Of a DNA stretch of 64,000 nt, positions 1 through 64,000 are shown piece after piece. The notes under the pieces were generated by a model that did not search any database, was not told the DNA's origin, and was given only the letters and a program-made list of their open reading frames with translations. Where the stretch lies: IMG/VR virus record IMGVR_UViG_3300042878_001497, positions 109,416-173,415 of that record; one strand, given 5' to 3'. The translations under genes were made by a program, and so were the position numbers. Source of the stretch: a virus. Every line of letters starts with the position of its first letter. Within the stretch, counting starts at the first letter, position 1.

Positions 1-1
1 T

Positions 2-451
2 AAAGGAGTTCCCAAGTTTCTAACAGGAAGAGCTAAACAAGCTCCTTTGAAAGAGATCTTAGACGGAACGTTCCCAGTAGAACATTTTAAGCCAGCTAAG
101 ATCAAGGCAGCTCTAATTTCAGAAGGGTACCTAGCCGAGCAGTGTAATAGATGTGACTTTGGAGAAGCTAGATTGCTTGACGGTAAAGTACCTCTCATTC
201 TTACTTTCAAAGATAAGAATAAACATAACTACCATCGAGATAACATCGAGCTACTTTGTTATAACTGCTCCTTTCTCTATGCTGCTTCTCCTATTTCCGA
301 TGATCAGGTAGAACAGATGGAGGATTATGTAGAGCTGCAAGTAAAAGACTATGATTGGGAGATCGATCAAGCACATATCGATCACCTAAAGGAGTTAGGA
401 CTGTGGGAAGATAATAAAAAACCTGGTGAGGAATTTATATCTCGGCAATGA
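2..451 (+). CDS. HNH-like Zn-binding endonuclease-fold protein (5'-truncated by window; possibly degenerate active site)
   Basis: CNRC ... LILTFKDKNKHNYHRDNIELLCYNC follows the CxxC...H-x-D-x-N...N-xxx-LCxNC HNH pattern, but the first His is missing. The frame is open from position 2. Confidence 0.65.
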   Translation, partial: KGVPKFLTGRAKQAPLKEILDGTFPVEHFKPAKIKAALISEGYLAEQCNRCDFGEARLLDGKVPLILTFKDKNKHNYHRDNIELLCYNCSFLYAASPISDDQVEQMEDYVELQVKDYDWEIDQAHIDHLKELGLWEDNKKPGEEFISRQ

Positions 452-628
452 AAGTACCTAAGAAGCGACAAAGACCTCAGCTAGATTCAGAGAAGAATAA
501 ACAGTTCCTACTAAAGAAGCACGCTGATAAACTTCTTGAACAGGACCAAAAAAATAAAAAGCTGTCGGAAAAGTTGCTCAATCGAGACATCTTTACTATC
601 TTTAGTGAAGAAGAAACAAATAAAGGTT

Positions 629-904
629 ATGAGCGAGAAGAGAGGACAGACGGAGAAGATCAGATTTGACTTCAATACCGCAGGTGTATTAGAGATTCAA
701 CTTCATAACGAAACCTGGTACCGAGTTACTGCTGCTACTTTCCGTGCTTACGACGGACCTCGCCGCATTACCGAGCCTCAGTTTACTGAACGAGGTAACC
801 CCTGGGTACCTATGCATACCTATGTATACGAAGGACCGGTATATTACTACGGCTCTAATAAGCAAGCTACCAAGCAGAATAACTATACTACCCGACAGCT
901 ATGA
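629..904 (+). CDS. hypothetical early protein
   Basis: Start revised to the ATG at 629, which follows promoter 573-604 and the shared leader AAATAAAGGTTATG. Confidence 0.7.
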   Translation: MSEKRGQTEKIRFDFNTAGVLEIQLHNETWYRVTAATFRAYDGPRRITEPQFTERGNPWVPMHTYVYEGPVYYYGSNKQATKQNNYTTRQL

Positions 905-1209
905 AACAATTTGTATTTGAATCTCCGCAAGAGTTTGATGCTTTCTTTACCGGAGAGAATCTCAAAGTAACAGAAGCAATCACTGAGGGTATTCGACTGG
1001 CTGTGCAAGCTAAGAAGAGGCATGCCGACCTATTTGAAGTTAGCTTTGAAGGAGGAGATACTGCATTTGATATCAGCCTTCCGTCTATGGAGTGGCCTCA
1101 AGCATTATCTAAATGCCTGGAGATCTATGAGCAGAAAGAGATGTACGATGATGCAATCGATACCTATCAGTTAATCAAACAGATTTCAGATGCAAGAGAT
1201 CTTATCTAA
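901..1209 (+). CDS. hypothetical protein (C-terminal UVR-like helical motif)
   Basis: ATGA overlap with the upstream gene; YEQKEMYDDAIDTYQLIK resembles the UVR E-x-Y-E-x-A pattern. Confidence 0.6.
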   Translation: MKQFVFESPQEFDAFFTGENLKVTEAITEGIRLAVQAKKRHADLFEVSFEGGDTAFDISLPSMEWPQALSKCLEIYEQKEMYDDAIDTYQLIKQISDARDLI

Positions 1210-1423
1210 GACTCACTCAGACGGAACTACCATTAGGTACTTTATGTCTGAAAATGGAAGGGTTATAACATCTGAAACCTCTTACAGTAAGGGTCATAAG
1301 AGTCTCTATGAAGAGTTAGAAGAGAAGAATAAAGGACTACCTAAGACCAAACACCAGTACATGACTGATGAAGGTAAGGTGGTAGGATATCTTACTGCAA
1401 AAAAGTTAGGAATTATTACTTAG
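1190..1423 (+). CDS. hypothetical protein
   Basis: ORF packed between neighbours, ends just before the next promoter. Confidence 0.55.
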   Translation: MQEILSKTHSDGTTIRYFMSENGRVITSETSYSKGHKSLYEELEEKNKGLPKTKHQYMTDEGKVVGYLTAKKLGIIT

Positions 1424-1477
1424 AAGAGTTGGAACCAACGAAGTTAGTTCCTATCTTTAAGTATAATTAAAAACAAA

Positions 1478-2305
1478 ATGGTTATGATGATTTCAAACAG
1501 CAATGCAGACCGCGTAATGACAATCGAAGAGTTGAAGAAGGTAGTTCCTTTTGCCTTCATCGACAAGCCTACTCGACAGGTATCAGACAAGTACGTTCAC
1601 GTACCTACTAGCCGAGTAATTGAAGACTTAACGACGATGGGATGGGAGCCAGTTCAAGCTGCTCAACGCCGAGGTCGTGCAGGTAAGACTTCTATCTTCT
1701 CTAAGCACATGATTAAGTTTCAGAACCCTAACCTCCTTATCAAAGGTGCAGAAGGTGATGATGTATTTCCTCAGATCATTCTGACTAACTCTCACGATGG
1801 TACTCAATCATTCAAGTTTATGATGGGGCTGTATCGTCTGGTGTGCAGCAATGGATTGGTAGTAGCTGATGAGCAGTTTGCTAACTTTAAGATCCGCCAC
1901 ATGGGTTACTCGTTTGAGGATCTGCAGAAGCTTATTGAGACTGCAGTGCAGGAGCTACCTAAGAAGGTTGAGGTTATCAACAAGATGAAAGAGGTTGTGA
2001 TGACGGAAGAGCAGCAGAAAGACTTTGCTTTGAAGGCTTACCTACTACGTCGTGGTATCGAACTAACCGATGAGGTTAAAGTAGAAGATGAGGTGTTGGA
2101 AGGTATTCTTTCTAGCCGCCGTAAGCAAGACGAAGGAAATGATTTGTGGTTGACTTTCAACCGAGTACAGGAAGCTATCACCCAAGGAGGCTTCAAAGGA
2201 GCATTGAATGGAGCTAAGGTACGCCAGGTACGTAAGATTCGTTCATTCGAGAAAGACTTGAAGATCAATCAAGACCTATTCGAACTTGCTCTGCAGTATG
2301 CGTAA
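1478..2305 (+). CDS. DUF932/DUF945-family protein
   Basis: SDKYVHVPTS, KHMIKF, PQIILTNSHDGTQSF, GLYRLVCSNGL and DLWLTFNRVQE motifs; has its own early promoter at 1428-1459. Confidence 0.85.
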   Translation: MVMMISNSNADRVMTIEELKKVVPFAFIDKPTRQVSDKYVHVPTSRVIEDLTTMGWEPVQAAQRRGRAGKTSIFSKHMIKFQNPNLLIKGAEGDDVFPQIILTNSHDGTQSFKFMMGLYRLVCSNGLVVADEQFANFKIRHMGYSFEDLQKLIETAVQELPKKVEVINKMKEVVMTEEQQKDFALKAYLLRRGIELTDEVKVEDEVLEGILSSRRKQDEGNDLWLTFNRVQEAITQGGFKGALNGAKVRQVRKIRSFEKDLKINQDLFELALQYA

Positions 2306-2320
2306 GATCAGAGATAAGAA

Positions 2321-2372
2321 AGCTACCCCACCTGTCCGTTTCGAAAGAGACGGGCAGCTGTGGGAGGTAGTT
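2321..2372 (+). other. long intergenic RNA hairpin with GAAA tetraloop
   Basis: AGCTACC-CCAC-CTGTCCGTTTC-GAAA-GAGACGGGCAG-ct-GTGG-ga-GGTAGTT, about 22 bp including G.U pairs. Confidence 0.65.
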
Positions 2373-2421
2373 CACAAGACTTCTCAAATGGCGTACGCTG
2401 TGAGGTTGTGTAAGAAAGGTT

Positions 2422-2898
2422 ATGCGTTCGGTGTTGTTGAAAGATTCTATGAGCATGTCTAAGATTAAAGCAATTATCGATCAGAAGTTTAAACTGGTAG
2501 GCACGATGGCTACCGGGATGAAGGGTGGTGAAGAAGGTAAGAGAGGTAGAAAGGTTAACCCAAGTAAAAGACTTATCTTTAACTTCAACCCAGACCTAGC
2601 CAAAGAAGAAGATGTAGTGTATATGATGTGCGATGGAGAAGAGATTCTTTACATCGGGTATACAGCTAACTCTCTACAGCAACGCTTTGAAGGATACGAC
2701 AAAGGCCGCTTTGCAAAGATGGGCGGAACTAACAAGAAGATCTTTAAGAAGATGATTGAGAACGATCACATGCTTGAGATATATTCCACAAAGGGGGATA
2801 AATTATTCTGGCATGGTGTTATTCTCTCACTAAGCAGGAGCTTGGAATACGCTTTGATTAACAAATACAGTCCAAAGTGGAACAGCAGGGTCCGGTAA
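2422..2898 (+). CDS. GIY-YIG-family nuclease
   Basis: VVYMM...ILYIGYT...LQQRF...LEYALINKYSPKWN gives the Y, YIG, R, E and N elements. Confidence 0.75.
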   Translation: MRSVLLKDSMSMSKIKAIIDQKFKLVGTMATGMKGGEEGKRGRKVNPSKRLIFNFNPDLAKEEDVVYMMCDGEEILYIGYTANSLQQRFEGYDKGRFAKMGGTNKKIFKKMIENDHMLEIYSTKGDKLFWHGVILSLSRSLEYALINKYSPKWNSRVR

Positions 2899-3003
2899 GC
2901 AGGGAGGCCGAGGGGCGAGCAGGGGGCGTTTCCCTCTCTCGCACCGAAGGTGCCACGCGCATTCTCATCAAAAGCCCGCAGGGCTTGTAATCAAAACTTA
3001 ACA

Positions 3004-3258
3004 ATGGCGTACGGAAGTATTAAATGGGAACCTTGGGTAGTAGTGCTTAAGGATGAAAAGAAGAGGACAGTAGAGGTTGTAAGATTTGACAACTTCGAAG
3101 ATATGATGATATGGAAGAAGTCCGAAGAAGGGACGGCTGTCCATAACATGCAGTTCCTAACAGTTGTCTCAATGACCGAGCGGTACTATCTTCAGTTATA
3201 CTCCTACGAACAGGAGGTGTGGTGGAATGAAGTCGAACATCTAATCAGAAAGCTATGA
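3004..3258 (+). CDS. hypothetical protein
   Basis: Likely start at ATG 3004 (MAYGSIKW) after an A-rich leader; upstream is GC-rich structured DNA. Confidence 0.55.
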   Translation: MAYGSIKWEPWVVVLKDEKKRTVEVVRFDNFEDMMIWKKSEEGTAVHNMQFLTVVSMTERYYLQLYSYEQEVWWNEVEHLIRKL

Positions 3259-3389
3259 CCAAGAGAATACCTCTAGACCAGGACCCGGCCTTTCGGGACC
3301 TAAATTGGGACCTTCCTTCAATCCAGGAATGGGATAATACATTACAAGACGGACTAGAGGATGAGGAGTGGAGTGATGATGAAGAGTGA
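3255..3389 (+). CDS. small acidic protein (44 aa, not in ORF track)
   Basis: ATGA overlap; MTKRIPLDQDPAFRDLNWDLPSIQEWDNTLQDGLEDEEWSDDEE. Confidence 0.55.
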   Translation: MTKRIPLDQDPAFRDLNWDLPSIQEWDNTLQDGLEDEEWSDDEE

Positions 3390-3478
3390 AGAAAGAGAAG
3401 AGAATGGCTATGAAGATGGAGTAGATATCTTCTCAGCATACAAAAGAAAAAAGACAACCTTCAGTGAATCTTTAGAAG

Positions 3479-3742
3479 ATGATGAATAAGATAAAATCAA
3501 CACATAAGGCAGAGTTACTCGGCTACCACTGGACAGAGGCATACTCTAAAACTAGGAATACAATCTGGACAAGTACTGGGGAGGAACATCTGGAGGCATG
3601 TCTGAGGATGGTAGAAAATTATGAGAGACTTGTGCTAGACTTTGGTCCTACCTCCCTACAAGGACGTCAAATTGCTAAAGGGACTGTTAATGATCTCCTT
3701 TCTCTCATTAAGATAAAACGTAAGTTGATTAAGAAGGGATGA
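3479..3742 (+). CDS. hypothetical protein
   Basis: 87-aa ORF with plausible composition. Confidence 0.5.
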   Translation: MMNKIKSTHKAELLGYHWTEAYSKTRNTIWTSTGEEHLEACLRMVENYERLVLDFGPTSLQGRQIAKGTVNDLLSLIKIKRKLIKKG

Positions 3743-3753
3743 TGTTTAGAGGA

Positions 3754-4143
3754 AACCGTAGCGTATATAAAGATATTTGTATAGAGTGATATAGAGATAT
3801 GGAGATATAAATTGTGTGTAGACTTAAAGCAGAGAGTGAAGTTAAAGTAAAGATTCAATAGCTAGTACCTGCCTACCCCTCTTGCAACTTTTTTCTCTAT
3901 AGAATTTATTAAATTTTCAACCTTAAAGTAAAGCTTTAAGTATTCAGTAAACCGTAGAAAAAACCGTAACCCAGAAAACCGTATGCAGATAATCCTCCTT
4001 ACAATCATCAGTGCCTTAACGTACAGAAAACCGTACCTACTAGGTAACCGTAGCCAGGAAACCGTCCCAGGTAACCGTAGGGAGACAACCGTCCAGAAAA
4101 CCGTAGGAGGAAACCGTAGGGAGGGAACCGTCCAGCCAACCGT
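3754..4143. repeat. iteron-like array of AACCGT hexamers (13 copies)
   Basis: AACCGT at 3754, 3950, 3962, 3977, 4029, 4046, 4060, 4073, 4088, 4099, 4112, 4126 and 4138, all in one orientation and mostly 11-17 bp apart. Confidence 0.9.
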
Positions 4144-4598
4144 CCGTCTAGTGATCGATCTAGAGACTGGGACAGTTAAATCAAAGCTTGAAGTTAAAGC
4201 AGAGCTTTAAGTCGGATGTACGTGGTGTATGCTCTGAGGCTGGATGACTATGTAGGTGTCCGCCTCTCTCCCTCTCAGGTTATTCTTAAGGTAGGAGTGT
4301 CGATGCATGATGCGGAGTACCGCCTAGACGCTAATGAGCGCTACGAAGGTAGAAATTCCTATCGAGCGCTTTTTAAAAAAATAGAAGTACTAGGGCAGAA
4401 AAAATTTAGGACCAAGGTAGAGGCTCTAGGGTATGAGCAAGCCCTACTGCAGGAGTTAGGCAGCAAGGACCTTAGTATACAGGAGCAGGTGAAGGGAGTA
4501 ACTGAGTTGAGAGTTCTGACTCCAGACCGCCTGGCAGTAGTGCATCAGTGGATGAAATAACCTTCAAGCAAAGCTTTAAGTTAAAGTAAAGCTTTAAG
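3823..4598. repeat. dispersed 18-bp quasi-palindromic repeats TTAAAGYAAAGCTTTAAG (about 7 copies in 4 clusters)
   Basis: Clusters at about 3823-3858, 3922-3940, 4176-4211 and 4562-4598; best copy CTTAAAG-N5-CTTTAAG. Confidence 0.8.
4216..4560 (+). CDS. GIY-YIG/T5orf172-like protein
   Basis: YVVYALRL...LKVGVS...AEYRL...EALGYEQALL pattern. Confidence 0.5.
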   Translation: MYVVYALRLDDYVGVRLSPSQVILKVGVSMHDAEYRLDANERYEGRNSYRALFKKIEVLGQKKFRTKVEALGYEQALLQELGSKDLSIQEQVKGVTELRVLTPDRLAVVHQWMK

Positions 4599-4667
4599 TC
4601 TAGAGTATAAGGTACCGGCCCGTCTACTCTTCCGCCTCTCTTCCAAGGGCAGGCCCGTCAACCATCC

Positions 4668-4699
4668 TAAATGTACGAAAAAAAAAGTTTGTGACCAAC
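4668..4699 (-). promoter_or_regulatory. leftward early promoter with no downstream ORF
   Basis: Minus strand reads GTTG-N20-TACATTTA-GG, back-to-back with the rightward promoter at 4709-4740. Confidence 0.7.
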
Positions 4700-4765
4700 T
4701 AAAAAAAAGTTGGATTGAAAAAAGTTTGTGCCTATCTTTAGGTACAATTAAAAACAACAACTGTT

Positions 4766-5011
4766 ATGGCAAACATGAGCTACTGTCGATTTGAGAATAC
4801 GTATAACGATCTTTTAGATTGTTTTGAGAATATCTGGAATGAAGCTGAAAACGAAAGAGATGAAAGGTATCGTGTTCGAATGATTCGTTTCCTTAAGGAG
4901 CAGCTTAATGAGATTGAGGAACTGAATGAAGAGTTAGATTTGAATGAAGAGTTAGATAAACCCGGAATGTTTATCGATGATAAAGAATGGGAAAAAGAAA
5001 TGGGTCGATAG
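4766..5011 (+). CDS. hypothetical early protein
   Basis: Own promoter and leader; N-terminus MANMSYCRFENTYNDLLDC. Confidence 0.8.
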   Translation: MANMSYCRFENTYNDLLDCFENIWNEAENERDERYRVRMIRFLKEQLNEIEELNEELDLNEELDKPGMFIDDKEWEKEMGR

Positions 5012-5065
5012 TTGACTATTTTAAATATAGTTCCTATCTTTAGTAAACAAATAAAAACAACGGTT

Positions 5066-5398
5066 ATGAAAAAAGAAAAGTTAATATTGAATGAGGAGAT
5101 GGTTGGTACTTATATCAACCGGGTGCTATGGTCGGATATTATGCCCTTAGGTAGGATAGTATCTATCAAGAGTAAGACCAAGGTACTAGTCCAGAGAGTG
5201 AAAGCAGGAGAGAATAAGGTCAAGATGGAGTTTGTGCCCGGAGGCTTTGCAGGTCATTGTGTCAACAACTACCAGCAGGACTATGACTTCTACGATGAAG
5301 GGCAGCCCTTTGAGCTTTCTCTCAGTAGGAGCTCTATGAAGAGAAGCTTCTTGCAGTTTGCTAACTGCCCGATGAAGCATCACGATTATAACTTCTAG
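5066..5398 (+). CDS. hypothetical early protein
   Basis: Start revised to the ATG after the leader ACAACGGTT. Confidence 0.8.
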   Translation: MKKEKLILNEEMVGTYINRVLWSDIMPLGRIVSIKSKTKVLVQRVKAGENKVKMEFVPGGFAGHCVNNYQQDYDFYDEGQPFELSLSRSSMKRSFLQFANCPMKHHDYNF

Positions 5399-5474
5399 GA
5401 AAAAAGTTTTGGGAGGGGGTTGGTTTATCCAACCTTCCTTCGTATATTTAGGTACAAACAAAAAAATAAAGGTT

Positions 5475-5627
5475 ATGAATGAAAACATTAAAGAATTGGT
5501 GGTTGAATTTGCAGAAGCATTAGACGAATCAGTTGTAATAGCATTATTTGATGAGCTAAAAGCTGAGGATAAGCCTTTTGCAAAAGAGGCACTACTTCGG
5601 TATTTGTCAAAATATTTACCAATTTAG
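5475..5627 (+). CDS. small early protein
   Basis: Start revised to the ATG after AATAAAGGTT; own promoter. Confidence 0.75.
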   Translation: MNENIKELVVEFAEALDESVVIALFDELKAEDKPFAKEALLRYLSKYLPI

Positions 5628-5718
5628 GTAAGATAATTTCAAAAAAGTTTAGGAGGGGGTTGGTTTTACCGACCCTCTTTCTTATCTTTAGGTATTAATA
5701 ACAACAAACACAACAGTT

Positions 5719-5961
5719 ATGGAATTGAAATTGAAAGAAAGAGTTTTCGGATTTACTTGGAACTTCGAAACTGGTGAAGTAGGAGAAGTGTTTACTGAAG
5801 AGCTTACTTCAAAAGAGGTCCAGTTGATAGGTCGTGTCATGGGAGATGATGTATCATTGATTATATATAACTCAGATATCAGTTTAGTATTTGGTGATGA
5901 TATCGAAAACCAAGATGAATTAGAGGAGATGGGATTAGCTGAAGTAATGGAATTTCTTTAG
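5719..5961 (+). CDS. small acidic early protein
   Basis: Own promoter cassette; very Asp/Glu-rich. Confidence 0.75.
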   Translation: MELKLKERVFGFTWNFETGEVGEVFTEELTSKEVQLIGRVMGDDVSLIIYNSDISLVFGDDIENQDELEEMGLAEVMEFL

Positions 5962-6022
5962 GAGGGGGTTGGTTTATCCAACCCTTCTTCGTATCTTTAG
6001 TAAACAAATAAAAAAAACGGTT

Positions 6023-6223
6023 ATGGAATTAGTAGAAGTAAAAAATCAGACTATCAATTATACTATCAAATTCGGTGGTAATATTTACAACCTCTTCTAT
6101 TATGAAGATTTGATGTCTTATTCAGAGGAATTGACTGAAGTTTCAACTGGTTTGCCAGTCACAGATGATGATGAGTATGAAGCAGTGATGGAATTTTTTG
6201 CTGACAATCAGCCAAAGCTTTAA
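6023..6223 (+). CDS. small acidic early protein
   Basis: Start revised to the ATG after AAAACGGTT; own promoter. Confidence 0.75.
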   Translation: MELVEVKNQTINYTIKFGGNIYNLFYYEDLMSYSEELTEVSTGLPVTDDDEYEAVMEFFADNQPKL

Positions 6224-6285
6224 AAAAATAGTTGCTCAATTGAAATTTCGTTCTTATCTTTAGGTAAATAAAAACAACAACGGTT

Positions 6286-6396
6286 ATGGATGTACGTGAT
6301 GTACTTGCTCAAAAGGAATTTGGAATGGATTATAATCAATTAGGTCCAAATGAGAAGGAGTGGGTGAATGATGAACTTGATAATTCCCTTAACTAA
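6286..6396 (+). CDS. 36-aa early peptide (not in ORF track)
   Basis: MDVRDVLAQKEFGMDYNQLGPNEKEWVNDELDNSLN behind a full promoter and leader. Confidence 0.75.
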   Translation: MDVRDVLAQKEFGMDYNQLGPNEKEWVNDELDNSLN

Positions 6397-6454
6397 TAGT
6401 TGGTTGGTATTAGTCTAGTTACTATCTTTAGGTAAATAAAAACAACAAATGGTT

Positions 6455-6694
6455 ATGGGTTATCCTAGAAATTCAGTTAATCAAGTAGTAGAATATTTGA
6501 AAAAGCATAATTTTCAAACAGAATCTGAAATTCAAGAAAATGTTTGGGGTTATTTTAGAAATGAAACTAGGTTAGCAAATAAGAAATTTGCTGACTTATT
6601 AAGAAGGGGTTTACGTAAAGGTTTATATTATAGAGTTAAACATAAAAAAAATAAAAGTCAATATGTTTATTTTATAGTTCCAGAAAATACCTAA
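6455..6694 (+). CDS. small basic early protein (possible winged-helix-like DNA binder)
   Basis: Own promoter; basic; helix pattern followed by GLYYRV...YVYFI beta-hairpin. Confidence 0.65.
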   Translation: MGYPRNSVNQVVEYLKKHNFQTESEIQENVWGYFRNETRLANKKFADLLRRGLRKGLYYRVKHKKNKSQYVYFIVPENT

Positions 6695-6763
6695 TTATAA
6701 AGGGTCTAGTTTAACCCAGATCTTGTTCGTATATTTAGGTATAATAAGAAATAAATAAAGGTT

Positions 6764-6889
6764 ATGAAAAAGAATGATTTGATTGTAGTAATGCAGATAG
6801 CTATTTCGCTTTTAGATAAAGGTGAAGCAAATAAAGCTAATGGAGTTTTGAAAATAGCTCTAACGGAGGAATTTAGTTCTGGAAAATAG
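6764..6889 (+). CDS. 41-aa early peptide (not in ORF track)
   Basis: MKKNDLIVVMQIAISLLDKGEANKANGVLKIALTEEFSSGK after the leader AATAAAGGTT. Confidence 0.7.
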   Translation: MKKNDLIVVMQIAISLLDKGEANKANGVLKIALTEEFSSGK

Positions 6890-6943
6890 TTGGTTGGTAT
6901 TAGTCTAGTTACTATCTTTAGATAAATAAAAACAACAACGGTT

Positions 6944-7420
6944 ATGAAAGTAAAAGAATTGAATGAAGGAATTTACAAGAAATTGGTTAATCTAGACTAC
7001 AGCCGCAAAGAAAATTATTTGTATAAAACAAATGAAACTGAGTGGTGTGAGTTGGATGGTGAAATAAAAGATACAATTTTATCTTTTCCTATTCTCCAAA
7101 TAGATTGGTATGCAGATCTAATGGATATTGAAGTCCTAGATGGTGACCAACAGTTTTACTTATTTGAAAGTGAAGGTAGAACGTTTCTAGTAGATACACA
7201 GGGTTATAATTACCCACGCTATATCATTGAGTTAAAAGGGTTCAATGGTGTAGATGACACATATGAACGAATGGATGGATTGGTTCGAATTGCTGATGTT
7301 GCGATTTTGAAATCTGTGGTTAAGAGTTTGGCTTTTGATTTGCAGGAAGAAGGATTTGATAGAGCAGATATCATCAACTTCATCGATGCTCAAATCTACG
7401 GAGCACTTTTAGAAAAATAG
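6944..7420 (+). CDS. hypothetical early protein
   Basis: Own promoter and leader. Confidence 0.8.
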   Translation: MKVKELNEGIYKKLVNLDYSRKENYLYKTNETEWCELDGEIKDTILSFPILQIDWYADLMDIEVLDGDQQFYLFESEGRTFLVDTQGYNYPRYIIELKGFNGVDDTYERMDGLVRIADVAILKSVVKSLAFDLQEEGFDRADIINFIDAQIYGALLEK

Positions 7421-7477
7421 TTGCCTCCTAAGAGTATAGTTCGTATCTTTAGGTATAATTAAAAACAAACAACGGTT

Positions 7478-8230
7478 ATGATGAATGAAATTCAAGATCC
7501 CAATCAGCTTACTCTCGGTATTGAAAGCCAAGTATTGACTGTCGATCAGATAGAGCGAGTGGAAGCATTTAAAGAGCGATTGGATAAGAGTAATAAGAAT
7601 CTGAAAGCTTCTTTGCTCCGTAAGCAAGCTCTACTGTTAGAAAATGGCTTTGTCGAAGGTAAGGATTTTAGCTTCTCTATGGAGGAGGTAAATGAAAACG
7701 TAGATGTTAATGCTAATGGCTGGAATGATGCTGAATTAATCGTTACTGTGGATATTCTGCACGTCAAGGGGCAGTGTGCATTACTCTACGATCGATATGA
7801 AGTTACTTCTGATACGATTGTTCAGTCGACGGCTGGCTTTAGTATCGAGCAAAATAAAGTAGAGTGTTATACTATCAATAATAATGGCCGGTGGGTTACC
7901 TTCCGTACGCTAAAAGAGAAGTTGGCTGATAAGAATTCTGCTGCTGAATGGGAGATGATATCTACTCGTAATAGGAAGTCAGTACTCAGCTATACTGCTG
8001 AGAAGTATCAGAAGCTTGCTCCTGGGGCTGAAGTGGTGGTGGGTCGTGATGGTACGTCTAGAGGCCGTGATTACTACTCCTTCGATACTGTGACTGTAAA
8101 GTTTGAGAATGGTAATCTGTTAGTTGTTAAGCCCGGATTTAAGAATGATGAGGAGTCAGTTTATCGCTTTATCGATGTAACGACTACTGGTAAGAGTGCT
8201 GAAGAATTGGCTCAGTACCTCGGTCAATGA
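7478..8230 (+). CDS. hypothetical early protein
   Basis: Own promoter and leader; 250 aa. Confidence 0.8.
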   Translation: MMNEIQDPNQLTLGIESQVLTVDQIERVEAFKERLDKSNKNLKASLLRKQALLLENGFVEGKDFSFSMEEVNENVDVNANGWNDAELIVTVDILHVKGQCALLYDRYEVTSDTIVQSTAGFSIEQNKVECYTINNNGRWVTFRTLKEKLADKNSAAEWEMISTRNRKSVLSYTAEKYQKLAPGAEVVVGRDGTSRGRDYYSFDTVTVKFENGNLLVVKPGFKNDEESVYRFIDVTTTGKSAEELAQYLGQ

Positions 8231-8394
8231 GGAGTAAGCTGATCAGAGTCTCTGAAGAGATTGCTAAGACGCTACGGAGGTGGGATCCTAGTTCGCTAGG
8301 GTCCTACTCCATCGAGAGGAAGAAAGGTCCTAGGTACTTCACTGCAGTACAGGATTCGGACGGATGGGATATTATAACCTATTACGTCGACTAA
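8227..8394 (+). CDS. 55-aa hypothetical protein (not in ORF track)
   Basis: ATGA overlap; MRSKLIRVSEEIAKTLRRWDPSSLGSYSIERKKGPRYFTAVQDSDGWDIITYYVD. Confidence 0.55.
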   Translation: MRSKLIRVSEEIAKTLRRWDPSSLGSYSIERKKGPRYFTAVQDSDGWDIITYYVD

Positions 8395-8541
8395 GATATT
8401 TAGCCTCCTGGTTGGGCGCATATACACCAGGGTTGTTGTTTGTCTGGGTTGGGATCCTTCGGGATCTCTTCCTGGTTACAATAGTTGCCTTTAGAGAGTT
8501 TAGTTCGTATATTTAGGTATAATTAAAAACAAATAAAGGTT

Positions 8542-8724
8542 ATGTCAAACATCAAAGAAGAAGCGCTAATGGAAGTCGCTTATGCTTACGCTCATGCAGT
8601 AGGCATCCTCTCAGGCACTATGAATGTCCTGATCGATCATGTAGCTTCTTACACTGAAGAAGAGAAGATCGAGATGATGAAGAAAGCTTTGAAAGAGGCT
8701 GATGAAGCAATCGCTAATGCCTAA
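8542..8724 (+). CDS. small early protein
   Basis: Own promoter and leader. Confidence 0.75.
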   Translation: MSNIKEEALMEVAYAYAHAVGILSGTMNVLIDHVASYTEEEKIEMMKKALKEADEAIANA

Positions 8725-8785
8725 ATAAGAGTTGGCCCTTCGGGGCCTTCTTCTTATCTTTAGTTAAATAAAAACAACAACGGTT

Positions 8786-9052
8786 ATGGTAAAAGAAATC
8801 ACCTCAATGATGTCAGCACTCAAAGCAAAGGGTGTGAAGGTATGCGGCACAGCTTCAGAGTTCTACAGTGCTAAGACTCACATCGACGGTATCTGGGTAG
8901 CAGCTGAGTACACCCCGGACCTATTCAACTACTGGTCTGAGGCTTGGGCTGATACGTTCGGTGTTAAGCCTTCACTCAACAAGCTGGTTGAGGAGTCGGG
9001 CTGGTACTTTGAGTGGCATGACGCCGGTACGATGATGGTGTGGAAGCAGTAA
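8786..9052 (+). CDS. hypothetical early protein
   Basis: Own promoter and leader. Confidence 0.8.
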   Translation: MVKEITSMMSALKAKGVKVCGTASEFYSAKTHIDGIWVAAEYTPDLFNYWSEAWADTFGVKPSLNKLVEESGWYFEWHDAGTMMVWKQ

Positions 9053-9122
9053 CATAGAGTTGTCACCTGAGAGTATCCTTCATATCTTTAGTAAACAGAA
9101 TAACAACTAACAACAGCAAGAC

Positions 9123-9350
9123 ATGAACAAGAAAAAGTATCCTAAAGCCCAGCTTGACGCAGTCCTAGAAGGTGTATTGGTAGAATCACTACAGCTCTGG
9201 CAGAATGCATTCATCCAGGAGTTAGACAAGATGAAGGCCGATGGTAAGATCCCGATGTTCCATCCTAACTGGACCGCTCAAATGCTGAGAGAGTTCGGAC
9301 ATCGGTTCAGGGTGCAGGAGCTAATCGATACCCCGGCAGTACAGGATTAA
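9123..9350 (+). CDS. hypothetical early protein
   Basis: Own promoter; followed by a terminator. Confidence 0.75.
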   Translation: MNKKKYPKAQLDAVLEGVLVESLQLWQNAFIQELDKMKADGKIPMFHPNWTAQMLREFGHRFRVQELIDTPAVQD

Positions 9351-9352
9351 GA

Positions 9353-9382
9353 GAGAGGGCCCTTAGGGGCTCTTTTTTTTTG
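9353..9382 (+). terminator. intrinsic terminator ending the early cassette array
   Basis: GAGGGCCC-TTAG-GGGCTCTT stem followed by a long T run. Confidence 0.85.
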
Positions 9383-9578
9383 ACTGATGTCGTCAGGAGG
9401 TCAAGGTGAGAGCGGGGTGACGGCAAGGTGCTATAAACCTGCTAGTATATTTCACTATACGGTTTTCTCGACGGTTAGCTAGAGGTAACCCTAGTAATGC
9501 ATCGCTGATCAAATTTTAAGGTATACTAATATATATTTATATATAGAAAGCAAGGGTACAAGCGCTTCAACGGGTTAA

Positions 9579-9857
9579 TTAATTAGATTTAGTTGAAGCT
9601 AGATCCTTCAACTCCTTTTTTGTTCTCTCTTCACATTTATCCACCCTACTGTCGATATGACGGTAGACTGCCTCCAGGTCCCGCCTTATGGCATTGTCCT
9701 GTTCGTTACTAAATTCGTATAACCTTTGTTCAGCTTTCTCAAAATCAGCTACTGCTTTGATAAGACTCTTAATTGTCACATAGTTCATAAACGTAACCGC
9801 AACTACTACCGAAGTAATAACAGCACCTACACCTAAAAGAAATGATATTGTTTCCAT
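9579..9857 (-). CDS. small single-pass membrane protein with cytoplasmic coiled coil
   Basis: N-terminal hydrophobic segment ISFLLGVGAVITSVVVAVTFM; own promoter at 9908-9939 on the minus strand; the only convincing minus-strand gene. Confidence 0.8.
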   Translation of the reverse strand: METISFLLGVGAVITSVVVAVTFMNYVTIKSLIKAVADFEKAEQRLYEFSNEQDNAIRRDLEAVYRHIDSRVDKCEERTKKELKDLASTKSN

Positions 9858-9907
9858 ATTATATATTTTATATATGTCAAAGCACTTGTAGCACCCTTAC
9901 TACGGTT

Positions 9908-9939
9908 TTAATATAAGAACTTTTGGTAGAAAAACCAAC
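9908..9939 (-). promoter_or_regulatory. early-type promoter for the 9857..9579 gene
   Basis: Minus strand reads GTTG-N20-TATATTAA. Confidence 0.7.
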
Positions 9940-10047
9940 TATGTCCGGGGAAATTTTCCGGAAAAATTTTTATATATGTAGTTGTCTATATAATTATATC
10001 TTTATATATTTAATAATATAGGAGGAATCCTATTTATATAAAAAACT

Positions 10048-10431
10048 ATGAAGCTTATCTCTGCTCTTCTTTCGGAATCTAAAAGCGGTATCTTTGACGG
10101 TAAAACTTACCTTGATGATGCTACTTCGGCTATGGAGTTTGAGAAAGGGTACGAGGCCTTAGCTAGATTTGTTCATCCTAGACTAGTTATCAAAAAAGGC
10201 CACGATCCCGATCTAAAAATGGATTTAACCATAGCTTATGAAGAGCCTTCGGATTTACACTTTAGGTATATCGAGACTACGGGAGAATTTTTCTACGATG
10301 AAAAAATCTTCAAAGCAATCCTTCAGACCCCGGCCGTAAGAGAGAAACTAGGTAAGCTTTGGAATATCTCCCCGGACCCGGTAGAGGTATTTCGCCGCTA
10401 CGGTGCTGTTACAACTAAACTATCAGCGTGA
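10048..10431 (+). CDS. putative head-packaged (internal) protein
   Basis: N-terminus MKLISALLSE; late motif TATTTATA at 10031. Confidence 0.55.
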   Translation: MKLISALLSESKSGIFDGKTYLDDATSAMEFEKGYEALARFVHPRLVIKKGHDPDLKMDLTIAYEEPSDLHFRYIETTGEFFYDEKIFKAILQTPAVREKLGKLWNISPDPVEVFRRYGAVTTKLSA

Positions 10432-10856
10432 AAGCTCTACCACCTGCCTTTCTATCGATCTTCGATTACGATGATCAGGATGACCTTAGTAAGGAGGGGT
10501 TTACTAAGGCGGTGATCGATTACACCCAGCATCCGTACATCATTTTCGGTACCGTGATCAAATGCGTTGAGAACTTCTTTATCATTAATGAGATGTACCG
10601 TAAAAAATACGGAGAGAGATATCAATCAATTGAGCAGACCGTGCGAAAGACTTACTTTGATAGAGTATTCACTTACCTAGAAAGATTCGATGAGAGTAGA
10701 TATGAGCATATAGTAGAGGCTAGAAAATTTACTCCTCAGGAAATTGCCTTTGCTATGGAGGAGTTAAGAGATCACTATGAGGGTATTGAAGAGTATGAAA
10801 GATGTGCACGAATCCAAAAGATTTATAATATTTTAGCAGTAGAAGTTGCTTCTTAA
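10428..10856 (+). CDS. hypothetical protein with C-terminal UVR-like motif
   Basis: YEGIEEYERCARIQK. Confidence 0.6.
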   Translation: MKALPPAFLSIFDYDDQDDLSKEGFTKAVIDYTQHPYIIFGTVIKCVENFFIINEMYRKKYGERYQSIEQTVRKTYFDRVFTYLERFDESRYEHIVEARKFTPQEIAFAMEELRDHYEGIEEYERCARIQKIYNILAVEVAS

Positions 10857-10899
10857 GCATTTACTTACTATCTTTAAGTATCAATAAAAAATAAAGGTT

Positions 10900-11103
10900 A
10901 TGCTTAGTACGATCATTTACTACATCATTGTAGGAGTTACTTTTAACTTCCTATGGGATTTTGTTGTCTCAAAGACTCGAAAAGAGGAAAACCGTTTCAC
11001 TATGTTAGAGCGTATTATCGTGACTATTATCTGGCCGATAACTATACTCTTCTTTATCTTTATTTTAGCTAGGAATCTATTTTTCGGTAACGATCAAGAG
11101 TAA
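10900..11103 (+). CDS. small two-TM membrane protein
   Basis: Two hydrophobic segments; own early promoter. Confidence 0.7.
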   Translation: MLSTIIYYIIVGVTFNFLWDFVVSKTRKEENRFTMLERIIVTIIWPITILFFIFILARNLFFGNDQE

Positions 11104-11106
11104 GTT

Positions 11107-11736
11107 ATGTCTTTAAAGAAACTATCCTTCGAAGAGGCTTTAGAACTTGAATCTGAGTCTCTCATTACCATCTACGATTTCTACCCAGATACCTCTGAGC
11201 TAGACTATCACCCCAAGGCTAAGGAATGGTTTCAGAACTACGCCGATATGCGCTTTAAGTTTCGTCAGCATAATCCTGCCGATGTCTCTAATATGCTTAA
11301 CTGTGACTACCGTATTGAGGTCCCTATGGCTTATGAGCCTGAAACCAATACCCATTCCTGGAAGTACTTATTTGCTAAGCTGACTCAAGATCTTAATAAG
11401 TTCAAGCAGTATCATTCTAGAGGAAGTTATATCTACATCCTCACCAACGAGGCTTACCCGGGATTTGTCAAGATTGGTAAAGCGGTTAATCCCTTGCGGA
11501 GAGTTGAACAGATTAACGGTGCTGGTGTTGTTTCGGAATGGAAGCTTCGGTATTCACTCCCGGTAGAGAATGATTATCTGTTAGAGCATTCCGTTCACGA
11601 GTATTTAGTTAACCACCGCCGGACTACCGATCAAGGATCTTCCCGTGAATTCTTTGAGGTTACGCTAGACCGTGCTATTGAAGTTATTGAACTGTTAGGT
11701 GCACAAATGAAGATCGGAGATGCTTTCTATTACTAG
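11107..11736 (+). CDS. T5orf172/GIY-YIG domain protein
   Basis: SYIYILTNEAYPGFVKIGKA...RRVEQIN...LEHSVH...REFF. Confidence 0.85.
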   Translation: MSLKKLSFEEALELESESLITIYDFYPDTSELDYHPKAKEWFQNYADMRFKFRQHNPADVSNMLNCDYRIEVPMAYEPETNTHSWKYLFAKLTQDLNKFKQYHSRGSYIYILTNEAYPGFVKIGKAVNPLRRVEQINGAGVVSEWKLRYSLPVENDYLLEHSVHEYLVNHRRTTDQGSSREFFEVTLDRAIEVIELLGAQMKIGDAFYY

Positions 11737-11917
11737 ATTTGCGGGGCGGCTTCGTGCGCGGCGCGGCGCGTGTGAAAACTTTTTTATAAAACAGTTGTTT
11801 CGCATTGATTTATTTCGTATATTTGAAACGAAGGGGAGGAAAAAAAGGGGAGAGTAAAAATATTATATAGATAATATTAGTATATTATATATAAAGATTA
11901 ATAATTATTAAGTACTT

Positions 11918-12100
11918 ATGAAAAACAAAAATTTATATCAAGAAAAAATTAATCGTCTTGAATCACAAATCAAGAAGATTGAACACAGTGTTGCAACTCT
12001 AAATAGAGATCAAGCTTATGTAGAGTTAGATAAAGCTCGAGAGATCCTTCGAGATATGCAAACTATGATTAACCGAGAAGAGGAATACTTTAAAGCTTAA
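11918..12100 (+). CDS. small coiled-coil protein
   Basis: 60-aa helical ORF downstream of promoter 11794. Confidence 0.6.
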   Translation: MKNKNLYQEKINRLESQIKKIEHSVATLNRDQAYVELDKAREILRDMQTMINREEEYFKA

Positions 12101-12102
12101 CT

Positions 12103-12840
12103 ATGCAGCTCACACCCGAACAAGTAGAAGCTAATTGGAATCGTCATCTTCAATACGTTGAAGATTATATTACCGGAGAACGTAAGGAAAAGCTTAAAGC
12201 TACTTACGAATCTCTTGCTGAACACATGGTTCTTGCTCCTGCCTCCTCAAAAACATGGTACCACAATGCATTTCCGGGAGGATATGTAGAGCATGTTAAT
12301 AGAGTAGTAGAGCTTGCACTCCGTACTATGAAATTCTGGGCAGTATCCGGTGCAAATATTGATTTTACCGAGGAAGAACTTGTTTTTGCTGCTTTAAACC
12401 ATGATCTAGGTAAGATCGGTGACGGAGAACAGGACGGTTACCTACCTCAAACCGATAATTGGAGGAGAGACAAGCTAAAAGAGGAGTATTCTATTAATAC
12501 TTCCCTAGATTTTATGCTTATTCAAGATAGATCCCTTTATCTCCTTCAGAAATACGGTATTTCCATGTCTCAGAAAGAGTATTTAGGTATCAGACTCCAT
12601 GATGGCATCTTCGATGATGCAAATAAGGCGTATTTCTTCAATCATAACCCAGATTCTAGGTTCAAAACCAATATAGTCTTTGTCCTACACCAGGCTGACT
12701 TCATGGCTTCTAAGATTGAGTATGATCGCTGGTTAGGAAACGGAGGTAAAAGCACTCCAAACGTAAGTAAAACAGGTACCTCTACCGGTAAAACTGTTAA
12801 ATCTTCAGAAAATTTAAGTAATTTATTAAAAAACATCTAA
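12103..12840 (+). CDS. HD-domain phosphohydrolase (YhaM/Cbf-like)
   Basis: APAS...YHNAFPGGYVEH...LNHDLGKIG...IRLHDG...LHQAD. Confidence 0.88.
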   Translation: MQLTPEQVEANWNRHLQYVEDYITGERKEKLKATYESLAEHMVLAPASSKTWYHNAFPGGYVEHVNRVVELALRTMKFWAVSGANIDFTEEELVFAALNHDLGKIGDGEQDGYLPQTDNWRRDKLKEEYSINTSLDFMLIQDRSLYLLQKYGISMSQKEYLGIRLHDGIFDDANKAYFFNHNPDSRFKTNIVFVLHQADFMASKIEYDRWLGNGGKSTPNVSKTGTSTGKTVKSSENLSNLLKNI

Positions 12841-12842
12841 AA

Positions 12843-13112
12843 ATGTTGGTTCTATCCATTTTTCTAGCTATATTAGCATCAGTCCTCGGGTTTTCTACAT
12901 GGAATCTCCTAAGAAAACTAGAGAAGTTAGAGGACACCGTTCAAGATCAACAAAGATACGTTGAGAATATCTCCAATATTATTGAGGATTCAAACAAAAG
13001 GTTACGTGAAATCGACGACAAAGGGCACTTCAGTGCAGATGATGAAGTCGGTTTCTTCTTTGAAAACCTAAAAGAAATACAGAGTGCTCTCGATGGTTAC
13101 AGACTAAGATAA
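12843..13112 (+). CDS. membrane-anchored coiled-coil protein
   Basis: N-terminal TM followed by a heptad-rich region. Confidence 0.65.
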   Translation: MLVLSIFLAILASVLGFSTWNLLRKLEKLEDTVQDQQRYVENISNIIEDSNKRLREIDDKGHFSADDEVGFFFENLKEIQSALDGYRLR

Positions 13113-13115
13113 CCT

Positions 13116-13817
13116 ATGGGAAGAAAGAAGAGTAATACAAACTATTTTACACAAGATACCGAGAATGCAATAGTAGCTTACAACAACTCAACCGATACAA
13201 CCTTCAGACAGAAGATTTTTACGGATGAAATCTACTACCCTTTCTACAAGCTCGTAGAAAACATCATTCACACCTTTAGATTCTACTACACCGACGTTGA
13301 TGACCTCGAAGATTTAAAACACGAGGTCATTTCCCTGTTAATAGAGGAGAAGATTCATATGTTTGACCCTACTAGAGGTGCAAAAGCCTACTCGTACTTC
13401 GGTACAATTGTGAAAAGGCACTTAATCAACTACAATAATAAGAACTACAAGCGCCTCAAATCATTAGCTCCTGTCGAAGACTTTAACGGAACCTATGATT
13501 TAGATACATCTGAAGTACGTCCGTACGCGTTTACATTACGTCAAATCTTCGATATCTATATAGAACGTACTTATAGCAAACTAGACGCCCTTTTCCCTAA
13601 AGAATCAGATAAGAAGGTAGCTGATGCTATTTTAACGCTTTTTGAAAAACGTTACGATCTCGACATTTTTAAGAAGAAAGCGTTATACATCTATATACGA
13701 GAGATTACCGGTACTGAAACTCCGTACCTTACTAAAGTTATCAACGTATTGAAAGAAGAGTTCTATACTTTATATAATGGATTAGAGCAGGAAGGTTTAA
13801 TTGACCTAAAAAACTAA
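13116..13817 (+). CDS. gp55: late sigma factor, T4 gp55-like
   Basis: NYFT N-terminus and region-2-like EDLKHEVIS...HMFDPTRGAKAYSYFGTIVKRHLI; lies immediately before the late structural genes. Confidence 0.7.
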   Translation: MGRKKSNTNYFTQDTENAIVAYNNSTDTTFRQKIFTDEIYYPFYKLVENIIHTFRFYYTDVDDLEDLKHEVISLLIEEKIHMFDPTRGAKAYSYFGTIVKRHLINYNNKNYKRLKSLAPVEDFNGTYDLDTSEVRPYAFTLRQIFDIYIERTYSKLDALFPKESDKKVADAILTLFEKRYDLDIFKKKALYIYIREITGTETPYLTKVINVLKEEFYTLYNGLEQEGLIDLKN

Positions 13818-13841
13818 CCTTTCTATTTATAAAGAAAGAGT

Positions 13842-14180
13842 ATGGCACTGGATAAGGAGCTATTTAACGGCAAGACTGTTTCTAACGTACTAGAGGAGAT
13901 TTATAACAACTCTAAGAAAAAAGATAAACAGATCAATGCTCTCATCGGAGAGCTTAAGCCTCTTATTGAAAATATCGGGGACGCTACCCTAGTAGTCCCC
14001 ATGATCGCTAACTACCTAGAGATCGGAGTTAAGAACGATGAGATGCTCGTAAAAATGCTCACCATCGTCCAGAGAATGGATAATGCTAGGACATCTGGTG
14101 ATACAGCAGGATTTGAACTAGGAGCAGAAGAACTAGCCCAGATCCTAGAACAAGCCAATGCATTAGGAGAGCAAAAATAA
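13842..14180 (+). CDS. late helical protein (possible terminase small subunit; unproven)
   Basis: Late promoter; all-helical 112 aa; no TerS lies next to TerL. Confidence 0.35.
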   Translation: MALDKELFNGKTVSNVLEEIYNNSKKKDKQINALIGELKPLIENIGDATLVVPMIANYLEIGVKNDEMLVKMLTIVQRMDNARTSGDTAGFELGAEELAQILEQANALGEQK

Positions 14181-15241
14181 TGGCATACGAATACGGCCCG
14201 TCTAAAAAAGACAGGAAATATGGTAGTTCCTTAAAGCAGGTCTACGATATATTCCTTGCTAAGGTAATCTCCACAGATCTTTCAACAGTAGATCCTGAGA
14301 GTACTTTTAAGATTAAGTACACTAAGGACCTAGATAACCCAGTATCGAGAGATAGTACAGCATATAGTACAGCGCTTCCATATAGTAGCGCTTATAAAAA
14401 ACCACCCCTACCGGGAGAGGTAGTTTTAGTCATACGTACACAGATAAAGAGTCAAGGTAAAACTTCTACACCTCTAGAAAACTCTTACTACTTAGAACCT
14501 CTTAACTTATGGAAACATCCTCAACACGGGCAGACTCCTATAGGTAATGAAGATAATGTAACGACTGTCAAGGATTTTACAGAGAGGAGCGATATTAACC
14601 CGCTTACTCCTTACGCTGGGGATGTTCTATTTGAAGGAAGGCAAGGGCAGAGTCTTAGATTTTCACAAAGTATTCCTAATAAGACTCCCTGGAATGGTCC
14701 TTTAGGAGAACCTATTATGGTTCTGAGTAATGGTCAAGTTACAGTTAATAATGGATTTGAATACATAAAAGAAGATGTAAATGAAGATTACGCTTCTTTA
14801 TATCTAACTTCTACTCAAAAACTCCCACTAACCCCAGGTAACAAGCTTACCCAACCACTAAACGAGTACGACCAGCCTCAAGCTATCTTAACTAGCGGCA
14901 GAGTAGTACTTAACGCTCGAGACAACAACCTGATCTTATCTACTCCCGCTGCTTTAGAAGCTTCAGGAAGAGTTGTAAACATCAAAGCAGAAGACACTAT
15001 AACTAGTGAAGCTCCTCAAATCAAACTAGGAGAACAGGCAGATCAAAAAGCAATATTAGGAGATAGAATGTTAGCAGATCTATCAGCGGTTTTAATTGAA
15101 CTTACTAAGGTAACTGCTGCACTCGGATCACTAGGTATAGCTCCCCTTACAGCACCTGCCGCTTCATTTACCGAGCGAGCAACAAGGTTCATATTAGAGG
15201 TAGAGCAAATGAAATCAAACAAAGTACTTATCCAGAAATGA
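14180..15241 (+). CDS. baseplate hub/central spike protein (gp5/gpV-like)
   Basis: OB-like N-terminus (PLPGEVVLV), GDVLFEGRQGQSLRF, beta-strand repeats, then IKLG...AILGD; located in the baseplate operon. Confidence 0.55.
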   Translation: MAYEYGPSKKDRKYGSSLKQVYDIFLAKVISTDLSTVDPESTFKIKYTKDLDNPVSRDSTAYSTALPYSSAYKKPPLPGEVVLVIRTQIKSQGKTSTPLENSYYLEPLNLWKHPQHGQTPIGNEDNVTTVKDFTERSDINPLTPYAGDVLFEGRQGQSLRFSQSIPNKTPWNGPLGEPIMVLSNGQVTVNNGFEYIKEDVNEDYASLYLTSTQKLPLTPGNKLTQPLNEYDQPQAILTSGRVVLNARDNNLILSTPAALEASGRVVNIKAEDTITSEAPQIKLGEQADQKAILGDRMLADLSAVLIELTKVTAALGSLGIAPLTAPAASFTERATRFILEVEQMKSNKVLIQK

Positions 15242-16440
15242 GCGAGTTTGATCTACAGCCCTGCGACGGCAGGCATCTCATACAAAAGCTTAGCGATGAG
15301 CTTTTAAAAGCCTTAGCTCAAGCCAAGCAAAAATCCTGTGATGAACTAGCCCAGATCTTGACTGAATTCGGAATAGAAGATGTTAAGCCATGTGATCTTG
15401 TAAGCGAGAGATTTCTCAGACTGATTGCAAATAATCAAACCGACGAAGCAATCAACTTACTACTTTCTGGACTAAACCTACCCCCACACACTCTTAAACT
15501 ATTGATTCAAGGGTTTGATAAACTTACCCCGCAAGAGCAGGCAGATGTAGTACTATATATAGAAGCTTCTGGAGTCTCTTTACCTCCTTACACTGCTAAA
15601 ATTATACAAGCTGAAGGAGGAATCAAAACTGGGTTAAATAAACTTTCAGAACAAGAGAGGAAAGAGTTCAACCAATGGTTCCAAGATAGAGGGACAGCCT
15701 ACACTCTAAGCTTTCTGACCCCCATCATACTCTCTCAGGTTACTCAAAAGATTCAATGTCCAACCGGTCAAACACTTCAAACACTAATTAACGTAGTTAG
15801 AACCATTAAGAAGTTTGTAAACAGTCTTGCAACAAAGCTACAAACTCTTACACAGGTTGTAAATCTAACTTCATCTGCTATCAATGCAATAAGCTTAACC
15901 CTTACTGCATTAGAAGAAGCTGCTAAAGCTTCTGAAGCAAGTACTTTTGCTTCCGCCGCTACCCCAAGCGGTGCATCCGGAGTGTTCGCCCTACTTACTG
16001 CTAGAGTTTATAGACTAGCAGATCGCATCAGGCCTGATATTCAAGGTCCCAGTAACCGCTACGGAGAGAAAGGATTAGACGGGATAGCCTGTCAAGCAGC
16101 TAAAACAGTTACATATATTACAATTCAAGTAAACACCGTTCAAGCTATTATCACAATCATTGATACGCTACTACAATCCTGCAGTAAAGATCAAATAGAC
16201 ACAGGTAACTTTATACCAGTACAACTTTCACAGAGCGGGGAAAATAACCTAGGTACATATCAAGGTTACAGGATTGAAGTTCGTATTGACCCAAACTCAC
16301 CACCAGTCGCTCCTAGGCGTTACGCAGTAGCTATTGACTCTATTGGAGCAGTCGTGCTAGAAGGTAACAAGTCCTTCTCTAGCTCTAACGAACTTCTTAT
16401 AGAAGAGCTTAAGCTAGCCATTGATCGACTAGTTAATTAA
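15238..16440 (+). CDS. hypothetical virion/baseplate-associated helical protein
   Basis: Operon position; long helical segment. Confidence 0.5.
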   Translation: MSEFDLQPCDGRHLIQKLSDELLKALAQAKQKSCDELAQILTEFGIEDVKPCDLVSERFLRLIANNQTDEAINLLLSGLNLPPHTLKLLIQGFDKLTPQEQADVVLYIEASGVSLPPYTAKIIQAEGGIKTGLNKLSEQERKEFNQWFQDRGTAYTLSFLTPIILSQVTQKIQCPTGQTLQTLINVVRTIKKFVNSLATKLQTLTQVVNLTSSAINAISLTLTALEEAAKASEASTFASAATPSGASGVFALLTARVYRLADRIRPDIQGPSNRYGEKGLDGIACQAAKTVTYITIQVNTVQAIITIIDTLLQSCSKDQIDTGNFIPVQLSQSGENNLGTYQGYRIEVRIDPNSPPVAPRRYAVAIDSIGAVVLEGNKSFSSSNELLIEELKLAIDRLVN

Positions 16441-16454
16441 ATCTATTTATTATT

Positions 16455-16880
16455 ATGAAAGCTAGTGAATTTAAAAGTCTAATTAAAGAAGCTGTAAGAG
16501 AAGCTATCAGAGAAGAACTTTCTGAAATGAAAGCTCCCGCTCCTATGCAGACTGAAGCTACAGCACCTGCACCTAAGCCATTACAATTCTCAGGAGGAAA
16601 TCCTCTTATGGAAGCCCTTAATATGACTAGCCGTTCTATGACTTCGGAAGATTACCGCAGCATGGGAACAGCAACAGCTAATATGGCTGAAATGTTTGAT
16701 AGAGGCGCATTCACGCCCAGGCAGGCCTTCAAACCAGTCTCTGAAGATCCTAGAGCAGTAGCTCAAGCTGTAGCCGCCGCCCCAAAAGTAGGGCTAGATC
16801 TATCCCAGTTGAGCTTTGTTAATAAAGCAGCAGCAATTGTAAAGCAAGCAAATAAGAAGAGAGATCCATATGGCGTATAA
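16455..16880 (+). CDS. hypothetical late protein
   Basis: Late promoter; N-terminus MKASEFKSLIKEAVREAIREELSE. Confidence 0.6.
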   Translation: MKASEFKSLIKEAVREAIREELSEMKAPAPMQTEATAPAPKPLQFSGGNPLMEALNMTSRSMTSEDYRSMGTATANMAEMFDRGAFTPRQAFKPVSEDPRAVAQAVAAAPKVGLDLSQLSFVNKAAAIVKQANKKRDPYGV

Positions 16881-17280
16881 CGTACAGAGAATTAACCCAT
16901 TAGACCTTCAGCCTAGAAAAGCTGTAGGGGTTGCTTTACCTTTCCAAGGTAGAGCTGTTTTTAATTCTACGTATACTACCAAAGACGCTACTAAAGCTAA
17001 TCTTATCAATTTCTTTCTCACCGGACAGAATGAAAGAGTTTTCAATGTAGATTTTGGAGCAGGTCTTCGAAATTTTGTATTTGAAGCTATTACCCAAGAT
17101 AGCGTTGAAGAGATCACAGAACGTATAGAGACCTCACTAAAACTATACTTTCCACAAGTTCAGGTTAAGACTTTAAAACTTACACCAGAACCGGACCAAA
17201 ACTTAATCTCTTTTGAATTAAAATACTCTGTTAGAGAAACCAACATTACAGATGAGATTGTAATTAACTTTGAGCAATAA
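16870..17280 (+). CDS. gp25: baseplate wedge subunit, gp25-like
   Basis: KANLINFFLTGQNERVFNVDFGAGLRNFVFE...FPQVQV is a GPW/gp25 signature. Confidence 0.9.
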   Translation: MAYNVQRINPLDLQPRKAVGVALPFQGRAVFNSTYTTKDATKANLINFFLTGQNERVFNVDFGAGLRNFVFEAITQDSVEEITERIETSLKLYFPQVQVKTLKLTPEPDQNLISFELKYSVRETNITDEIVINFEQ

Positions 17281-19109
17281 TGGCACAGGAAAGAGATATA
17301 AAATATGTAGGAAAGTCTTTTAGCGATTTTCGTCAACAGTTAGTAGACTACGCTAAAAACTACTTCCCAGACACCTACAACGACTTTTCTCCAACATCAC
17401 CAGGTATGATGTTTATGGAGATGGCAGCTTACGTAGGAGATGTACTCTCATTCTACCAAGACGTACAGCTTCAAGAAACCTTCCTACAGTACGCTAAAGA
17501 ACCAGGTAATCTGTATACATTAGCTTACATGATGGGTTACCGTCCTAAAATAAGCGCAGCTGCAACGGTAGACTTAGACATCTACCAAAGAGTACCTTCC
17601 AAGCTAGTAAGTGGACAATGGATACCAGATTACGATTACGCAGTCACTATTAGTGAAAATTCACAACTACAGTCTACTACTAATCCTCCTGTAAAGTTTC
17701 TTATAGATAATAAGATTAATTTTACCTTCTCAAGCTCTTACGATCCTACAGATGTATCAGTTTATGCAGATGACGGGGTTAAACCCACCTTATTTCTATT
17801 AAAGAAAAAAACTAAAGCTATTTCTGCCGAGGTAAAAACTACCACAATCACAGTAACAGCTCCGGAAAAATTTAGAACTGTTGTAGTAGAGGATACCGAT
17901 ATACTAGGTGTATTAGATATTACAGATGCAAGTAGTAATAGGTGGTACGAAGTACCTTACCTGGCACAAGACAGTATCTTTTTAGATCAGTCAAATAATG
18001 CAGCAGATTCTAGCTTAGTACCCTATACCCTACAGCTTCAAAAAGTACCTAGAAGATTCGTATCAAGATTTAACTCAGCAGGTAATTTAGAAATTCAATT
18101 TGGAGCAGGAACAGTAGGAGGATCCGATACTGTATTCACACCAGATCCTACTAATGTAGGTTTAGGAGATCAAATTATAGGGGTATCTAAAATAGATAAG
18201 GCCTACGACCCTTCAAATTTTATGTTTACAGGAACATATGGTCTAGCTCCTGCTAACACAGTATTGACGATCCGCTACCTAGCCGGCGGCGGAGTTGAAG
18301 CAAACGTACCCTCCGATACCGTAACTACTATCCTATCATCCACTAGAACTGCTACTTTAGCAGGGTATGAAAACACAGTAGCATTCAATAATCCCGCTGC
18401 AGCAGTTGGAGGAAAAGATGGAGATACTTCTGACGAGTTACGTGAAAATAGTTTAAAAGCTTATGCAGAACAGCTGAGAGCTGTAACAAAAGAAGACTAC
18501 ATAATTCGTACCCTATCACTACCTTCTAAGTTTGGATCTGTAGCAAAAGCGTATATAGTTCAAGATCAGCTAAGCTCTACTAAGTCAACTACAGATAATA
18601 TAGTAGACAGTAACCCCTTATCCTTATCTCTATATGTACTAGCTTACGATAATAATAAGAAACTTACTACAGCTTCTAATACTCTCCGAAATAATCTAAA
18701 AACATATCTCTCCCAGTACAGGTTATTAACAGATGCTATCAATATCAAAGATGCATTTGTAGTTAATATTGGGGTAAAGTATGATATTTTGGTATTACCT
18801 AACTACACAGGTAGAGATGTTCTTCTAGCATGCACTCAAGTATTAAAAGAATACTTCTCAGTAGAAAAGTGGTCAATTAACCAGCCTATAAATCTATCTA
18901 CCCTGTATACCCTACTTGATAGAGTTAAAGGAGTTCAAACAGTTCAAAATATTGAAGTAGAAAACAAAGTAGGAGGAGCATACTCACAGTATGCCTACGA
19001 TGTGAAAGGAGCTACTAAGAATAATATTGTATACCCTTCCTACGATCCTTGTATCTTTGAAGTAAAATTCCCAGACACAGACATTACCGGTCGCGTAACT
19101 TCATTGTAA
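17280..19109 (+). CDS. gp6: baseplate wedge subunit, gp6-like
   Basis: DFS..SPGMMFMEMAAYVGDVLSFY, LAYMMGYRP, GGKDGD..ELRE...QLRAVTKEDY. Confidence 0.9.
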   Translation: MAQERDIKYVGKSFSDFRQQLVDYAKNYFPDTYNDFSPTSPGMMFMEMAAYVGDVLSFYQDVQLQETFLQYAKEPGNLYTLAYMMGYRPKISAAATVDLDIYQRVPSKLVSGQWIPDYDYAVTISENSQLQSTTNPPVKFLIDNKINFTFSSSYDPTDVSVYADDGVKPTLFLLKKKTKAISAEVKTTTITVTAPEKFRTVVVEDTDILGVLDITDASSNRWYEVPYLAQDSIFLDQSNNAADSSLVPYTLQLQKVPRRFVSRFNSAGNLEIQFGAGTVGGSDTVFTPDPTNVGLGDQIIGVSKIDKAYDPSNFMFTGTYGLAPANTVLTIRYLAGGGVEANVPSDTVTTILSSTRTATLAGYENTVAFNNPAAAVGGKDGDTSDELRENSLKAYAEQLRAVTKEDYIIRTLSLPSKFGSVAKAYIVQDQLSSTKSTTDNIVDSNPLSLSLYVLAYDNNKKLTTASNTLRNNLKTYLSQYRLLTDAINIKDAFVVNIGVKYDILVLPNYTGRDVLLACTQVLKEYFSVEKWSINQPINLSTLYTLLDRVKGVQTVQNIEVENKVGGAYSQYAYDVKGATKNNIVYPSYDPCIFEVKFPDTDITGRVTSL

Positions 19110-19125
19110 ATATTTATTATAAAAG

Positions 19126-20265
19126 ATGGCAATCTACAGAATTTTTCCTGAGAAGGACGCAACCTTATACTCTAGGTATGAAGCTTCTAATACCGGATTA
19201 GACGAAATCCTTGAGATTAGTTCATTCTACTTAGGAAGTAGTAGCTTTGCTAACAGAACCGTAATTCAGTTTAACAACTCAGAAATTGAGGATGTTATAG
19301 AGAGTAAAATATCCCCGACTGTTATTGCAGGAGGACAGATGGAGTTTTCTGCATCTATTAAACTATACTTAGCAGAAGGAGAGGAAGTACCTACCGGATA
19401 CGCTATTGAAGCTTCCCCTCTGTATGATTCTTGGGATACAGGAACTGGAAAATACGGAGACAACCCAATTAATAAAACAGGAGTAAGCTGGTTTTACACA
19501 AAACCAGGGACACGTTGGACTAACCCTACCCCCGCTAATACAGCAGCTTATTATAATTCTGGAAGCGTAGCTATTGGAGGTGTTTGGTACACCGGCTCTT
19601 ACGGAATTAATCTAGTACACTTCCAATCACATTCCACAGTATCTACTCACGATATTGATCTAGATGTAACACCTTCTGTAAAACTACATTATTCACAGTC
19701 CCAAGGGTTAACAGGTATTACTAACAACGGATTCATTTTAAAGTTAAACAGTGTTAATGAATTTCAAACAGGGAGTCTCACCTTCTTAAAGTACTTCTCT
19801 AGTAACACTCATACCATTTACCCTCCGTGTCTGGAGTTTAAGTGGAATGATTTTGTAACAAGTAGTTTGGTTGCAACTCGAGCGGTAACAGACCCTACCT
19901 GTATTGTAGGTATTAAAAACGCTAAAGACCGTTACACTGATGAAGGTAAGTACCGCTTCCGCTTAAACGTAAGACCTAAATACCCAGCCAGAACTTTTGT
20001 AACCTCTTCAAACTACATCACTCAACACTACTTACCCACAACATCGTACTGGGGACTTAGAGATGAGAATACAGAAGAAATGGTTGTAGATTTTGATACA
20101 ACTTACACAAAGATTAGTAGTGATAACACTAGCAACTACTTCGATGTGTATATGAACGGTTTACAGCCCGAAAGACATTATAGACTTCTAATTAAAACTA
20201 CCATCGACGGATCAACATCAGTACTTGACAACGGAGTAACTTTTAAAGTCGTAAGAAATGGCTGA
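19126..20265 (+). CDS. virion structural protein (DNRLRE-like beta protein)
   Basis: KDATLYS...NTG.DEILE, NNGFILK, FSSNT..IYPP.LE; baseplate context. Confidence 0.55.
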   Translation: MAIYRIFPEKDATLYSRYEASNTGLDEILEISSFYLGSSSFANRTVIQFNNSEIEDVIESKISPTVIAGGQMEFSASIKLYLAEGEEVPTGYAIEASPLYDSWDTGTGKYGDNPINKTGVSWFYTKPGTRWTNPTPANTAAYYNSGSVAIGGVWYTGSYGINLVHFQSHSTVSTHDIDLDVTPSVKLHYSQSQGLTGITNNGFILKLNSVNEFQTGSLTFLKYFSSNTHTIYPPCLEFKWNDFVTSSLVATRAVTDPTCIVGIKNAKDRYTDEGKYRFRLNVRPKYPARTFVTSSNYITQHYLPTTSYWGLRDENTEEMVVDFDTTYTKISSDNTSNYFDVYMNGLQPERHYRLLIKTTIDGSTSVLDNGVTFKVVRNG

Positions 20266-20599
20266 AGAAGTTAAATTACAAAAAACGGTTTACGACCCGG
20301 TTAATTTTAGAAGAGTTGTAGATACTTCCTTCAAAACATTTGCACAACCAGTACCTGCTGTTGATACAGATACCGTAGAGGAGCTTTTTAGACTATACAA
20401 TAAACTGTACTTACGTATACCGGTAGAAGGGGATACAAACTCCCACCAGTACCTAGTGACTGAAAGCTCCAAACTCTACTCACAGCAAGTACAATCAGTA
20501 GATGTACAACCTCTCCTTGACGAGATTACACAGCTCAGACAACAGCTCCTTTCAGCAAATCAGGAAATATTAGCACTTTCAGTACAACAGGGTAAATAA
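20258..20599 (+). CDS. hypothetical baseplate-region protein
   Basis: Overlapping start and stop codons with neighbours. Confidence 0.6.
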   Translation: MAEEVKLQKTVYDPVNFRRVVDTSFKTFAQPVPAVDTDTVEELFRLYNKLYLRIPVEGDTNSHQYLVTESSKLYSQQVQSVDVQPLLDEITQLRQQLLSANQEILALSVQQGK

Positions 20600-23500
20600 T
20601 GGCTACAGTTCAATACAACGTAATTCCAGCTAACACTGCAGATCTAGGAGTTGAAACTTATTCAACTTCTGATACTACATTAGTGAATTCTTTCGCAATC
20701 AACTCTAACTACAATGTTGATGAGCATTTTATAGAACTACACGCTTATTCTGCAGCAGGTGAATTACTGACTTCAGTCTACAATTACCAAAATGAAAAAC
20801 AACTTCTAAACTCAGCAGGAGCTGGTCAGGACGGCGCTAGCACATTATACATTGATCCGGTTTTAGATGCAAATAGTTTAGGATACACTCAAGGTGGAGT
20901 ATCACTCCTATATCATTTTTTAAGACCTATCCTGCCAAGCTCTTTATACATCTCTGATATATCACCAGACAGAACAGAGCTTAGAACTAGAGGAGTAGAA
21001 GTATCTCCTGCATTACTGCAGATATTAACCGACTACAAAACTCAGCTACAAGCTAACTCATACTTCACAGAGTTTCGGTTAAATTTCAAAAATAACGATC
21101 TGTTTATTGGAGTTAATCTTGATATAGAGACAGACGGTAGCGTACTTGTTAAACTATACGAACCGCTTCCTGCCAACATACTATTAAAGAACACTTTCGA
21201 ACTGGTAGAACTAGTAGCAGACAGTATATCTTATCAGGTAGAGGCTACGTTTACTCCAGAACCAGAACAACCAGTATTTTTAAAAGGACCGAATTTTACA
21301 TTAGAGGATAGAGAACAAAACGTACTCAACACCGGCTACCTTAACTACAATGAGCTTTTCTCGTATCCCGTTACAGGAAGCTACCATAAGTTACTACTTC
21401 AAGCCAGTCAAAGCGGGATACAGGTCAGTATAGATTATTCAGACTACAGCAACTTCATACACTTCTCATCAGCCCAAGAGAGGTTAGAGAACTTTAATTA
21501 CAAAATAGGTCTAGTACAGTACTACGAGAGTAAATCTATCTCTATCAAGAGTACACTATCAGTAAACGCTTCTGCTGCAGTGAGTGAAAGCAGTACATAT
21601 TATGATAATTTAGTAAGCGGTATTATTGGAAAGTTTGACGGATATGAACAGTATCTTTACTTTGAGAGTACAAGCTTTGCTTGGCCTAAATCAAACAACC
21701 TACCTCCTTACATAAATCTTACCGGATCAAGCGCTACGGTAACTAACTGGTACACTACTCAATTTGCATCAGCCTCTCTATACGACGAACTGAATCAGAG
21801 CAACTTAGTGTATACTGTTCCGGAATTTATCCGCCAGGATGATGCTAACGCACCGTATTCGGTATTTTTAAACATGATCGGTCAGCATTTTGACAACATC
21901 TGGATTTATGCTAAAGCTGTTACCGATAAGTATGATGCTGATAATAGACTTGACTACGGAATCTCTAAAGATCTAGTCGGGGAAGCCCTTAGAAGCTTTG
22001 GAGTAAAGTTATACTCCTCAAACTTCTCAGTAGCCTCCCTTTCATCCTTACTGCTAGGAGAGTGGTACGATAGCGGATCTGAACAAATTACATCATTTGT
22101 AACTGCTTCAAACTCCCCTACCCCTGATAAAGATATCATCCAGGAAACTTACAAGAGACTGTACCATAACCTTCCTTACCTTATTAAGACAAAGGGAACC
22201 GAGCGCGGTTTAAGGGCGCTTATTAACTGCTTTGGCATACCTAGCGGGTCTTTAGAAATTAAAGAATTCGGTGGAGTTGGTAGATCTTCTCCTATTTACT
22301 TTGCAGCTGAAACAGGCTCTGTAGATAAAATCAGAATAAGTAATACAGGAAGCATTGTACCGGGAAATACGCTCTCTCAGTATACTTCTATTCAAAACCC
22401 TGCAGGAGAATATACAGAAGATATTCATACACTAGAAGTAGGCTTCTCACCTACCTATTACGTAGATAAGTACATAGTCGACAACATCACCAGCAGCTTC
22501 AATATAGATAACTACATTGGAGACCCTAGAACAGCTCACGATTCTAGATACACAACCCTACAGCCCTTCATCTCTTCAAGCCTTGGCAATTTATCAAGAT
22601 ACGATATGTTTGACTTTGTCAGACTTATTAAGTTCTTTGATAACCAGGTCTTCAAGATGGTAAAAGATTTTGTACCTGTAAGAGCAAGTGCAACAACAGG
22701 TATTATTATCAAGCCTCACCTGCTAGAAAGAGGTAAGATAAAACAACCTACTCTATCCCTTACCCAGCCGGAATACTCTGCTTCTATTAACACAGCTTTC
22801 TTAGAAGCCCAGGATGGAGGAGTGATTAATGAACTCTCTACAACTAATACAGTTGAAATAAAAACTCCTGCAGGAACTGTTACAGAAACTAAAACTACCG
22901 GAGTTGAGAAATATAACGGAGAACTAGGAGGTTCTTTTATAGACGTAGTAACAGGAGAGCTTAATGATGAAAATCCATTCAAGCATGAAGTACACCCGGA
23001 ACTTAACTACTCATTAACAGAGTACCTATCAACCCTTACCCCGGCGCCAGGATTTGATGAAGTAACAGCAAACGATTTTCTAACCCAGGTTATATCAGTA
23101 GGAAATATGCACTTTTTCTGGGAGTATAATTCCAAAGGAGGGTATAACTACCTTAGATATATTCGCTTTAGGAACACACTAACAGGGGGGGTAGACATAT
23201 ACACCTCTGTATTAGAGCTGGAAAAAATAAAGATAGCGGGAGTTGAATATCCTTTCTTAAATAAAACAGTAACTACGTCCACAACCGTACTAACACTAGG
23301 AGACCCAGGATCAGGCCTAGGACTTAGCCCCGCCGCATACCCAACTACTCCCACAACAGTACAGGTAATTTTACAGCCATATTTACCATCTACTTTTGAA
23401 AACTCTGATTATAATCCTCTACTAAACAACGCTACTGCAATTGCAAATTCTGCAAAATTACGTAAGGTTGATTATTCAAATGGAGTTATGGTTCCAAGTA

Positions 23501-25326
23501 ATATTCAAGCTTTGAGAGACAATACAGCAGATATAGCTGACGTACAGGAGTACCTTTACAACAGTGCAGGCATTGTTAGCGGCAGATATACAGGTAAACA
23601 GCTTTTTGCAGAACAGGTTAACGTATTCAACAGAGCAACTGATAAATCCTACGGAAGCACTCCAGTAATAGAGCAGACAGTGCCGTATTTTGGAACTTTC
23701 AGTCAAATGTCAGCAACTCAAGACCTACTTAATGCTGTTGAGATGACTATTCCTTATGTGACGTTTCAAAACGGCGACATTTATTCTTCTAATACTAATC
23801 CCGATACTGCTAAAGATATGCAATTTATCTTTACAGAGAATAAAAATGCTACCATACTTTTTAAAACTAACACATCAGGTTCTAGAAAGGTGCTTGCACT
23901 TAACGGAGAGTATAGAATTAAAAAAGGAGGAAAGAGAGTTGAACCTATCCTAGTTACTCAAAGTGGATCGTTTAATTCTACCGGAAAACTAGTAACAACT
24001 TCAGGATCTTATTTTAATACGATATTCTTTGGCGAAGATACCGGCGTTGGAGAATACAGGCTGCAAGGAGTAGCTTCAGGATCTACCGACCGAGCTACAC
24101 AGATTACGAATAGCTCAACCCTAATCGTGTACTTTGCAACTGCCAGCAGCGGTAACACCCTCGCTAGATGGGATGTACCTGATCGTGCGTATAGTCTCCC
24201 ATCTATACAAGCTAACACAAGTATAAAGTACGATACTGATGTATATCTTGAATTCGATAGAGATGGCTCAAAATGGTCAGACAGTATTTCTGTAGACGTA
24301 GTGTTAGAATACTACGACGGAAGTACTTGGACGACTCTAGATACTAAAACTATTAAACCAACCTGGAATAGGTCTGGAGTCAAACACGAACAGCCTGATG
24401 GTATTGATATCGTAGGACACGTAGAATCTGGAACCGCCGGCGTAGTTTACGTGTACGTAAAAGCTACTATGTCTACTGGGTTTATACCTTTCGGTTCAAG
24501 CTTAACTACTCAAAAAATAAGAGTAAAAGTTGTAAATAATACAACCGGGAACGACGATGTGTACCTTCTAGACTATATTGATGTATACAAAGCAGGAGGG
24601 TGGCCTGCAATAAAGGCTAGAGAGAATATATACAGAGGAACAAATTATAGTGCGTTTGGATCTTTCGGTCCCGCTATCACTACTGTTGTACACGGACCTA
24701 AATTTCAAACACCCCCAGATTACAGAAAACTTAAATCAAACTTTGCAGTAGATCAGGAAGTTAAACCACAAGGATCGGTTATTTTTCCAACTAGTCAAGC
24801 TGTTGTACCTTTTGCTCCGTCTGAATACCACCCTACCTCTAGTGTAGGTACTAGTATTACAAGCGCTGCCTTCAATCCCTACATATGGGTATCTTCCAGT
24901 CTCACTGAAAATTTCGGAGCTTTTCAAACCTCTGACAACCATGAAAGCTTAGGGTTCAAAGAATTTATAACTCCGTTTACAATTCAACTAGGAGATGAAT
25001 TAAGAGCAGAAGGTAACGAGAATAAAGTTTATACAGTTATTGACATCTGGGAGAAAGGGGACAGTCGAATAAACAATAGTCATTTATTTGCAGCTAGACC
25101 AGATAAAGGAATGGTAATAAAAGTAGCTCCCCCTGTTCCACGCGGCACTTTACTTTCTAACATCTTAATTAGAAGGTACGTAGATGACCCAACAAAAGTA
25201 CTCCTATATACTTCAAACCCAAAAACAGTCGATGAGTTTGGAACTATTACCCCGCAATACATCTCCCAGGATCTTCAAGCAAACTTTGAAAGTTATGCGG
25301 ACAAAGCCTTCACATTAATACAGTAA
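20599..25326 (+). CDS. large baseplate wedge protein (gp7/P2 gpI-like)
   Basis: FLNMIGQHFD and LPYLIKTKGTERGLRALINCFG (KGT..G motif); 1575 aa. Confidence 0.7.
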   Translation: MATVQYNVIPANTADLGVETYSTSDTTLVNSFAINSNYNVDEHFIELHAYSAAGELLTSVYNYQNEKQLLNSAGAGQDGASTLYIDPVLDANSLGYTQGGVSLLYHFLRPILPSSLYISDISPDRTELRTRGVEVSPALLQILTDYKTQLQANSYFTEFRLNFKNNDLFIGVNLDIETDGSVLVKLYEPLPANILLKNTFELVELVADSISYQVEATFTPEPEQPVFLKGPNFTLEDREQNVLNTGYLNYNELFSYPVTGSYHKLLLQASQSGIQVSIDYSDYSNFIHFSSAQERLENFNYKIGLVQYYESKSISIKSTLSVNASAAVSESSTYYDNLVSGIIGKFDGYEQYLYFESTSFAWPKSNNLPPYINLTGSSATVTNWYTTQFASASLYDELNQSNLVYTVPEFIRQDDANAPYSVFLNMIGQHFDNIWIYAKAVTDKYDADNRLDYGISKDLVGEALRSFGVKLYSSNFSVASLSSLLLGEWYDSGSEQITSFVTASNSPTPDKDIIQETYKRLYHNLPYLIKTKGTERGLRALINCFGIPSGSLEIKEFGGVGRSSPIYFAAETGSVDKIRISNTGSIVPGNTLSQYTSIQNPAGEYTEDIHTLEVGFSPTYYVDKYIVDNITSSFNIDNYIGDPRTAHDSRYTTLQPFISSSLGNLSRYDMFDFVRLIKFFDNQVFKMVKDFVPVRASATTGIIIKPHLLERGKIKQPTLSLTQPEYSASINTAFLEAQDGGVINELSTTNTVEIKTPAGTVTETKTTGVEKYNGELGGSFIDVVTGELNDENPFKHEVHPELNYSLTEYLSTLTPAPGFDEVTANDFLTQVISVGNMHFFWEYNSKGGYNYLRYIRFRNTLTGGVDIYTSVLELEKIKIAGVEYPFLNKTVTTSTTVLTLGDPGSGLGLSPAAYPTTPTTVQVILQPYLPSTFENSDYNPLLNNATAIANSAKLRKVDYSNGVMVPSNIQALRDNTADIADVQEYLYNSAGIVSGRYTGKQLFAEQVNVFNRATDKSYGSTPVIEQTVPYFGTFSQMSATQDLLNAVEMTIPYVTFQNGDIYSSNTNPDTAKDMQFIFTENKNATILFKTNTSGSRKVLALNGEYRIKKGGKRVEPILVTQSGSFNSTGKLVTTSGSYFNTIFFGEDTGVGEYRLQGVASGSTDRATQITNSSTLIVYFATASSGNTLARWDVPDRAYSLPSIQANTSIKYDTDVYLEFDRDGSKWSDSISVDVVLEYYDGSTWTTLDTKTIKPTWNRSGVKHEQPDGIDIVGHVESGTAGVVYVYVKATMSTGFIPFGSSLTTQKIRVKVVNNTTGNDDVYLLDYIDVYKAGGWPAIKARENIYRGTNYSAFGSFGPAITTVVHGPKFQTPPDYRKLKSNFAVDQEVKPQGSVIFPTSQAVVPFAPSEYHPTSSVGTSITSAAFNPYIWVSSSLTENFGAFQTSDNHESLGFKEFITPFTIQLGDELRAEGNENKVYTVIDIWEKGDSRINNSHLFAARPDKGMVIKVAPPVPRGTLLSNILIRRYVDDPTKVLLYTSNPKTVDEFGTITPQYISQDLQANFESYADKAFTLIQ

Positions 25327-25373
25327 TCTAAAACCTCCCTTAGGCTCTATTTATAATTAAAATCTAACAAGAA

Positions 25374-26027
25374 ATGGGATATTTAAATAACTCAGTAGTA
25401 ACAGTTGATGCGATCCTTACCAAAAAAGGTAGAGAGCTTCTAGCAAGAGGCGACGGATCTTTCCGCATCACTCAATTCGCTCTATCTGACGATGAAATCG
25501 ACTACACACTTTACAATACTTCTCACCCTTCAGGCTCTGCCTACTATGGAGAAGCTATTGAAGCTATGCCGCTACTTGAAGCATTCCCAGACGAGACTCA
25601 AATTATGAAGTACAAGCTTACTACTCTTCCTAGAGGTACAGCTCGTCTTCCAATCCTAGCTACCAAGTCTGTAGTAACATTAAAGCAAGGTCAATCAGAG
25701 GCTATCACCCCTCAGACCCTTAACTACCTCGGTAACAATCAGACTTTTGAAACAAGCGGATATACGTTTACAATTGCTGATGCAAGAGTTGCTTCTGCAT
25801 TCCAAGGAGTAGGAATCAACACAGAAGAAGCAAATAGACTAAATAACACTACAACTCTTGGAACAAATGTATCTAAGACTGTAATTGGAACTAGCCTGAA
25901 CATCACAGCTACAAACGTAAACACTCTATTTGGAACCAATACCCAGCTACAAACCACTCTAACCATTATCGGCAGAGATTCAGGAGCTAGAGTGACCATT
26001 CCTGTAACAATTACAAAAGTAAATTAA
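25374..26027 (+). CDS. baseplate/tail-collar structural protein
   Basis: AILTKKGRELLA...ITQFALSDDEIDY (LT..G...ITxFAL collar-like N-terminus). Confidence 0.6.
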   Translation: MGYLNNSVVTVDAILTKKGRELLARGDGSFRITQFALSDDEIDYTLYNTSHPSGSAYYGEAIEAMPLLEAFPDETQIMKYKLTTLPRGTARLPILATKSVVTLKQGQSEAITPQTLNYLGNNQTFETSGYTFTIADARVASAFQGVGINTEEANRLNNTTTLGTNVSKTVIGTSLNITATNVNTLFGTNTQLQTTLTIIGRDSGARVTIPVTITKVN

Positions 26028-26033
26028 TAGCAT

Positions 26034-27050
26034 ATGTCATTTAAAAGATTTGACGCCGAAGACTTAGTAATCGCTTCCGAAGCTGTATCAGCCCCGGTTT
26101 GGTCAACAGGAGATCCCATACTTTCAACTCTCTTTACATCCTCTACTCAACCTAATCTAGAGTCAGGTAAGTTTTACTACGATGTATACCAGACAGGTTC
26201 AACTTTAGAAAACGCAGCAGTACAGTTTTCAATTGCTTACGGCGATTTAGACGGTTCAGGATCTGCTCCTTATAACCCTTCTGTTGTAGGTAAATCACCT
26301 TCTTCTACAATCTACGGACAGTATAGAACATTAGTGTTAGGAGACGAAGAAACCTCATTTAGCTTTGGTGGAGTAAATCAAGAATATTTTTACGCTATTG
26401 CTATTGATAGAGACAGATTCAAAGAATCTCTACTGCCAGCTTCTTTTAATTTAACTTTAAAGAATACGAGCAATAAAACTTTAAAGCTAACAGACAATAG
26501 CGCGGCAGTTACTACAGTAAGTTACAATGATGCAGGTAGAGTCTACCAAGTGGTCAGTGGATCTAACGGCACTCCCTACACCGGAGTTAATGCAAATGGA
26601 TATACAGGTACTTCAGGATCTTACGGACTATTCCTTCCAGACGTCGGAGTGATCCTACTAAACGGAGCAGCACTTGATATCAGCGGTACTGCGGAAGGCG
26701 TAGCACTTGGTACTACTAGAGGAACTACAAATGCAGGTAATCCTGGAAAGCTTTTCCAACTAATTAACTCAGGTAGCTCATTCCAACTTAATTACAAAGA
26801 AACAGTAACTTCTCAGTTTGTTTTTGCTAGAGTAAGAAACAGCGAGTTCAACTACTCTACTAACCCTTCTTACATTACAGGATCCGGGGATCTTAGAATT
26901 AGCAGTATGTTAGATACTCCGCAGAGCTACATCACAACAGTAGGTATGTATAATGATAATAACGAGCTTGTAGCAGTAGCTAAACTATCAAGACCTCTAC
27001 TAAAAGACTTTACTAAAGAAGCTCTTATCAGAATCAAGCTTGATTTCTAA
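26034..27050 (+). CDS. baseplate/tail-collar structural protein
   Basis: C-terminus EFNYSTNPS...YITTVGMYNDNNELVAVAKLSRP...IKLDF. Confidence 0.6.
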   Translation: MSFKRFDAEDLVIASEAVSAPVWSTGDPILSTLFTSSTQPNLESGKFYYDVYQTGSTLENAAVQFSIAYGDLDGSGSAPYNPSVVGKSPSSTIYGQYRTLVLGDEETSFSFGGVNQEYFYAIAIDRDRFKESLLPASFNLTLKNTSNKTLKLTDNSAAVTTVSYNDAGRVYQVVSGSNGTPYTGVNANGYTGTSGSYGLFLPDVGVILLNGAALDISGTAEGVALGTTRGTTNAGNPGKLFQLINSGSSFQLNYKETVTSQFVFARVRNSEFNYSTNPSYITGSGDLRISSMLDTPQSYITTVGMYNDNNELVAVAKLSRPLLKDFTKEALIRIKLDF

Positions 27051-27054
27051 ATGA

Positions 27055-27948
27055 ATGAGTGCATTTATAAAGCTAAACAAACAGGATGCATTCGTAACTC
27101 CTTATACCGCGTATAAGAGCTGGTCTATTAGTAGCGCTAGTCTGCAAGACTACAGCATCGAAACTTTTACAGCTGAAGCTACAGGATCATATACGGGTAT
27201 CTTTAGCCCGATTTTATCAGATACTAGCGGTCAATCTAACTCGGAATACAACACCCTAATACACAGGTCCCTAAAACATCTATATTACTCCGGTGTTTTT
27301 ACAGGAGCAGAAACTAGTAGCTCTTTTGAAGACTACAAACAAACTGATATACAGCCTAGTATGTCTCGAGCTATTTCTAACGATCTACTAGTTGTTAGTA
27401 TTCCTCGTAACATTGTAGGGTCTGCAATCAAACCCGGTACCTTTTCACTAGGAACTGAAGCAGCAATCTCTGCTTACGTTTCAGGAGGTTACGTTAGTCC
27501 TGGCTATGTAGTAGGATCAACCTCAGGAAGCTTTATTATATACGATGACGGAGAAGGTAAACTACTAGTAAGCGGTAGTGTTGCAAAAATTGGAGATATA
27601 ATCTACCCTCACGGTCTTGCAATACTAACCGATTCAGCCTCAATCTCTTCGATACAGTCTCTACCGAGCTACAGTATGCATTGGCAATCTACCTACGAAG
27701 TATATACCCATAACTACAAATGCAGAGTAAGAGAACAGGACTTTAATTACTCTCAGAATCCTTCAATTAAATCAGGAAGCAACGGAGACATTTATGACTT
27801 TGCTACCGGAAGTTATTTCCAACCTTATGTAACAACAGTTGGATTATACAATGATTCTAACGAACTTATAGCAGTAGGAAAGTTAGGTCAACCTATACCT
27901 AAGTCAAGGTATAACGATATGACTTTCGTCATTACATTAGACATTTAA
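27055..27948 (+). CDS. baseplate/tail-collar structural protein (paralog of 26034)
   Basis: C-terminus DFNYSQNPS...YVTTVGLYNDSNELIAVGKLGQP...TLDI. Confidence 0.6.
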   Translation: MSAFIKLNKQDAFVTPYTAYKSWSISSASLQDYSIETFTAEATGSYTGIFSPILSDTSGQSNSEYNTLIHRSLKHLYYSGVFTGAETSSSFEDYKQTDIQPSMSRAISNDLLVVSIPRNIVGSAIKPGTFSLGTEAAISAYVSGGYVSPGYVVGSTSGSFIIYDDGEGKLLVSGSVAKIGDIIYPHGLAILTDSASISSIQSLPSYSMHWQSTYEVYTHNYKCRVREQDFNYSQNPSIKSGSNGDIYDFATGSYFQPYVTTVGLYNDSNELIAVGKLGQPIPKSRYNDMTFVITLDI

Positions 27949-27952
27949 AACT

Positions 27953-28405
27953 ATGACTGAACCTACCTGGACTTATAAGGGTAGGGGTATCACTGAGATT
28001 TCTGACATGCCGGAAGGCACTTACGGATTTATCTATCAGATTACTCACACCCCTACCAACAAAAAATACCTCGGCAAAAAAGTCGTATACTTTACCCGCA
28101 AGGTAAAACTTACTAAAAAAGAGATTGCCGAACAGACTGGTCCTGGCCGCAAGCCAACTACCAAGCTCGTTACCAAAGAAAGTGATTGGGATAGTTACTA
28201 TGGATCAAATAAAGAGTTTCTAACCCTAACTAGAACCTACCCTAAAGAAGAATTCCAGAAAGAAATCCTAGAGTTTGTATCTTCCAAAAAGATGCTTACT
28301 TACTTTGAGTGTAAATATTTATTTAAATACGATGCTATTGAGAATAATCCTTTATACTACAATGATAACATCCTAGGTAAATTCTACAGGAAAGATTTTC
28401 TATGA
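27953..28405 (+). CDS. GIY-YIG (Seg-like) endonuclease
   Basis: YGFIYQIT...KKYLGKK...ESDWDSYYGS...FQKEILE...YYNDNI. Confidence 0.8.
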   Translation: MTEPTWTYKGRGITEISDMPEGTYGFIYQITHTPTNKKYLGKKVVYFTRKVKLTKKEIAEQTGPGRKPTTKLVTKESDWDSYYGSNKEFLTLTRTYPKEEFQKEILEFVSSKKMLTYFECKYLFKYDAIENNPLYYNDNILGKFYRKDFL

Positions 28406-28941
28406 AACTAATACAAGCCCTTCTTACTGAGAGCACTTACTCTAAAATCAAAGATGCTTTTAAGAAAGCCGGAGTTACCTATGTAGGGGGAGGATCTCAT
28501 GGGGTTGTTTATAATGCACCCAATCCTGTGCCGGAATTCGGATACGAACCTAAAGAAGGCTACCTAGTAAAAATTACTCAGGATGACATCGAAATGCAGG
28601 CTATGCTCAAGGCTCAAGGTAAGAGCTTTAAATACCTGGCAAACGTTGGCAAGGCAGTGGAGATGGAAAAAGGAGGCTGGTACCAGGTTGAGAACTTAGA
28701 ACCACTACCGCAAGAATACTCTCAGGAAATTAAAAAGAACGTTCGTATATTAGATGAGTTCTTTATGGAAGGAGATAAGAGCATACTTTCAAATCTATCC
28801 CCGTACCTACAGAAGGTCTTTATCGGTGCAAGACAGGAAATGATTCAAGCCGGAGTCGACCCTGAAGATGTTGATATGTACGGAGATGATAACAACGTAA
28901 TGGCAACCGCCGACGGTCAGATAAAATTAATCGACTATTAA
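28402..28941 (+). CDS. minimal protein-kinase-like fold enzyme, putative head cargo
   Basis: VGGGSHGVVY Gly loop, LVKIT Lys, E helix, DMYGDDNNVM catalytic loop, KLIDY; N-terminus MKLIQALLTE. Confidence 0.75.
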   Translation: MKLIQALLTESTYSKIKDAFKKAGVTYVGGGSHGVVYNAPNPVPEFGYEPKEGYLVKITQDDIEMQAMLKAQGKSFKYLANVGKAVEMEKGGWYQVENLEPLPQEYSQEIKKNVRILDEFFMEGDKSILSNLSPYLQKVFIGARQEMIQAGVDPEDVDMYGDDNNVMATADGQIKLIDY

Positions 28942-28973
28942 GTTGGTTCGGAACGGTTTCGTTCTTATATTAA
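28942..28973 (+). promoter_or_regulatory. early-type promoter for primase/exonuclease
   Basis: GTTG-N20-TATATTAA. Confidence 0.7.
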
Positions 28974-28998
28974 GGTTATAACTAGTTAATACCTCCTA

Positions 28999-29922
28999 AT
29001 GGAGAACCCTGTTTTATTAAACGCAGTTGAAAACGTACTCGGAAAGTCTCATAAGAGAGCTCGGGATAACTATGCTTTTAGCTGTCCGTTTTGTAATCAT
29101 CGCAAACCTAAGCTAGAGGTTAAACTCTCGACCAACGAGAAGGGGGAAAATCCATGGGAGTGCTGGGTGTGCAATACCCGAGGTCGTACCATTAAATCGC
29201 TTCTAAGACAGATGAAGCTTTCAAGAGAGGAAGCTAATGAAGTGCTTAAGTACGTTAGAAAAGGAGAGACAGCTGACTACGAGGTAACGTTTGTAGAACT
29301 TCCTAAAGAATTTCAAGCACTAGCTACTGCCTCTCAGACCTCAGTAATTGCAAATAAGATCAGAAACTACCTCTACAGGAGAGGTTTGACAGAGAACGAT
29401 TTTATTAAGTATAACATAGGCTACTGCACAACAGGAGAATATGCCGGTAGAATTATCGTACCTTCATACGATGATAATAATCAGCTAAACTTCTTTGTTG
29501 GTAGAACATTTGAAAATAGTTATTTTAAATATAAGAATCCTTCTGCATCCAAGGATATAGTAGGGTTTGAAAATATGATTAACTGGGACCAGCCCGTCAT
29601 CTTGGTTGAAGGAGTCTTCGATGCCATGGCTGTTAAACGTAATGCCGTTCCAATCTTAGGTAAATCTTTATCTAAGAGTTTATTAATGAAATTAGTGTCT
29701 AACAAGGTTCAAGACATTTATATAGCGTTGGATAAAGATGCTTTAAAAAGTGCGCTACGATACTCTGAGCAATTCCTTGCTATGGGTAAAAGAGTGTTCC
29801 TTGTTGACATGGTCGATAAAGATCCTTCCGAAATGGGTTTTACTAATTTCACCCACCATATCCAACAATCCCAGGAGCTAACCTTCAGCGACCTCCTAAG
29901 ATACAAATTAGCATTCGTATGA
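28999..29922 (+). CDS. DNA primase (Zn finger + TOPRIM)
   Basis: CPFC...ECWVC zinc finger; KYKNP; LVEGVFDA; ALDKDA; DKDPSE. Confidence 0.9.
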   Translation: MENPVLLNAVENVLGKSHKRARDNYAFSCPFCNHRKPKLEVKLSTNEKGENPWECWVCNTRGRTIKSLLRQMKLSREEANEVLKYVRKGETADYEVTFVELPKEFQALATASQTSVIANKIRNYLYRRGLTENDFIKYNIGYCTTGEYAGRIIVPSYDDNNQLNFFVGRTFENSYFKYKNPSASKDIVGFENMINWDQPVILVEGVFDAMAVKRNAVPILGKSLSKSLLMKLVSNKVQDIYIALDKDALKSALRYSEQFLAMGKRVFLVDMVDKDPSEMGFTNFTHHIQQSQELTFSDLLRYKLAFV

Positions 29923-30701
29923 TTTATCCAGGTTCCAATTTTCTTTTAGAGCATAAGCAAAAACGCATTAAGTTCGACGGAGAGCTAAAGCAGATCACTT
30001 TACCGGACCGCCGGGTTTATAAAAGAAGCGAAGGCCTTTATTACCCCTCCGTTACTACGATCCTGCAGTACATGCCTAAGAATAAGTTCTTTGAGCAGTG
30101 GATTAAGGACGTAGGTCATAACGCCGATCTCATTATGAGAAGGGCAGGTGAAGAGGGGACGGCAGTCCACAACGCAGCCGAAGAGCTGATCAAAGGCGGG
30201 GAAGTCCAATGGATGGATGACTACGGCAAGGCTAAGTACTCGCTGCTGGTATGGCAGATGATCAATAAGTTCGTTGAAGCTTGGAAGGCTATGGCTCCTG
30301 AAGTCATCGCTACAGAAGAGTTTACCTTCTCGGACGTCCATAAGTACGCCGGTACTGCTGACATCATCGCTAAGATCGGTGATGAGGTTTGGCTGTTAGA
30401 TATCAAGACCTCTAACTCTTTGCATAAGTCTCACGAGTTACAGCTGTCGGCCTATGCCAAGGCCTGGGAGGAGATGTACGGTCAGAAAATCGACCGGACA
30501 GGTATCATCTGGCTAAAATCAACCAAGAGAACTACCTCTAGCAAAGACGGAGCATTCCAAGGTAAGGGCTGGGAGCTTAAAGTAGTTGATAACATCGATG
30601 AAAACTTCGAACTGTTTCAACTCATTTACAAATTATACCTTTTAGAGCATCCTGCTGACGAACCATCCTTTCAGACATATCCTCTATCGGTAAAGTTGTA
30701 A
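29919..30701 (+). CDS. PD-(D/E)xK (Cas4/RecB-like) exonuclease
   Basis: YPSVTTIL, GTAVH, YAGTADII, LLDIKTS, QLSAYA. Confidence 0.88.
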   Translation: MIYPGSNFLLEHKQKRIKFDGELKQITLPDRRVYKRSEGLYYPSVTTILQYMPKNKFFEQWIKDVGHNADLIMRRAGEEGTAVHNAAEELIKGGEVQWMDDYGKAKYSLLVWQMINKFVEAWKAMAPEVIATEEFTFSDVHKYAGTADIIAKIGDEVWLLDIKTSNSLHKSHELQLSAYAKAWEEMYGQKIDRTGIIWLKSTKRTTSSKDGAFQGKGWELKVVDNIDENFELFQLIYKLYLLEHPADEPSFQTYPLSVKL

Positions 30702-30726
30702 GCTATTTATAAAGAGCCTATCTTTA
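30695..30726 (+). promoter_or_regulatory. nested early + late promoter
   Basis: GTTG(30695)-N20-TATCTTTA(30719) with CTATTTATA (30703-30711) inside the spacer. Confidence 0.7.
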
Positions 30727-30745
30727 GGGTGATAAATAGCACAAA

Positions 30746-31657
30746 ATGGGAGGAAACGTATTCGGAACCACAGACAAGATTAAGAGGGAGGACATCAAGC
30801 CTACCCTCTTAAACTTTTTAAAAGAATTCAAGAGATTATTTCCTCAAGCAGAACCTCACTTCCGTCAAATGCAGACCCTAGGATCTGTAGGTAAGAAGGA
30901 GGTTTCTGGAGATATCGATTTAGCGATTTCCGATAAAAGCTTTGATAAGATTCAGGACTGGGGTCTAGATCAGCAGCACGTCCAGGAGCTTTTCGAACTC
31001 TTCAAAAAGAGATCAAGAACAGCCTCGGAAGAGCAGCTTATGAAAAGAGCTGTGATTGTTGCTATTGCTGAAAAGATCCAAGATGCTGATACCGACCTTG
31101 CTGTCGACGTAAAAGGTTCAGCTTCGGGTGCATTATTCCTGCAAGCTCCTCAATACAACGAAGCAGGAGAGCAGCTAGATAGCAACGTTCAAATCGATAT
31201 AAATGTCGGGGATGTTGACTGGCTTAAATTTGCTTACTACTCTAGCGTTTATTCTGGAAATGTGAAAGGATTGCACCGTACCCAGTTACTGGTTGCCCTA
31301 TTTGCAAATAAAGGATATATCTTCTCTCACAACTACGGAGTTAAGAATAGAGACACCCAGGAAATAGAAGCTAAATCTCCAACTGAAGCTATCGAGCTTT
31401 TAAACAAGCTCTACAAAGCAGACTTTACTTCCGAGATTCTAGAGAACTACTTCAGTGTTATGGAGGCTCTCAAAAACAATCTAAGTGAGCAGGATCTAAA
31501 TAAGGTCTACGATATCTACCTCAAGATTCTTGACAGCACTAGAGCCGACATTCCGGAAGATTTACAGGACTACTGGATTGCAAATCAGGAGAGACTGCAG
31601 CTCAAAGGTAAGTTCCTTCCAGACGATTCTAATTTAGTAAAATATAAAGTACAATGA
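30746..31657 (+). CDS. Pol-beta-superfamily nucleotidyltransferase
   Basis: LGSVGKKEVSGDIDLAI (GS...DxD) and a third Asp in VQIDI. Confidence 0.8.
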   Translation: MGGNVFGTTDKIKREDIKPTLLNFLKEFKRLFPQAEPHFRQMQTLGSVGKKEVSGDIDLAISDKSFDKIQDWGLDQQHVQELFELFKKRSRTASEEQLMKRAVIVAIAEKIQDADTDLAVDVKGSASGALFLQAPQYNEAGEQLDSNVQIDINVGDVDWLKFAYYSSVYSGNVKGLHRTQLLVALFANKGYIFSHNYGVKNRDTQEIEAKSPTEAIELLNKLYKADFTSEILENYFSVMEALKNNLSEQDLNKVYDIYLKILDSTRADIPEDLQDYWIANQERLQLKGKFLPDDSNLVKYKVQ

Positions 31658-34509
31658 GCGGTGTAGCCGGAGGAAATAGAATTAAAAAGCAAGACGTCCA
31701 AGATACGTTTAATGATTTTGAGAATAAAGTTCTCAAGAAAATCCCTGGTTACAAAGCTGCAAGTCTATCTGGAAGCGTTAAAGCTGGCACTAAAGCCGAC
31801 TTCGGAGACTTAGACGTTATTAGTACCTTTGAATACGGTGATAAGAAGCTTGCCAAGCAAGCAATCATCGACACGGTATCTAAGATGCCAGACTCTCTAA
31901 TTATGCCCTTCCAAAGCGATCGGTATAAAGGTAAGAAATTTTATAACTCCGGAGAGATTATCTCGGTACTCTACCCAATCAAAGGAGCACCGGGCGAAAC
32001 TATTCAAGTTGATGTTATGGTTTCTCTTTCTGAAACCGAACACCAGTTTAAGAACTCGTTTTTAGACCTACCTGCCGAAGTGCAGGGTCTAATCTTAGGA
32101 CTAGTTAAGACTGCATTAGTAGAGCAGAAGCCGGCCGAAGTATTCGCCCGTATGGGAATTAAAAATCTACCCCCCTTAGAAGCAAATCAGGAATACGAAT
32201 TTAACCTTTCTAGCGTAAATCTAACTCTCAGAAAAGTAACCCTAGACAACTTTAAAGAAGTAGCTAGAGAGGAAATCTGGAAATCAAATAACTGGTCTGA
32301 CGTACAGAACCTATTAAAGGATTTTGATCTTAATCAGCCCTTTGAAAAGCTTTTAGACCAGATAACAAGATCGCTTACCAATCCTAGAAGTAAGAACCGC
32401 GTAGCAGGAATCTTCCGCTCGATGGTATCGGTTAAATCCGGTGAAGTAGGTACTCCTAAAGGAGATAATAAAGAGAAGGCTTTGTCACAAGTTGCTCAAA
32501 CTCTAACAGAAGGAGAAGAAAGCACCATCGGACTTTACGGAGGTGGATTCAAACCCCCTCACCGCGGTCACTTCCACATCGCTAAAGAGCTAGCCAAGGA
32601 CGTAGATTCAATTAAGATCTACATCGGTGGTACAATCAGAAAAGGAGAAATAATTACAGCTCAGCAGTCAAAAGATATCTGGGGGATCTATGCCAAGTAT
32701 TTAGGTGTGCCCACTGAAATTGAAATAGCACCGGTCACCCCTATCCTTTCAATCTACCAGGAAATCGAAGCTAACAAAAAACAAGACTACTTAGTAGGTT
32801 CCTCTACTGACCCGGCAGATCTAGCTAAGTTTAAAGCTCTACAGCTCAATAAGGATAATCTCTACGATAGAGCAAAATTAAAAATTGTGTCAACGATCAA
32901 CGAAGAAAAGCTATCTGCTACTACAATTAGAACAGATATGGACTACCTAAAAGCAGGTCAATGGATGCCTGAAGAACTTTCAGCAGACGATAAAAAAACA
33001 GTACTAGGAATCCTAAAAGCAACCCCAGAGTACAAAATGGCAGAAGCCATCGACGATGTATTCAACAGCTTCCTAGGAGAAGGTACAAAAGAAAAAGCAG
33101 AAAAGAAAGAAGAAGAAACTTCTGAAGTAACCATGGGAACTCCCATGGCACCGATTGCCGTAGTACCTTCTGAGATTCGTCAGAAAATGCAAAACCTTAC
33201 CGCATACTTCCAGAAGCTTGCCCCGGACGATGTGATCGTAGACTTTAACGGTCAATCGATCGTTATTACCCCGATGTACTACAACAAAGCTCTACCGATG
33301 GGACCAGCTGACTACACTCCCGAGCAGAAACCTATCGACGAATACCAGGATACTGCAGCAGCTATCAACTACGTACCTTATATCGCTGGTATTCTAGAGC
33401 ATATGATTAAGAAGGGTATGACGGTATTACCGCTGCCGGAGATCAAAACTAGAGAAGATGAAGAAAACGCTGCTAACGTTTTTGGTAGGACTGCTTACTA
33501 CGATCCTACTAAGAAAGAAGTCGTGCTGTATGTAACAGGACGTCACCCTAAAGATGTACTGCGTTCATTCTGCCATGAGATGATTCATCACATGCAGAAC
33601 CTAGAAGATCGTCTACCAGCTTTTACTACTACCAACACCCAGGAAGATTCTACATTAAATGATATTGAAAAGGAAGCTCATTTCCTTGGTAGCATGCTCA
33701 TGAGAGAGTACGAAGATTCGATTAAGAAGGAAGATAGCCTGGAAGAAGGTACCAAATACCGTTCAATCGTTGCTGACGTTAGAAGAGCTGTTAACGATGC
33801 TCTTAATGTCTTAATTAGTGGTAAAAAGCTAAAAGGATATAACGTTAAGACCAAAAGAGAGCCTACTAAAAAGGATTTAGAGTTTGCTGAAAAATACGGA
33901 ATGTCTCCTTTAGGAGCTATGCTTTACAACGAATATCAATCAGCATACCTGGGAGAGTTTACAAGCAAAAGCGAGAAAGGAACTAAGACAGAAGACGGCA
34001 AGCCGGTAAATGTAGGGGTAAGTTTAAAATTTGCTCAAACCGACCAAGTAGCACCGGGCAAATTCCACATCGACGGTGAAGCCGGTTCCGATGAAGGAGA
34101 AATCGATATCATACTAGCTTTTAATCCGGCTGACGGGACTAATATGCTTCAACAAATCCAACCAATCTTAACCGATCTTATTCGTCACGAAACCGAACAC
34201 CTAACCCAATCCGGGGTAGAAGTTCGCCCGGATAAGTGGATGAGAAAGGACGAAGCTAGAAGAAGAGCTATTCGTCAGAACCCGGAGATATGGTACAAGT
34301 ATTACATGCTTCCTAAAGAAGTAGATGCTAACATCCAGGGCTTGCATACAAAGTCAAAGTACGAGAAGAAAGACTTCCAGTCAACCGTTGACCAGTACCT
34401 AGAAGACCTAGTACAGGGTGAAATTATAACAGTTGCAAATAAGCAAAAAATTTACGATCTTTGGAAGAGCAGAATTCCCCAAATCGGAGGTATTCCAAAC
34501 TTAAAATAA
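31654..34509 (+). CDS. multidomain protein: Pol-beta NTase + HxGH (cytidylyltransferase/NMNAT-like) + two HExxH zincin-like domains
   Basis: SGSVKAGTKADFGDLDVI and IQVDV; GLYGGGFKPPHRGH and LSATTIR; CHEMIHHMQ..EKEA; RHETEHLTQ..YY..PKEVDA. Confidence 0.8.
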   Translation: MSGVAGGNRIKKQDVQDTFNDFENKVLKKIPGYKAASLSGSVKAGTKADFGDLDVISTFEYGDKKLAKQAIIDTVSKMPDSLIMPFQSDRYKGKKFYNSGEIISVLYPIKGAPGETIQVDVMVSLSETEHQFKNSFLDLPAEVQGLILGLVKTALVEQKPAEVFARMGIKNLPPLEANQEYEFNLSSVNLTLRKVTLDNFKEVAREEIWKSNNWSDVQNLLKDFDLNQPFEKLLDQITRSLTNPRSKNRVAGIFRSMVSVKSGEVGTPKGDNKEKALSQVAQTLTEGEESTIGLYGGGFKPPHRGHFHIAKELAKDVDSIKIYIGGTIRKGEIITAQQSKDIWGIYAKYLGVPTEIEIAPVTPILSIYQEIEANKKQDYLVGSSTDPADLAKFKALQLNKDNLYDRAKLKIVSTINEEKLSATTIRTDMDYLKAGQWMPEELSADDKKTVLGILKATPEYKMAEAIDDVFNSFLGEGTKEKAEKKEEETSEVTMGTPMAPIAVVPSEIRQKMQNLTAYFQKLAPDDVIVDFNGQSIVITPMYYNKALPMGPADYTPEQKPIDEYQDTAAAINYVPYIAGILEHMIKKGMTVLPLPEIKTREDEENAANVFGRTAYYDPTKKEVVLYVTGRHPKDVLRSFCHEMIHHMQNLEDRLPAFTTTNTQEDSTLNDIEKEAHFLGSMLMREYEDSIKKEDSLEEGTKYRSIVADVRRAVNDALNVLISGKKLKGYNVKTKREPTKKDLEFAEKYGMSPLGAMLYNEYQSAYLGEFTSKSEKGTKTEDGKPVNVGVSLKFAQTDQVAPGKFHIDGEAGSDEGEIDIILAFNPADGTNMLQQIQPILTDLIRHETEHLTQSGVEVRPDKWMRKDEARRRAIRQNPEIWYKYYMLPKEVDANIQGLHTKSKYEKKDFQSTVDQYLEDLVQGEIITVANKQKIYDLWKSRIPQIGGIPNLK

Positions 34510-34510
34510 A

Positions 34511-35071
34511 ATGGGCAAGTTAGCTGACTTACTACTTACTGAAGAGGAGCAAAATCCAAAACCAAAAGGCAAACTATTCTGTGATATGGATGGCGTGCTT
34601 ACGGATTTTGTAGGCCGCTTTGACCATTACTTCGGTATGCATCCAAACGAGTACAAGGAGAAAAAAGGTGACGGAGGCTTCTGGAGCGTCATTGCACCTA
34701 TCGGTCAGATCTTTTGGGAAGGAATGGAATGGACCCCGCACGGCCTACAGCTATGGGAACACATTAGAGATTTTAACCCAACTCTCTTAACTGCCCCCTC
34801 TGAAGAACAGTCTTCAAGAGACGGTAAGGTAGAATGGGCAAATAGGGAATTAGAACCTATTCCTCCGATCATCTTCCGTCCGGCTAAAGAAAAGCATCTA
34901 GAGTGTACAGGACCCGATGATATCCTAATCGACGATAGGGAAGATACCATTCAGAGATGGATAGATGCAGGAGGTGTAGGAATCTACCATCCAGAAAACG
35001 GAGACCCATCCAACGTTATTATAAGATTAGAAAAGTTAGGTTATGTCAAGCCATCTGAAGAAAGAATTTGA
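34511..35071 (+). CDS. HAD-family 5'(3')-deoxyribonucleotidase-like
   Basis: LFCDMDGVLTDF, LLTAP, GKVEW, ILIDDR...W...GGVGI; N-terminus MGKLADLLLTE. Confidence 0.88.
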   Translation: MGKLADLLLTEEEQNPKPKGKLFCDMDGVLTDFVGRFDHYFGMHPNEYKEKKGDGGFWSVIAPIGQIFWEGMEWTPHGLQLWEHIRDFNPTLLTAPSEEQSSRDGKVEWANRELEPIPPIIFRPAKEKHLECTGPDDILIDDREDTIQRWIDAGGVGIYHPENGDPSNVIIRLEKLGYVKPSEERI

Positions 35072-35615
35072 TGAAAGGGCTGTAAATCGGGCCCGAAACA
35101 TTATTTCTAAAAACTTTACATCCCGTACCATGGTTGGTTCCGGGTACGAGAAAGCGAAAGAAAAGCATAGCGAAGGTGACGTCTGGGAAGAAGATGGTAG
35201 AGCATGGACCATTAAAAACGGTCTTAAACAAAATGTTACCAAGTTAGATGCTGCTAAAAAGCTAACTCAAATACCGTTAACTTGTCCTTCCTGCGGTGGT
35301 TCAATGAATCATCACCTAGCCAAGAAGATGTACAAAATCCATGGCTTCTGCTTTGACTGTACCGTTGATATGGAAGCCGGTCTACGTAGAGCCGGCCTCT
35401 ACAAGGAGTATGAAAAGCAGATGATGCAGGGCAACATGCAGGCCTGGGCACAAGGACTTGAGCAATGGGTTCAAGAGCAGATTAACGAATCTATGACTTT
35501 TGTAACCGAAGACGGAACGATAGAAGATTGGAATAATAATTCTGCCAAGCAGAAAGCCGAAATTACGAAGAACGTCAACGAGTACCTACAGCACCTTAAG
35601 AAGCACCTGGAGTAA
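35043..35615 (+). CDS. Zn-finger hypothetical protein
   Basis: CPSC...CFDC; EGDVWEEDGRAWTIKNG. Confidence 0.65.
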   Translation: MSSHLKKEFDERAVNRARNIISKNFTSRTMVGSGYEKAKEKHSEGDVWEEDGRAWTIKNGLKQNVTKLDAAKKLTQIPLTCPSCGGSMNHHLAKKMYKIHGFCFDCTVDMEAGLRRAGLYKEYEKQMMQGNMQAWAQGLEQWVQEQINESMTFVTEDGTIEDWNNNSAKQKAEITKNVNEYLQHLKKHLE

Positions 35616-35635
35616 CTATTTATAAAGAAACTCCA

Positions 35636-36565
35636 ATGCTTTTAACTGAGTCAAAAGTTACTGCGGTATTAACAGAAGGTCTTCGCTACCATTTGCAGAC
35701 CGGTACTCCCTTATACGAGAACATCTACCGTCCAGGATCAGAACAATACTTTACTACCATCCGTCAGGCACGTCTTCTTATGAATGAAGGTCTACTACGG
35801 TGCCTCTGCCTAGAAGATATGGAACTTCTATTTGAAACCGAGGTAGGAGAGTACGCAGAGTTTGAAGGCAAGCAAGTACCTTTAGATTTCCCAATGATTG
35901 GAGAAATTAGCTTTATAATTCCGGATGCAGAAGCAACCTGGCAGCAAGCCTCTACCAATCCTCAGATCCAGAAGATGGGTGAGGAGCAGTGGAAGAAGCT
36001 TTCCGACATCTCAAAAGCAGCCGGAGGATTTGGATATACAGCCAAATACACAGACATCGATCCAGTGATGGCTGATCTATCAGGAGAAGAAACAGTTACT
36101 TTTTCAGACGACGATCAAATCCAGATGCCAGTAGTGCTTAAGTACCAGGAAGCCGGTCAAGTAAAATACGAAATCGTAGTAGGAGAAGATATCCTACATA
36201 GCCTCATTTCTTCAGGCAAGGATACAGACCCGGACATCTGGGTAGTTGATATCACAAGCGAGGCTCTAGCAGAGGCTAAGTACCGTGGATCAGAAGTAGC
36301 TCTAAACAAACCCAAAAGAGGAGGACCTAAGAAATTCTACGTTTATACTCGTAACCCTAAGACAGGAAAGATCATCAAAGTCAACTTCGGAGGTACTACA
36401 GGACTGACTGCCAAGATCAACAATCCTGAAGCACGCCGGAACTTCGCCAGCCGTCATAACTGCGCTACTAAAAACGACAAAACCAAGCCCGGGTACTGGT
36501 CTTGCAGACTACCAAGGTACGCCAAGCTTATCGGACTCAAATCAAGCTTTGGAGGATTCTGGTGA
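35636..36565 (+). CDS. modular late protein with basic C-terminal Cys/His domain (DUF6321-like)
   Basis: MLLTE...; after ALAE comes KPKRGGPKKFYVY...NPEARRNFASRHNC...PGYWSC. Confidence 0.6.
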   Translation: MLLTESKVTAVLTEGLRYHLQTGTPLYENIYRPGSEQYFTTIRQARLLMNEGLLRCLCLEDMELLFETEVGEYAEFEGKQVPLDFPMIGEISFIIPDAEATWQQASTNPQIQKMGEEQWKKLSDISKAAGGFGYTAKYTDIDPVMADLSGEETVTFSDDDQIQMPVVLKYQEAGQVKYEIVVGEDILHSLISSGKDTDPDIWVVDITSEALAEAKYRGSEVALNKPKRGGPKKFYVYTRNPKTGKIIKVNFGGTTGLTAKINNPEARRNFASRHNCATKNDKTKPGYWSCRLPRYAKLIGLKSSFGGFW

Positions 36566-36866
36566 TCGTCCGTACATCGATCTAGAAAGCGGAATCGATG
36601 AGAATGGCGAACATTACGTCATTCGAAAGTTTGATAGCGATATCGATATTCAAGAGCTGTACTGGCATAGAGACGATGAGGATCGCGAGATTCATATACT
36701 GGAATGCGGTTATGAATGGCACATACAATTTGACGATCAACTCCCGATCCTGCTCTGGCCGGGAGATAAGCTATTTATACAAAGGCACGATTGGCATCGT
36801 GTCATTAAAGGTTCCGGTCATTTACTTATAAAAATTTTTAAACATGGCAAAGAAAAAGCAAACTGA
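36549..36866 (+). CDS. small cupin-fold protein
   Basis: LYWHRDDEDREI...FIQRHDWHRVIKG; start codon uncertain. Confidence 0.7.
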   Translation: MEDSGDRPYIDLESGIDENGEHYVIRKFDSDIDIQELYWHRDDEDREIHILECGYEWHIQFDDQLPILLWPGDKLFIQRHDWHRVIKGSGHLLIKIFKHGKEKAN

Positions 36867-37143
36867 TAACGAGATTATCGACGAAGTAGTAGCTGAAGTA
36901 ACTCCAGAAGAGACTCTGGTAGTTGAAGAAGTAGCAGTAGTTGAAGAGCCAGTAGTTATCGAAGCACCAGTAGCAACCCCTGCTCCTAAAGCAGAGAAGA
37001 AAGCTGAGACATTAGCTCCAGGAGAATACTACCAGGGAAAAAAGATTGAGAAATACGTCTCTAACCTAGGAAAGAAGGCCGTTGCAATCATCGACGGAAA
37101 AAGAGTTAAAGTCCTTAAAGCAGACGTAGTCAAAGTCAAGTAA
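36844..37143 (+). CDS. hypothetical protein
   Basis: Acidic Val/Glu-rich N-terminus, basic C-terminus; late motif at 36772. Confidence 0.6.
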   Translation: MAKKKQTDNEIIDEVVAEVTPEETLVVEEVAVVEEPVVIEAPVATPAPKAEKKAETLAPGEYYQGKKIEKYVSNLGKKAVAIIDGKRVKVLKADVVKVK

Positions 37144-37286
37144 TGGCTAAGATCAAGTCTCAAGCGGTCTCAACATTCCAGGACAGGCCGAAGGTCAGCA
37201 GACCGGGGGTACATTCTAAGACTAAGACTTCAGTTCTAAAAACTAGCAAGAACTACACCAAGAAGTACCGTGGCCAAGGTAAGTAA
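37143..37286 (+). CDS. 47-aa basic peptide ending KKYRGQGK (not in ORF track)
   Basis: TAATG overlap; MAKIKSQAVSTFQDRPKVSRPGVHSKTKTSVLKTSKNYTKKYRGQGK. Confidence 0.7.
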   Translation: MAKIKSQAVSTFQDRPKVSRPGVHSKTKTSVLKTSKNYTKKYRGQGK

Positions 37287-37293
37287 ATCTGCT

Positions 37294-37467
37294 ATGCACG
37301 CTTTTATGCGAGAGCTACTCCTAGAGGTAATCAAGGAGAAGCCCGGACTATGGGCTAATATCCGTGCACAAAAAGCTAGAGGAGAGAAACCTTCTCACCC
37401 AAACAGTAAAGCTTTCAAAGATGCTGTTAAGGCTGGAAGAGAGATTCTTAAAAAAGAAAAGAAATGA
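37294..37467 (+). CDS. small basic protein, putative head cargo
   Basis: MHAFMRELLLEVIKE then KPGLWANIRAQK; start revised to 37294. Confidence 0.6.
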   Translation: MHAFMRELLLEVIKEKPGLWANIRAQKARGEKPSHPNSKAFKDAVKAGREILKKEKK

Positions 37468-37685
37468 AACTAATAGACCTCCTCTTAGAAGAGAACAACC
37501 CGGAAGATAAAGTTACTTTTGATATTCCCTTATTCATCAGACTTCTAGAGTACGCCAGAGAAGACGCCCAGGCAGACGTAGATCTACACTTTATGGCCGA
37601 TAACGCTATCAGACTCTCTGTAGAGGGTGAAACTCTAACAATGGATCATTACGATCAAATCGTTAAGCAAGATGAAGCTAAGTAA
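37464..37685 (+). CDS. small protein, putative head cargo
   Basis: MKLIDLLLEE; DIPLFIRLLEYAREDA. Confidence 0.6.
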   Translation: MKLIDLLLEENNPEDKVTFDIPLFIRLLEYAREDAQADVDLHFMADNAIRLSVEGETLTMDHYDQIVKQDEAK

Positions 37686-38085
37686 ACTCATCAGCGAAGC
37701 AGAGGTTAAATGTCCTCCTGCCACCCAAAACATCGATCTCAATCTTGAGAACAGACAGAAAGCCATTGACGAATACGGATACGGCCCTGCTGACCCTTCC
37801 CAGAAGAACGAAAAATTCTGGAAGAAGAAAATGGATATGTGGCAGGTCGATACGGCTGAAGAGCTTAAGAATATGGTGTGCGGTACTTGTGCTGCCTTCG
37901 ATATTACTTCTAAGACTTTAGACTGTATCGCTAAGGGCATCGGATCAGACATGGGTTCGGAAGATCCTTACGATGTTATTGATGCCGGTCAGCTTGGTTA
38001 CTGCCGCTTTTTAAAGTTCAAGTGTGCAGCTGCTAGAACCTGTGACGCCTGGGTGATCGGAGGCCCGATCAAAGATAAGGAGTAA
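37672..38085 (+). CDS. Cys-rich metal-binding protein, putative head cargo
   Basis: MKLSKLISE; CGTCAAF...GYC...KC...TCDAW. Confidence 0.65.
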   Translation: MKLSKLISEAEVKCPPATQNIDLNLENRQKAIDEYGYGPADPSQKNEKFWKKKMDMWQVDTAEELKNMVCGTCAAFDITSKTLDCIAKGIGSDMGSEDPYDVIDAGQLGYCRFLKFKCAAARTCDAWVIGGPIKDKE

Positions 38086-38297
38086 TGAAAAAATCTGAAT
38101 TCCAGAACTTGATTCAAGAGCTAGCAGCAGAAGTGCTAACAGAAGGAATTCACGATCCTATGAATCCTGGCATTCTCAAAAAGAGGTTAGGTAAGCTTTC
38201 ATGCTCTAAAGTAAGAGCGGCTAGAGGAAAACTTAAAGATAAAGGTACTACATATGCTAAAGCCCTGCAGAGGTACCTTAACTATCACTGTCAGTGA
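38085..38297 (+). CDS. small basic protein, putative head cargo
   Basis: MKKSEFQNLIQELAAEVLTE followed by a basic domain. Confidence 0.6.
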   Translation: MKKSEFQNLIQELAAEVLTEGIHDPMNPGILKKRLGKLSCSKVRAARGKLKDKGTTYAKALQRYLNYHCQ

Positions 38298-38323
38298 TCT
38301 ATTTATAAAGAAAAAACCTTGCC

Positions 38324-38548
38324 ATGTCTAAAGTAACTTTCAACGGAGGCTATTACCTAACAGGTACTTCACCAGTATCAGGTAGCTGGAGAGCAATTAC
38401 CTCAGTATCTTCAAGCACTGTGATCGAATCTGCTGTATTTGCAGACGGTAGTACAGTTGCAAACCTACCTCTACCAGCTGGTCTTAACCTAGAAGTAAAG
38501 ATCAGACAAATTAAACTTTCAACCGGAGGAGCTTTTTTAGCTAAGTAA
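38324..38548 (+). CDS. small beta-rich virion protein
   Basis: Late promoter at 38300; Ser/Thr/Gly-rich. Confidence 0.55.
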   Translation: MSKVTFNGGYYLTGTSPVSGSWRAITSVSSSTVIESAVFADGSTVANLPLPAGLNLEVKIRQIKLSTGGAFLAK

Positions 38549-38549
38549 T

Positions 38550-39434
38550 ATGAAGCTACAGGAAAGTATTATGAGCGATTTGGATGCTCTTGCAAGAGAG
38601 TATTCAGATGTAGAGGAGTACATCCTAGCAGCTTTTTCAGATAAGTACTTTAATCTTAAGAAAGATAAAGACACCATTGAGTTTTTAAGGATTATTTTTG
38701 ATAATGCACACAAGGACCTAGACATGGCTCCTATGCAAGTAACCGAGAAAAAAGCTACATACTGCGGCAGATGCGGACACACTCACGTTAAAGGAACTCC
38801 TTGCCCAAGACCTTTTAAAGAAGGGTTATCACCTTACGGCGATGATGCATACTTCGTAGTACCAAACAAAGGAAAGATGAAAAAAGAAGATATTTTAAAA
38901 GCTATTAAAGAAGTACTAGCTGAAAATACAGTACAAGTCAGCAAAATAACCGGCCGTACTGGAGAAACAGAAGTGGATGTGGTAACACCTAAGCAGAAGG
39001 CAGAGTTAGAAAAAGCTGGTGCAAGAGTCACCCCAATGGAGGAAGACCTAGATCTAGGACACCAGGATGACGAACCGCATATGATCAAATCAGAGCTTTA
39101 CAAGATTGCTAAATACGCTCTTGAGCTCTACAAAATGGTTGATCAGTTTGAAGGTAAAGGAGAAGTAGATTTTCCGGCCTGGTGGCAGTCTAAAGTCACA
39201 AAAGCATCTTCGATGGTTAGCAGTGCCAAGCACTACCTTGAGTTCGAACTAGCTGAACCGGCAATGGATCAGGCAGTAGTAGGCGATGAAATGCCTGTTA
39301 CAGAAAAACTAGACCCAGTCGGCCACGAAGATGAGGATGTTGATAATGACGGTAAGAAGAATACCAAAACCGACAAGTACATCAAAAACAGAAGAGTAAA
39401 GATCGGTCAAGCAATCGCAAGTCATAAGAAGTAA
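38550..39434 (+). CDS. modular internal-head-like polyprotein
   Basis: Short modules separated by [LVMF]xE sites: CGRCGHTH..PC, DFPAWWQSKVTKA, EDEDVDNDGK. Confidence 0.55.
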   Translation: MKLQESIMSDLDALAREYSDVEEYILAAFSDKYFNLKKDKDTIEFLRIIFDNAHKDLDMAPMQVTEKKATYCGRCGHTHVKGTPCPRPFKEGLSPYGDDAYFVVPNKGKMKKEDILKAIKEVLAENTVQVSKITGRTGETEVDVVTPKQKAELEKAGARVTPMEEDLDLGHQDDEPHMIKSELYKIAKYALELYKMVDQFEGKGEVDFPAWWQSKVTKASSMVSSAKHYLEFELAEPAMDQAVVGDEMPVTEKLDPVGHEDEDVDNDGKKNTKTDKYIKNRRVKIGQAIASHKK

Positions 39435-39997
39435 TGAAGCTACAGGATCTAAGACATATCATCGAGGAAGCCTATCTTGAGGTGCTAATTGAAGCAGCTG
39501 AAGAACCAGCTACCGGTCCTAAGAGAGATCAAACGGACCCGACACTAGATATTCTTCAAAAATTTCCTACCTTACAGAAGACGTTAACACATTTGTTAAC
39601 TTCCCAATATATGGAATTTGTAGAAAAGGTAGGATGGATGTCACCCAAACCTTCTACGTTTAAGGTCGAATTTAAATCCGGACAGGATATGACCTTAAAG
39701 TGGATGGGTAAAAACTTTGAAGCCAATATTGAAGGCAAGCGCTACTACCTAGCCAACCTTCCGGAATTCCAGCAGGCATTAGACAAGATCGGAATGATGC
39801 TCGCACACGGTCCTATTCAGACAGGAATGGATGCATTAGGAGGAGAAGAAGGAGCCGGAGGCGATGTATTCGCCGGAGCCGGAGCACCTGAACCCGCAGC
39901 CGGAGCAGAAACAGGAGCTGAAGCCGGTGCTGGAGCAGGAGCAGAAACACCCGCTACACCAGCCGCAGGAGAAGAAGACGTATTTGCAGGACTATAA
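39434..39997 (+). CDS. hypothetical late protein
   Basis: MKLQDLRHIIEE...VLIE leader; Ala/Gly/Glu low-complexity tail. Confidence 0.6.
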   Translation: MKLQDLRHIIEEAYLEVLIEAAEEPATGPKRDQTDPTLDILQKFPTLQKTLTHLLTSQYMEFVEKVGWMSPKPSTFKVEFKSGQDMTLKWMGKNFEANIEGKRYYLANLPEFQQALDKIGMMLAHGPIQTGMDALGGEEGAGGDVFAGAGAPEPAAGAETGAEAGAGAGAETPATPAAGEEDVFAGL

Positions 39998-41157
39998 TGA
40001 ATCTAATAGATAAGGTTATTGAGGAATGGGCTTGGAGATGCCCTAAAGGATACCCACAGTTGGACTCTAAGGAAGATCTTCGTATCTTTGAAGGATTATT
40101 CAATATAAACCTTACCGAAGCATCTGTGAAGTCTAATACGCTCGCCGCCAAGCAAGTACTCTTACAAAAATATCCCGAGACTTTCTCGGCAATGGCTGAT
40201 TCTGCCCCCCACCGTATAGGTAACAGAGGTAAGATATCTGCTGCGGATTTTACTGCTATCATCGAAAAAGAATTTGGCACCGCCCCAGAATATTTCGCTC
40301 CAAACACATCTCAGAACAATAAACAAATTAAACCAGACGGTAGCCGAACATTCCCATTATTCCGATTTAAAACAGAGAAAGGAGATGTTGCTCTAATTCT
40401 AGCCGGCGGTCCTAAAGAAGAGACCTCTGAAAGACAGGAGCACGGAGTGATCAACACTATTAATTCTATTGAAGGAATTAAGACAATTAAAGATCAAAAC
40501 GGACACACTATCGAAGGTGTAGTTCGGGCAGAAAAAATGTCACCAGTGCCGGGATACAGGCATGAACCTTACTCTGATATTAAACTTGTAATTCAAGGTA
40601 CCGAAGATCCTTTCTTAATCTCAGCTAAAGGGCTTACCTCTCCTACCATTGCAGGAGGAGGCCTACAGGGAGCTATGAAACTATCCCCTAAAGTACAAGA
40701 GTTTATAAAACAGTTCTACGAAGATGCATACCAGTATTACAAAAAGATCTTTGAAGAGCATTCCGAACTGACTCCCGAATATAACCTCTACAAAACAAGC
40801 TACTTTAAAGACGTTAACAGAAAAGTTCCTGAAGATATTGTACTAGAGATCGTAAAAGGTACCCCAGCAGTAGGAGGAGAAGTAGACGCATACTACATCG
40901 GAGATATGAACGTACAGCCTCAGGTAGAAGGAAACGTAATTACTTTTAATGGTAATATTAAACCAGTAGAAGAGTTTGCAAAGCAGGATTTATATCTTCA
41001 TATTAGAAAAAGAGATGGAGATTACTACTTTGTAGATAATATGCAGACAGTCAACGGAGTAACCATGCCGAGAATCTTCGCTAGCAAACCTAACGGAACT
41101 ACAGCTAGCTCTAGATTAGGATCACACACCTCCCTACGTGGAACAGTAATTATTTAA
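39997..41157 (+). CDS. putative PD-(D/E)xK-like nuclease with N-terminal leader
   Basis: MNLIDKVIEEWAWRCPKGYP...INLTE leader; ERQEHGVI...YSDIKLV...LISAK resembles the E..D..SxK restriction-nuclease core. Confidence 0.5.
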   Translation: MNLIDKVIEEWAWRCPKGYPQLDSKEDLRIFEGLFNINLTEASVKSNTLAAKQVLLQKYPETFSAMADSAPHRIGNRGKISAADFTAIIEKEFGTAPEYFAPNTSQNNKQIKPDGSRTFPLFRFKTEKGDVALILAGGPKEETSERQEHGVINTINSIEGIKTIKDQNGHTIEGVVRAEKMSPVPGYRHEPYSDIKLVIQGTEDPFLISAKGLTSPTIAGGGLQGAMKLSPKVQEFIKQFYEDAYQYYKKIFEEHSELTPEYNLYKTSYFKDVNRKVPEDIVLEIVKGTPAVGGEVDAYYIGDMNVQPQVEGNVITFNGNIKPVEEFAKQDLYLHIRKRDGDYYFVDNMQTVNGVTMPRIFASKPNGTTASSRLGSHTSLRGTVII

Positions 41158-41160
41158 GCC

Positions 41161-41505
41161 ATGCAAAAATTACAATCAATAGTTACTCTTATAGCAATCG
41201 CAATTGCTATATTAGCAATGACCGGAGTTTTAAATCCGTACAAGAAAAAATACCTGACCGAACTAAAGGCTCAAGAAGAAGCTAGCCAAGCCAAAGTAGA
41301 TACTCTGCAATCAGAGATCTTTATGCTGGAAGTAGAAAATGCAATCTTAGAAGAGAGAACAGATTCTGTGCTAGTAGTTCTAGGAACTTCAGAAACCAAA
41401 CGTAAACAAGAAAGAGATGCACACAATCGTAAAATGGCTGAGCTTGGTAAGCTTTCTAATGCTGAGCTTGCCCGCTACTTCGCAGAGCGTTACAATCGTA
41501 AATAA
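41161..41505 (+). CDS. N-terminal TM + coiled-coil protein (i-spanin-like)
   Basis: IVTLIAIAIAILAMTGVL followed by a long coiled coil; overlaps the next gene. Confidence 0.5.
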   Translation: MQKLQSIVTLIAIAIAILAMTGVLNPYKKKYLTELKAQEEASQAKVDTLQSEIFMLEVENAILEERTDSVLVVLGTSETKRKQERDAHNRKMAELGKLSNAELARYFAERYNRK

Positions 41506-41836
41506 CGACACCCTAATCTGCCTGCCAGATTCAATTGCTAGAAAAGTTATCGCTGATCTAGAGGAAGGAGACTTATGTCAAAGAGAGCTTCTAAGCTACA
41601 AAAAAGACGTTGAAAGCTACCTTACTCTAATCGGTATTAAAGAAGAAGAAATTACAAACTTTAAAACTATTGTGACTAAGAAAGACGGCATTATTACCGA
41701 ACTTAATGTACAATTAGGAATTAAAGAAAAAGAAATCGCAGTACTAAAGACCGGCAAAGCCGCTAACTACTGGAAAGGGTTATTCACCGGACTAGGAGCA
41801 GGTGCAGGCCTAGTACTGGTATTAACATTGTTATGA
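41417..41836 (+). CDS. signal peptide + coiled coil + C-terminal TM protein (spanin-like partner?)
   Basis: MHTIVKWLSLVSFLMLSLPATS|Q; C-terminus GLFTGLGAGAGLVLVLTLL. Confidence 0.5.
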   Translation: MHTIVKWLSLVSFLMLSLPATSQSVTIVNNDTLICLPDSIARKVIADLEEGDLCQRELLSYKKDVESYLTLIGIKEEEITNFKTIVTKKDGIITELNVQLGIKEKEIAVLKTGKAANYWKGLFTGLGAGAGLVLVLTLL

Positions 41837-43413
41837 GTGAACAACCAGTAAATGTCAAACAGCTAGTAATTCAAGAATACGCAAAGTGTGCCCAAGACCC
41901 GGCATACTTCATGCGTAAATATTGTTATATTCAGCACCCTACCCGAGGTAGAATCCTATTCAATCTCTACCCATTCCAGGATAAGGTTTTACACCTTTTT
42001 AGAGATAATCAGTTCCTGATTACGCTAAAATCTAGACAGCTTGGTATCTCAACCCTAGCATCAGGGTATGCTCTGTGGTTGATGCTGTTTCACAAAGACA
42101 AGAACGTCCTTGCGCTTGCAACCACCCAATCTACTGCTAGAAATCTAGTAACTAAAGTACAGTTTATGTACGATCAGCTACCAAGCTGGCTGAGACTAAA
42201 ATCAGTAGAAAAGAACAAACTATCCCTACGTCTCACCAACGGGTCAAGGATCTCAGCTAAATCATCTAATTCAGATGCTGCTCGATCGGAAGCTGTATCT
42301 CTGCTTTTAATTGATGAAGCTGCATTCATTGAGAACATCGACGAGACGTTCGCAGCAGCCCAACAAACCCTAGCAACAGGAGGTCAGTGTATGGCACTAT
42401 CTACTCCTAACGGTGTAGGTAACTGGTTCCATCAAACCTGGGTAAAAGCAGAAACAAGAGAGAATTCTTTTATACCTGTTAAGCTACCTTGGACCGTTCA
42501 CCCGGAAAGAACCCAAGCCTGGAGAGATCAGCAGGATGCTGACCTAGGGCCTAGAATGGCAGCACAGGAATGTGACTGTGACTTCCTTGCATCCGGTGAG
42601 ACAGTATTTGAGCCTGAATATCTTTCATTCTACGAACAGACTTACCAGAAGGACCCTAGCGAAAAAAGAGGAGTTGATAGCAACTTATGGATCTGGGAAT
42701 ATCCCGACTATACAAAGTCATACATGGTTGTGGCTGACGTAGCAAGAGGGGACGGAGCCGACTACTCTACCTTCCATATCATGGACGTTGAAGGGGCTAC
42801 GCAAATCGGAGAGTATAGAAGCAAGGTATCTCCTAGGGATTTCGGTAACATTTTAGTAGGAATAGCCTCAGAATACAACAACGCCCTACTAGTAGTAGAA
42901 AATGCTTCAATGGGATGGGCTACAATCGAGCAGATCCTAGAAAGAGAATATCCAAACCTTTATTATTCATCCAGATCAGACCAGGATACGGTTGAGAGTT
43001 ATATGACAAAGTATGAGCGGGGTAATCTAGTACCTGGCTTTACCATGTCTATGAAGACTCGTCCCCTGGTTATCGCCAAGATGATGGAATATATCCGAGA
43101 TAAATCAGTAACCATTCAGTCAAAAAGGTTGCTGGAAGAGATGAGAGTATTTGTTTGGAAGAATGGAAAGGCTCAAGCACAGAATGGCTACAACGATGAT
43201 CTTATTATAGCTTTCGCTACCTCATTATACGTTAGAGATACAGCTCTAAGACTAAGACAACAGGGTATGGACCTGGCTAGAGCACAGCTATCTTCGTTTT
43301 CTAGTCTAAATAATCGTCAGGCTCCCGTGTATAATGTTGGAAATATGCAAAATAACCCGTATATTATGGATACTCCGTACGGAAAAGAGGACATCTCTTG
43401 GTTACTCCGCTAG
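41833..43413 (+). CDS. terL: terminase large subunit (T4 gp17-like)
   Basis: LYPFQ, KSRQLGIST Walker A, LLLIDEAAF Walker B, STPNG, VADVARG, NDDL nuclease residues. Confidence 0.97.
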   Translation: MSEQPVNVKQLVIQEYAKCAQDPAYFMRKYCYIQHPTRGRILFNLYPFQDKVLHLFRDNQFLITLKSRQLGISTLASGYALWLMLFHKDKNVLALATTQSTARNLVTKVQFMYDQLPSWLRLKSVEKNKLSLRLTNGSRISAKSSNSDAARSEAVSLLLIDEAAFIENIDETFAAAQQTLATGGQCMALSTPNGVGNWFHQTWVKAETRENSFIPVKLPWTVHPERTQAWRDQQDADLGPRMAAQECDCDFLASGETVFEPEYLSFYEQTYQKDPSEKRGVDSNLWIWEYPDYTKSYMVVADVARGDGADYSTFHIMDVEGATQIGEYRSKVSPRDFGNILVGIASEYNNALLVVENASMGWATIEQILEREYPNLYYSSRSDQDTVESYMTKYERGNLVPGFTMSMKTRPLVIAKMMEYIRDKSVTIQSKRLLEEMRVFVWKNGKAQAQNGYNDDLIIAFATSLYVRDTALRLRQQGMDLARAQLSSFSSLNNRQAPVYNVGNMQNNPYIMDTPYGKEDISWLLR

Positions 43414-43440
43414 GACTATTTATATTTAAACTGCTTTTAC

Positions 43441-45318
43441 ATGGCTGATACTTCATTATTTAGTAGATTACAGAGACTTTTCTCTACCGACGTAGTTATT
43501 CGCAACGTTGGCGGTAATCAGCTCAAGATAGCAGACGTAAACCACATTCAGAGCACCGGTCGATACGAGACTAACTCGTTGGTTGACCGTTTCTCTCGTC
43601 TTTACATCTACAATAATAAGAACATTTTTAATCCGAACCTTAACTACCAGACGTTAAGGATTCAACTTTACTCGGATTACGAAGCAATGGACTCTGATCC
43701 AATCATCGCTTCAGCACTTGATATCCTAGCCGACGAAGCTACCCTGAGAAATGATATGGGGGATGTACTTACAGTTAAGACATCGGACGAGAACATTAAG
43801 AAGATCTTAAATAACTTATTTTACGACGTACTTAATATCGAGTTCAATCTTTGGTCTTGGACTCGTAATATGTGTAAGTATGGTGATTTCTTCCTTAAGC
43901 TAGAGATTGCAGAAACATTCGGTGTTTACAACGTACTGCCGTATACAGTCTACAGTATGGTACGCCATGAGAGTCAGGATCCTAACGCTCCTGCTAAGGT
44001 AACCTTTACCATCGACCCAGATGGAATCGCTTCATCTACCGATCCTAACTACATTCCTAGACATAAGGATAAAGTAATTCAGCTAGATAACTACGAAGTA
44101 GCACACTTCCGTCTTTTATCTGATACTAACTTCCTTCCTTACGGACGTTCTTACCTAGAGCCTGCTAGAAAAGTATACAAGCAGTTGATACTAATGGAAG
44201 ATGCGATGCTGATTCACCGCATCATGAGAGCTCCTGAGAAGAGAACTTTCTATGTCAACGTTGGTAACGTACCACCAAACGAGGTTGAGCAGTTCATGCA
44301 GAAGACTATCAACCAGATGAAGAAAACTCCTTATGTAGATCCTCAAACCGGTCAATACAACCTGCGTTTCAATATGCAGAACATGATCGAGGACTTCTAC
44401 ATCCCTGTTCGTGGAGGAGATACTTCAACTAGAATCGAAACAACTAAAGGACTTGAGTACGACGGCACCAACGACGTCGCTTACTTAAGAGATAAAATGT
44501 TTGCTGCCCTTAAAGTACCTAAAGCGTACTTTGGATACGAAGGAGATCTTCAAGGTAAAGCAACTCTAGCTGCAGAAGATATTCGTTTTGCAAGAACAAT
44601 CGAAAGAATCCAGCGCATCATCGAATCAGAGCTTACTAAGATTGCTCTTATTCACTTATACACCCAGGGCTACAAGGGTGAAAGCTTAACAAACTTTGAA
44701 CTTAAGCTTACAACTCCTTCTATCATTTACGAACAGGAGAAAGTTGCCCTTCTAAAAGAGAAGATCGACCTAGCAAGCCAGATGATGGACAGTAAGTTAT
44801 TCTCTTCTGACTACATCTACGAAAACATCTTTAACCTATCTGAAGATCAGTACAACGAAATGCGCGATCTTATCAGAGAAGATAGTAAGAGAACCTTCCG
44901 TGCAACTCAAATTGAGAACGAAGGCAATGACCCAGCTAAATCAGGTATATCTTACGGAACTCCTCACGACCTTGCTTCGATGTACGGTAGAAGAGGATCA
45001 GATTCACAAAAAGTACCTGTTGGTTACGATGAACTAGTAGGTGAGCCTAACCCGGAAGGTCGCCCTAGAACCAATATCTCTATCTACGGAACTCAAGAAG
45101 ATCCGTTAGGCAGAGACAGACTTGGACAACATGATATGAAAGGAGGCTACGAATCTCAGAATGACAAACTGAAGGAAGGCAGTCTCGCTACTAGAGCAGT
45201 GTTCTATCAAAATCAGGATCTATTCAAAGAGCGTAAAAAGCTAATCTTTGAACAGGACCATACTGCAGAATCCAGCACACTACTGGATGAAAGCAATATT
45301 AAGGATTTAGATAAGTAA
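43441..45318 (+). CDS. gp20: portal protein (T4 gp20-like)
   Basis: YGRSYLEPARK..KQL.LMEDAMLIHRIMRAPEKRTFYVNVGN, EDFYIPVRGG, ALKVPK, EDIRFAR. Confidence 0.96.
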   Translation: MADTSLFSRLQRLFSTDVVIRNVGGNQLKIADVNHIQSTGRYETNSLVDRFSRLYIYNNKNIFNPNLNYQTLRIQLYSDYEAMDSDPIIASALDILADEATLRNDMGDVLTVKTSDENIKKILNNLFYDVLNIEFNLWSWTRNMCKYGDFFLKLEIAETFGVYNVLPYTVYSMVRHESQDPNAPAKVTFTIDPDGIASSTDPNYIPRHKDKVIQLDNYEVAHFRLLSDTNFLPYGRSYLEPARKVYKQLILMEDAMLIHRIMRAPEKRTFYVNVGNVPPNEVEQFMQKTINQMKKTPYVDPQTGQYNLRFNMQNMIEDFYIPVRGGDTSTRIETTKGLEYDGTNDVAYLRDKMFAALKVPKAYFGYEGDLQGKATLAAEDIRFARTIERIQRIIESELTKIALIHLYTQGYKGESLTNFELKLTTPSIIYEQEKVALLKEKIDLASQMMDSKLFSSDYIYENIFNLSEDQYNEMRDLIREDSKRTFRATQIENEGNDPAKSGISYGTPHDLASMYGRRGSDSQKVPVGYDELVGEPNPEGRPRTNISIYGTQEDPLGRDRLGQHDMKGGYESQNDKLKEGSLATRAVFYQNQDLFKERKKLIFEQDHTAESSTLLDESNIKDLDK

Positions 45319-45349
45319 CATATATTTATATTAGTAGAATTACATACTC

Positions 45350-46204
45350 ATGAAAATTAAGCATTCAAAGTATAAAAACACTGGCCTTATTTTTGAGCTA
45401 TTGGTAAAGCAGATCGCTGCCGATACTCTATCGAGGAAAGACTCCCCGGCAGTGAAGGTACTCAAGAAGTTCTACACAGGAAAGACATCGCTAGTTAGAG
45501 AATTTAAACTCTACGAATACATCCTTAAGAACAAAGGAGTATCCCAGCCCAAAGCCGACACCATCGTCTCCACTATCATCGAGATCTCTAACAAGTTAGA
45601 TAGAACTGCTATCAAGAAGCAGAAGTACGATCTTATCAAAGAGATTAAAGAGTCTTACGACCTAGAGGAGTTCTTCTCTATGAAGGTCCGGGACTATAAG
45701 CCGTTAGCTGCTCTGTACTGCTTGATGGAGACTCAAAGCTCTGAAGATCTCGCTGATCCTAAGTTCATCGTCGATAACAGAGTTACTATTCTAGAGCACT
45801 TGACTGCTAAGAAGCAAAATGAGGTTGACGTAAAAGATGCACTAATTGAAGAGTACGCAAAATACGATAAGGACTTAAGACTCCTTACCTACAGAATTCT
45901 ACTTGAGAAGTTTAACGGCGAGTACGAAAACTTCCTACCTGAGCAGAAAGCAATCCTTAGAGAGTTTATCACAGCTTCTGAATCTCAGGTTAAGTTAAGA
46001 AATATGATCAACGAAGAATTAGAGAAGATCTCTAAAGAAGTTGAAACTTTGAAGGCTAAAGTAAACGACGAGATTGTAAAAATCAAGCTTGACGAAGTAC
46101 ATAAGATTATCAAACCTTTAGATAAGAAGACTCGTATCGACGATAATCATATTGTTAATTTGTTGCAATACTACGAATTAGTAAATGAGTTAAAGTCAAT
46201 ATGA
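45350..46204 (+). CDS. head-module protein (putative prohead core)
   Basis: Lies between portal and protease; late promoter; helical. Confidence 0.5.
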   Translation: MKIKHSKYKNTGLIFELLVKQIAADTLSRKDSPAVKVLKKFYTGKTSLVREFKLYEYILKNKGVSQPKADTIVSTIIEISNKLDRTAIKKQKYDLIKEIKESYDLEEFFSMKVRDYKPLAALYCLMETQSSEDLADPKFIVDNRVTILEHLTAKKQNEVDVKDALIEEYAKYDKDLRLLTYRILLEKFNGEYENFLPEQKAILREFITASESQVKLRNMINEELEKISKEVETLKAKVNDEIVKIKLDEVHKIIKPLDKKTRIDDNHIVNLLQYYELVNELKSI

Positions 46205-46419
46205 AAAAGAGCGAATTCATCGAAGTACTAAGAGAGCTCATTCAACAGGAGCTCAACGAGGTGAACGTAACAGGAGCTATTGCACCTATCACAACTCCTT
46301 TCGCTTTTTCAAAAGGAAAAAAAGACAACAGAGCCGTTAAGACAATGAAGGGCTTTGGTTACACTAAAGCAGAAAGACCAAAGAGACCCTCACACACTAA
46401 AATGTTTGATTTCAAATGA
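46201..46419 (+). CDS. small head-module protein
   Basis: MKKSEFIEVLRELIQQELNE leader, then TPFAF. Confidence 0.55.
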   Translation: MKKSEFIEVLRELIQQELNEVNVTGAIAPITTPFAFSKGKKDNRAVKTMKGFGYTKAERPKRPSHTKMFDFK

Positions 46420-47276
46420 GAACACTACAGGAAAAATATAATGCTGTTCTAGAAGGAAACTTCTCAAAAGAGCAATTTAGGAGAGATGCAGTTATGCAGC
46501 TTCCTAACGTTGTTTCTAAGTTTAACAGCTTTGAAGATATGACAGCCATCCTCAAGAACAGAGGTATGATTGCTGAAGCTAAAAAAGAAGAAGTAACAGC
46601 CTACAAAAAGCCAGAAGTAGATCCTATCGATTTAATTGCCCCGGACCTTTTAGATGACGGCATCAGAGCTGAACTAGAAGCTAAGGGCATCGAAGGAACT
46701 CCTTCTGAAGAAGAGTACACAAAAGCAAAAGAGAAAGCAGCTAAGAATCTAGCAAAAGATCCTCTTCATTATAAGAATGCCCAGACCATGCCTGAGATGG
46801 GTGAGAAAATGGAGAAAGCAAAGCTTCAAGAAGGTGACACTCAAAATACTTTCTTAAGAGACCGTGAAAGACTAAGAGATGAACTTTCAGACAAGGAAGT
46901 AGCTGCTGCAGTAGCAGATGAGCCTAACAATGTAGGTAAAGCATTCAGAGATATGGTAATGCAAGAGCCTGAGACGTATGTGAAAATGTCTAAAGACGAG
47001 CTTATTGCTGCTTTCAAAGACTACAAAGAGAACTACTACATCGATCAAGAAGCTCAAGAGCGAATGGATGCTATTGCAGGTCAGCCTGACTTCCAAGAAG
47101 GAGCAGAAGACGTTAATGTAGATGATTTTGAAGCTAACAGAACCAATACTAGAGATTTCGCTTCAAGCCATCCAAAAAAGAAAGACGACGGCACTTACGA
47201 CATCAAAGACATAATGAAAGAAGCCCAGCTCAAAGAAGCAGTAAAGGCTTTAATTAAGAAGACTCTAGAATCATAA
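46416..47276 (+). CDS. acidic head-module/internal protein
   Basis: Several LxE-type sites (TLQE, VLE, IAE, LQE, LKE); located in the head operon. Confidence 0.55.
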   Translation: MRTLQEKYNAVLEGNFSKEQFRRDAVMQLPNVVSKFNSFEDMTAILKNRGMIAEAKKEEVTAYKKPEVDPIDLIAPDLLDDGIRAELEAKGIEGTPSEEEYTKAKEKAAKNLAKDPLHYKNAQTMPEMGEKMEKAKLQEGDTQNTFLRDRERLRDELSDKEVAAAVADEPNNVGKAFRDMVMQEPETYVKMSKDELIAAFKDYKENYYIDQEAQERMDAIAGQPDFQEGAEDVNVDDFEANRTNTRDFASSHPKKKDDGTYDIKDIMKEAQLKEAVKALIKKTLES

Positions 47277-47278
47277 TC

Positions 47279-47857
47279 ATGGCAAATCTCTTAATTGAAT
47301 ATACCCCCTTCCGTCCTACGATCACCGAGTCCGTCAAAAGACCCGGTATCTTTGAGGTGACAGGTGTTATGCAGAGAGCCGGAAAGAAGAACCAAAACGG
47401 AAGAATCTACGAAAGAGCTATCCTCGATAGAGAGGTTAAGAAGTACATGGAAGCTTTCGTTAAAGTAGGTAACGCATACGGTGAACTAGATCACCCAGAA
47501 TCTCCAATTGTATCACTAAAGAATGCTTCACACGTTGTGAAGGATTTATGGTGGGATGGAGATGATCTAATGGGTAAGGTTGAGCTACTCAACACCCCGG
47601 CCGGTAACATCGTAAAAGAAATCATCAAAGGCGGACACACAATCGGTATCTCTTCTAGAGGTACAGGTTCAGTCCAGCCAATTGGTGAGAACACCCTAAT
47701 GGTTAAAGACGATTTTGAATTGGTGTGCTGGGATTTCGTATCGAATCCTTCTACACACGGAGCATTTCTAAACCCCGTCTCTTTAAATGAAACAAAGCAA
47801 GTTGTAGACCGCTACAGCAAGCTTCATAACATTATCGGAGACATTTTAAGAGCATAA
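47279..47857 (+). CDS. gp21: prohead protease (T4 gp21-like)
   Basis: NQNGRIY, GELDHP, ASH, TPAG, GISSRGTGS, DFVSNPST. Confidence 0.96.
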   Translation: MANLLIEYTPFRPTITESVKRPGIFEVTGVMQRAGKKNQNGRIYERAILDREVKKYMEAFVKVGNAYGELDHPESPIVSLKNASHVVKDLWWDGDDLMGKVELLNTPAGNIVKEIIKGGHTIGISSRGTGSVQPIGENTLMVKDDFELVCWDFVSNPSTHGAFLNPVSLNETKQVVDRYSKLHNIIGDILRA

Positions 47858-47880
47858 AACTAAAAAAAAAGTAAAAGAAG

Positions 47881-48177
47881 ATGGAAAACTTTGATTTAAA
47901 AAAATTCTTAGTAGAGAATAAGCTTACTGATAATTCTAAGGAATTATTAGAATATGATATTAAATCGACCGGTGAGGAAGAAATTATCTACGAAGTAGAG
48001 GTACTTGATGAAGACGGTAAAATAAAGTCCTATACTAAACTTAGCGCCGAGAAGTTTGACCTGTACATAAAAAATAGCCCCCTACCAGTAACAATCAAAT
48101 TCAAAAACAGAACAGTAAGAGCTGTTACGAAAATCACAGGAGTCACTGACGATATGGGTCGTCCGATGAACCTATAG
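47881..48177 (+). CDS. hypothetical head-module protein
   Basis: MENFDLKKFLVENKL...LLE leader. Confidence 0.55.
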   Translation: MENFDLKKFLVENKLTDNSKELLEYDIKSTGEEEIIYEVEVLDEDGKIKSYTKLSAEKFDLYIKNSPLPVTIKFKNRTVRAVTKITGVTDDMGRPMNL

Positions 48178-48210
48178 TAAACCCAAACCCTAATTTTAAT
48201 TATATTTGTT

Positions 48211-48384
48211 ATGACATCACAAGAGTTATTCGAAAAAATTGATGCCCTGTACCAGGAATTCGTTTCTAATCACAACAAAGAGACTAAGGCCGCTAAAGCA
48301 AGAGCCCGTAAGAATCTAGGAGAGATTAAAAAACTTGTTACCGAATACAGAAAAGTTTCAACTGCTGAAAGTAAGGCAAAGTAA
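48211..48384 (+). CDS. histone H1-like (Hc1-family-like) small DNA-binding protein (not in ORF track)
   Basis: MTSQELFEKIDALYQEF...TKAAKARARKNLGEIKKLVTEYRKVS resembles the KAA..RARK...L.KL..E.RK.S pattern. Confidence 0.65.
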   Translation: MTSQELFEKIDALYQEFVSNHNKETKAAKARARKNLGEIKKLVTEYRKVSTAESKAK

Positions 48385-48506
48385 TGGCAAAGTCAGCCAA
48401 GAGAAGACAAGCCGCTTTCAAGCCCTTAAGTAGAAAATCTCAGGTTAAATTCAAAAAAAGAATGCAGACCAATAACGAGATCTTAAGCAAGTTAGAAGCT
48501 AAATAA
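48384..48506 (+). CDS. 40-aa basic peptide (not in ORF track)
   Basis: TAATG overlap; MAKSAKRRQAAFKPLSRKSQVKFKKRMQTNNEILSKLEAK. Confidence 0.55.
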   Translation: MAKSAKRRQAAFKPLSRKSQVKFKKRMQTNNEILSKLEAK

Positions 48507-48532
48507 AACTCCCTCGGGCGCTACCTTGGGCA

Positions 48533-48560
48533 CCTCGGTCGAAAGGCCGGGGTTTTTTTG
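48533..48560 (+). terminator. intrinsic terminator
   Basis: CCTCGGTC-GAAA-GGCCGGGG followed by T7. Confidence 0.85.
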
Positions 48561-48679
48561 TTTTTGTAACTCATATGTATTTATATACGAATATATCGTC
48601 ACAGATACGATATCGAATGTAAACAAACTACATTACACCCCCACAAATTTAATGGGTGTACAAATCCAAAGTTAACAAC

Positions 48680-50035
48680 ATGGCTAACAAAGATTTATTT
48701 AAGCAGGCTATTGCCGATGCTAAGTCTATTCGTGAAGCTGCCATTGCTAATGCTAAACTTGCTTTGGAAGAGTCTCTAACTCCTCAATTGAAAGAGCTTC
48801 TAGCTCAACGTCTCGCTGAGATGGAAGAAGAGGAAGCACCTGCCGCTGTAATTTCTGAAGAAGAAGTAACAGAGGAAGTAGCTGAAGAGTCTCTTGAAGA
48901 AGCAATCGGACCAGACGGCCTACGGGCTGTTGCCGAAGCAGAAGAAGAAGGCGCTGAAGAAGAAGGCGAAGAAGAAGGTGAAGAAGCTGGCGAAGAAGCC
49001 GAGGGTGACTCTGAAGAATCAGAGGACGAGGCAGAAGAAGAGGTTGGTGAGATGAGCGTTGATGACCTTAAGGACTTAATCCGCGACGTACTTATGCAAG
49101 TAATGGGCGACAAGGAAGCAGGACAAGAGGACGAACTAGAGGCTGGTGCTGAGGAAATGGGTGCTGAAGATATGACCGCTGTAACTGATACAGAGATCAA
49201 TATCGACGAACTTATGGCCGAGCTAGCTCTTATCAATGACCCAGAAGGACCTACAGCACACGGTAACATTCCGGAGGCTAAGAAAGAAGCAGATCCACTT
49301 GCTGAAGCTGCAGTAAACGAATTAATGGGCTACCTAAAAGCCGAAGTTAAGCAGACTGTAGGTGCTTTTGCTGAACGCAAAGGTATGACTCTACAAGAGG
49401 TGATGACGGAGATGGCTAAGTACGGTGCATCCGTTGATATGAAAGAAGTTGCTAAGATGCTTGAAGCTGCTCACGGATTAGGTGAGGCTGCTTGCAACAG
49501 AGTAATGGAAAGACTTATCACAACTCCTGTAGCTACTGCTCCCGCAATGGAAGAAAGCGCTGAGGATGTAATTGAAAAAATTAAAAGTATGGGCAAAGAC
49601 GCTGCTAAAGCAGTCGTTAAAGCAGTTACTGATTTTATTGACTACACACCACTTGATCCAAGAAACCGATACGAAAGCGCTGACATACAGGAAGCTCTAT
49701 CTACCATCGAAACTCTCCGTAACGAATTAAACGAGACTAACTTGCTTAACGCTAAGTTACTCTACGTAAACAAAGTGTTCAAGGCTAACAACTTGACTGA
49801 AGGTCAGAAAGCAAACGTAATCGCTACTTTCGATAAGGCTGAAACAGTTAAGGAAGTTAAGCTAGTATACGAAACAGTTAGTAACAACGTTACTGCTGGA
49901 GGTAAGAAAGAAGTAGTGAAGGAAGCCAAGGGCTTTGCTTCAGCTGCTGCAGGAATCTCTACCAAGCCAGAAGTAATCACTGAAACTAATGCGGCTGTAC
50001 TGCGTATGCAAAAACTTGCAGGTATTATTAAATAA
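48680..50035 (+). CDS. gp22: prohead scaffolding/core protein (gp22-like)
   Basis: Acidic coiled coil with many LxE sites, directly upstream of MCP; ends RMQKLAGIIK; start revised to MANKDLF. Confidence 0.8.
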   Translation: MANKDLFKQAIADAKSIREAAIANAKLALEESLTPQLKELLAQRLAEMEEEEAPAAVISEEEVTEEVAEESLEEAIGPDGLRAVAEAEEEGAEEEGEEEGEEAGEEAEGDSEESEDEAEEEVGEMSVDDLKDLIRDVLMQVMGDKEAGQEDELEAGAEEMGAEDMTAVTDTEINIDELMAELALINDPEGPTAHGNIPEAKKEADPLAEAAVNELMGYLKAEVKQTVGAFAERKGMTLQEVMTEMAKYGASVDMKEVAKMLEAAHGLGEAACNRVMERLITTPVATAPAMEESAEDVIEKIKSMGKDAAKAVVKAVTDFIDYTPLDPRNRYESADIQEALSTIETLRNELNETNLLNAKLLYVNKVFKANNLTEGQKANVIATFDKAETVKEVKLVYETVSNNVTAGGKKEVVKEAKGFASAAAGISTKPEVITETNAAVLRMQKLAGIIK

Positions 50036-50052
50036 AAACCCAAATTTCAAAC

Positions 50053-51630
50053 ATGGAATTAAATTCTCTTTTAAACGAATCAGCACAGGGCTTCAAGTCT
50101 CTGCAAGCTGATGCTGCTAGACTCGCTGACAAGTGGTCTGCAACTGGTCTTCTTGAGGGTCTTGGCAACGAGATCGACAAGAACAATATGTCTATGATCC
50201 TTGAGAACCAGGCAAAACAAATCATCAAGGAATCCAACGCTACCAATGCTAACGGCGGAGCCGAGCAGTGGGCTGGTGTTGCTCTACCGCTTGTAAGAAA
50301 GGTATTCGCTCAGATCGCTGCTAAAGATTTCGTATCTGTACAGCCTATGAACCTTCCTTCAGGTCTTGTATTCTATCTTGACTTCAAGTACGGTACTACT
50401 GCTAACGGAAGAACTGACGGTGACAATATGTACGGTAACGTATCTACTGCTAACAACAAGATGTCTGTAGACGAGGAAGTTTCTGGCGGCCTTTACGGTG
50501 CTGGTCAATTCGGCTACACTATCAACTCAGCTTCTTTAGCTATCACTCAATCTACTGGTGCTGCTACTTCAGCTTCTATCGGATACCGTGACGAACTAGC
50601 TGGAACTTTATTCAAGACTGTATCAGTTTCTGCTGCTAGCTTCACAGCCCCAGATCTTAAGGGTGTAAGAGCTTTCCGTCTTCGTTCTGGTTCAACTGAC
50701 GTAACTAACTACCCAGAATTCACTACTTACGACGGTACTAACATTATCTTCGTAGTTAAAGCTAGCGACCTTTCTGTAACTGGAGAAATCACTGGATCAG
50801 TAATGTACCACAAGCAGCCTACTGACACTACTAGAGGTGACTTCGAATTCACTGGTGGTGTTGACGACAGAAGCCCAGCTATCCCTGAGATCAACGTATC
50901 TCTTGCTTCTGAGGCTATCGTTGCTAAGACTAGAAAGCTTAAAGCTCAATGGTCTCCAGAATTCGCTCAAGACTTGAACGCTTACCACAGCATCGATGCT
51001 GAGGCCGAGCTTACCTCACTTCTATCAGAGTACATCTCTATGGAAATCGATCTTGAGCTTCTTGACATGCTTATCCAAGACGCAGTTACTACTGAGCGTT
51101 GGTCAGCTGAGAACAACAAAGTGTGGAATGCCACTACTGGCTTGTGGTCTACTGCTACTGCAGACTTCTACAACACTCAAGGTCAGTGGTTCCAAACTCT
51201 TGGTACTAAGGTCCAGAAGGTGTCTAACAAGATCCACCAGAAGACTCTACGTGGCGGTGCAAACTTCCTAGTAGTTTCTCCGACTGTTGCAACTATCCTC
51301 GAGTCAATCCCAGGATATGCTGCTGATACAAACGGAGACAAGATGGACTTCGCAATGGGCGTACAGAAGGTAGGTCAGCTTAACAGCCGCTTCCGCGTAT
51401 ACAAGAACCCATACATGACTGAGAACGTAATCCTTATGGGCTACAGAGGTTCACAGTTCCTAGAGACTGGTGCGGTTTACGCTCCTTACATCCCTCTAAT
51501 GATGACTCCATTAGTGTACGATCCTGCTAACTTCACTCCAACGAAGGGCATCATGACTCGTTACGCTAAGAAGATGATCCGTCCAGAATTCTACGGTAAG
51601 ATCTACGTTTCTGACGTAGCTACTATCTAA
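50053..51630 (+). CDS. gp23: major capsid protein (T4 gp23-like)
   Basis: LPLVRK, VSVQPMNLPSGLVFYL, AKTRKLKAQWSPEFAQDL, YAPYIPL, FTPTKGIMTRY. Confidence 0.97.
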   Translation: MELNSLLNESAQGFKSLQADAARLADKWSATGLLEGLGNEIDKNNMSMILENQAKQIIKESNATNANGGAEQWAGVALPLVRKVFAQIAAKDFVSVQPMNLPSGLVFYLDFKYGTTANGRTDGDNMYGNVSTANNKMSVDEEVSGGLYGAGQFGYTINSASLAITQSTGAATSASIGYRDELAGTLFKTVSVSAASFTAPDLKGVRAFRLRSGSTDVTNYPEFTTYDGTNIIFVVKASDLSVTGEITGSVMYHKQPTDTTRGDFEFTGGVDDRSPAIPEINVSLASEAIVAKTRKLKAQWSPEFAQDLNAYHSIDAEAELTSLLSEYISMEIDLELLDMLIQDAVTTERWSAENNKVWNATTGLWSTATADFYNTQGQWFQTLGTKVQKVSNKIHQKTLRGGANFLVVSPTVATILESIPGYAADTNGDKMDFAMGVQKVGQLNSRFRVYKNPYMTENVILMGYRGSQFLETGAVYAPYIPLMMTPLVYDPANFTPTKGIMTRYAKKMIRPEFYGKIYVSDVATI

Positions 51631-51653
51631 TAGAACTCGGATAGAGAAACAAG

Positions 51654-51681
51654 GAGGGGCTTTCGGGCCCCTCTTTTTTTT
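51654..51681 (+). terminator. intrinsic terminator after MCP
   Basis: GAGGGGC-TTTCGG-GCCCCTC followed by T8. Confidence 0.9.
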
Positions 51682-51718
51682 ATCCCTATTTATAGGTGTA
51701 TAACCTAACGTTACATTT

Positions 51719-52405
51719 ATGGCCTCAAACCACCACGAAGACGAGATCTTCAAAGCAAAGAGACGCCCCAAGAATCCTATCAAGTTTAATATCACTCTAA
51801 ATGAGGAACAGAAGGCTGCCAAAGAGGTCATTCTGTCTAACCCCGTAACTGTCTTAAGAGGCATGGCCGGATCAGGTAAAACATTAGTGGCAGTTCAAAC
51901 TGCACTTGATTTACTATTTACCGGGGAAGTCGAAAAAATTATTATCACCCGTCCAACTGTATCGAAAGAAGATATCGGATTCTTACCCGGTGACATCAGA
52001 GAAAAGATGGACCCGTGGCTTGCTCCGATCTATCACAACCTTTACCTGTTATACGATAAGGTGAAAGTCGACCGTGAGGTAGAAGACGGAAGGATAGAGA
52101 TTCTACCCTTCGCGTTTATGAGAGGTAGGACTTTTATCAATGCATTTGTGATTGTGGATGAAGCCCAGAACGTAACCCACACCCAGATGGAGATGGTGCT
52201 AGGAAGATTAGGTAAAAATAGCTGGATGTCAATCTGCGGAGATATCGCCCAGATCGATCTTAAAGTCAAAAAAGAGACAGGTCTTTCTTTCTTAACTCGA
52301 GTTGAAGAGCAGGTTAAGGGCGTACGTGTTGTTACCCTTAAACAGAACCACAGACACCCAATCGTTGAACCGATCTTAAAGGTATACGAGACATTTAGGG
52401 ATTAA
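51719..52405 (+). CDS. phoH: PhoH-family ATPase
   Basis: GMAGSGKT, IGFLPG, FMRGRTF, DEAQN, GDIAQIDL, HRHP. Confidence 0.96.
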   Translation: MASNHHEDEIFKAKRRPKNPIKFNITLNEEQKAAKEVILSNPVTVLRGMAGSGKTLVAVQTALDLLFTGEVEKIIITRPTVSKEDIGFLPGDIREKMDPWLAPIYHNLYLLYDKVKVDREVEDGRIEILPFAFMRGRTFINAFVIVDEAQNVTHTQMEMVLGRLGKNSWMSICGDIAQIDLKVKKETGLSFLTRVEEQVKGVRVVTLKQNHRHPIVEPILKVYETFRD

Positions 52406-52437
52406 AGCGCAAATCCTATTTATTATAAATCTCTCTC

Positions 52438-52818
52438 ATGGCTGCAGGCAAATACTCATTCACAGTTGAACAGGGCTCTACCACAAGCTTCCAGGTTGTA
52501 TACAAAGATGCAAACGGAACTCCGGTAAATCTATCCGGATATCATGCCCGTATGCAGATCAGAGAAACTATTGGCTCGTCTACAATTATCGGCCGTCTCT
52601 CTAGTTCTTTAGATGCTGATGGAACAGGCCTGAATCTTAGCGGATCAGCCGGAACTCTACCTCTATCTTCAGGATCAATCGGAGTTTATATCTCAGCAGC
52701 TTCTTCATCAGGTTTTACTTTTGATACAGCAGTTTATGATTTAGAGCTAGTAACAGGTATTACAGTTACAAGGCTACTTCAAGGAACTATTAAATTAGAT
52801 AAAGAAGTAACCCGATGA
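52438..52818 (+). CDS. virion structural protein (BppU-N-like)
   Basis: EQGST...PVNLSGYHARMQIR...AVYDLEL...RLLQG. Confidence 0.65.
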   Translation: MAAGKYSFTVEQGSTTSFQVVYKDANGTPVNLSGYHARMQIRETIGSSTIIGRLSSSLDADGTGLNLSGSAGTLPLSSGSIGVYISAASSSGFTFDTAVYDLELVTGITVTRLLQGTIKLDKEVTR

Positions 52819-54035
52819 GTTTAACAGTACAGGTTAGCGGAACCGACTTATCAGTATCTCAAACAGGTACTACCGCAGTAACAGTATCGTCTACAGGAAT
52901 TGTTGGAGCTACTGGAGCTACAGGTGTCCAAGGTGTACAAGGTACAACAGGTAACCAGGGCGTACAGGGAATACAAGGTATACAAGGAACCCAAGGAATA
53001 CAGGGTAACAACGGTACAGGAACCCAAGGAATTCAAGGTACTTCAGGAACCGGCACTCAAGGAATTCAAGGTACACAAGGTACATCAGGAGCAAGTGACT
53101 GGAACAGTATCAGCAGCAAGCCAGCCGGACTAGTATCTGGATCTTCCCAGATCAACGGTACACAGATTACAAATAACAGTATTGCTCTAGGAAATACCGG
53201 TATTAGTTTAGGAAACACTCCTTCTTTTCCGTTTTATATCAACGGAGTTAGTTTAGTAGATTCTACAGCTACAGGATCATTTACAGGGTCTTTTAAAGGA
53301 GATGGATCAGGACTTACTGGAATAACAGGAACATCTGCATTTCCATACTCAGGAACAGCTCAAATCACAGGATCGTTAGAGATACTTAACACAGGATCTA
53401 ATGCCATCACAACAACCAGTGACGGAGGTATTAAAGTTGTAAGACATTCAAGCGCTTTTGGATTCCCGAACACAGCATGGGGCGGGTATTTATACCCGTT
53501 AGTTGCTAGATCGCTATACAACCAAGCCGGCAGTACCTTCGGAACAACTAAAAACCCGGTAGTATTACAGCCACTCAGCACCGCCCAGGACATTGCACTA
53601 GCGACCGTAAACCACGGAGTAAACGTATTTGTTTCTGCAAGTAACGAAATTTATTTAGGATTCGGTAGTAATTCTCCTGCAAAAAACTATATAAGAGACT
53701 TACTAGTAATGAGCGGATCATTACAGGGAAGTGTCAGTCCGCTGACTATAACTTCTTCTACTGCGTCTCTAAATATGTCTGCATCAAATTTCTTCACTTT
53801 GCAACTAGCAGCAGGAAGTAACACACACGTTAATGTTAGTGGACAGCAACCAGGACAGACAGTAAACCTTAGAATCAACACAGGAGGTTCAGGAACAGTA
53901 ACTTTTAACTCAGCTGTTAAACAAGTCAGCGGCTCAAGCTACACTCCTACAGCCGGAACCGGAGTTGACATTGTATCCCTTATTACATTCGATTCTACCG
54001 ACGTATATTTAGCTAACGTTAAGAACCTGATTTAA
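52815..54035 (+). CDS. fibre protein with short collagen-like segment
   Basis: GATGATGVQGVQGTTGNQG... followed by beta-rich domains. Confidence 0.7.
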   Translation: MSLTVQVSGTDLSVSQTGTTAVTVSSTGIVGATGATGVQGVQGTTGNQGVQGIQGIQGTQGIQGNNGTGTQGIQGTSGTGTQGIQGTQGTSGASDWNSISSKPAGLVSGSSQINGTQITNNSIALGNTGISLGNTPSFPFYINGVSLVDSTATGSFTGSFKGDGSGLTGITGTSAFPYSGTAQITGSLEILNTGSNAITTTSDGGIKVVRHSSAFGFPNTAWGGYLYPLVARSLYNQAGSTFGTTKNPVVLQPLSTAQDIALATVNHGVNVFVSASNEIYLGFGSNSPAKNYIRDLLVMSGSLQGSVSPLTITSSTASLNMSASNFFTLQLAAGSNTHVNVSGQQPGQTVNLRINTGGSGTVTFNSAVKQVSGSSYTPTAGTGVDIVSLITFDSTDVYLANVKNLI

Positions 54036-54514
54036 TGTTTGTTCCGTTTGCATTTAGGCAACAGCCAGCACCGGTACAGGTTATAACCCCGCCAATCGGA
54101 CCTACGTTTTCACAACTCTTTACTCAAAACCAGGCTCCCTCTACCGCAGTTGAGACAGCATGGAATACTTTTAGAGCAAGCTTAACAGGTACGTACACCT
54201 CCTTTACATGGTCTAGTACTAACGGCAATAGCTTAACTGTCACACATCCAACTCACGTACAGACTCTAGCAAACGGACTGAGGAACGCAACCAACGGAAC
54301 TGTAGTGGCAATTGATACAGTTTTTTGGAGAGTTGGGACTGGGTGCGGAACCCCGAAAATCGGCGGAGTAGCTGTTGAGTTCTCGAATACTGCTTCCTGC
54401 AGTGCTACTAGTACCTACGCTTTGAGACCTATGATTAATAATCAGAACTGGGGTGGTACAAATGAATACACTGTTAACGCCCCTACACAGACGATAACTT
54501 TGACTTTTTTCTAA
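54035..54514 (+). CDS. small fibre-associated beta protein
   Basis: Translationally coupled to the fibre gene; Thr/Asn-rich with two Cys. Confidence 0.5.
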   Translation: MFVPFAFRQQPAPVQVITPPIGPTFSQLFTQNQAPSTAVETAWNTFRASLTGTYTSFTWSSTNGNSLTVTHPTHVQTLANGLRNATNGTVVAIDTVFWRVGTGCGTPKIGGVAVEFSNTASCSATSTYALRPMINNQNWGGTNEYTVNAPTQTITLTFF

Positions 54515-54566
54515 AAGGTACTCATACACAGTAGGTGTACAAAGTTGCTATTTATAAAGAAAAAGC

Positions 54567-55709
54567 ATGGCTGACGTAACAATCTGGACCGGTACTAGTA
54601 CATTCTTTCCAGGAGAAACACCTTTTGGCTTTTATGACAGCGACACACAGTTTCAAGCTGATGCCGATAAGGTAGCTTCATTTTGTGCCACCCGCTTAGG
54701 ATATCCTCTGATGGATGTAGAGCTTCAGGCTAGATCTTTTTATGCCTGTTTTGAAGAAGCAGTAACAACTTACGGCAACGAAGTATTCCAGTATAAAGTA
54801 AGAGAGAACTATCTCTCAATGGAAGGAGCTTCTTCAGCCGGATCTTTTAATAACACCTTAGTTCAACCTTCATTAGACAGAGTAATTCAAATCTCTCAGA
54901 ACTACGGTACTGAAGCCGGTGTTGGAGGAAGTATAGAGAAGTACTCTGGACTATTACAGCTTTCCTCTAGCGTACAGACTTATGATTTAGACGCATGGGC
55001 AACATCACAAGGCATCACCGGAGGAATTGAAATTGTAAAAGTTTACTACGAAGCACCTCCTGCAATCCTTCGCTACTTTGACCCGTATGCAGGAACCGGT
55101 ACCGGTATCCAATCTTTAATGGATGCATTTGACTTTGGTTCATACTCACCAGGTATCAACTTCCTTTTAATGCCAGCATACTATGATATGCTGAAAGTAC
55201 AGGCAATCGAGTTTAACGATCAGATTAGAAAATCTTCTTATAGCTTTGAATTAATAGGAAACAAGCTTTCAATCTTACCAGTTCCTAGAGAAAGACTAGC
55301 AATCAGAATTGATTACTTCAAGAGATCAGAAAGAACAGCTGCAGTATCAGGTTCAGGAGCAGGTCTAATTACCAACGTAGGAGAAGTTCCTTACGATAAC
55401 CCAACCTACACAGGAATCAACTCAGTAGGTCGTCAGTGGATCTACCGGTATGCTTTAGCTCTATCAAAAGAACTTTTAGGATATATCAGAGGAAAGTACC
55501 AGCAGGTACCGGTTCCGGGTTCAAACACAACCCTAAACCAGGCCGATCTTCTTACAGATGCTAGAACAGAAAAAACTGAATTGCTTACTCAATTAAGAGA
55601 CATGCTTGAGCAAACCTCAAGACGTAATCAGCTTGAAAGAAAAGCTAACGAAAGTGAATTTATAAAAACAACACTTCAGAGTGTTCCAATGACTATCTTT
55701 GTAGGATGA
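54567..55709 (+). CDS. gp13: neck/head-tail adaptor (gp13-like)
   Basis: RLGYPLMDVEL...; QWIYRYALALSKELLGYIRGKY...VPG..TTLN... Confidence 0.85.
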   Translation: MADVTIWTGTSTFFPGETPFGFYDSDTQFQADADKVASFCATRLGYPLMDVELQARSFYACFEEAVTTYGNEVFQYKVRENYLSMEGASSAGSFNNTLVQPSLDRVIQISQNYGTEAGVGGSIEKYSGLLQLSSSVQTYDLDAWATSQGITGGIEIVKVYYEAPPAILRYFDPYAGTGTGIQSLMDAFDFGSYSPGINFLLMPAYYDMLKVQAIEFNDQIRKSSYSFELIGNKLSILPVPRERLAIRIDYFKRSERTAAVSGSGAGLITNVGEVPYDNPTYTGINSVGRQWIYRYALALSKELLGYIRGKYQQVPVPGSNTTLNQADLLTDARTEKTELLTQLRDMLEQTSRRNQLERKANESEFIKTTLQSVPMTIFVG

Positions 55710-56020
55710 TTACACTAGAGCAGTTACTAAGCGAGGTAGAATTTAGGATGTACAAAACGTACGTATACGTTGAGTTCAATCCCGAGACAGATATTACTAC
55801 TGTCGCACAGCTTATTAGAAGCGTAGACAAGGTTGCAGTTGTAAACAATAAATCGAATAAGGAAGACCCTAGACCTAGAGGTCTGCTATTGATTAAAATT
55901 ATTACAACTAAGCCAGCCCTTGAGACGTTCCAAGAAGTTCAGAAAGCAGCAATGACTGCTATTCCTGATCTCAAAAAATTTCAATTCTCTGAACGCCACA
56001 TAGAACAGTCAGAGATATGA
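55706..56020 (+). CDS. hypothetical protein, putative head cargo
   Basis: N-terminus MITLEQLLSE. Confidence 0.5.
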   Translation: MITLEQLLSEVEFRMYKTYVYVEFNPETDITTVAQLIRSVDKVAVVNNKSNKEDPRPRGLLLIKIITTKPALETFQEVQKAAMTAIPDLKKFQFSERHIEQSEI

Positions 56021-56502
56021 GCTTATTCGGCAGTCAAAGAGACTTTGCTCTTATTCGACATATGAATAGAGAGATCATCCAGGACATCATCCAGCAGGAA
56101 ATCGCTTACTATAAATTTTCTCTGGTAGATACTCAAGCTAACATTTACGGGGAGTCTTTAGAAAAAACTTTCTACGGACCTTTACTCTTTAACTGCCTTG
56201 TTACTAGAGGAGATCAGACTATGACTGCTGATGAATTTGGAGGAGATCTAACCAGAGAGAGTTCATTTGCTTTCCTAAGAGATGATCTAGTAGATAAACA
56301 GTTAGTACCGGAAGTAGGAGATATTATAATGTGGCAGGAGGACTACTACGAAGTAGATAACGTTAGCGAGAATGAGCTATTCTGGGGTAAAGATCCTTCC
56401 TACAACTACGGTAGAAGTTCTGACTACGGTACTAGTGTTTCTATCATCTGTAAAGCACACCTAACAAGAGCAGACAAGCTCGGTATAACTACAGTTAGAT
56501 AA
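56017..56502 (+). CDS. gp14: neck/head-closure protein (gp14-like)
   Basis: NIYGES..K.F, PEVGDII.W...YYEV; position after gp13. Confidence 0.75.
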   Translation: MSLFGSQRDFALIRHMNREIIQDIIQQEIAYYKFSLVDTQANIYGESLEKTFYGPLLFNCLVTRGDQTMTADEFGGDLTRESSFAFLRDDLVDKQLVPEVGDIIMWQEDYYEVDNVSENELFWGKDPSYNYGRSSDYGTSVSIICKAHLTRADKLGITTVR

Positions 56503-57758
56503 TGGCACAACCTAAAAAAAGAGTGCCCGTACCAAAGACTCAATCAGAGTTAACGCGTGAACAAATCGTTCCTTATGACGCGTTGAAGGGTGCTGTGCCT
56601 GCTTCAAGTAAATCTAAAAGAGAGAATCAAATCTCACTTAAAGACGATACGGTAAAATTACCAGTTGTTGGCTTTAAGGATATGGATGAAGCAATCATCT
56701 ACTACTTTAACAATGTAATCAAACCTTCAGTAATTCAGAACGGTAACAAAGTAGACGTACCGGTTCTTTACGGATCTCCTGAAAGATGGTCATCCGTTCA
56801 AGCTGGAGGATTTTATAGAGATAAGAACGGTAAGATTCAAGTACCGTTAATTATGTTTAAGAAGAGTAATATTGAAAAGAATAGAACTCTAGGAAACAAG
56901 TTAGACGGTAACGAAGTTAACAACTTTGTAATTTACGAGAAGAAATACTCTAAGAGAAATATCTACGATAGATTCTCAGTTCTATCAAACAGAAATCCTT
57001 CTCAGGAACTATACGGAGTAGTAGTACCGGACTACGTTACCATCACCTACCAGTGCATTATGTTTACCGACTACGTAGAGCAGTGTGATAAGCTGATTGA
57101 AGCTCTGAACTTTGCCTCGGATTCATATTGGGGGGATAAAGACCGTTACCGCTTTAGAGCGATGATCGACTCCTACACCCCTACTGTAGAAGTACTACAG
57201 GGTCAGGATAGGGGAGTTAAAGCTACATTTAGCATAAAGTTAAATGGATATATAATTACAGATACGTATAATAGAGATAAGGCCAACCTTAAGAAATTTT
57301 ATTCAAAATCCCAGCTTCTGTTCAGCACAGAGACTGTTACTGATGTGACGGGTACGGAAGTACAGTCACAATCGTTTACTAATAAGGGAGCGGTAAGATT
57401 CTACGACGGACAGCTTAACTCAACTCAGTTAGTATCAGAAATCGTAGCAGGTATGACAGCAGCAGAAATAGTTTACGTTTCATTAAGGAACGCAGGAATC
57501 GCCACCACCAAGTCGGGCGGCACTGCTACATTTACGGGTAGAACTATTGCAACTCCGCCTCCAGGCTTTGCTGCAATCACTACTAAGGACTTTGAAGTTT
57601 ATGTAAACGGTAGAAGAGTTCCGGATTCTCAGATCACCTCAGTTACTCAAGTAAGTGTTAATATTGAAGTACTACTCGATGTTGCAGGATTCTTTGAGCA
57701 AGCTGGTGCAGTTTTAGAGGCAGCAGACGAAGTTCTACTTATAGGTAAGTTTAATTAA
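56502..57758 (+). CDS. gp15: tail terminator/sheath stabiliser (gp15-like) with C-terminal extension
   Basis: VPVLYGSPERW, PLIMFK, PDYVTITY; position after gp14. Confidence 0.7.
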   Translation: MAQPKKRVPVPKTQSELTREQIVPYDALKGAVPASSKSKRENQISLKDDTVKLPVVGFKDMDEAIIYYFNNVIKPSVIQNGNKVDVPVLYGSPERWSSVQAGGFYRDKNGKIQVPLIMFKKSNIEKNRTLGNKLDGNEVNNFVIYEKKYSKRNIYDRFSVLSNRNPSQELYGVVVPDYVTITYQCIMFTDYVEQCDKLIEALNFASDSYWGDKDRYRFRAMIDSYTPTVEVLQGQDRGVKATFSIKLNGYIITDTYNRDKANLKKFYSKSQLLFSTETVTDVTGTEVQSQSFTNKGAVRFYDGQLNSTQLVSEIVAGMTAAEIVYVSLRNAGIATTKSGGTATFTGRTIATPPPGFAAITTKDFEVYVNGRRVPDSQITSVTQVSVNIEVLLDVAGFFEQAGAVLEAADEVLLIGKFN

Positions 57759-57759
57759 G

Positions 57760-58014
57760 ATGTCTAGAGTTAGGTTAAGAGAATTAGATCCATCAGGATC
57801 GTTAAACATAACAGGATCCTTCTCAGTTCAAGGGCAAACCACGCTATACCAAACAACAGCAGCCCAGAGCGCTTTGATAGTCTCAGGAGCTATAGAGATC
57901 GTAAAAGCAGAGATTCAATCCCAAGTAGTTTCTGCTAGTTTAACAATTCAAAACCTGGGTACTCTTGCAGATCGAAGTAGTAATGCTAATTTAGATTTAG
58001 GAGGTTTTTATTGA
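57760..58014 (+). CDS. short fibre/adaptor protein
   Basis: Beta-repeat composition; ends LDLGGFY. Confidence 0.5.
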   Translation: MSRVRLRELDPSGSLNITGSFSVQGQTTLYQTTAAQSALIVSGAIEIVKAEIQSQVVSASLTIQNLGTLADRSSNANLDLGGFY

Positions 58015-58048
58015 TATTTATATAAAGACTCAAACAACAACGTAGAGA

Positions 58049-60013
58049 ATGGCACAAAAAATATTAATTAGGAGAGGTAGTATAGGCAATCTAGGGACTA
58101 CTATCGCCGTATCAAAAGGAGAATTACTTTTTGCTACAGGCAGTAATAGTGGAATCGAGAACGTAGTATTCGTCGGTAATGCAGACGGTAACAATACCTT
58201 TACTCCTATAAACAAGCTCTACACAGGTACTGCTTTAGCGAGTTCTTTTATTAACACCCTCAACGGGCTACCATATTACAAGACTGACTCCCAAGCCCTC
58301 TTTATTCTTAATAACGCCGGCAGTACTGCATTAGACCTTTCAGGTAACTTAGAAGGTACTACGATCTCAAGTATTATTGCTTCAGGCTCATTTAGCGGAT
58401 CATTTACCGGTAATGGTTCAGCATTAACGAACCTTTCTCTAGCAAGTATTACAGCACCAGGTAATACCACTGAAGTACTTTTTAACAACGCCGGAGCAGT
58501 TGCAGCAACAAGTAACTTAAAGGTTACTGCAACAGCTTTAGATGCTACAACTTTAAATATTAACACAACCGGTAACATTTCCGGTTCTAATTTAAAGTTG
58601 ACAGGAAATGCTGACATTAGCGGTAACGTAGTTATCGGAGGTAACATCACAGTAGGTGATGCTACAACAGACTTTGTAAACTTTGGAGCTGAAATTTCTT
58701 CATCGTTTGTACCTGACGTTGATAGTGCATTTGACCTAGGTAGCACTACCAAATACTGGAAGACAGTTTACGCTGACAACTTCAGCGGTTCAGCAGGATC
58801 AGCTGCTTCTGTAGACTTTTTAAATGTCGGTGTACTTGCATCTGCTTCTGCTCTATACGTAGATAACAGTGCCGTCATTCAGGACAACCTAACAATCGGA
58901 GCTATCACTACTGCCCTAGACCTATACGTAGGTACAGGCGGTAGTATAGGTACCTTCCAGATGGGTACCGGTAATACTGAGAAATTCTTAGTAAAGTCCG
59001 ACACAGGTAACACTAAGATCGCCGGCACTTTAATCTTAACAGGCTCAGCTGTACTAGGAAGCTCGTTAACAGTAGCGGGTACAACAACCCTTAATGGAAA
59101 TGTAAACCTAGGTGATGCTGCAACAGATGTTGTAACTTACAAAGCAGATGTAAGCTCTAGTATTATACCTTCAGCTAATAATGCCTTCGATCTTGGTGCT
59201 TCTTCTGATAAGTGGAGAGTTGGCTACTTCGTAAGTGCATCTATCGATAGCTTAACTATTGGTGGTATCAATCCAGCTTCATTACCTCTAGACGATATCA
59301 TGAACAACGGTAATTCTACCGATAATGATTTCGTCTTAAATAATAACGGCAACCAATCCATCACCCACACCGGAGCAACTGGTAATCTTTCAATTGCTTC
59401 AACCAACGGAGACGTTTACGTAGAAGGTACTCGCTTTACAGGCAACGATGTAATTGTTGCAGGAAACCTCACTGTAACAGGCACCCAGACAATTGTCAAC
59501 TCAACTACTGTTGAGATTGGAGATAATATCATCGTACTAAACGCAGCAGGTGTTGCAGCAGACGGCGGTATCGTAGTAAGAGACGCATTAGGAGCACAGC
59601 TACTTTCAGGTTCATTGCTCTGGAATGCAACAGACGACTACTGGTATGCAGGTCTTAGCGGATCTACTCAATACAGGTTAACTACCTACGATAACGCCTC
59701 TCCTGCTGCCAACAGCATTCAGAAAGTAGACAGTAACAAAAGATTAGTAGCATCAATCATTACCGACAACGGCAGTACTGTAACTGTAGCAGGTACTGTT
59801 AGCGGTAGCGTCGTAAATGCTGCAACAGGTATTACAGCAGTAGGACTTCAAGGAGTAATCGATACATCTTCTAGAGTAATTTTTAGAGACGGATCAAACA
59901 GATTAGGAGCTCTCGCCAATACAGACTCAGCTGTTGAAGTATCAACACTAGTCGGATACAAAGCAGACGGAACATTTGTAGCAACTTCGGTAATCGACGG
60001 AGGAACGTTCTAA
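58049..60013 (+). CDS. tail/neck fibre protein
   Basis: N-terminus ILIRRG...GEL; repeated (F/I)(V/I)P..D/N.AFDLG(S/A)S/T..K.W modules; ends IDGGTF. Confidence 0.75.
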   Translation: MAQKILIRRGSIGNLGTTIAVSKGELLFATGSNSGIENVVFVGNADGNNTFTPINKLYTGTALASSFINTLNGLPYYKTDSQALFILNNAGSTALDLSGNLEGTTISSIIASGSFSGSFTGNGSALTNLSLASITAPGNTTEVLFNNAGAVAATSNLKVTATALDATTLNINTTGNISGSNLKLTGNADISGNVVIGGNITVGDATTDFVNFGAEISSSFVPDVDSAFDLGSTTKYWKTVYADNFSGSAGSAASVDFLNVGVLASASALYVDNSAVIQDNLTIGAITTALDLYVGTGGSIGTFQMGTGNTEKFLVKSDTGNTKIAGTLILTGSAVLGSSLTVAGTTTLNGNVNLGDAATDVVTYKADVSSSIIPSANNAFDLGASSDKWRVGYFVSASIDSLTIGGINPASLPLDDIMNNGNSTDNDFVLNNNGNQSITHTGATGNLSIASTNGDVYVEGTRFTGNDVIVAGNLTVTGTQTIVNSTTVEIGDNIIVLNAAGVAADGGIVVRDALGAQLLSGSLLWNATDDYWYAGLSGSTQYRLTTYDNASPAANSIQKVDSNKRLVASIITDNGSTVTVAGTVSGSVVNAATGITAVGLQGVIDTSSRVIFRDGSNRLGALANTDSAVEVSTLVGYKADGTFVATSVIDGGTF

Positions 60014-60034
60014 AAGACTCATATATAGATTAGG

Positions 60035-60052
60035 AGCCGGCAACAGCCGGCT
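60035..60052 (+). terminator. hairpin after fibre gene (terminator or processing site)
   Basis: AGCCGGC-AACA-GCCGGCT with a short T tract. Confidence 0.5.
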
Positions 60053-60115
60053 TTCCTATTTATAATAGTCTACATAGACATTTTCCGGTTTATACCTTAA
60101 AAAAGTTCCATACAT

Positions 60116-63100
60116 ATGGCCCAACAAATCAAACTCAAAAGGTCGGCGATAGCCGGTAAAGTACCTTCAACAGGCTCGTTATCCACAGGAGAGCTTGCAA
60201 TTAATACTGTTGACGGTAAAGTATACTTTAAGCGAGATGATGATACTATTCAAACTATCGTCACTACTAATGCTGTAATAACGGGTAGCTTAAATATCAA
60301 CGGGCCAGTAACAGCTTCATTTTTTAAAGGTAACGGAAGTGCAATCACAGGAGTAGTTTCTTCTTCCTATACGGCAACAGCATCATACGTAAACCCTCTA
60401 GATCAGACAGTACAGGTAACAGGAGGAATAAGTGCTTCTCAAGACAGTTACTTTAACTTAATTAAGATCGGCAGACCTGCCAATCAGTCTGCAGGCAACC
60501 TAACCAGTCTTGCAATCGGACACCAGACACTTGGGAGTAATGCAATGCCAAACCCAGGAAGTATTGCTATCGGCTACCAGGCTCTACGTAACAGCACTGC
60601 AGGATACTTGAATGTTGCTGTAGGTAACAACGCTTTAGACTCCTTAACATCCGGTAGCAGTAATACCGCTGTAGGTCATACTGCTCTAGGAGGATTAGAT
60701 AATATAGGTGCCTCTGAATTTAATGCCTGGAATAGTGCTCTAGGCCGCCATAGTCTACAGACCCTTAATATGGGTGGATATAATGCAGGATTAGGAGCCT
60801 ATGCAGGCTACTACCTGTACTCTGGGAGTAATAACGTACTGCTAGGATATCGAGCAGGCGGTACCGCTCAATACTCTTCTGATAGCGTCTTTATCGGAAC
60901 AGGAGCAGGACCTATCGGAGGACTTGTTACTGTATCTAACAAACTCTACATACACAACACAGGCAGTAACCAGCCTCTACTTTACGGTGAGTTTGACAAT
61001 CAGCTTTTAAAAGTCTACGGAGATTTGCATGTATCTGAGAGCTTAACAGTAACCGGTAGCTTAAATACTAATGGTTCGATCACAGGTTCAGATGTTAGAA
61101 TTGACCAATGGGGGTCAGTATCAGCTTCTCTATCCAGTGTAAGCTCTCAAGCAGCCGTAGTACCGACTTTACAACAAGTCACCACTCAAGGAAATACTAC
61201 AACCACCTCTATTACTGCAGCATCGTTTACAGGTTCGTTGTTCGGTACAGCATCGCTTGCTTTAAATGCACTTTCATCATCCTACGCACTTTCAGCATCT
61301 TATGCTCTTACAGCATCCCATGCTGCGAACCTAACCATCTCAGGAAGCATAGCCAATGTAAACTATATTGACTTTAATACAGGATCCGCAACCCCTGCTT
61401 GGAAATCAGGTAGAGTATTTTGGGATAACACAGATGGAGCTTTATCAGTTTATAATGCTGAAGCAGATATTACATTACAAGTAGGACAGGAAAACTGGAC
61501 AAGAGTTTTTAATGCCAGCGGGGTATTAATACAAGATGGTACTCCAGTAAGACTTGTAGGATCTCACGGAGACGTTCCTGAAATACAGCTAGCACAAGCT
61601 ATTGCAGTATCAGGAAGTGTAGAAACAAGTAATCAAATACTAGGTCTTGCTACTCATGATATTGAGATAAACACTATAGGATATGTCACCACTGAGGGAC
61701 TTGTTAAAGGATTAAATACAAATGCGTTTAGCGATGGGGATAGGTTATTTGTATCATCATCAGCAGGTAAACTTACCAAAGTAGCTCCTCCGGCTCCTTA
61801 TGAGGTAATCCCAGTAGGAATTGTTGTTAAAGCGGGCCCCGGTGGAAGTGGTATTATATACGTAACTACAGAACAACCAAAAGACTTTGCAGACCTAAGC
61901 TCAGTTAGAGTAGAGGGAGCGTATACTCACGGAGACCTGCTAATCTACAGCGGAAGTGGAACCGGAGGGGTATGGCGTCACACCCGTAATCTGATTGGAG
62001 CCTACCAACTCACCGGTAGCTTAGGGATAAATGGAACCCTAACAGGAAACCTTACCGGCAATGCTTCTACAGCCACCACTGCATCTTATGCCTTAAAAGC
62101 CGAGTCAGTAGGGCAGCTAAATCAGAACGTAGTAATAAACGGGAATCTTCAAGTATTCGGAACTTCGTCACTTACCTACGTAACCTCCTCACAGTTAAAC
62201 GTCGCAGCCTCGTTCATTTCTGTAAACATATTTGAACCTGCAGAAAGATTCGGAGGATTAAAAGTATACGATTCAGGATCTCTATCCCACCAGGCTACAG
62301 CATCTCTTGCTTGGGACTCACTGCACAACCACTGGGTATATCAGAATGTAAGCGGGTCTACGTATACCGGAGGTATGCTACTAGCTGGCCCCAGAAACAC
62401 AGGATCACTAGGTGATGAACCTAACCTTACAAAATGGTTTGTCCCAAGGTCTGATGGCGGAGATCACTTAAACGATTCTCAAATCTTTACAAGCGGATCT
62501 ACAACCATTATTACGGGTTCACTAACCACTACCGGAAAAGTAAACATTAATACGGTGGATAACTTCGGTTCAGATCCGGATAAGTTCCTAGCACTTACGG
62601 GTGCAGAAGTAGTCTACAGAACTGGTGCACAGCTACTCTCTGATATCGGAGGTCAAACCGCCGGTACATTTGTACAGAATGCCGGCAGTGGAGGTGTAGC
62701 TCGTTACATCATGCGCTATGAAGATTCAAACAGTGCAACTACTTCTTCGATTTATGAAGATACTTCCGGCAATATAGGTATCAAAAAGATTACTCCGTCA
62801 GCAGCTATAGATGTTAATGGAAGTGCAATAGTTTCAGGCTCATTAACCATTCAAGGTACTACAGCAGTTGTACAGCAAGGCATTCTAGTAAGCGGAACTA
62901 CTTCACTCACCGTTACATCTATCAGCACAGGTTCTTACGAAGGAGCATTCCTGGACTATGTAATCGCTAGCGGGAGTAACAAACGTGCAGGTACTTTAGC
63001 TACAGTCTGGACTCCTTTAGACATTGAATGGAATGATGTATCTACCTTAGACCTAGGAAGTACTGTAGGTGCAGAATTTACTCCGACTCTTGCCGGATCT

Positions 63101-63169
63101 AACGCAAATCTGATATTAGCAGTACCGGCCGGCACCTGGACAGTAAAAGGACACCTAAGATATATGTAA
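60116..63169 (+). CDS. long tail fibre protein
   Basis: MAQQIKLKRS...GELAINTVDGKVYF N-terminal attachment domain; YadA-like N.A(V/I/L)G..AL beta-roll repeats. Confidence 0.8.
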   Translation: MAQQIKLKRSAIAGKVPSTGSLSTGELAINTVDGKVYFKRDDDTIQTIVTTNAVITGSLNINGPVTASFFKGNGSAITGVVSSSYTATASYVNPLDQTVQVTGGISASQDSYFNLIKIGRPANQSAGNLTSLAIGHQTLGSNAMPNPGSIAIGYQALRNSTAGYLNVAVGNNALDSLTSGSSNTAVGHTALGGLDNIGASEFNAWNSALGRHSLQTLNMGGYNAGLGAYAGYYLYSGSNNVLLGYRAGGTAQYSSDSVFIGTGAGPIGGLVTVSNKLYIHNTGSNQPLLYGEFDNQLLKVYGDLHVSESLTVTGSLNTNGSITGSDVRIDQWGSVSASLSSVSSQAAVVPTLQQVTTQGNTTTTSITAASFTGSLFGTASLALNALSSSYALSASYALTASHAANLTISGSIANVNYIDFNTGSATPAWKSGRVFWDNTDGALSVYNAEADITLQVGQENWTRVFNASGVLIQDGTPVRLVGSHGDVPEIQLAQAIAVSGSVETSNQILGLATHDIEINTIGYVTTEGLVKGLNTNAFSDGDRLFVSSSAGKLTKVAPPAPYEVIPVGIVVKAGPGGSGIIYVTTEQPKDFADLSSVRVEGAYTHGDLLIYSGSGTGGVWRHTRNLIGAYQLTGSLGINGTLTGNLTGNASTATTASYALKAESVGQLNQNVVINGNLQVFGTSSLTYVTSSQLNVAASFISVNIFEPAERFGGLKVYDSGSLSHQATASLAWDSLHNHWVYQNVSGSTYTGGMLLAGPRNTGSLGDEPNLTKWFVPRSDGGDHLNDSQIFTSGSTTIITGSLTTTGKVNINTVDNFGSDPDKFLALTGAEVVYRTGAQLLSDIGGQTAGTFVQNAGSGGVARYIMRYEDSNSATTSSIYEDTSGNIGIKKITPSAAIDVNGSAIVSGSLTIQGTTAVVQQGILVSGTTSLTVTSISTGSYEGAFLDYVIASGSNKRAGTLATVWTPLDIEWNDVSTLDLGSTVGAEFTPTLAGSNANLILAVPAGTWTVKGHLRYM

Positions 63170-63229
63170 CCTATTTATTAGTATAATTTTCTAATACCGT
63201 CCTTTGGAAAGTGAAAAAGGATCAAAACT

Positions 63230-64000
63230 ATGGCAGATAAAAAGTTTGTTGCCCGTAACGGGTTTGTGTCCAAAGGGGACTCAAGCGTAACAGGTAGTTT
63301 TGCTGTTACTGGAAGTATTGCAGTAACACAAGTTACTACCGATAATGCGCTAACAGACTTTATTGTACTTGCCGCGGACGGTACGCTAAAGAAAAGAACT
63401 TCAGGTGCTCAAGGTATACAGGGTACTCAGGGTATAACCGGAACTCAAGGTACAACCGGAACTCAAGGTATTCAAGGCATCACCGGAACTCAAGGAATTC
63501 AAGGTATCACCGGAACTCAAGGAACCACTGGAACTCAAGGTATCCAAGGTATTACAGGAACCCAAGGCACACAAGGTACAACCGGTAATCAAGGCATTCA
63601 AGGTATTACAGGCACTCAAGGTACAACCGGAACTCAAGGTACTAATGGTACTCAAGGTATACAGGGTATCACTGGAGCTCAAGGTACAACCGGAACACAA
63701 GGTACTCAAGGTACTAACGGTACTCAGGGTATACAAGGTATCACCGGAGCTCAAGGCGTACAAGGCACCACCGGAACTCAAGGTACTGATGGTACTCAGG
63801 GTATACAAGGTATCACTGGAGCTCAAGGTATCACCGGAACTCAAGGTACTCAAGGCACAACCGGTAATCAAGGTATTCAAGGAATAACCGGCACCCAGGG
63901 TACTACAGGTACCCAAGGAATTCAAGGCATTACCGGCACCCAGGGTACTACAGGTACCCAAGGAATTCAAGGCATTACCGGCACCCAGGGTACTACAGGT
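63230..64000 (+). CDS. collagen-like fibre protein (3'-truncated by window; missing from + ORF track)
   Basis: ATG at 63230: MADKKFVARNG...SGAQGIQGTQGITGTQGTTG..., uninterrupted Gly-X-(Gln/Thr) triplets from about 63404 to the window end. Confidence 0.9.
   Translation, partial: MADKKFVARNGFVSKGDSSVTGSFAVTGSIAVTQVTTDNALTDFIVLAADGTLKKRTSGAQGIQGTQGITGTQGTTGTQGIQGITGTQGIQGITGTQGTTGTQGIQGITGTQGTQGTTGNQGIQGITGTQGTTGTQGTNGTQGIQGITGAQGTTGTQGTQGTNGTQGIQGITGAQGVQGTTGTQGTDGTQGIQGITGAQGITGTQGTQGTTGNQGIQGITGTQGTTGTQGIQGITGTQGTTGTQGIQGITGTQGTTG

Follow-up and report, generated by a model that had tools for sequence, protein, structure and literature searches.

The flanks of a small gene for a putative membrane protein were found to carry two complementary arms that would close its mRNA into a terminal stem. 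The duplex between the 5′ and 3′ flanks was present in 44 of the 46 distinct IMG/VR loci with both flanks, at −21 to −37 kcal/mol, and the way the arms have changed points to selection on the pairing of the sense RNA. All of this was observed in silico: the structure of the stem with its conservation, covariation and sense bias, its location at the message ends, and a start region that stays open. On balance, and with modest confidence, we favour a terminal clamp by which a portable single-gene mRNA has both its ends defined and protected.

The stem in the window and in related loci

The gene lies in a 64,000-nt stretch of DNA (the window) that is part of a 102-kb uncultured virus record. The window encodes a T4-type portal at 43441-45318 and a major capsid protein at 50053-51630, and the nearest cultured relative is Flavobacterium phage vB_FspM_immuto (immuto), with which it shares 60% identity in a baseplate protein. 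Apart from the 92-aa ORF between the arms (Table 1), every long credible ORF lies on the plus strand. A previous reading of the DNA, made from the sequence only, had called this ORF the only minus-strand gene, which is plausible because the other long minus-strand ORFs sit within larger plus-strand ORFs. Metagenome homologues of the 92-aa protein formed more than 138 protein clusters, with 58–99% identity and under purifying selection, and the ORF is therefore real.

Table 1. Positions of the arms, the gene and the neighbouring signals in the window.
Feature	Position	Strand	Remark
5′ arm of the terminal stem	9876..9902	−	outer helix of 8–9 bp, GCU bulge, inner helix of 14 bp
3′ arm of the terminal stem	9548..9571	−	
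Host-type early promoter	9908..9939	−	GTTG (−33) at 9939-9936, 20-nt spacer, TATATTAA (−7/−10 box) at 9915-9908
A/U-rich unstructured leader, 18 nt, without Shine-Dalgarno	9858..9875	−	translation initiation region
ORF of 92 aa	9579..9857	−	N-terminal transmembrane helix continuing as a long helix
Stop codon and TAATTAACCC spacer	9572..9581	−	three frames all closed just before the 3′ arm
Late-promoter-type motif TATTTATA	9534..9541	+	points into the 3′ arm
Conserved non-coding tract, ~150 nt	9386..9533		between early-array terminator and late promoter; alignment of five loci
Intrinsic terminator, GC hairpin and T9	9352..9381	+	closes the plus-strand early array; conserved in L001 and L047
Early genes with the unit (TA)GTTG-N19/20-TATMTT	6944, 7478, 8542, 8786, 9123, 10048, 10900	+	
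TATTTATA sites (include)	9534, 10031, 25348, 30704, 35617, 43417, 45323, 51687, 54549, 58015, 60057	+	

On the minus strand, positions 9900-9876 pair with 9571-9550 in 8 + 14 base pairs, with a 3-nt GCU bulge and four G.U pairs, and in all of these details the sequence-only reading was correct. One additional A-U pair extends the stem to 23 bp. The inner helix of the 5′ arm ends with the conserved ..CTTTGAC, and 7 nt separate the stop codon (9581-9579) from the 3′ arm. In the RNAfold prediction for 9540-9905 (minus strand), which the earlier reading had proposed as a check, the duplex was present in both the MFE and the centroid structures. The fold had an energy of −96 kcal/mol (z = −2.7; equal stability in 0 of 100 shuffles), and the mean pairing probability of the 5′-arm bases with the 3′ end was 0.84. 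The duplex itself reached −34 kcal/mol, compared to the weak −7.7 and −3.7 kcal/mol of each flank folded alone. Random 62-mer pairs, taken at the same spacing in the window, were as stable in 27 of 3000 draws, and since the window alone gives only this ~1% tail event, the case for the duplex rests on the related loci.

Within the window, the inner motif TTCTTTGACA had a single occurrence at ≤1 mismatch, on this strand. Equally strong flank duplexes were seen around three plus-strand genes (5475-5627, 5719-5961 and 8227-8394), and all three were rejected as long-range stems. The pairing around the last one is loose and runs via coding sequence, and that around the first two comes from copies of one self-complementary promoter hairpin. 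Near-identical hairpins of this kind (GGGGGTTGGTTT..CCAACC) recur at 5400-5980 in the spacers of successive early promoters, which explains the two spurious duplexes. A DNA-level repeat search of the region did not rank the duplex, because G.T pairs and the bulge score as mismatches. Rfam had no match for the region at gathering thresholds (two chance-level matches at E up to 1), and ARAGORN placed no tRNA anywhere in the window.

The related loci came from a pattern scan of IMG/VR, which returned 75 loci with 27–88% protein identity. The two loci that lacked the stem were L072, which encodes a truncated 68-aa relative, and L045, which has lost the 3′ arm. In the latter, a natural variant at 2900-3400 of the locus, the gene and part of the 5′ arm are kept and the 3′ arm is gone, and it offers a ready-made comparison for the function of the stem. 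Among cultured phages, nothing was found by blastn of the region or by tblastn with three family members; a profile search located a homologue in immuto (immuto26A_32, hypothetical protein). There, a 14-bp stem, CTACCGTTCTTTGA / TCAAAAGAACGGTAG, brackets the ORF directly after tRNA-Cys. The sequence-only reading had made its proposal depend on complementary UTRs in homologs, and complementarity was indeed found both in the IMG/VR loci and in immuto. The stem-bracketed gene occurs in lake and sea phages, and a cultured system is at hand in Flavobacterium sp. LMO8 with immuto.

The inner and outer parts of the stem have evolved differently. The inner part is conserved in sequence (TTCTTTGAC / GTYAAAGAA), with ..GGTTCTTTGACA at its end ahead of the leader and CGTYAAAGAACC.. 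past the stop codon. The outer 8–15 bp are wholly different among about 19 stem types or clades, with complementarity kept, as in GTAAGGGT/ACCCTTGC of the window, TTAGTACT/GGTACTAA of L006, ATATCGCAAGG/CCTTTGCGATAT of L046 and AAATACATCAGTGG/CCACTGATGTATTT of L074. Stem lengths range from 13 to 29 bp across lineages; most types have 20–29 bp, and the shortest stems (13–17 bp) are those of L041, L044, L036, L055 and immuto. Covariation in the UTRs of homologs, another check proposed earlier, was evident in an alignment of 32 sequences, where 18 of the 22 aligned pairs had changed on both sides. In the same alignment, 77% of the cells were paired, compared to 67% in shuffles (0 of 500 as high), and sliding the partners by 1–3 columns left at most 51% paired. 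These counts were taken from a MAFFT alignment and understate the pairing, because the register of the outer helix is not the same in all clades. The arms of the 19 stem types gave a mean of −28.4 kcal/mol with their cognate partners vs −14.7 (sd 5.4) with non-cognate ones, and the cognate arm was the best partner in 15 of the 19. The terminal helix around the whole ORF was thus kept through about 20 independent sequence replacements, which is strong natural evidence that the architecture of a whole message can be selected in phages.

The G.U pairs had been taken by the sequence-only reading as a sign of selection on RNA, and the related loci bear this out. In 37 of 44 loci, the duplex was more stable in its sense than in its antisense form, and every difference above 4 kcal/mol favoured the sense strand. 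The mean number of G.U pairs per stem was 1.8 for the sense and 0.57 for the antisense strand. Taken with the outer arms, which covary freely, this bias indicates selection on the sense RNA and not on a DNA repeat. A DNA-level feature, either terminal inverted repeats or recombination sites of a mobile cassette or a long-range terminator, is in our view highly unlikely. It would suit the occurrence of the gene in three unrelated contexts and in both orientations, as well as the sequence conservation of the inner repeat. Nevertheless, the mismatches are overwhelmingly sense-strand G.U pairs, which are A.C on the other strand, and a DNA site recognised by a protein would not let its outer arms covary freely. 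No transposase or recombinase travelled with the gene in the loci examined.

Promoter, genomic settings and predicted message ends

The promoter ahead of the 5′ arm (9939-9908) is the repeated early unit of this phage, (TA)GTTG-N19/20-TATMTT, common to seven plus-strand early genes (Table 1). The predicted start of the transcript, at about 9903 ± 3, coincides with the base of the 5′ arm. The earlier reading had set the 5′ arm directly after this promoter, with the entire ORF looped out; the match to the early unit and the predicted start at the stem base agree with the former, and the position of the duplex with the latter. The unit resembles the Bacteroidota promoter type, −33 TTTG / −7 TAnnTTTG, a likeness that supports a host among the Bacteroidota. 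Over 6860-10900 of the window, the promoter and leader recur as one unit, (TA)GTTG-N19/20-TATMTTTAG...ACGGTTATG.

The gene was found in three genomic settings and in both orientations, with the stem kept in each. In the first, represented by the window, L001, L042, L047 and L054, the gene is inverted among early genes. In the second, it is co-oriented between the tail-tube and baseplate-hub genes, with a terminator hairpin and a sigma-70-like promoter upstream and the late promoter of the next gene downstream. This arrangement was seen at L018 603-4113 and in about 25 similar loci of another phage clade, where the stem-bracketed gene is within the late structural operon and the late promoter of the next gene abuts the 3′ arm. 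In the third, the gene lies within tRNA arrays, on the tRNA strand (L036, L055, L065 and L074); the base of the stem is 0–1 nt past the upstream tRNA and 2–4 nt before the next one. Here the stem fills the inter-tRNA spacer, and tRNA processing alone would therefore release a message that ends in the stem. Outside the tRNA arrays, the −10/−7 box is located about 8–10 nt ahead of the stem.

Past the 3′ arm, no consistent U-tract of an intrinsic terminator was observed: the 10-nt tails held 3.7 T on average vs a background of 3.0, and several of them were without any T-run. A long-range terminator was rejected on this ground. For the same reason, the message may extend past the 3′ arm at promoter-driven loci.

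On the inner side, the ATG lies 15–24 nt past the 5′ arm (median 19; 44 loci), and the 3′ arm follows the stop codon at 1–19 nt (median 6). Both spacings roughly match the edge of a ribosome footprint. The stem thus encloses the ORF tightly and leaves hardly any bare RNA beyond the helix. Moreover, stop codons close all three frames before the 3′ arm in 12 of the 19 stem types. Such a geometry could serve closed-loop translation, in which the stop codon is held within ~25 nt of the start codon and terminating ribosomes re-initiate. The tight spacings, just outside the ribosome footprint, the A-rich leader without a Shine-Dalgarno sequence and the closure of the three frames would all fit this idea, and a closed loop would be of help in the Bacteroidota, which translate mostly without Shine-Dalgarno pairing. 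We nevertheless regard it as quite unlikely. The idea is purely geometric, compact phage genomes yield short spacers regardless, and we know of no bacterial precedent for closed-loop re-initiation.

Possible functions of the stem

The sequence-only reading had likened the pairing to that of hok-type mRNAs, which are silenced until they are processed. In hok/Sok (tac-fbi) and in H. pylori aapA1/IsoA1, fold-back shuts the ribosome site until the 3′ end is trimmed. By analogy, the full-length message would be inert until 3′ trimming, which would gate a toxic membrane protein. The likeness is one of geometry: in hok and aapA1, too, a short monocistronic mRNA for a membrane protein pairs its outermost 5′ and 3′ sequences, with conservation across homologues (PMC5416894); in addition, the product is membrane-anchored, and a late antisense promoter is present in the lineage of the window. 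However, the 5′ arm ends at −15 to −24 from the ATG. Opening the region from −18 to +13 around the ATG was predicted to cost 3.7 kcal/mol in the panhandle, compared to 4.2 kcal/mol once the 3′ arm is removed, an in-silico equilibrium estimate over 22 diverse loci. The start region is thus predicted to be open with or without the 3′ arm, and the stem does not hide the start site. Contrary to what silencing until processing would imply, removal of the 3′ arm is predicted not to free it. The products also differ: the toxins of hok and aapA1 have under 50–60 aa, whereas full-length members of the phage family, at 89–132 aa and with a long soluble helix, are well above a 60-aa peptide. Those systems also depend on a cis antisense RNA, whereas an antisense promoter was found in only one of our three contexts, and the co-oriented and tRNA-array contexts had neither a conserved antisense promoter nor an overlapping leader ORF. 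Taken together, hok-like fold-back inhibition appears very unlikely.

The terminal clamp, our preferred explanation, would work as follows. The two arms would form a terminal panhandle in the mRNA of the small early membrane-protein gene. Transcription would begin at the host-type promoter, a few nucleotides ahead of the 5′ arm, or, in related phages, the message would be cut instead from a tRNA precursor, its arms abutting the tRNAs. The 3′ arm, ~6 nt past the stop codon, would then fold back onto the 5′ arm, so that a helix of 13–29 bp locks the two ends of the mature message, whose loop holds only the ~19-nt open leader and the ribosome-covered ORF. The clamp would leave the ribosome landing site exposed and would shield the message from nucleases attacking free 5′ and 3′ ends. 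It would also insulate the gene from a late structural operon, a tRNA array or early genes on the opposite strand, and promoter, stem and ORF together would make up a portable, context-independent expression module. The stabilising function, the transcript ends, the half-life of the message and its structure in vivo are inferred. In the lineage of the window, a late promoter beside the 3′ arm may add antisense shut-off late in infection.

[quoted passage not shown] The hbs pairing is internal to longer UTRs and was described in one species, whereas the phage stem is terminal, has 13–29 bp and covaries in about 20 phage lineages. Two observations do not sit well with a plain clamp. Most stems, at 20–26 bp, are about the size of an RNase III substrate, longer than a clamp strictly needs, and the inner 10–12 bp are conserved in sequence and not merely in pairing. 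A plain thermodynamic clamp leaves the latter unexplained. The conserved inner sequence hints at a possible sequence-specific partner.

The main rival to the clamp is an RNase III processing site, at which the host enzyme would cut both arms at once, excising the mRNA from tRNA precursors or early read-through transcripts and setting its lifetime; the conserved inner ~11 bp would possibly be left as a residual clamp. We consider this a possibility to be taken seriously, albeit an improbable one. Most stems have 20–29 bp with a central bulge or internal loop, which is about two helical turns; the inner half keeps its sequence while the outer half varies; the gene is embedded in tRNA arrays in some phages; and Bacteroidota encode RNase III, as a control match in B. 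thetaiotaomicron confirmed. On the other hand, the stems of 13–17 bp listed above are short for canonical RNase III, and a message within a tRNA array would be released anyway, by RNase P and the enzymes that process tRNA 3′ ends. A phage-encoded RNase III was searched for and not found. A parallel is the rRNA operon, where stems bracketing 16S and 23S rRNA are cut by RNase III. In both cases, the flanks pair and loop out a long RNA, and neighbouring tRNAs share the precursor. The rRNA stems, however, enclose a stable non-coding RNA and their cleavage is demonstrated, whereas the phage stem encloses an mRNA and its cleavage is hypothetical.

It is also conceivable, though rather doubtful, that the message belongs to a new phage class with the build of a stable RNA. 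Such an mRNA, punctuated from tRNA precursors by the tRNA-processing enzymes or started at the base of the stem, would be closed by a helix resembling an acceptor stem, with the conserved inner GGUUCUUUGAC / GUYAAAGAACC read by a specific factor. This factor could be a trimming enzyme of the RNase III type, one acting in a ribosome-recycling closed loop that would suit the Bacteroidota with their lack of Shine-Dalgarno sequences, or one that joins the ends into a circular mRNA. The circular mRNA is the least likely version, because no RNA ligase gene was found. Neither the 102-kb fragment nor the complete immuto genome gave an Rnl1 or Rnl2 match, although the Rnl1 model matched no control genome either, which makes the Rnl1 negative a weak one. 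On these searches, circularisation by a phage RNA ligase was rejected.

To our knowledge, only a few bacterial mRNAs (hok, aapA1, icaR and hbs) have 5′ and 3′ ends that pair with each other, and each was studied in one or a few species. The phage stem belongs to this known but rare class of bacterial-type 5′/3′-UTR pairings, and a search of the literature gave no description of a stem-bracketed phage element. In S. aureus icaR, the 5′ and 3′ UTRs of a single mRNA base-pair with each other (PMC3868564). The phage stem shares this 5′/3′-UTR pairing with icaR, but leaves the start region free. The 3′ UTR of icaR reportedly pairs with the Shine-Dalgarno region, blocks translation and invites RNase III. 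What the phage stem suggests is a simple, portable design that makes expression of a gene independent of its neighbours. It also provides a testable case of mRNA end protection or processing in the Bacteroidota, where RNA decay and translation without Shine-Dalgarno sequences are poorly understood.

The encoded protein and predicted late antisense transcription

The product had been described in the sequence-only reading as a single-pass membrane protein of 92 aa, which our analysis upheld. AlphaFold2, run with a 28-sequence alignment, predicted a single continuous helix for residues 2-91 (pLDDT 91). Full-length members of the family have 89–132 aa, with one transmembrane helix followed by a soluble helix of ~65–100 aa. 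They share an invariant N-terminal membrane segment, ME..F.LG, a variable middle and an invariant DSRVDKL. We also observed length variants with 11-residue insertions in the helical middle, which fits a heptad or hendecad register. Even at 23% identity, DSRVDKL is kept without change, and this suggests that it may form a specific binding or assembly contact.

Rz-type i-spanins have the same layout, an N-terminal membrane anchor and then a long coiled-coil-like helix, and weak matches to the PHROG ‘Rz-like spanin’ were obtained for 13 of the 28 members (best E about 1e-6). These matches may reflect composition only. Pfam gave no family above the cut-off, only generic transmembrane-plus-coiled-coil families being matched, and the ESM Atlas returned only unnamed viral clusters. 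With E2 ahead of the transmembrane helix and lysines behind it, the long helix is not clearly placed in the periplasm. Unlike i-spanins, the protein has no adjacent or embedded outer-membrane lipoprotein partner: in the window, the gene has neither a same-strand neighbour nor an embedded ORF, and in immuto the downstream 51-aa ORF has no signal peptide and no lipobox. The window gene is also under an early host-type promoter and not in a late lysis-cassette position. Given the missing o-spanin partner and the early promoter, we make no spanin call and leave the product as a probable membrane-anchored coiled-coil protein. In immuto, a gene for an endolysin-type glucosaminidase was located 1.4 kb downstream.

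The motif TATTTATA, usually CTATTTATA, has 16 plus-strand copies in the window and none on the minus strand, and for most copies a late structural gene follows at 15–60 nt. This motif is probably the late promoter of the phage group, and corresponds to the T4 late motif TATAAATA in reverse complement. The copy that points into the 3′ arm is invariant in all five inverted-context loci and is followed by ~500 nt without a plus-strand ORF. A late antisense transcript is predicted to run from about 9547-9550 through the whole gene, and would probably read on into gene 10048. A terminator-like hairpin on the plus strand, at 9944-9962, is not conserved in the related loci, and a discrete antisense RNA of ~420 nt is thus unsupported. 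Late antisense shut-off of the early membrane protein is plausible for the lineage of the window. The sequence-only reading had raised the idea of an antisense RNA, and the motif at 9534-9541 supplies a candidate promoter for it in this lineage; no antisense promoter was conserved in the co-oriented or tRNA-array contexts. Late antisense transcription cannot account for the stem in these two contexts.

The tract between the early-array terminator and this late promoter had no Rfam match and contained no tRNA. In the five inverted-context loci, it comprises the conserved blocks AAAAT.T.ATCAG, two AACCGT motifs and GTATAGTGAAATATACTAGCAGGTTTAT.GCACC, and a small RNA or a promoter may be encoded there, on one strand or the other. 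On the minus strand, 9471-9444 was flagged as a sigma-70-like site.

Follow-up and report, generated by a model that had tools for sequence, protein, structure and literature searches.

Leader-bearing genes of the late region

The window, a stretch of 64,000 nucleotides, comes from a T4-like phage whose hosts are aquatic bacteria of the Flavobacterium type. About 15 otherwise unrelated late proteins share a short N-terminal peptide. The first-pass annotation had listed a set of such proteins; every listed N-terminus is present at its coordinates, with one start needing correction. The leader at 37294 is there, but the ATG at that position reads MHAFMRELLLE, and the start given as MRELLLE would lie at 37306; orthologues (MKNFRQALKELQEEKPGLWAN) favour ATG 37294 over GTG 37270. 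Outside the head module, the leader-bearing genes are as follows.

10048..10431, + strand: orphan protein, 127 aa, MKLISALLSE then S; 17 nt after CTATTTATA
16455..16880, + strand: basic protein, 141 aa, two-site leader MKASEFKSLIKE / AVREAIREELSE then M
28402..28941, + strand: minimal protein-kinase-like protein, 179 aa, leader MKLIQALLTE then S, ending at a DFG-like IDY
34511..35071, + strand: HAD 5'-3' deoxyribonucleotidase, 186 aa, leader MGKLADLLLTE then EE, variable linker, CDMDG catalytic motif
35636..36565, + strand: 309-aa protein, MLLTE / SKVTAVLTE then G; 19 nt after CTATTTATA
37294..37467, + strand: very basic protein, 57 aa, MHAFMRELLLE / VIKE / KPGLWAN
37464..37685, + strand: acidic protein, 73 aa, MKLIDLLLE then E
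37672..38085, + strand: Cys-rich protein, 137 aa, MKLSKLISE then A
38085..38297, + strand: basic protein, 70 aa, two-site leader MKKSEFQNLIQE / LAAEVLTE then G
38550..39434, + strand: zinc-ribbon protein, 294 aa, MKLQE then S; leader weak and short
39434..39997, + strand: 187-aa protein, two-site leader MKLQDLRHIIEE / AYLEVLIE then A, then a conserved domain of ~95 residues
39997..41157, + strand: 386-aa protein, conserved N-domain of ~41 residues, MNLIDKVIEE / W...NLTE(41) / A, hypervariable body
55706..56020, + strand: neck-region protein, 104 aa, MITLEQLLSE then V; weak candidate

The leaders fall into at least three classes: MKLxxLLxE, a two-site 20-residue form MKKSExxLIxE..LxE, and MENFDLKKFLVE. 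The second class, in the form MK(K/A)SEF..LIxE, is indeed present at 16455, 38085, and 46201. The leaders of 38550 and 55706 are weak; the single orthologue of 55706, in phage immuto, begins MRKLVNE then V, and in one relative (L011) a zinc-ribbon of the 38550 type is fused behind a full leader. No orthologue of the 10048 protein was found in the sampled loci. The 16455 gene is the first of an operon that also has gp25-like and baseplate-J-like genes, and the 35636 protein matches phrog_7595 in its C-terminal part.

The leader genes had also been assigned to operons headed by a common motif, and the placement of TATTTATA agrees with this: it stands at the head of operons with leader genes and occurs in 24 copies on the coding strand versus 1 on the other, mostly between genes. 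We infer that TATTTATA is a late promoter.

35617..35625, + strand: CTATTTATA promoter-like motif, example
10031, 13824, 16444, 25348, 30704, 36772, 38300, 43417, 45323, 48578, 54549: further copies of the CTATTTATA promoter-like motif

Enrichment, position, and conservation of the leader

Among the 144 ORFs of the 102-kb contig, 18 have [LIVMF][LI]xE ending by residue 13, compared with 4.1 expected from the internal rate of the motif; the stricter L[LI]xE is found in 12 ORFs (1.5 expected). About 4 of the 18 matches are thus expected by chance, for an excess of about 14 ORFs. The late-gene enrichment that had been proposed as a check holds on this contig: 16 of 67 ORFs in the structural half (window position 10000 onward) carry the leader versus 2 of 77 elsewhere on it (Fisher p = 2e-4). 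Both exceptions lie immediately 5' of the window, and a TATTTATA motif precedes the first of them by 60 nt. When 961 ORFs of the phage and its relatives are pooled, motif ends peak at residues 10, 12, 13, and 16 (35-93 matches each) over a baseline of ~4 per position beyond residue 25. Among 723 ORFs from 80 uncultured relatives, 161 have the leader (32 expected).

The leader stays at the extreme N-terminus despite linker indels, inserted middle domains, and exchanged C-terminal bodies, with inserts of 27 to several hundred residues leaving it in place, and it is maintained in orthologues at 40-50% identity. Two orthologues of 37672 have a 27-residue insertion and still begin with a leader (MKIIKLIKDLVLE then G). 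The 39434 protein has 45 relatives, 165-707 aa long, whose middles vary. Its leader stands at the start of nearly all of them; in the handful of exceptions, the N-terminus of the called ORF is extended or fused. In the 39997 family (45 unique relatives), mean pairwise identity is 52% in the N-part versus 17% in the body, with at least 10 body types that have no BLAST links to one another, and the junction [LIV]xE has Glu in 44 of 45. The 39997 protein itself has no Pfam match. The sequence EW(S/A)(Y/W)(K/R)..KGYPD directly after the first site is also conserved in this family, and the site itself may be part of a folded N-domain instead of a point of cleavage.

Once the first 25 residues were removed, BLAST found no links between the bodies of the leader proteins. 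Leader codons vary from gene to gene (CTT/CTA/TTA/CTC, GAA/GAG), so the likeness is at the level of protein, not DNA, and selection acts on the peptide. A conserved, N-terminally anchored leader on non-homologous late proteins, as originally described, is supported.

Two of these proteins resemble enzymes. All 12 homologues of 28402 have residues 1-8 and E10 unchanged, including one of only 42% identity that has a 6-residue insertion directly after the leader. The AF2 model of 28402 (pLDDT 86.6; residues 1-8 below 50) gives 45 Foldseek matches in the PDB at E <= 1e-3, and all matches listed have the kinase fold, one being a pseudokinase; the kinase named earlier thus holds up as a protein-kinase-like fold. 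The nucleotidase named earlier, 34511, was borne out as a 5'-3' deoxyribonucleotidase by phrog_2643 (2e-23, match from residue 19). Its leader is retained in 16 orthologues with indels in the linker; its AF2 model has the fold beginning at residue 22, with pLDDT 54-65 over residues 1-20. The domains of both proteins are modelled with pLDDT above 85-90, and in both the leader lies outside the predicted fold. A nuclease had been counted among the leader proteins as well, but no recognisable nuclease is in the list. The sole nuclease with an N-terminal LxE is 29919 (PD-(D/E)XK), which is in the primase operon and lacks a hydrophobe at P7, the residue six positions before Glu; it is a doubtful tagged cargo.

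The head module and the T4 capsid targeting sequence

The following genes of the head module carry the same kind of site.

45350..46204, + strand: head-module protein, 284 aa, 15 L/I-x-E sites
46201..46419, + strand: basic protein, 72 aa, in the position of T4 gp67/gp68, leader MKKSEFIEVLRE / LIQQELNE then V
46416..47276, + strand: head-module protein, 286 aa, MRTLQE / KYNAVLE then G
47279..47857, + strand: prohead protease, peptidase family S77, homologue of T4 gp21 (Pfam PF03420, 6e-31)
47881..48177, + strand: 98-aa protein, third leader type MENFDLKKFLVE then NKL
48680..50035, + strand: scaffold-like acidic protein, 15 L/I-x-E sites, MANKDLFKQ...SIRE then A
50053..51630, + strand: major capsid protein, Gp23 family (Pfam PF07068, 2e-81, match from residue 71)

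The gp21 homologue reported at 47279 was confirmed by its Pfam match and by PDB 5JBL (T4 gp21, 1e-18). Its H72 and S125/S126 are invariant in 16 orthologues, as are E17 ([IL]xE then S) and L169-x-E171, which place L-x-E near both ends of the protease. Glu 7 varies (E/D/N); an N-terminal LxE is therefore not always a site. The 45350 protein, with TATTTATA 27 nt 5' of its gene, has 5.3 L/I-x-E sites per 100 aa versus a genome mean of 1.2 and is scaffold- or core-like. For 46201 there are 47 matches in the sampled loci, and the N-termini shown begin MK(K/R)SE..LVREV..ELDE then ANVTG. Four phage immuto proteins begin like 47881, and ORF 48656 likely starts at ATG 48680. The capsid protein begins MELNSLLNE, as first read, and its orthologues ME(L/I)NxLLE then S; its L/I-x-E sites are at residues 9, 35, 51, and 60, the next only at 279.

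T4 DNA, scanned in the same way as a positive control, gave 16 of 226 ORFs (6.8 expected). Nine or ten of the 16 are head or prohead proteins, and seven are established gp21 substrates: IPII and IPIII (MKTYQEFIAE), gp24 (MAKINELLRE), Alt, gp21 (MNEPQLLIE), gp22, and gp68; gp2 and alt.-1 also matched. In T4, the capsid targeting sequence (CTS) is found on IPI, IPII, IPIII, and Alt, with a short propeptide on gp24, and all are processed by the prohead protease gp21 (Mullaney and Black 1996, reviewed in PMC9026906, PMC3012670, PMC5694885). Targeting is governed by residues 4 and 7 and processing by residues 8 and 10; Asp at position 10 stops cutting but not targeting, so the two functions are separable (PMC9026906).

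The leader architecture matches that of the CTS, as had been proposed: both are N-terminal leaders of 10-19 residues that end in (L/I)-x-E, with the Glu near position 10 and hydrophobic residues near 4, 7, and 8. In 52 de-duplicated leaders, L/I/F occupies P4 and P3 and E occupies P1, and P7, a position outside the search pattern, is L or I in 33. The residue after Glu is S or A at 7 of 19 N-terminal sites versus 7.6% of internal sites (p = 3e-4). The two phages also share a homologous, here intact, S77 protease, the same sites in capsid protein, scaffold, and protease, and one leader common to unrelated cargo bodies, at least one of them an enzyme (Alt in T4). They differ in that cleavage and packaging are established in T4, whereas here they are read from sequence; this phage has at least three leader classes, a putative cargo that includes the kinase-like protein and the nucleotidase, one family with a ~41-residue conserved N-domain before swapped bodies, a Bacteroidota-type host, and a capsid protein distantly related to T4 gp23. 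The earlier claim of a cargo larger than that of T4 finds only modest support, with a tagged excess of ~14 versus ~9 in the same scan, and a number of the tagged proteins probably belong to the core or scaffold and are not cargo.

A probable head-targeting and processing tag and its alternatives

We consider it probable, by analogy, that the leaders are a head-targeting and processing tag of the T4 type, this clade's counterpart of the CTS. Since the shared peptide ends in the cutting motif of the phage's own head protease, the tagged proteins probably enter the capsid and are cleaved, as in T4. A late-operon protein would bear an amphipathic N-terminal peptide of 10-20 residues, with hydrophobic residues ~7, 4, and 3 positions before Glu, that would let it bind the scaffolding core during prohead assembly and thus be enclosed as the shell forms. 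The S77 protease (47279) would then cleave after the Glu of (L/I)-x-E, the same reaction by which it would trim the capsid protein and degrade the scaffold-like proteins. After cleavage, the mature body would remain in the head, and at least some bodies would exit with the DNA at the next infection. From the T4 precedent we infer core binding, packaging, cleavage, activation, virion retention, and injection. Some observations point the other way. A nucleotidase would be an unusual cargo for injection, and the more distant relative Mel-JY01 has few leaders in its head region. Internal L-x-E sites in the candidates are not depleted (23 observed versus 25.2 expected); the three T4 internal proteins have zero such sites outside the leader.

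Undepleted internal sites are in keeping with an uncut N-terminal helix that docks to a common partner or place (scaffold, assembly chaperone, membrane, or oligomer), a reading that does not require virion presence or injection. The amphipathic leader outside the folds, the conserved sequence past the first site in the 39997 family, and the separability of targeting from processing in T4 (PMC9026906) are also consistent with docking. A helix alone would not need a Glu that is almost never replaced (invariant in the 28402 family, 44 of 45 at the 39997 junction), and docking leaves aside the S/A bias after Glu as well as the recurrence of the motif in the scaffold-like proteins, at both ends of the protease, and in the propeptide region of the capsid protein; we regard it as unlikely. 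Far less probable is a turnover tag for a host protease, such as a ClpXP-type N-terminal motif (Met, basic, hydrophobic) that would restrict how long late proteins persist. A start of MK plus hydrophobic residues bears a loose resemblance to published ClpX N-terminal motifs, but this reading explains neither the invariant Glu and the fit to T4 spacing nor the motif on capsid and scaffold-like proteins and the link to structural operons. Equally improbable, and already largely refuted, is that the leader is a by-product of chance, of a general N-terminal preference for MK and helix, of codon or start constraints in a host that lacks Shine-Dalgarno sites, or of recent duplication of one 5' gene end. 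Some four matches are indeed expected by chance, and the regions upstream of the genes are rich in A, with no Shine-Dalgarno sequence; against this stand the 4- to 8-fold excess restricted to the structural half, the varied codons, the unlinked bodies, the conservation in diverged orthologues, and the unselected preference at P7.

The proposed head-targeting tag has parallels beyond T4. In phage P1, an N-terminal signal of at most 30 residues suffices for capsid loading of the large enzyme DarB, which is delivered along with the DNA (PMC9024508). This signal, likewise short and N-terminal, has been called analogous to that of T4, although gp21-type cleavage is not reported in PMC9024508; P1 needs other Dar proteins for loading, and we saw no sequence resemblance between the DarB signal and the leaders. 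In the giant phages phiKZ, 201phi2-1, and SPN3US, propeptides of head and ejection proteins are cut by gp21-like proteases (PMC5694885, PMC7411985, PMC10052503). There, the gp21 homologue cleaves many inner-head proteins after Glu, and diverged paralogues have conserved N-termini, with propeptides thought to target proteins to the prohead. The motif cut in these phages is (S/A/G)-x-E, and most of their propeptides exceed 100 residues, whereas the leaders here are T4-like, short, and end in L/I-x-E; only the 39997 family approaches the longer N-domain.

Head module and enrichment of the N-terminal leader

All genes of the window are carried on the + strand, and the parent sequence is a 102-kb viral contig with an estimated completeness of 63% (CheckV). 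The capsid protein shares 74% identity with that of Flavobacterium phage vB_FspM_immuto, 55% with that of Microcystis phage Mel-JY01, and 37% with that of Rhodothermus phage RM378. At the DNA level, the window matched no named phage, and a megablast search with the cargo region likewise recovered none. The window contains no tRNA genes. The gene order of the head module agrees with that of immuto.

Head module of the window, in gene order
41833, +: large terminase, first in the order
43441, +: portal protein (PF07230)
45350, +: scaffold-like protein
46201, then 46416, +: two genes between 45350 and the protease
47279-47857, +: S77 protease (PF03420 at 6e-31)
47881, +: protein with the third leader class (see below), between the protease and 48656
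48656, +: scaffold-like acidic protein
50053, +: capsid protein (PF07068)

The motif TATTTATA occurs in 24 copies on the coding strand versus 1 copy on the other and is found ahead of the portal, scaffold, baseplate, and cargo operons; this placement is the one ground for considering it a putative late promoter. The T4 late sigma factor gp55 was not found on the 102-kb contig, but as the contig is incomplete, this absence is uninformative about such a role. Genes of the early region (window 4700-9100, +) have an upstream string of their own immediately before the ATG, and none of them encodes the leader peptide.

4766, 6944, 7478, 8542, and 8786, +: early ATGs preceded by (A)AAAACAACAAC(G/T)GTT

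The first-pass annotation had reported a short leader ending in (L/I)-x-E on many unrelated late proteins, and this observation is confirmed. All of the N-termini it listed are present at their coordinates with one correction: at 37294, the location holds, and the ATG gives the sequence MHAFMRELLLE, a start backed by orthologues. We scanned the 144 ORFs of the contig for [LIVMF][LI]xE ending by residue 13, taking the internal frequency of the motif as the expectation, and found 18 leader ORFs versus 4.1 expected; the stricter L[LI]xE gave 12 versus 1.5. About 4 of the 18 hits are therefore probably due to chance. The hits are concentrated in the structural half, with 16 of 67 ORFs there versus 2 of 77 elsewhere (p = 2e-4). 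The two ORFs outside the structural half lie just upstream of the window, and the first has a TATTTATA motif 60 nt upstream.

As a control, we put 140 kb of T4 through the identical scan, which returned 16 of 226 ORFs versus 6.8 expected. Nine or ten of these 16 are head or prohead proteins, including seven established gp21 substrates: IPII and IPIII (MKTYQEFIAE), gp24 (MAKINELLRE), Alt, gp21 (MNEPQLLIE), gp22, and gp68. The remaining pair is gp2 and alt.-1. In T4, whose substrates are known, the scan thus recovers mainly genuine ones. The cargo had been described as larger than that of T4; by the same scan, the excess of leader ORFs is somewhat larger, at approximately 14 compared to approximately 9. 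We also noted that the T4 hypothetical protein gp61.1 (L084:18966-19130, -) starts with MKTFKEFIKE, which is almost the internal-protein targeting sequence, and that the DNA-end protector gp2 (L085:31061-31885, -) starts with MAIFQIINE followed by S.

Leader architecture and processing machinery

A de-duplicated set of 52 leaders, drawn from this genome and its relatives, was aligned with the Glu as anchor. P4 is L, I, F, V, or M in all 52, P3 is hydrophobic, and P7, which lies six residues before the Glu and outside the search pattern, is L or I in 33. The residue following the Glu is chiefly A, V, or S. Of the 19 N-terminal sites in this genome, 7 have S or A immediately after the Glu, compared with 7.6% of internal sites (p = 3e-4). 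The leaders fall into three classes.

MKLxxLLxE
MK(K/A)SExxLIxE...LxE: two-site, approximately 20 residues (16455, 38085, 46201, and 39434)
MENFDLKKFLVE: 47881 and four immuto proteins

The spacing equals that of the T4 capsid targeting sequence (CTS), MKTYQEFIAE, in which targeting depends on residues 4 and 7 and processing on residues 8 and 10 (PMC9026906). With T4 references taken from NC_000866, the leaders here show the same features: N-terminal peptides of 10-19 residues ending in (L/I)-x-E on unrelated proteins, with hydrophobic residues at about the CTS targeting positions 4 and 7. As a point against a T4-type tag, the candidates show no shortage of internal L-x-E sites (23 observed versus 25.2 expected).

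A gp21-type protease with catalytic His and Ser is present, and the earlier assignment of 47279 as a gp21 homologue is sound: in addition to its Pfam match, it aligns with the T4 gp21 structure (PDB 5JBL, 1e-18) at the His and Ser motifs GELDHP and ISSRG. Sixteen orthologues all share H72 and S125/S126, together with E17, in an [IL]xE site followed by S, and L169-x-E171, located approximately 20 residues before the C-terminus. E17 and L169-x-E171 recall the LIE-9 site of T4 gp21 and the C-terminal processing discussed there. The position of L169-x-E171 fits C-terminal self-processing, for which giant-phage proteases offer a demonstrated precedent and T4 gp21 a proposed one. Position 7 of the protease, a Glu here, is not conserved (E/D/N), indicating that an N-terminal LxE is not always a site. 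A complex prediction for the protease with the kinase-like protein 28402 scored 0.00, which speaks neither for nor against binding.

The same cleavage motif is found on the capsid and scaffold or core proteins. The scaffold-like proteins 45350 and 48656 contain 15 L/I-x-E sites apiece, with a genome mean of 1.2 per 100 aa. In the capsid protein, L/I-x-E occurs at residues 9, 35, 51, and 60 and next at 279, and the Gp23 profile match begins at residue 71. This arrangement suggests a T4-like propeptide of approximately 60 residues that may be removed in several cuts.

We considered whether the leader could reflect something other than a peptide tag. Codons for identical leader residues vary from gene to gene, so the resemblance resides in the peptide, and a DNA-level element such as a translation enhancer or recombination box was rejected. 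A signal peptide was also rejected, as the leader bears little resemblance to the genuine lipoprotein and signal sequences encoded at other places on the contig. Overall, the leader is probably a T4-type head-targeting and processing tag. Tagged proteins are not all likely to be cargo, and 45350, 46201, 46416, and 47881 are more likely core components. Injection of the tagged proteins, as the first-pass annotation had proposed, would follow by analogy. No virion proteome or N-terminal data for the clade were found in the literature searched.

The concept has been established in T4 since 1996, and the principle is already known from T4, giant phages, and P1. The present case is an extension and introduces no new principle; it comes from an unstudied and abundant clade, with a tagged set that is unusually rich and partly enzymatic. 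The phages concerned are widespread in aquatic environments and infect Bacteroidota, and the clade is large and uncultured. Should the tag function like that of T4, it would mark orphan proteins that travel in the capsid and are the first to act in the next cell. Such proteins are the likeliest to overcome host defences or seize control of metabolism, and homology cannot recognise them. The tag would also offer a simple recipe for packing foreign proteins into phages that infect these hosts.

Conservation of the leader among relatives

An IMG/VR search with the terminase returned at least 596 relatives, from which 80 loci were kept. The leader is present in 161 of 723 ORFs of these loci versus 32 expected, and motif ends peak at residues 10-16.

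The strongest argument comes from orthologue families. In the 28402 family, residues 1-8 and E10 are invariant across 12 homologues, and a homologue with only 42% identity has six additional residues immediately after the leader. All 16 orthologues of the nucleotidase 34511 retain x(L/I)x(D/E)L(L/F)(x)E, followed by a linker of variable length and sequence that leads to the catalytic CDMDG. Two orthologues of 37672 carry a 27-residue insertion, with the leader still at the extreme start. Members of the 39434 family share a conserved 95-residue C-terminal domain in proteins of 165-707 residues with unrelated middles; the two-site leader opens nearly all of them, the few exceptions being ORF calls with extended or fused N-termini. 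The 39997 family has a conserved N-domain (52% mean pairwise identity) closed by an [LIV]xE junction, with E in 44 of 45 members. Bodies after the junction share 17% identity and form at least ten groups unlinked by BLAST; ten bodies searched against Pfam, PHROGs, and PDB sequences returned nothing.

Two further points weaken the tag reading: the first site of the 39997 family lies within a conserved stretch, and Mel-JY01 has few leaders. The scan flags three proteins in the first 50 kb of Mel-JY01, and the only clear MKL-type leader is on a 639-aa protein annotated as cytidylyltransferase-like (L082:11243-13162, +), which starts with MGKLINILLSE. BLASTP found no similarity between this protein and 31654, and the idea of leader transfer between genes of the 31654 operon was dropped. 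In one relative, a 379-aa ORF (L011:7673) encodes a single protein in which a leader is joined to two parts found in separate window genes, namely the zinc-ribbon of 38550 (CGRCGHTHVKGTPCP) and the domain conserved in 39434. The adjacent 38550 and 39434 may be a split form, or the L011 protein may be a fused form.

Candidate cargo proteins

Support for the enzymes proposed among the tagged proteins differs from case to case. The nucleotidase 34511 is upheld as a 5'-3' deoxyribonucleotidase (phrog_2643 at 2e-23), and its DxD motif (C24-D25-M26-D27-G28) is invariant in 12 orthologues; no Pfam match was found at E ≤ 0.01. The PHROG profile aligns from residue 19, and in the AF2 model (pLDDT 87.3), residues 1-20 score 54-65, with values >90 from residue 22. 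In the model of 28402 (pLDDT 86.6), residues 1-8 score <50 and form a coil. The leader is thus predicted to lie outside the folds of both proteins.

The kinase assignment of 28402 (28402-28941, +) is supported by the predicted fold; at the sequence level, Pfam, PHROG, and PDB searches gave no match. Foldseek returned 45 matches at E ≤ 1e-3 (TM 0.39-0.47); among the matches listed, all are kinase-fold proteins, one of them a pseudokinase. Residues G29/G31/G34, K57, E64, D162, N165, and D178 are invariant, corresponding to a Gly-loop, Lys, Glu, Asp/Asn, and a DFG-type Asp. The protein terminates right after the DFG-like KLIDY, and the rest of the C-lobe after the activation loop is missing. All 12 homologues share this end point, so the protein is a natural minimal form rather than a truncation. 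We describe 28402 as a putative kinase with a predicted protein-kinase-like fold. An Atlas search gave a weak lead: in the rank-26 cluster, 17% of members carry Phage_T7_kinase.

The other tagged proteins are orphans, and Pfam, PHROGs, and PDB sequence searches returned nothing for most of the tagged set. Three of these orphans, 37294, 38085, and 46201, are small and basic (pI about 10) and resemble the T4 internal proteins. The nuclease claimed among the tagged enzymes did not hold up, as none of the listed leader proteins is recognisable as one. A PD-(D/E)XK / Cas4-like nuclease is encoded beside the primase (29919-30701, +), and its N-terminus, MIY.G.N(V/F)LxEH, is conserved in three orthologues and fits LxE. 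Without a P7 hydrophobe and located with the primase, 29919 is a doubtful leader protein.

More tentatively, late expression and a short leader could load a swappable capsid arsenal, comprising the minimal kinase, the nucleotidase, the small basic proteins, and the 39997 family, to be injected ready-made at the next infection; the 39997 family would contribute exchangeable bodies joined through an LxE junction to its conserved N-domain. If so, the phages would deliver effectors with a system arranged in the manner of polymorphic toxins, and the leader would be a usable sequence handle when searching T4-like phages for injected proteins with host-takeover or anti-defence roles.

Directly upstream of 28402 and overlapping its start lies a SegE-type GIY-YIG homing endonuclease (window 27953-28405, +; PF19835, 1e-25), and the kinase-like gene may thus sit at a mobile insertion point.

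Follow-up and report, generated by a model that had tools for sequence, protein, structure and literature searches.

A freely shuffling phage enzyme polyprotein with junctions of prohead-protease type: a candidate virion cargo array

In a 64,000-nucleotide stretch of viral DNA (the window; positions 109,416 to 173,415 of IMG/VR record IMGVR_UViG_3300042878_001497), a stand-alone nucleotidyltransferase (NT1), a 951-aa polyprotein and a HAD nucleotidase are closely coupled as a single unit that follows a late-type promoter motif. The enzyme modules are joined by sites matching a head-maturation protease and, judged from sequence, are thus probably cleaved from one another, packaged in virions and injected. 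The locus would then be a "polyvalent protein" cargo array following T4 internal-protein logic, a reading to which we assign a probability of about one half. The source is a lake phage with a T4-type head; statements on absent genes refer to its record, which is 63% complete.

Gene layout and enzyme modules

All features lie on the plus strand. The three open reading frames are as originally described: NT1 (30746-31657, 303 aa), the polyprotein (31654-34509), whose ATG overlaps the NT1 stop codon (ATGA), and HAD (34511-35071, 186 aa). The co-conservation expected of them in related phages is borne out, the order SegE, primase, PD-(D/E)XK exonuclease, NT1, polyprotein, HAD being kept in Flavobacterium phage immuto, a relative of the window phage, and in L002 and L005. 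The primase and exonuclease genes adjoining the locus would also fit a role in replication or repair. The promoter-like motif TATTTATA (30704..30711) is located 42 nt upstream of the NT1 start codon. It occurs 16 times in the window (5.8 expected), in a single orientation, and 14 copies precede start codons by no more than 80 nt, among them those of portal, adaptor and virion genes; late timing is deduced from the kinds of genes downstream. An early and a late promoter had been claimed: the late-type motif is present, over-represented and oriented, while the early promoter could not be confirmed.

The polyprotein is composed, in order, of NT2, HIGH, a spacer with D3a, Zn1 and Zn2. In structural models, NT1 (30746..31657) and NT2 (residues 1-286, 31654..32511) fold like family-X DNA polymerases, palm plus thumb. 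The AF2 model of NT1 (pLDDT 87) matches ASFV Pol X with Z 9.2 (164 of 176 aligned), Pol beta with Z 9.1 and TdT with Z 9.0 in VIA, the next-best class being TUTases (Z 6.6); its Foldseek matches are Pol beta/mu (E about 2e-4). For NT2, the best Foldseek matches are Pol lambda, Pol beta and Tth PolX (E about 1e-6, about 220 columns), and VIA gives Z 10.9-11.9 to Pol beta, TdT, Pol lambda and ASFV PolX. Pfam DNA_pol_B_palm was matched in 7 of 44 relatives; a Pfam search with the window's own PolX-like sequences gave no match. MNT, CCA-adding and CD-NTase classes scored far lower (for NT1, Z 4.3-5.3 against 9). The G-S...D-x-D motif and a third Asp are invariant in both modules (G46-S47, D56, D58 and D151 in NT1). 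In Pol beta, the motif residues are G179-S180...D190, D192 and D256. NT1 and NT2 have the GS...GDxD plus third Asp of minimal family-X polymerases, of which ASFV Pol X has the same palm plus thumb only (163-164 of 176 aligned, Z 9.2 and 10.9). Identity to these enzymes is 10-17%, and NT1 and NT2 differ from them by an additional C-terminal helical region of about 60-100 residues and by occurrence as a tandem pair of paralogous copies. NT2 ends TLTE|G at E286 (nt 32511), L284 and E286 being invariant, and split polyprotein forms of about 670 aa begin at residue 292.

Residues 287-476 (32512..33081, ending FLGE|G at E476, nt 33081) are by modelled fold a HIGH-superfamily adenylyltransferase, NMNAT/PPAT-like. 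The domain alone scores 22.7 bits to Pfam CTP_transf_like (cut-off 21); VIA gives Z 12.5 to PPAT 4nah and NadM 2qjt and Z 12.0 to Methanocaldococcus (M.) jannaschii NMNAT (22% identity), and its weak PDB profile matches are all NMNATs. H303, H306, S421, T423 and R426 (S421-A-T..R426) are invariant. With NMN adenylyltransferases (archaeal NMNAT, NadM and NadR) it has in common the GxFxPxHxGH and SxTxIR motifs and the Rossmann-like fold (Z 11-12.5), and its homologue in immuto is annotated NMNAT/NadR. However, PPAT and cytidylyltransferases match the fold equally well, and the module has no Nudix or kinase partner domain and is embedded in a shuffling polyprotein.

An acidic/lysine spacer (residues 477-491, ending at invariant E491) and a small alpha/beta module, D3a (residues 492-563, ending PIDE at invariant E563), follow at 33082..33342. 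Confidence is low (pLDDT <50) at residues 473-502 and 542-569. Only part of the polyprotein family has D3a, and the region is an insertion site of 110-250 aa in relatives.

Zn1 (residues 564-698, 33343..33747) is a minimal HExxH domain of metallopeptidase-like, IrrE/M78-like type, ending SLEE|G at E698 (nt 33747). Its predicted topology is a helix, three strands, the HExxH helix (HEMIHH from H641, nt 33574) and a helix with E672/E674; H641-E642..H645 and E672/E674 are invariant. BFVD matches, assigned to Zn1 from their 120-column alignment length, the aligned range not being given, are small viral proteins named "IrrE N-terminal-like" (length 122 aa, E 7e-5, TMt 0.73) and a protein of 121 aa that is 35% identical (TMt 0.88). 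Pfam DUF6782, a putative metallopeptidase, matches the HExxH region weakly (E 0.04 here, 3e-7 in one relative), and Atlas neighbours are partly Peptidase_M78. Zn2 (residues 699-951, 33748..34506) is zincin-like by motif and topology only: a predicted beta-sheet is followed by the HExxH helix (RHETEH; HETEH from H845, nt 34186), with R844-H845-E846-x-E848-H849 and K888-E889-x-D891 invariant. Atlas offers leads only (LPD23, SprT-like and Zn_peptidase_2, score 0.88), and a sequence-profile search against solved structures gave no match. The HExxH pair is an alternative candidate for the processing enzyme.

The HAD product (34511..35071) is an NT5C-type 5'(3')-deoxyribonucleotidase by its match to phrog_2643 (5'-3' deoxyribonucleotidase, 2e-23) and its DMDGV motif. 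It starts with an 11-residue leader, MGKLADLLLTE (34511-34543), conserved in immuto. All domain calls of the original prediction were recovered: two Pol-beta-fold nucleotidyltransferases, now named family-X-polymerase-like and none of the CD-NTase, CCA-adding or MNT classes proposed for comparison; a HIGH-family domain, borne out by the AlphaFold model and invariant motif residues; HExxH motifs at 33574 and 34186, with positions and invariance confirmed; and a HAD nucleotidase with a cargo leader.

Module junctions, leaders and shuffling

The junctions carry [LIVM]-x-E followed by G, A or S. Across the family, the density of [LIVM]xE[GAS] is 16.9 per 1000 aa up to 12 residues from a domain edge and 2.1 elsewhere, an 8-fold difference, whereas with D, Q or K in place of the P1 Glu the ratios are 0.95, 0.22 and 0.62. 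Four of the ten [LI]xE sites fall in the polyprotein's four low-confidence linkers (AlphaFold), and inserted modules are flanked by LGE|, VAE|, VKE| and LRE|. In each of the ten fused cases, the PolX module starts precisely behind [LIM]xE, its first residue being the one next to Met in unfused forms (INE|GGNVF and M|GGNVF; LNE|SGSAGG and M|SGVAGG). The claim that LxE sites mark domain boundaries holds for TLTE, FLGE, PIDE and SLEE, and strong comparative evidence favours the polyprotein idea, with cleavage itself inferred. Two observations weigh against the cargo reading. Beyond L-x-E, internal junctions resemble leaders weakly (leader PSSM median -14.7 against -16.4, p=0.003). Depletion of [LI]xE inside modules is not significant in this single genome, NT1 containing six such sites; family-wide, 88 are observed against 212 expected, a depletion inflated by shared ancestry.

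The window encodes homologues of gp20, gp21 and gp23. The gp21-type prohead serine protease (Peptidase_S77, 47279..47857; Pfam PF03420, 6e-31) is the candidate junction-cutting enzyme. Immuto and L004 have it too, as do 18 of 19 long records from related viruses, all fairly close relatives (6 of 6 among those at least 90% complete). T4 gp21 cleaves C-terminal to L/I-x-E, and diverse internal proteins are loaded by means of an N-terminal capsid-targeting sequence of 10 residues, in which position 8 is L/I and position 10 is E (PMC9026906, PMC3012670). Leaders in this phage, MKLIQALLTE, MKLISALLSE and MKLIDLLLEE, all have L8 and E10. Among HIGH-first polyproteins, 47 of 71 carry [LIVMF]xE in their first 25 residues, about 42 of them at the end of a 12-20-residue leader (L-x-E). 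No N-terminal targeting leader was found in the window polyprotein (MSGVAGGN...) or NT1 (MGGNVF...), which leaves their route into the prohead unexplained and counts against the cargo reading.

The polyprotein is one member of a family that is very large (3862 clusters at 50% identity, E<=1e-3) and shuffles freely. The general arrangement is HIGH-(variable)-Zn1-(variable)-Zn2-(variable), with PolX optional and an order that can swap; only HIGH-Zn1-Zn2 is near-constant. NT1 is fused into the polyprotein in 8 representatives and HAD in 22: in 21 of 150 at the C-terminus, mostly directly after ...SLP[LIV]xE, and N-terminally in one further polyprotein (P0363). NT1-type modules are fused directly 5' of NT2-type modules in P0303, P0316, P0387 and P0310; P0303 is without any zincin, keeps the junctions and adjoins terminase, portal and S77 genes in L004. 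PolX modules are missing or replaced in some relatives, and in L003 a Zeta-toxin-like gene occupies the NT1 slot. Other modules of relatives match ART-PolyVal and RegB/DUF4258 weakly or have no assigned family. Two more window genes match polyprotein inserts of other phages. One (35636..36565), with an MLLTE leader and its own TATTTATA motif (35617), does so through residues 88-226 (P0034, P0323, P0338; BLASTP E 8e-10 to 3e-8). The other (37270..37467, 65 aa) is a homologue of a mini-module that relatives carry between Zn1 and Zn2 and that shows up in the family alignment as an insert (P0107, P0257, P0053, P0357; BLASTP E 1e-13 to 3e-8).

Proposed route and its alternatives

We propose that the late-expressed polyprotein is a string of independent modules on disordered linkers carrying [L/I/V/M]-x-E then G/A/S. 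During head assembly, the S77 protease would cleave after the junction Glu residues, and also after L-x-E of the 10-11-residue leaders on separate modules such as HAD. Individual enzymes would be freed within the capsid, leave it together with the DNA and take effect as soon as the next infection begins. Released PolX-like modules might add nucleotides, guided by a template or terminally, to 3' ends of DNA or RNA; the HIGH module might perform adenylyl transfer (closest model NMN to NAD+) and the HAD enzyme dephosphorylation of (deoxy)nucleoside monophosphates, and the HExxH modules would proteolyse host factors.

The same polyvalent polyprotein might instead process itself through its HExxH modules (MPTase-type autoproteolysis), before packaging or after injection, without the prohead protease. 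In published polyvalent proteins, zincin-like peptidases form the hub domain and were predicted to free other domains (PMC5512222); here no modules are more constant than Zn1, Zn2 and HIGH, the HExxH motif of both zincin-like modules and the Glu downstream of it are invariant, and the lack of a leader on the polyprotein also fits. We consider this unlikely, since the junction motif is the exact known specificity of gp21-type S77 proteases (PMC9026906), widespread in these records, zincin-less fusions (P0303, P0316, P0369) retain the same junctions, separately encoded modules bear the same L-x-E leaders, and no zincin with Glu-P1 specificity was found among fold or sequence neighbours. It is distinctly unlikely that the protein stays uncleaved and serves in the cytoplasm as a multifunctional enzyme for DNA repair or NAD/nucleotide metabolism, much as the immuto annotation "NMNAT, NadR" has it, partnered by the primase and exonuclease encoded upstream and the nucleotidase encoded downstream, with L-x-E only a linker feature inherited along with the modules. 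The conserved synteny, PolX-like folds suggestive of gap filling, the NMNAT-like fold, the commonness of flexible-linker multidomain enzymes and the undepleted [LI]xE within modules of this genome speak for it. Yet modules are gained, lost and reordered, PolX being swapped for unrelated modules in the same slot, which a fixed pathway enzyme would not be expected to show; Glu at P1 with L/I at P3 is specifically enriched at junctions and the Asp, Gln and Lys controls are not; fused and unfused modules have exact N-termini in common; and NT1 is preceded by a late-type promoter motif common to virion genes.

The original prediction of a dedicated counter-defence module, one pathway for NAD+/nucleotide restoration, tRNA/RNA end repair or synthesis or quenching of signalling nucleotides, appears very unlikely. 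It draws on the closeness of HIGH to NMNATs, on known NAD+ salvage in phages, including phage NadM/NadR (PMC9503650), and on fused NT1 and NT2 being always adjacent in constant order, which suggests cooperation. Against it, the nucleotidyltransferases are PolX-like, the module set varies among relatives, and a nucleotidase would oppose, not feed, NAD+ synthesis; a single nucleotide-chemistry pathway of four activities is not supported. A search for NadV, NadE or any NMN-producing enzyme found none in the 63% complete record, so NAD+ restoration gains no extra support; this also disfavours the uncleaved metabolic enzyme.

Relation to known systems

The original prediction did not recognise the architecture as a characterised system; precedent exists in polyvalent proteins (PMC5512222) and in the T4 internal-protein/Alt paradigm (PMC9026906). 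In phiKZ, 201phi2-1 and SPN3US, gp21-like proteases process head ejection proteins after Glu (PMC9026906, PMC7411985). The likeness lies in many virion-internal proteins, often with several sites, cut after Glu by a diverged gp21 homologue and then ejected; these phages differ in lineage and motif context, and a shuffling enzyme polyprotein of the window's composition is not in evidence there.

Polyvalent proteins of phages and conjugative elements (Iyer, Burroughs, Anand, de Souza, Aravind 2017; PMC5512222) are, like the window polyprotein, large phage proteins combining many unrelated enzymatic modules, with recurrent zincin-like HExxH hubs (at times two per protein), extreme domain shuffling, and predicted proteolytic release and delivery with DNA. 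The weak ART-PolyVal and RegB/DUF4258-like (BECR-type) inserts of the window polyprotein's relatives are a further likeness. In contrast, the window HExxH modules do not match Pfam MPTase-PolyVal, the junctions bear the motif of a different enzyme, the S77 prohead protease, and no MuF or other known head-anchoring domain was seen in the window system. PolX-like nucleotidyltransferases and NMNAT-like HIGH are not among the domains described for polyvalent proteins, whose Pol-beta nucleotidyltransferase is minimal, MNT-like and confined to conjugative elements (PMC5512222).

The T4 counterparts are the internal proteins IPI-III and Alt, the latter an enzyme that is injected and that gp21 cleaves at either end (PMC9026906, PMC3012670). 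T4 cargo consists of separate small genes for small basic proteins or an ADP-ribosyltransferase, whereas the window phage concatenates many modules in one polyprotein with internal sites, its proposed cargo being PolX-like, NMNAT-like, peptidase-like and nucleotidase enzymes; unlike T4 cargo, the polyprotein and NT1 are leaderless. Both phages nevertheless have a T4-type head module (gp20, gp21, gp23), unrelated proteins bearing leaders of ten residues with L/I in position 8 and E in position 10, a hypervariable cargo repertoire, and the L/I-x-E cleavage motif followed by a small residue.

Gene order and relatives of the locus

All genes of the window lie on the + strand. They comprise a T4-type head module, with portal (PF07230), S77 prohead protease and gp23-type capsid protein, together with terminase and baseplate genes; the record is a 102-kb IMG/VR fragment, 63% complete. 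The three ORFs of the unit, NT1 (30746-31657, 303 aa), the polyprotein (31654-34509, 951 aa) and the HAD gene (34511-35071, 186 aa), were found, with all their motifs, where the original prediction had located them. The stop codon of NT1 overlaps the start of the polyprotein (ATGA), and 2 nt separate the polyprotein stop from the start of the HAD gene.

The sole cultured relatives are the Flavobacterium phages vB_FspM_immuto (160 kb; immuto). Their gene order is the same as in the window: primase, PD-(D/E)XK exonuclease, a hypothetical 302-aa protein, a 907-aa protein annotated as "NMNAT, NadR" and a 5'-nucleotidase. The "NMNAT, NadR" annotation covers just one of about five modules. The locus is kept downstream of SegE, primase and exonuclease genes in the related viral records L002, L003 and L005, and is located directly upstream of terminase, portal and S77 protease in L004. 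Conservation of the genes as a group, anticipated from the sequence, is thus seen in the order of immuto and in the setting kept by L002 and L005. The SegE-type GIY-YIG homing endonuclease gene itself (27953-28405; PF19835, 1e-25) stands directly upstream of the primase, a position retained in L002, L003 and L005. In L003, the slot of NT1 is taken by a Zeta_toxin-family gene (PF06414; L003:9181-10008), which overlaps the polyprotein start.

Predicted folds of the modules

The AlphaFold model of the 951-aa polyprotein (mean pLDDT 79, structured domains mostly 70-95) consists of four or five independent modules, among them several unrelated catalytic domains, connected by disordered linkers; disorder is found at residues 473-502, 542-569 and 692-700. 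Fold searches were run with the whole model, and the matches covered the PolX and HIGH domains. With the N-terminal module, NT2, Foldseek against the PDB returned at the top family-X DNA polymerases alone (Pol lambda, Pol beta, Tth PolX; E ~1e-6 over ~220 columns). VIA, a fold search independent of Foldseek, placed residues 6-234 next to Pol beta and TdT (Z 11.9 and 11.8), Pol lambda (Z 11.3) and ASFV Pol X (Z 10.9; 163 aligned residues out of 176). The separate model of NT1 (pLDDT 87) gave ASFV Pol X (Z 9.2), Pol beta (Z 9.1), TdT and Tth PolX (both Z 9.0) as best matches, followed as the next class by terminal uridylyltransferases with Z 6.6 over ~105 residues. PolX matches thus exceed the next class by 2-3 Z units and have 163-179 aligned residues versus ~105. 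The classes originally put forward for checking (CD-NTase, CCA-adding, MNT) score far below PolX, NT1 reaching Z 5.3 at most against CD-NTases, OAS and CCA-adding enzymes, and CD-NTase, OAS, CCA-adding and MNT identities are ruled out on fold scores.

Invariant residues of the family alignments include G40-S41, D52, D54 and a third aspartate, D120, in NT2, and G46-S47, D56, D58 and a third aspartate, D151, in NT1. Sequence searches were less informative. Pfam DNA_pol_B_palm matched 7 of 44 relatives (best 3.9e-6) and NTP_transf_2 four of 44; neither matched the window's own nucleotidyltransferase sequences. Pfam and PHROGs yielded nothing usable with NT1 and the whole polyprotein, and a PDB sequence-profile search with NT1 found nothing. 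The similarity of NT1 and NT2 to each other is weak by BLAST (E 0.15) and by hhalign (0.02), over the GS..DxD region; it is their folds that indicate kinship. On the fold ranking by Foldseek and VIA, both are predicted to be minimal palm-plus-thumb PolX-like enzymes, a more specific class than the generic Pol-beta-fold nucleotidyltransferases proposed before. The 8-kDa and fingers DNA-binding domains of family X DNA polymerases are absent from both models, as they are from ASFV Pol X.

The second module carries HxGH and ISxTxxR-type motifs on a Rossmann-like fold, and the isolated domain exceeds the Pfam cut-off of CTP_transf_like (22.7 versus 21 bits), which bears out its assignment to the HIGH-type fold. 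Its residues 289-461 match PPAT and NadM NMNAT equally well in VIA (both Z 12.5), so that fold scores do not separate these two classes; NadR (Z 11.0) and the NMNAT of M. jannaschii (Z 12.0, 22% identity) were also found, and weak PDB profile matches were to NMNATs alone. T4-like cyanophages and many uncultured phages encode "cytidyltransferase-like domain" proteins of 600-1000 aa with HIGH fold in BFVD, for example M4PQB5 of Synechococcus phage S-RIM2 (1021 aa). The HIGH fold is all they have in common with the polyprotein, and tblastn does not find them. A literature search for "cytitidyltransferase" found nothing.

In Zn1 (residues 564-698), the first of the two HExxH modules, the predicted order of elements is one helix, three strands, the HExxH helix and a further helix with invariant Glu residues, as in a minimal gluzincin. 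Matches in BFVD to small viral "IrrE N-terminal-like" proteins (TMt 0.73-0.88) presumably fall on Zn1, the aligned range being unreported, and there are weak DUF6782 and Peptidase_M78 signals. Zn2 (residues 699-951) shows invariant RHExEH and KExD motifs and a topology comparable to that of Zn1; its other leads have low scores. A PDB sequence-profile search with both modules returned nothing, and Pfam MPTase-PolyVal does not match the HExxH modules of the window. Motifs and predicted topology of the pair are consistent with a zincin-like MPTase hub domain. The HAD protein matches phrog_2643 at 2e-23 and contains motif I as DMDGV. Pfam NT5C alone stays under its cut-off (14.7 versus 24.8 bits), and a PDB sequence-profile search was empty; in the homologous polyprotein P0286, NT5C exceeds the Pfam cut-off. 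By its sequence the HAD gene is predicted to encode an NT5C-type nucleotidase. The domain classes named at the outset hold, that of Zn2 by motifs and predicted topology.

Module shuffling, junctions and putative processing

A profile search of 1.84 billion representatives retrieved 3862 clusters at E<=1e-3, and five domain HMMs were mapped on their 150 best representatives. Dozens of domain architectures were observed among these, built around the near-constant core HIGH, a variable stretch of 80-600 aa, Zn1, a second variable stretch, Zn2 and a variable C-terminus. The N-terminal PolX module is present or absent and sometimes C-terminal, and the order of the Zn modules is sometimes swapped. 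As a fusion, NT1 immediately precedes an NT2-type module in four homologues (P0303, P0316, P0387, P0310) and HIGH in two (P0371, P0291); 22 of 150 representatives have a fused HAD, which is C-terminal in 21. Close relatives carry insertions exactly at polyprotein residues 476-488 and 693-696, and two more genes of the window, 35636-36565 and 37270-37467, are similar to inserted modules of other polyproteins. The L003 polyprotein has a weak ART-PolyVal match. One insert, with a HFKERVxERGL motif (P0004 residues 476-594, P0034 residues 484-602, and P0321), has weak RegB_T4 and DUF4258 matches (E 0.006-0.1) and LGE/ and VAE/ sites at its flanks (the slash marks the position following Glu); it is a candidate BECR-fold RNase.

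Module edges coincide with a short motif. Four of the ten [LI]xE sites in the window polyprotein fall in its four low-confidence linkers (TLTE286/G, FLGE476/G, PIDE563/Y and SLEE698/G), and the family alignment shows L284, E286, E491 and E563 to be invariant. Over the 150 representatives, the density of [LIVM]xE[GAS] per 1000 residues is 16.9 up to 12 residues from domain-envelope edges and 2.1 elsewhere, an 8-fold difference, and controls in which Asp, Gln or Lys replaces Glu show no enrichment (ratios 0.95, 0.22 and 0.62). These counts are not phylogenetically independent, yet junctions of different kinds have the motif in common. Inserted modules have LGE/, VAE/, VKE/ or LRE/ at their flanks, and most HAD fusions follow ...SLP[LIV]xE/. 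The most telling junction evidence comes from PolX modules: all ten fused ones start directly after [LIM]xE, at the residue that is next to the initiator Met in unfused genes (INE/GGNVF versus M/GGNVF, LNE/SGSAGG versus M/SGVAGG), which suggests that fused and unfused modules have a common start. Inside modules, [LI]xE is observed 88 times versus 212 expected family-wide, a significant depletion that is confounded by homology; in this genome the depletion is not significant.

Related sequences occur at N-termini. Of 71 HIGH-first polyproteins, 47 have [LIVMF]xE in the first 25 residues, among them about 42 in which a leader of 12-20 residues ending in L-x-E precedes the first strand. Separately encoded window proteins start with MKLIQALLTE, MKLISALLSE or MKLIDLLLEE, with L at position 8 and E at position 10. 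The "cargo leader" attributed to the HAD protein is present as MGKLADLLLTE and conserved in immuto; NT1 and the polyprotein of the window have no N-terminal leader. Leaders of 9-11 residues of the form MKLIxxLL[ST]E were noted on unrelated ORFs at 10048, 28402, 34511, 35636, 37464, 37672 and 55706, with L/I at 8 and E at 10. One of these ORFs (28402-28941, 179 aa; no Pfam match) has a glycine-rich VGGGSHGVVY loop and is possibly a minimal protein kinase. The geometry of these leaders is that of the T4 capsid-targeting sequence, 10 N-terminal residues with processing determinants at 8 and 10 that load otherwise unrelated internal proteins (PMC9026906). The idea of a leader-like targeting helix at every internal junction was dropped, as resemblance beyond L-x-E is just marginal.

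Two kinds of enzyme might cut at such sites, the built-in HExxH modules or the prohead protease. Processing by gp21 in T4 is prevented by Asp at P1. T4 gp21 cuts after Glu of L/I-x-E, and T4 Alt is trimmed at both ends (PMC9026906). The S77 protease of the window is encoded at 47279-47857 on the + strand (PF03420, 6e-31 over 47279-47854); it is also present in immuto, in L004 and in 18 of 19 related records of at least 50 kb, including six of six that are at least 90% complete. Fusions free of zincins still keep their junctions. Because of motif specificity, S77 co-occurrence and these zincin-free fusions, the prohead protease is favoured as the putative processing enzyme over the HExxH modules, the less probable candidates. 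Of the processed polyprotein originally proposed, L-x-E at module boundaries stands; cleavage itself is suggested by the position and enrichment of the motif. The S77 protease begins MANLLIEYTPFRPTITES, with LIE and ITE sites close to its N-terminus, comparable to the LIE-9 site noted for T4 gp21. The capsid protein (50053-51630) has LNE/S, LLE/G, ILE/N and IKE/S sites ahead of its Gp23 domain, which starts at residue 71, and IKE60/S is its likely maturation site.

All 16 copies of the motif TATTTATA are on the + strand, whereas 5.8 would be expected on the two strands together. Fourteen precede start codons at a distance of 17-78 nt, those of portal, head-tail adaptor and virion proteins among them, and one lies 42 nt upstream of NT1; primase and exonuclease have no copy ahead of them. 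In the extended form (C)TATTTATA(aag) it was noted at 10031, 13824, 25348, 30704, 35617, 38300, 43417, 45323, 51687, 54549, 58015, 60057 and four more positions, mostly 17-42 nt upstream of the start codons of structural and leader-bearing genes. Its sequence is that of the T4 late promoter box TATAAATA in reverse complement, here on the coding strand. Of the early and late promoters proposed for the operon, the late one is thus retained as a late-type motif, by association only. The early one was not confirmed: sigma-70-type matches were at chance level (10 versus 12.1 expected), and the Bacteroidota-type TAnnTTTG box is missing upstream of NT1 and not enriched in the window.

Proposed injected cargo and known systems

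The modules had been read as a dedicated nucleotide-chemistry pathway, with NAD+ restoration among the candidate roles. Neither NadV nor NadE was found in the 102-kb, 63%-complete record, so that this role has no partner there to back it. The shuffling of modules across relatives does not fit any one fixed metabolic route. The unit is better placed in a large, undescribed branch of polyvalent or internal-protein-like cargo systems in T4-type aquatic phages. A further-reaching reading, to which we give roughly one chance in three, is that T4-type phages of aquatic Bacteroidota pack a hypervariable "cargo train" polyprotein into their capsids, whose modules, including a minimal family-X polymerase pair and an NMNAT-like adenylyltransferase, would be injected together with the genome after the prohead protease has separated them at L/I-x-E. 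Packaging and cleavage are inferred, as are the timing and all enzyme activities. As immuto and its Flavobacterium host are in culture, the system is directly testable.

If true, this would be a previously undescribed way to build and diversify injected enzyme cargo, and a head-maturation protease could be what frees the parts of an effector polyprotein with shuffling modules. PolX-like nucleotidyltransferases and an NMNAT-like adenylyltransferase would be enzyme types not listed before as phage virion cargo; the former would be the first case of a virion bringing in ready-made PolX-type enzymes, for instance to repair or lengthen the ends of incoming DNA. [L/I]-x-E followed by G/S at module edges would then present a simple rule by which to look for injected cargo across thousands of uncultured aquatic phages.

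The internal proteins of T4 are a highly diverse, defence-related set whose common feature is the targeting sequence only (PMC3012670). The polyvalent proteins of Iyer et al. 2017, which the window family resembles in its shuffling, have zincin hubs, extreme shuffling, and predicted release by proteolysis and delivery with DNA (PMC5512222). The cargo-train reading, if true, would unite two systems so far treated apart: that of T4 internal proteins, with targeting tag and gp21 cleavage, and that of polyvalent proteins, whose processing has been assigned to built-in zincins.
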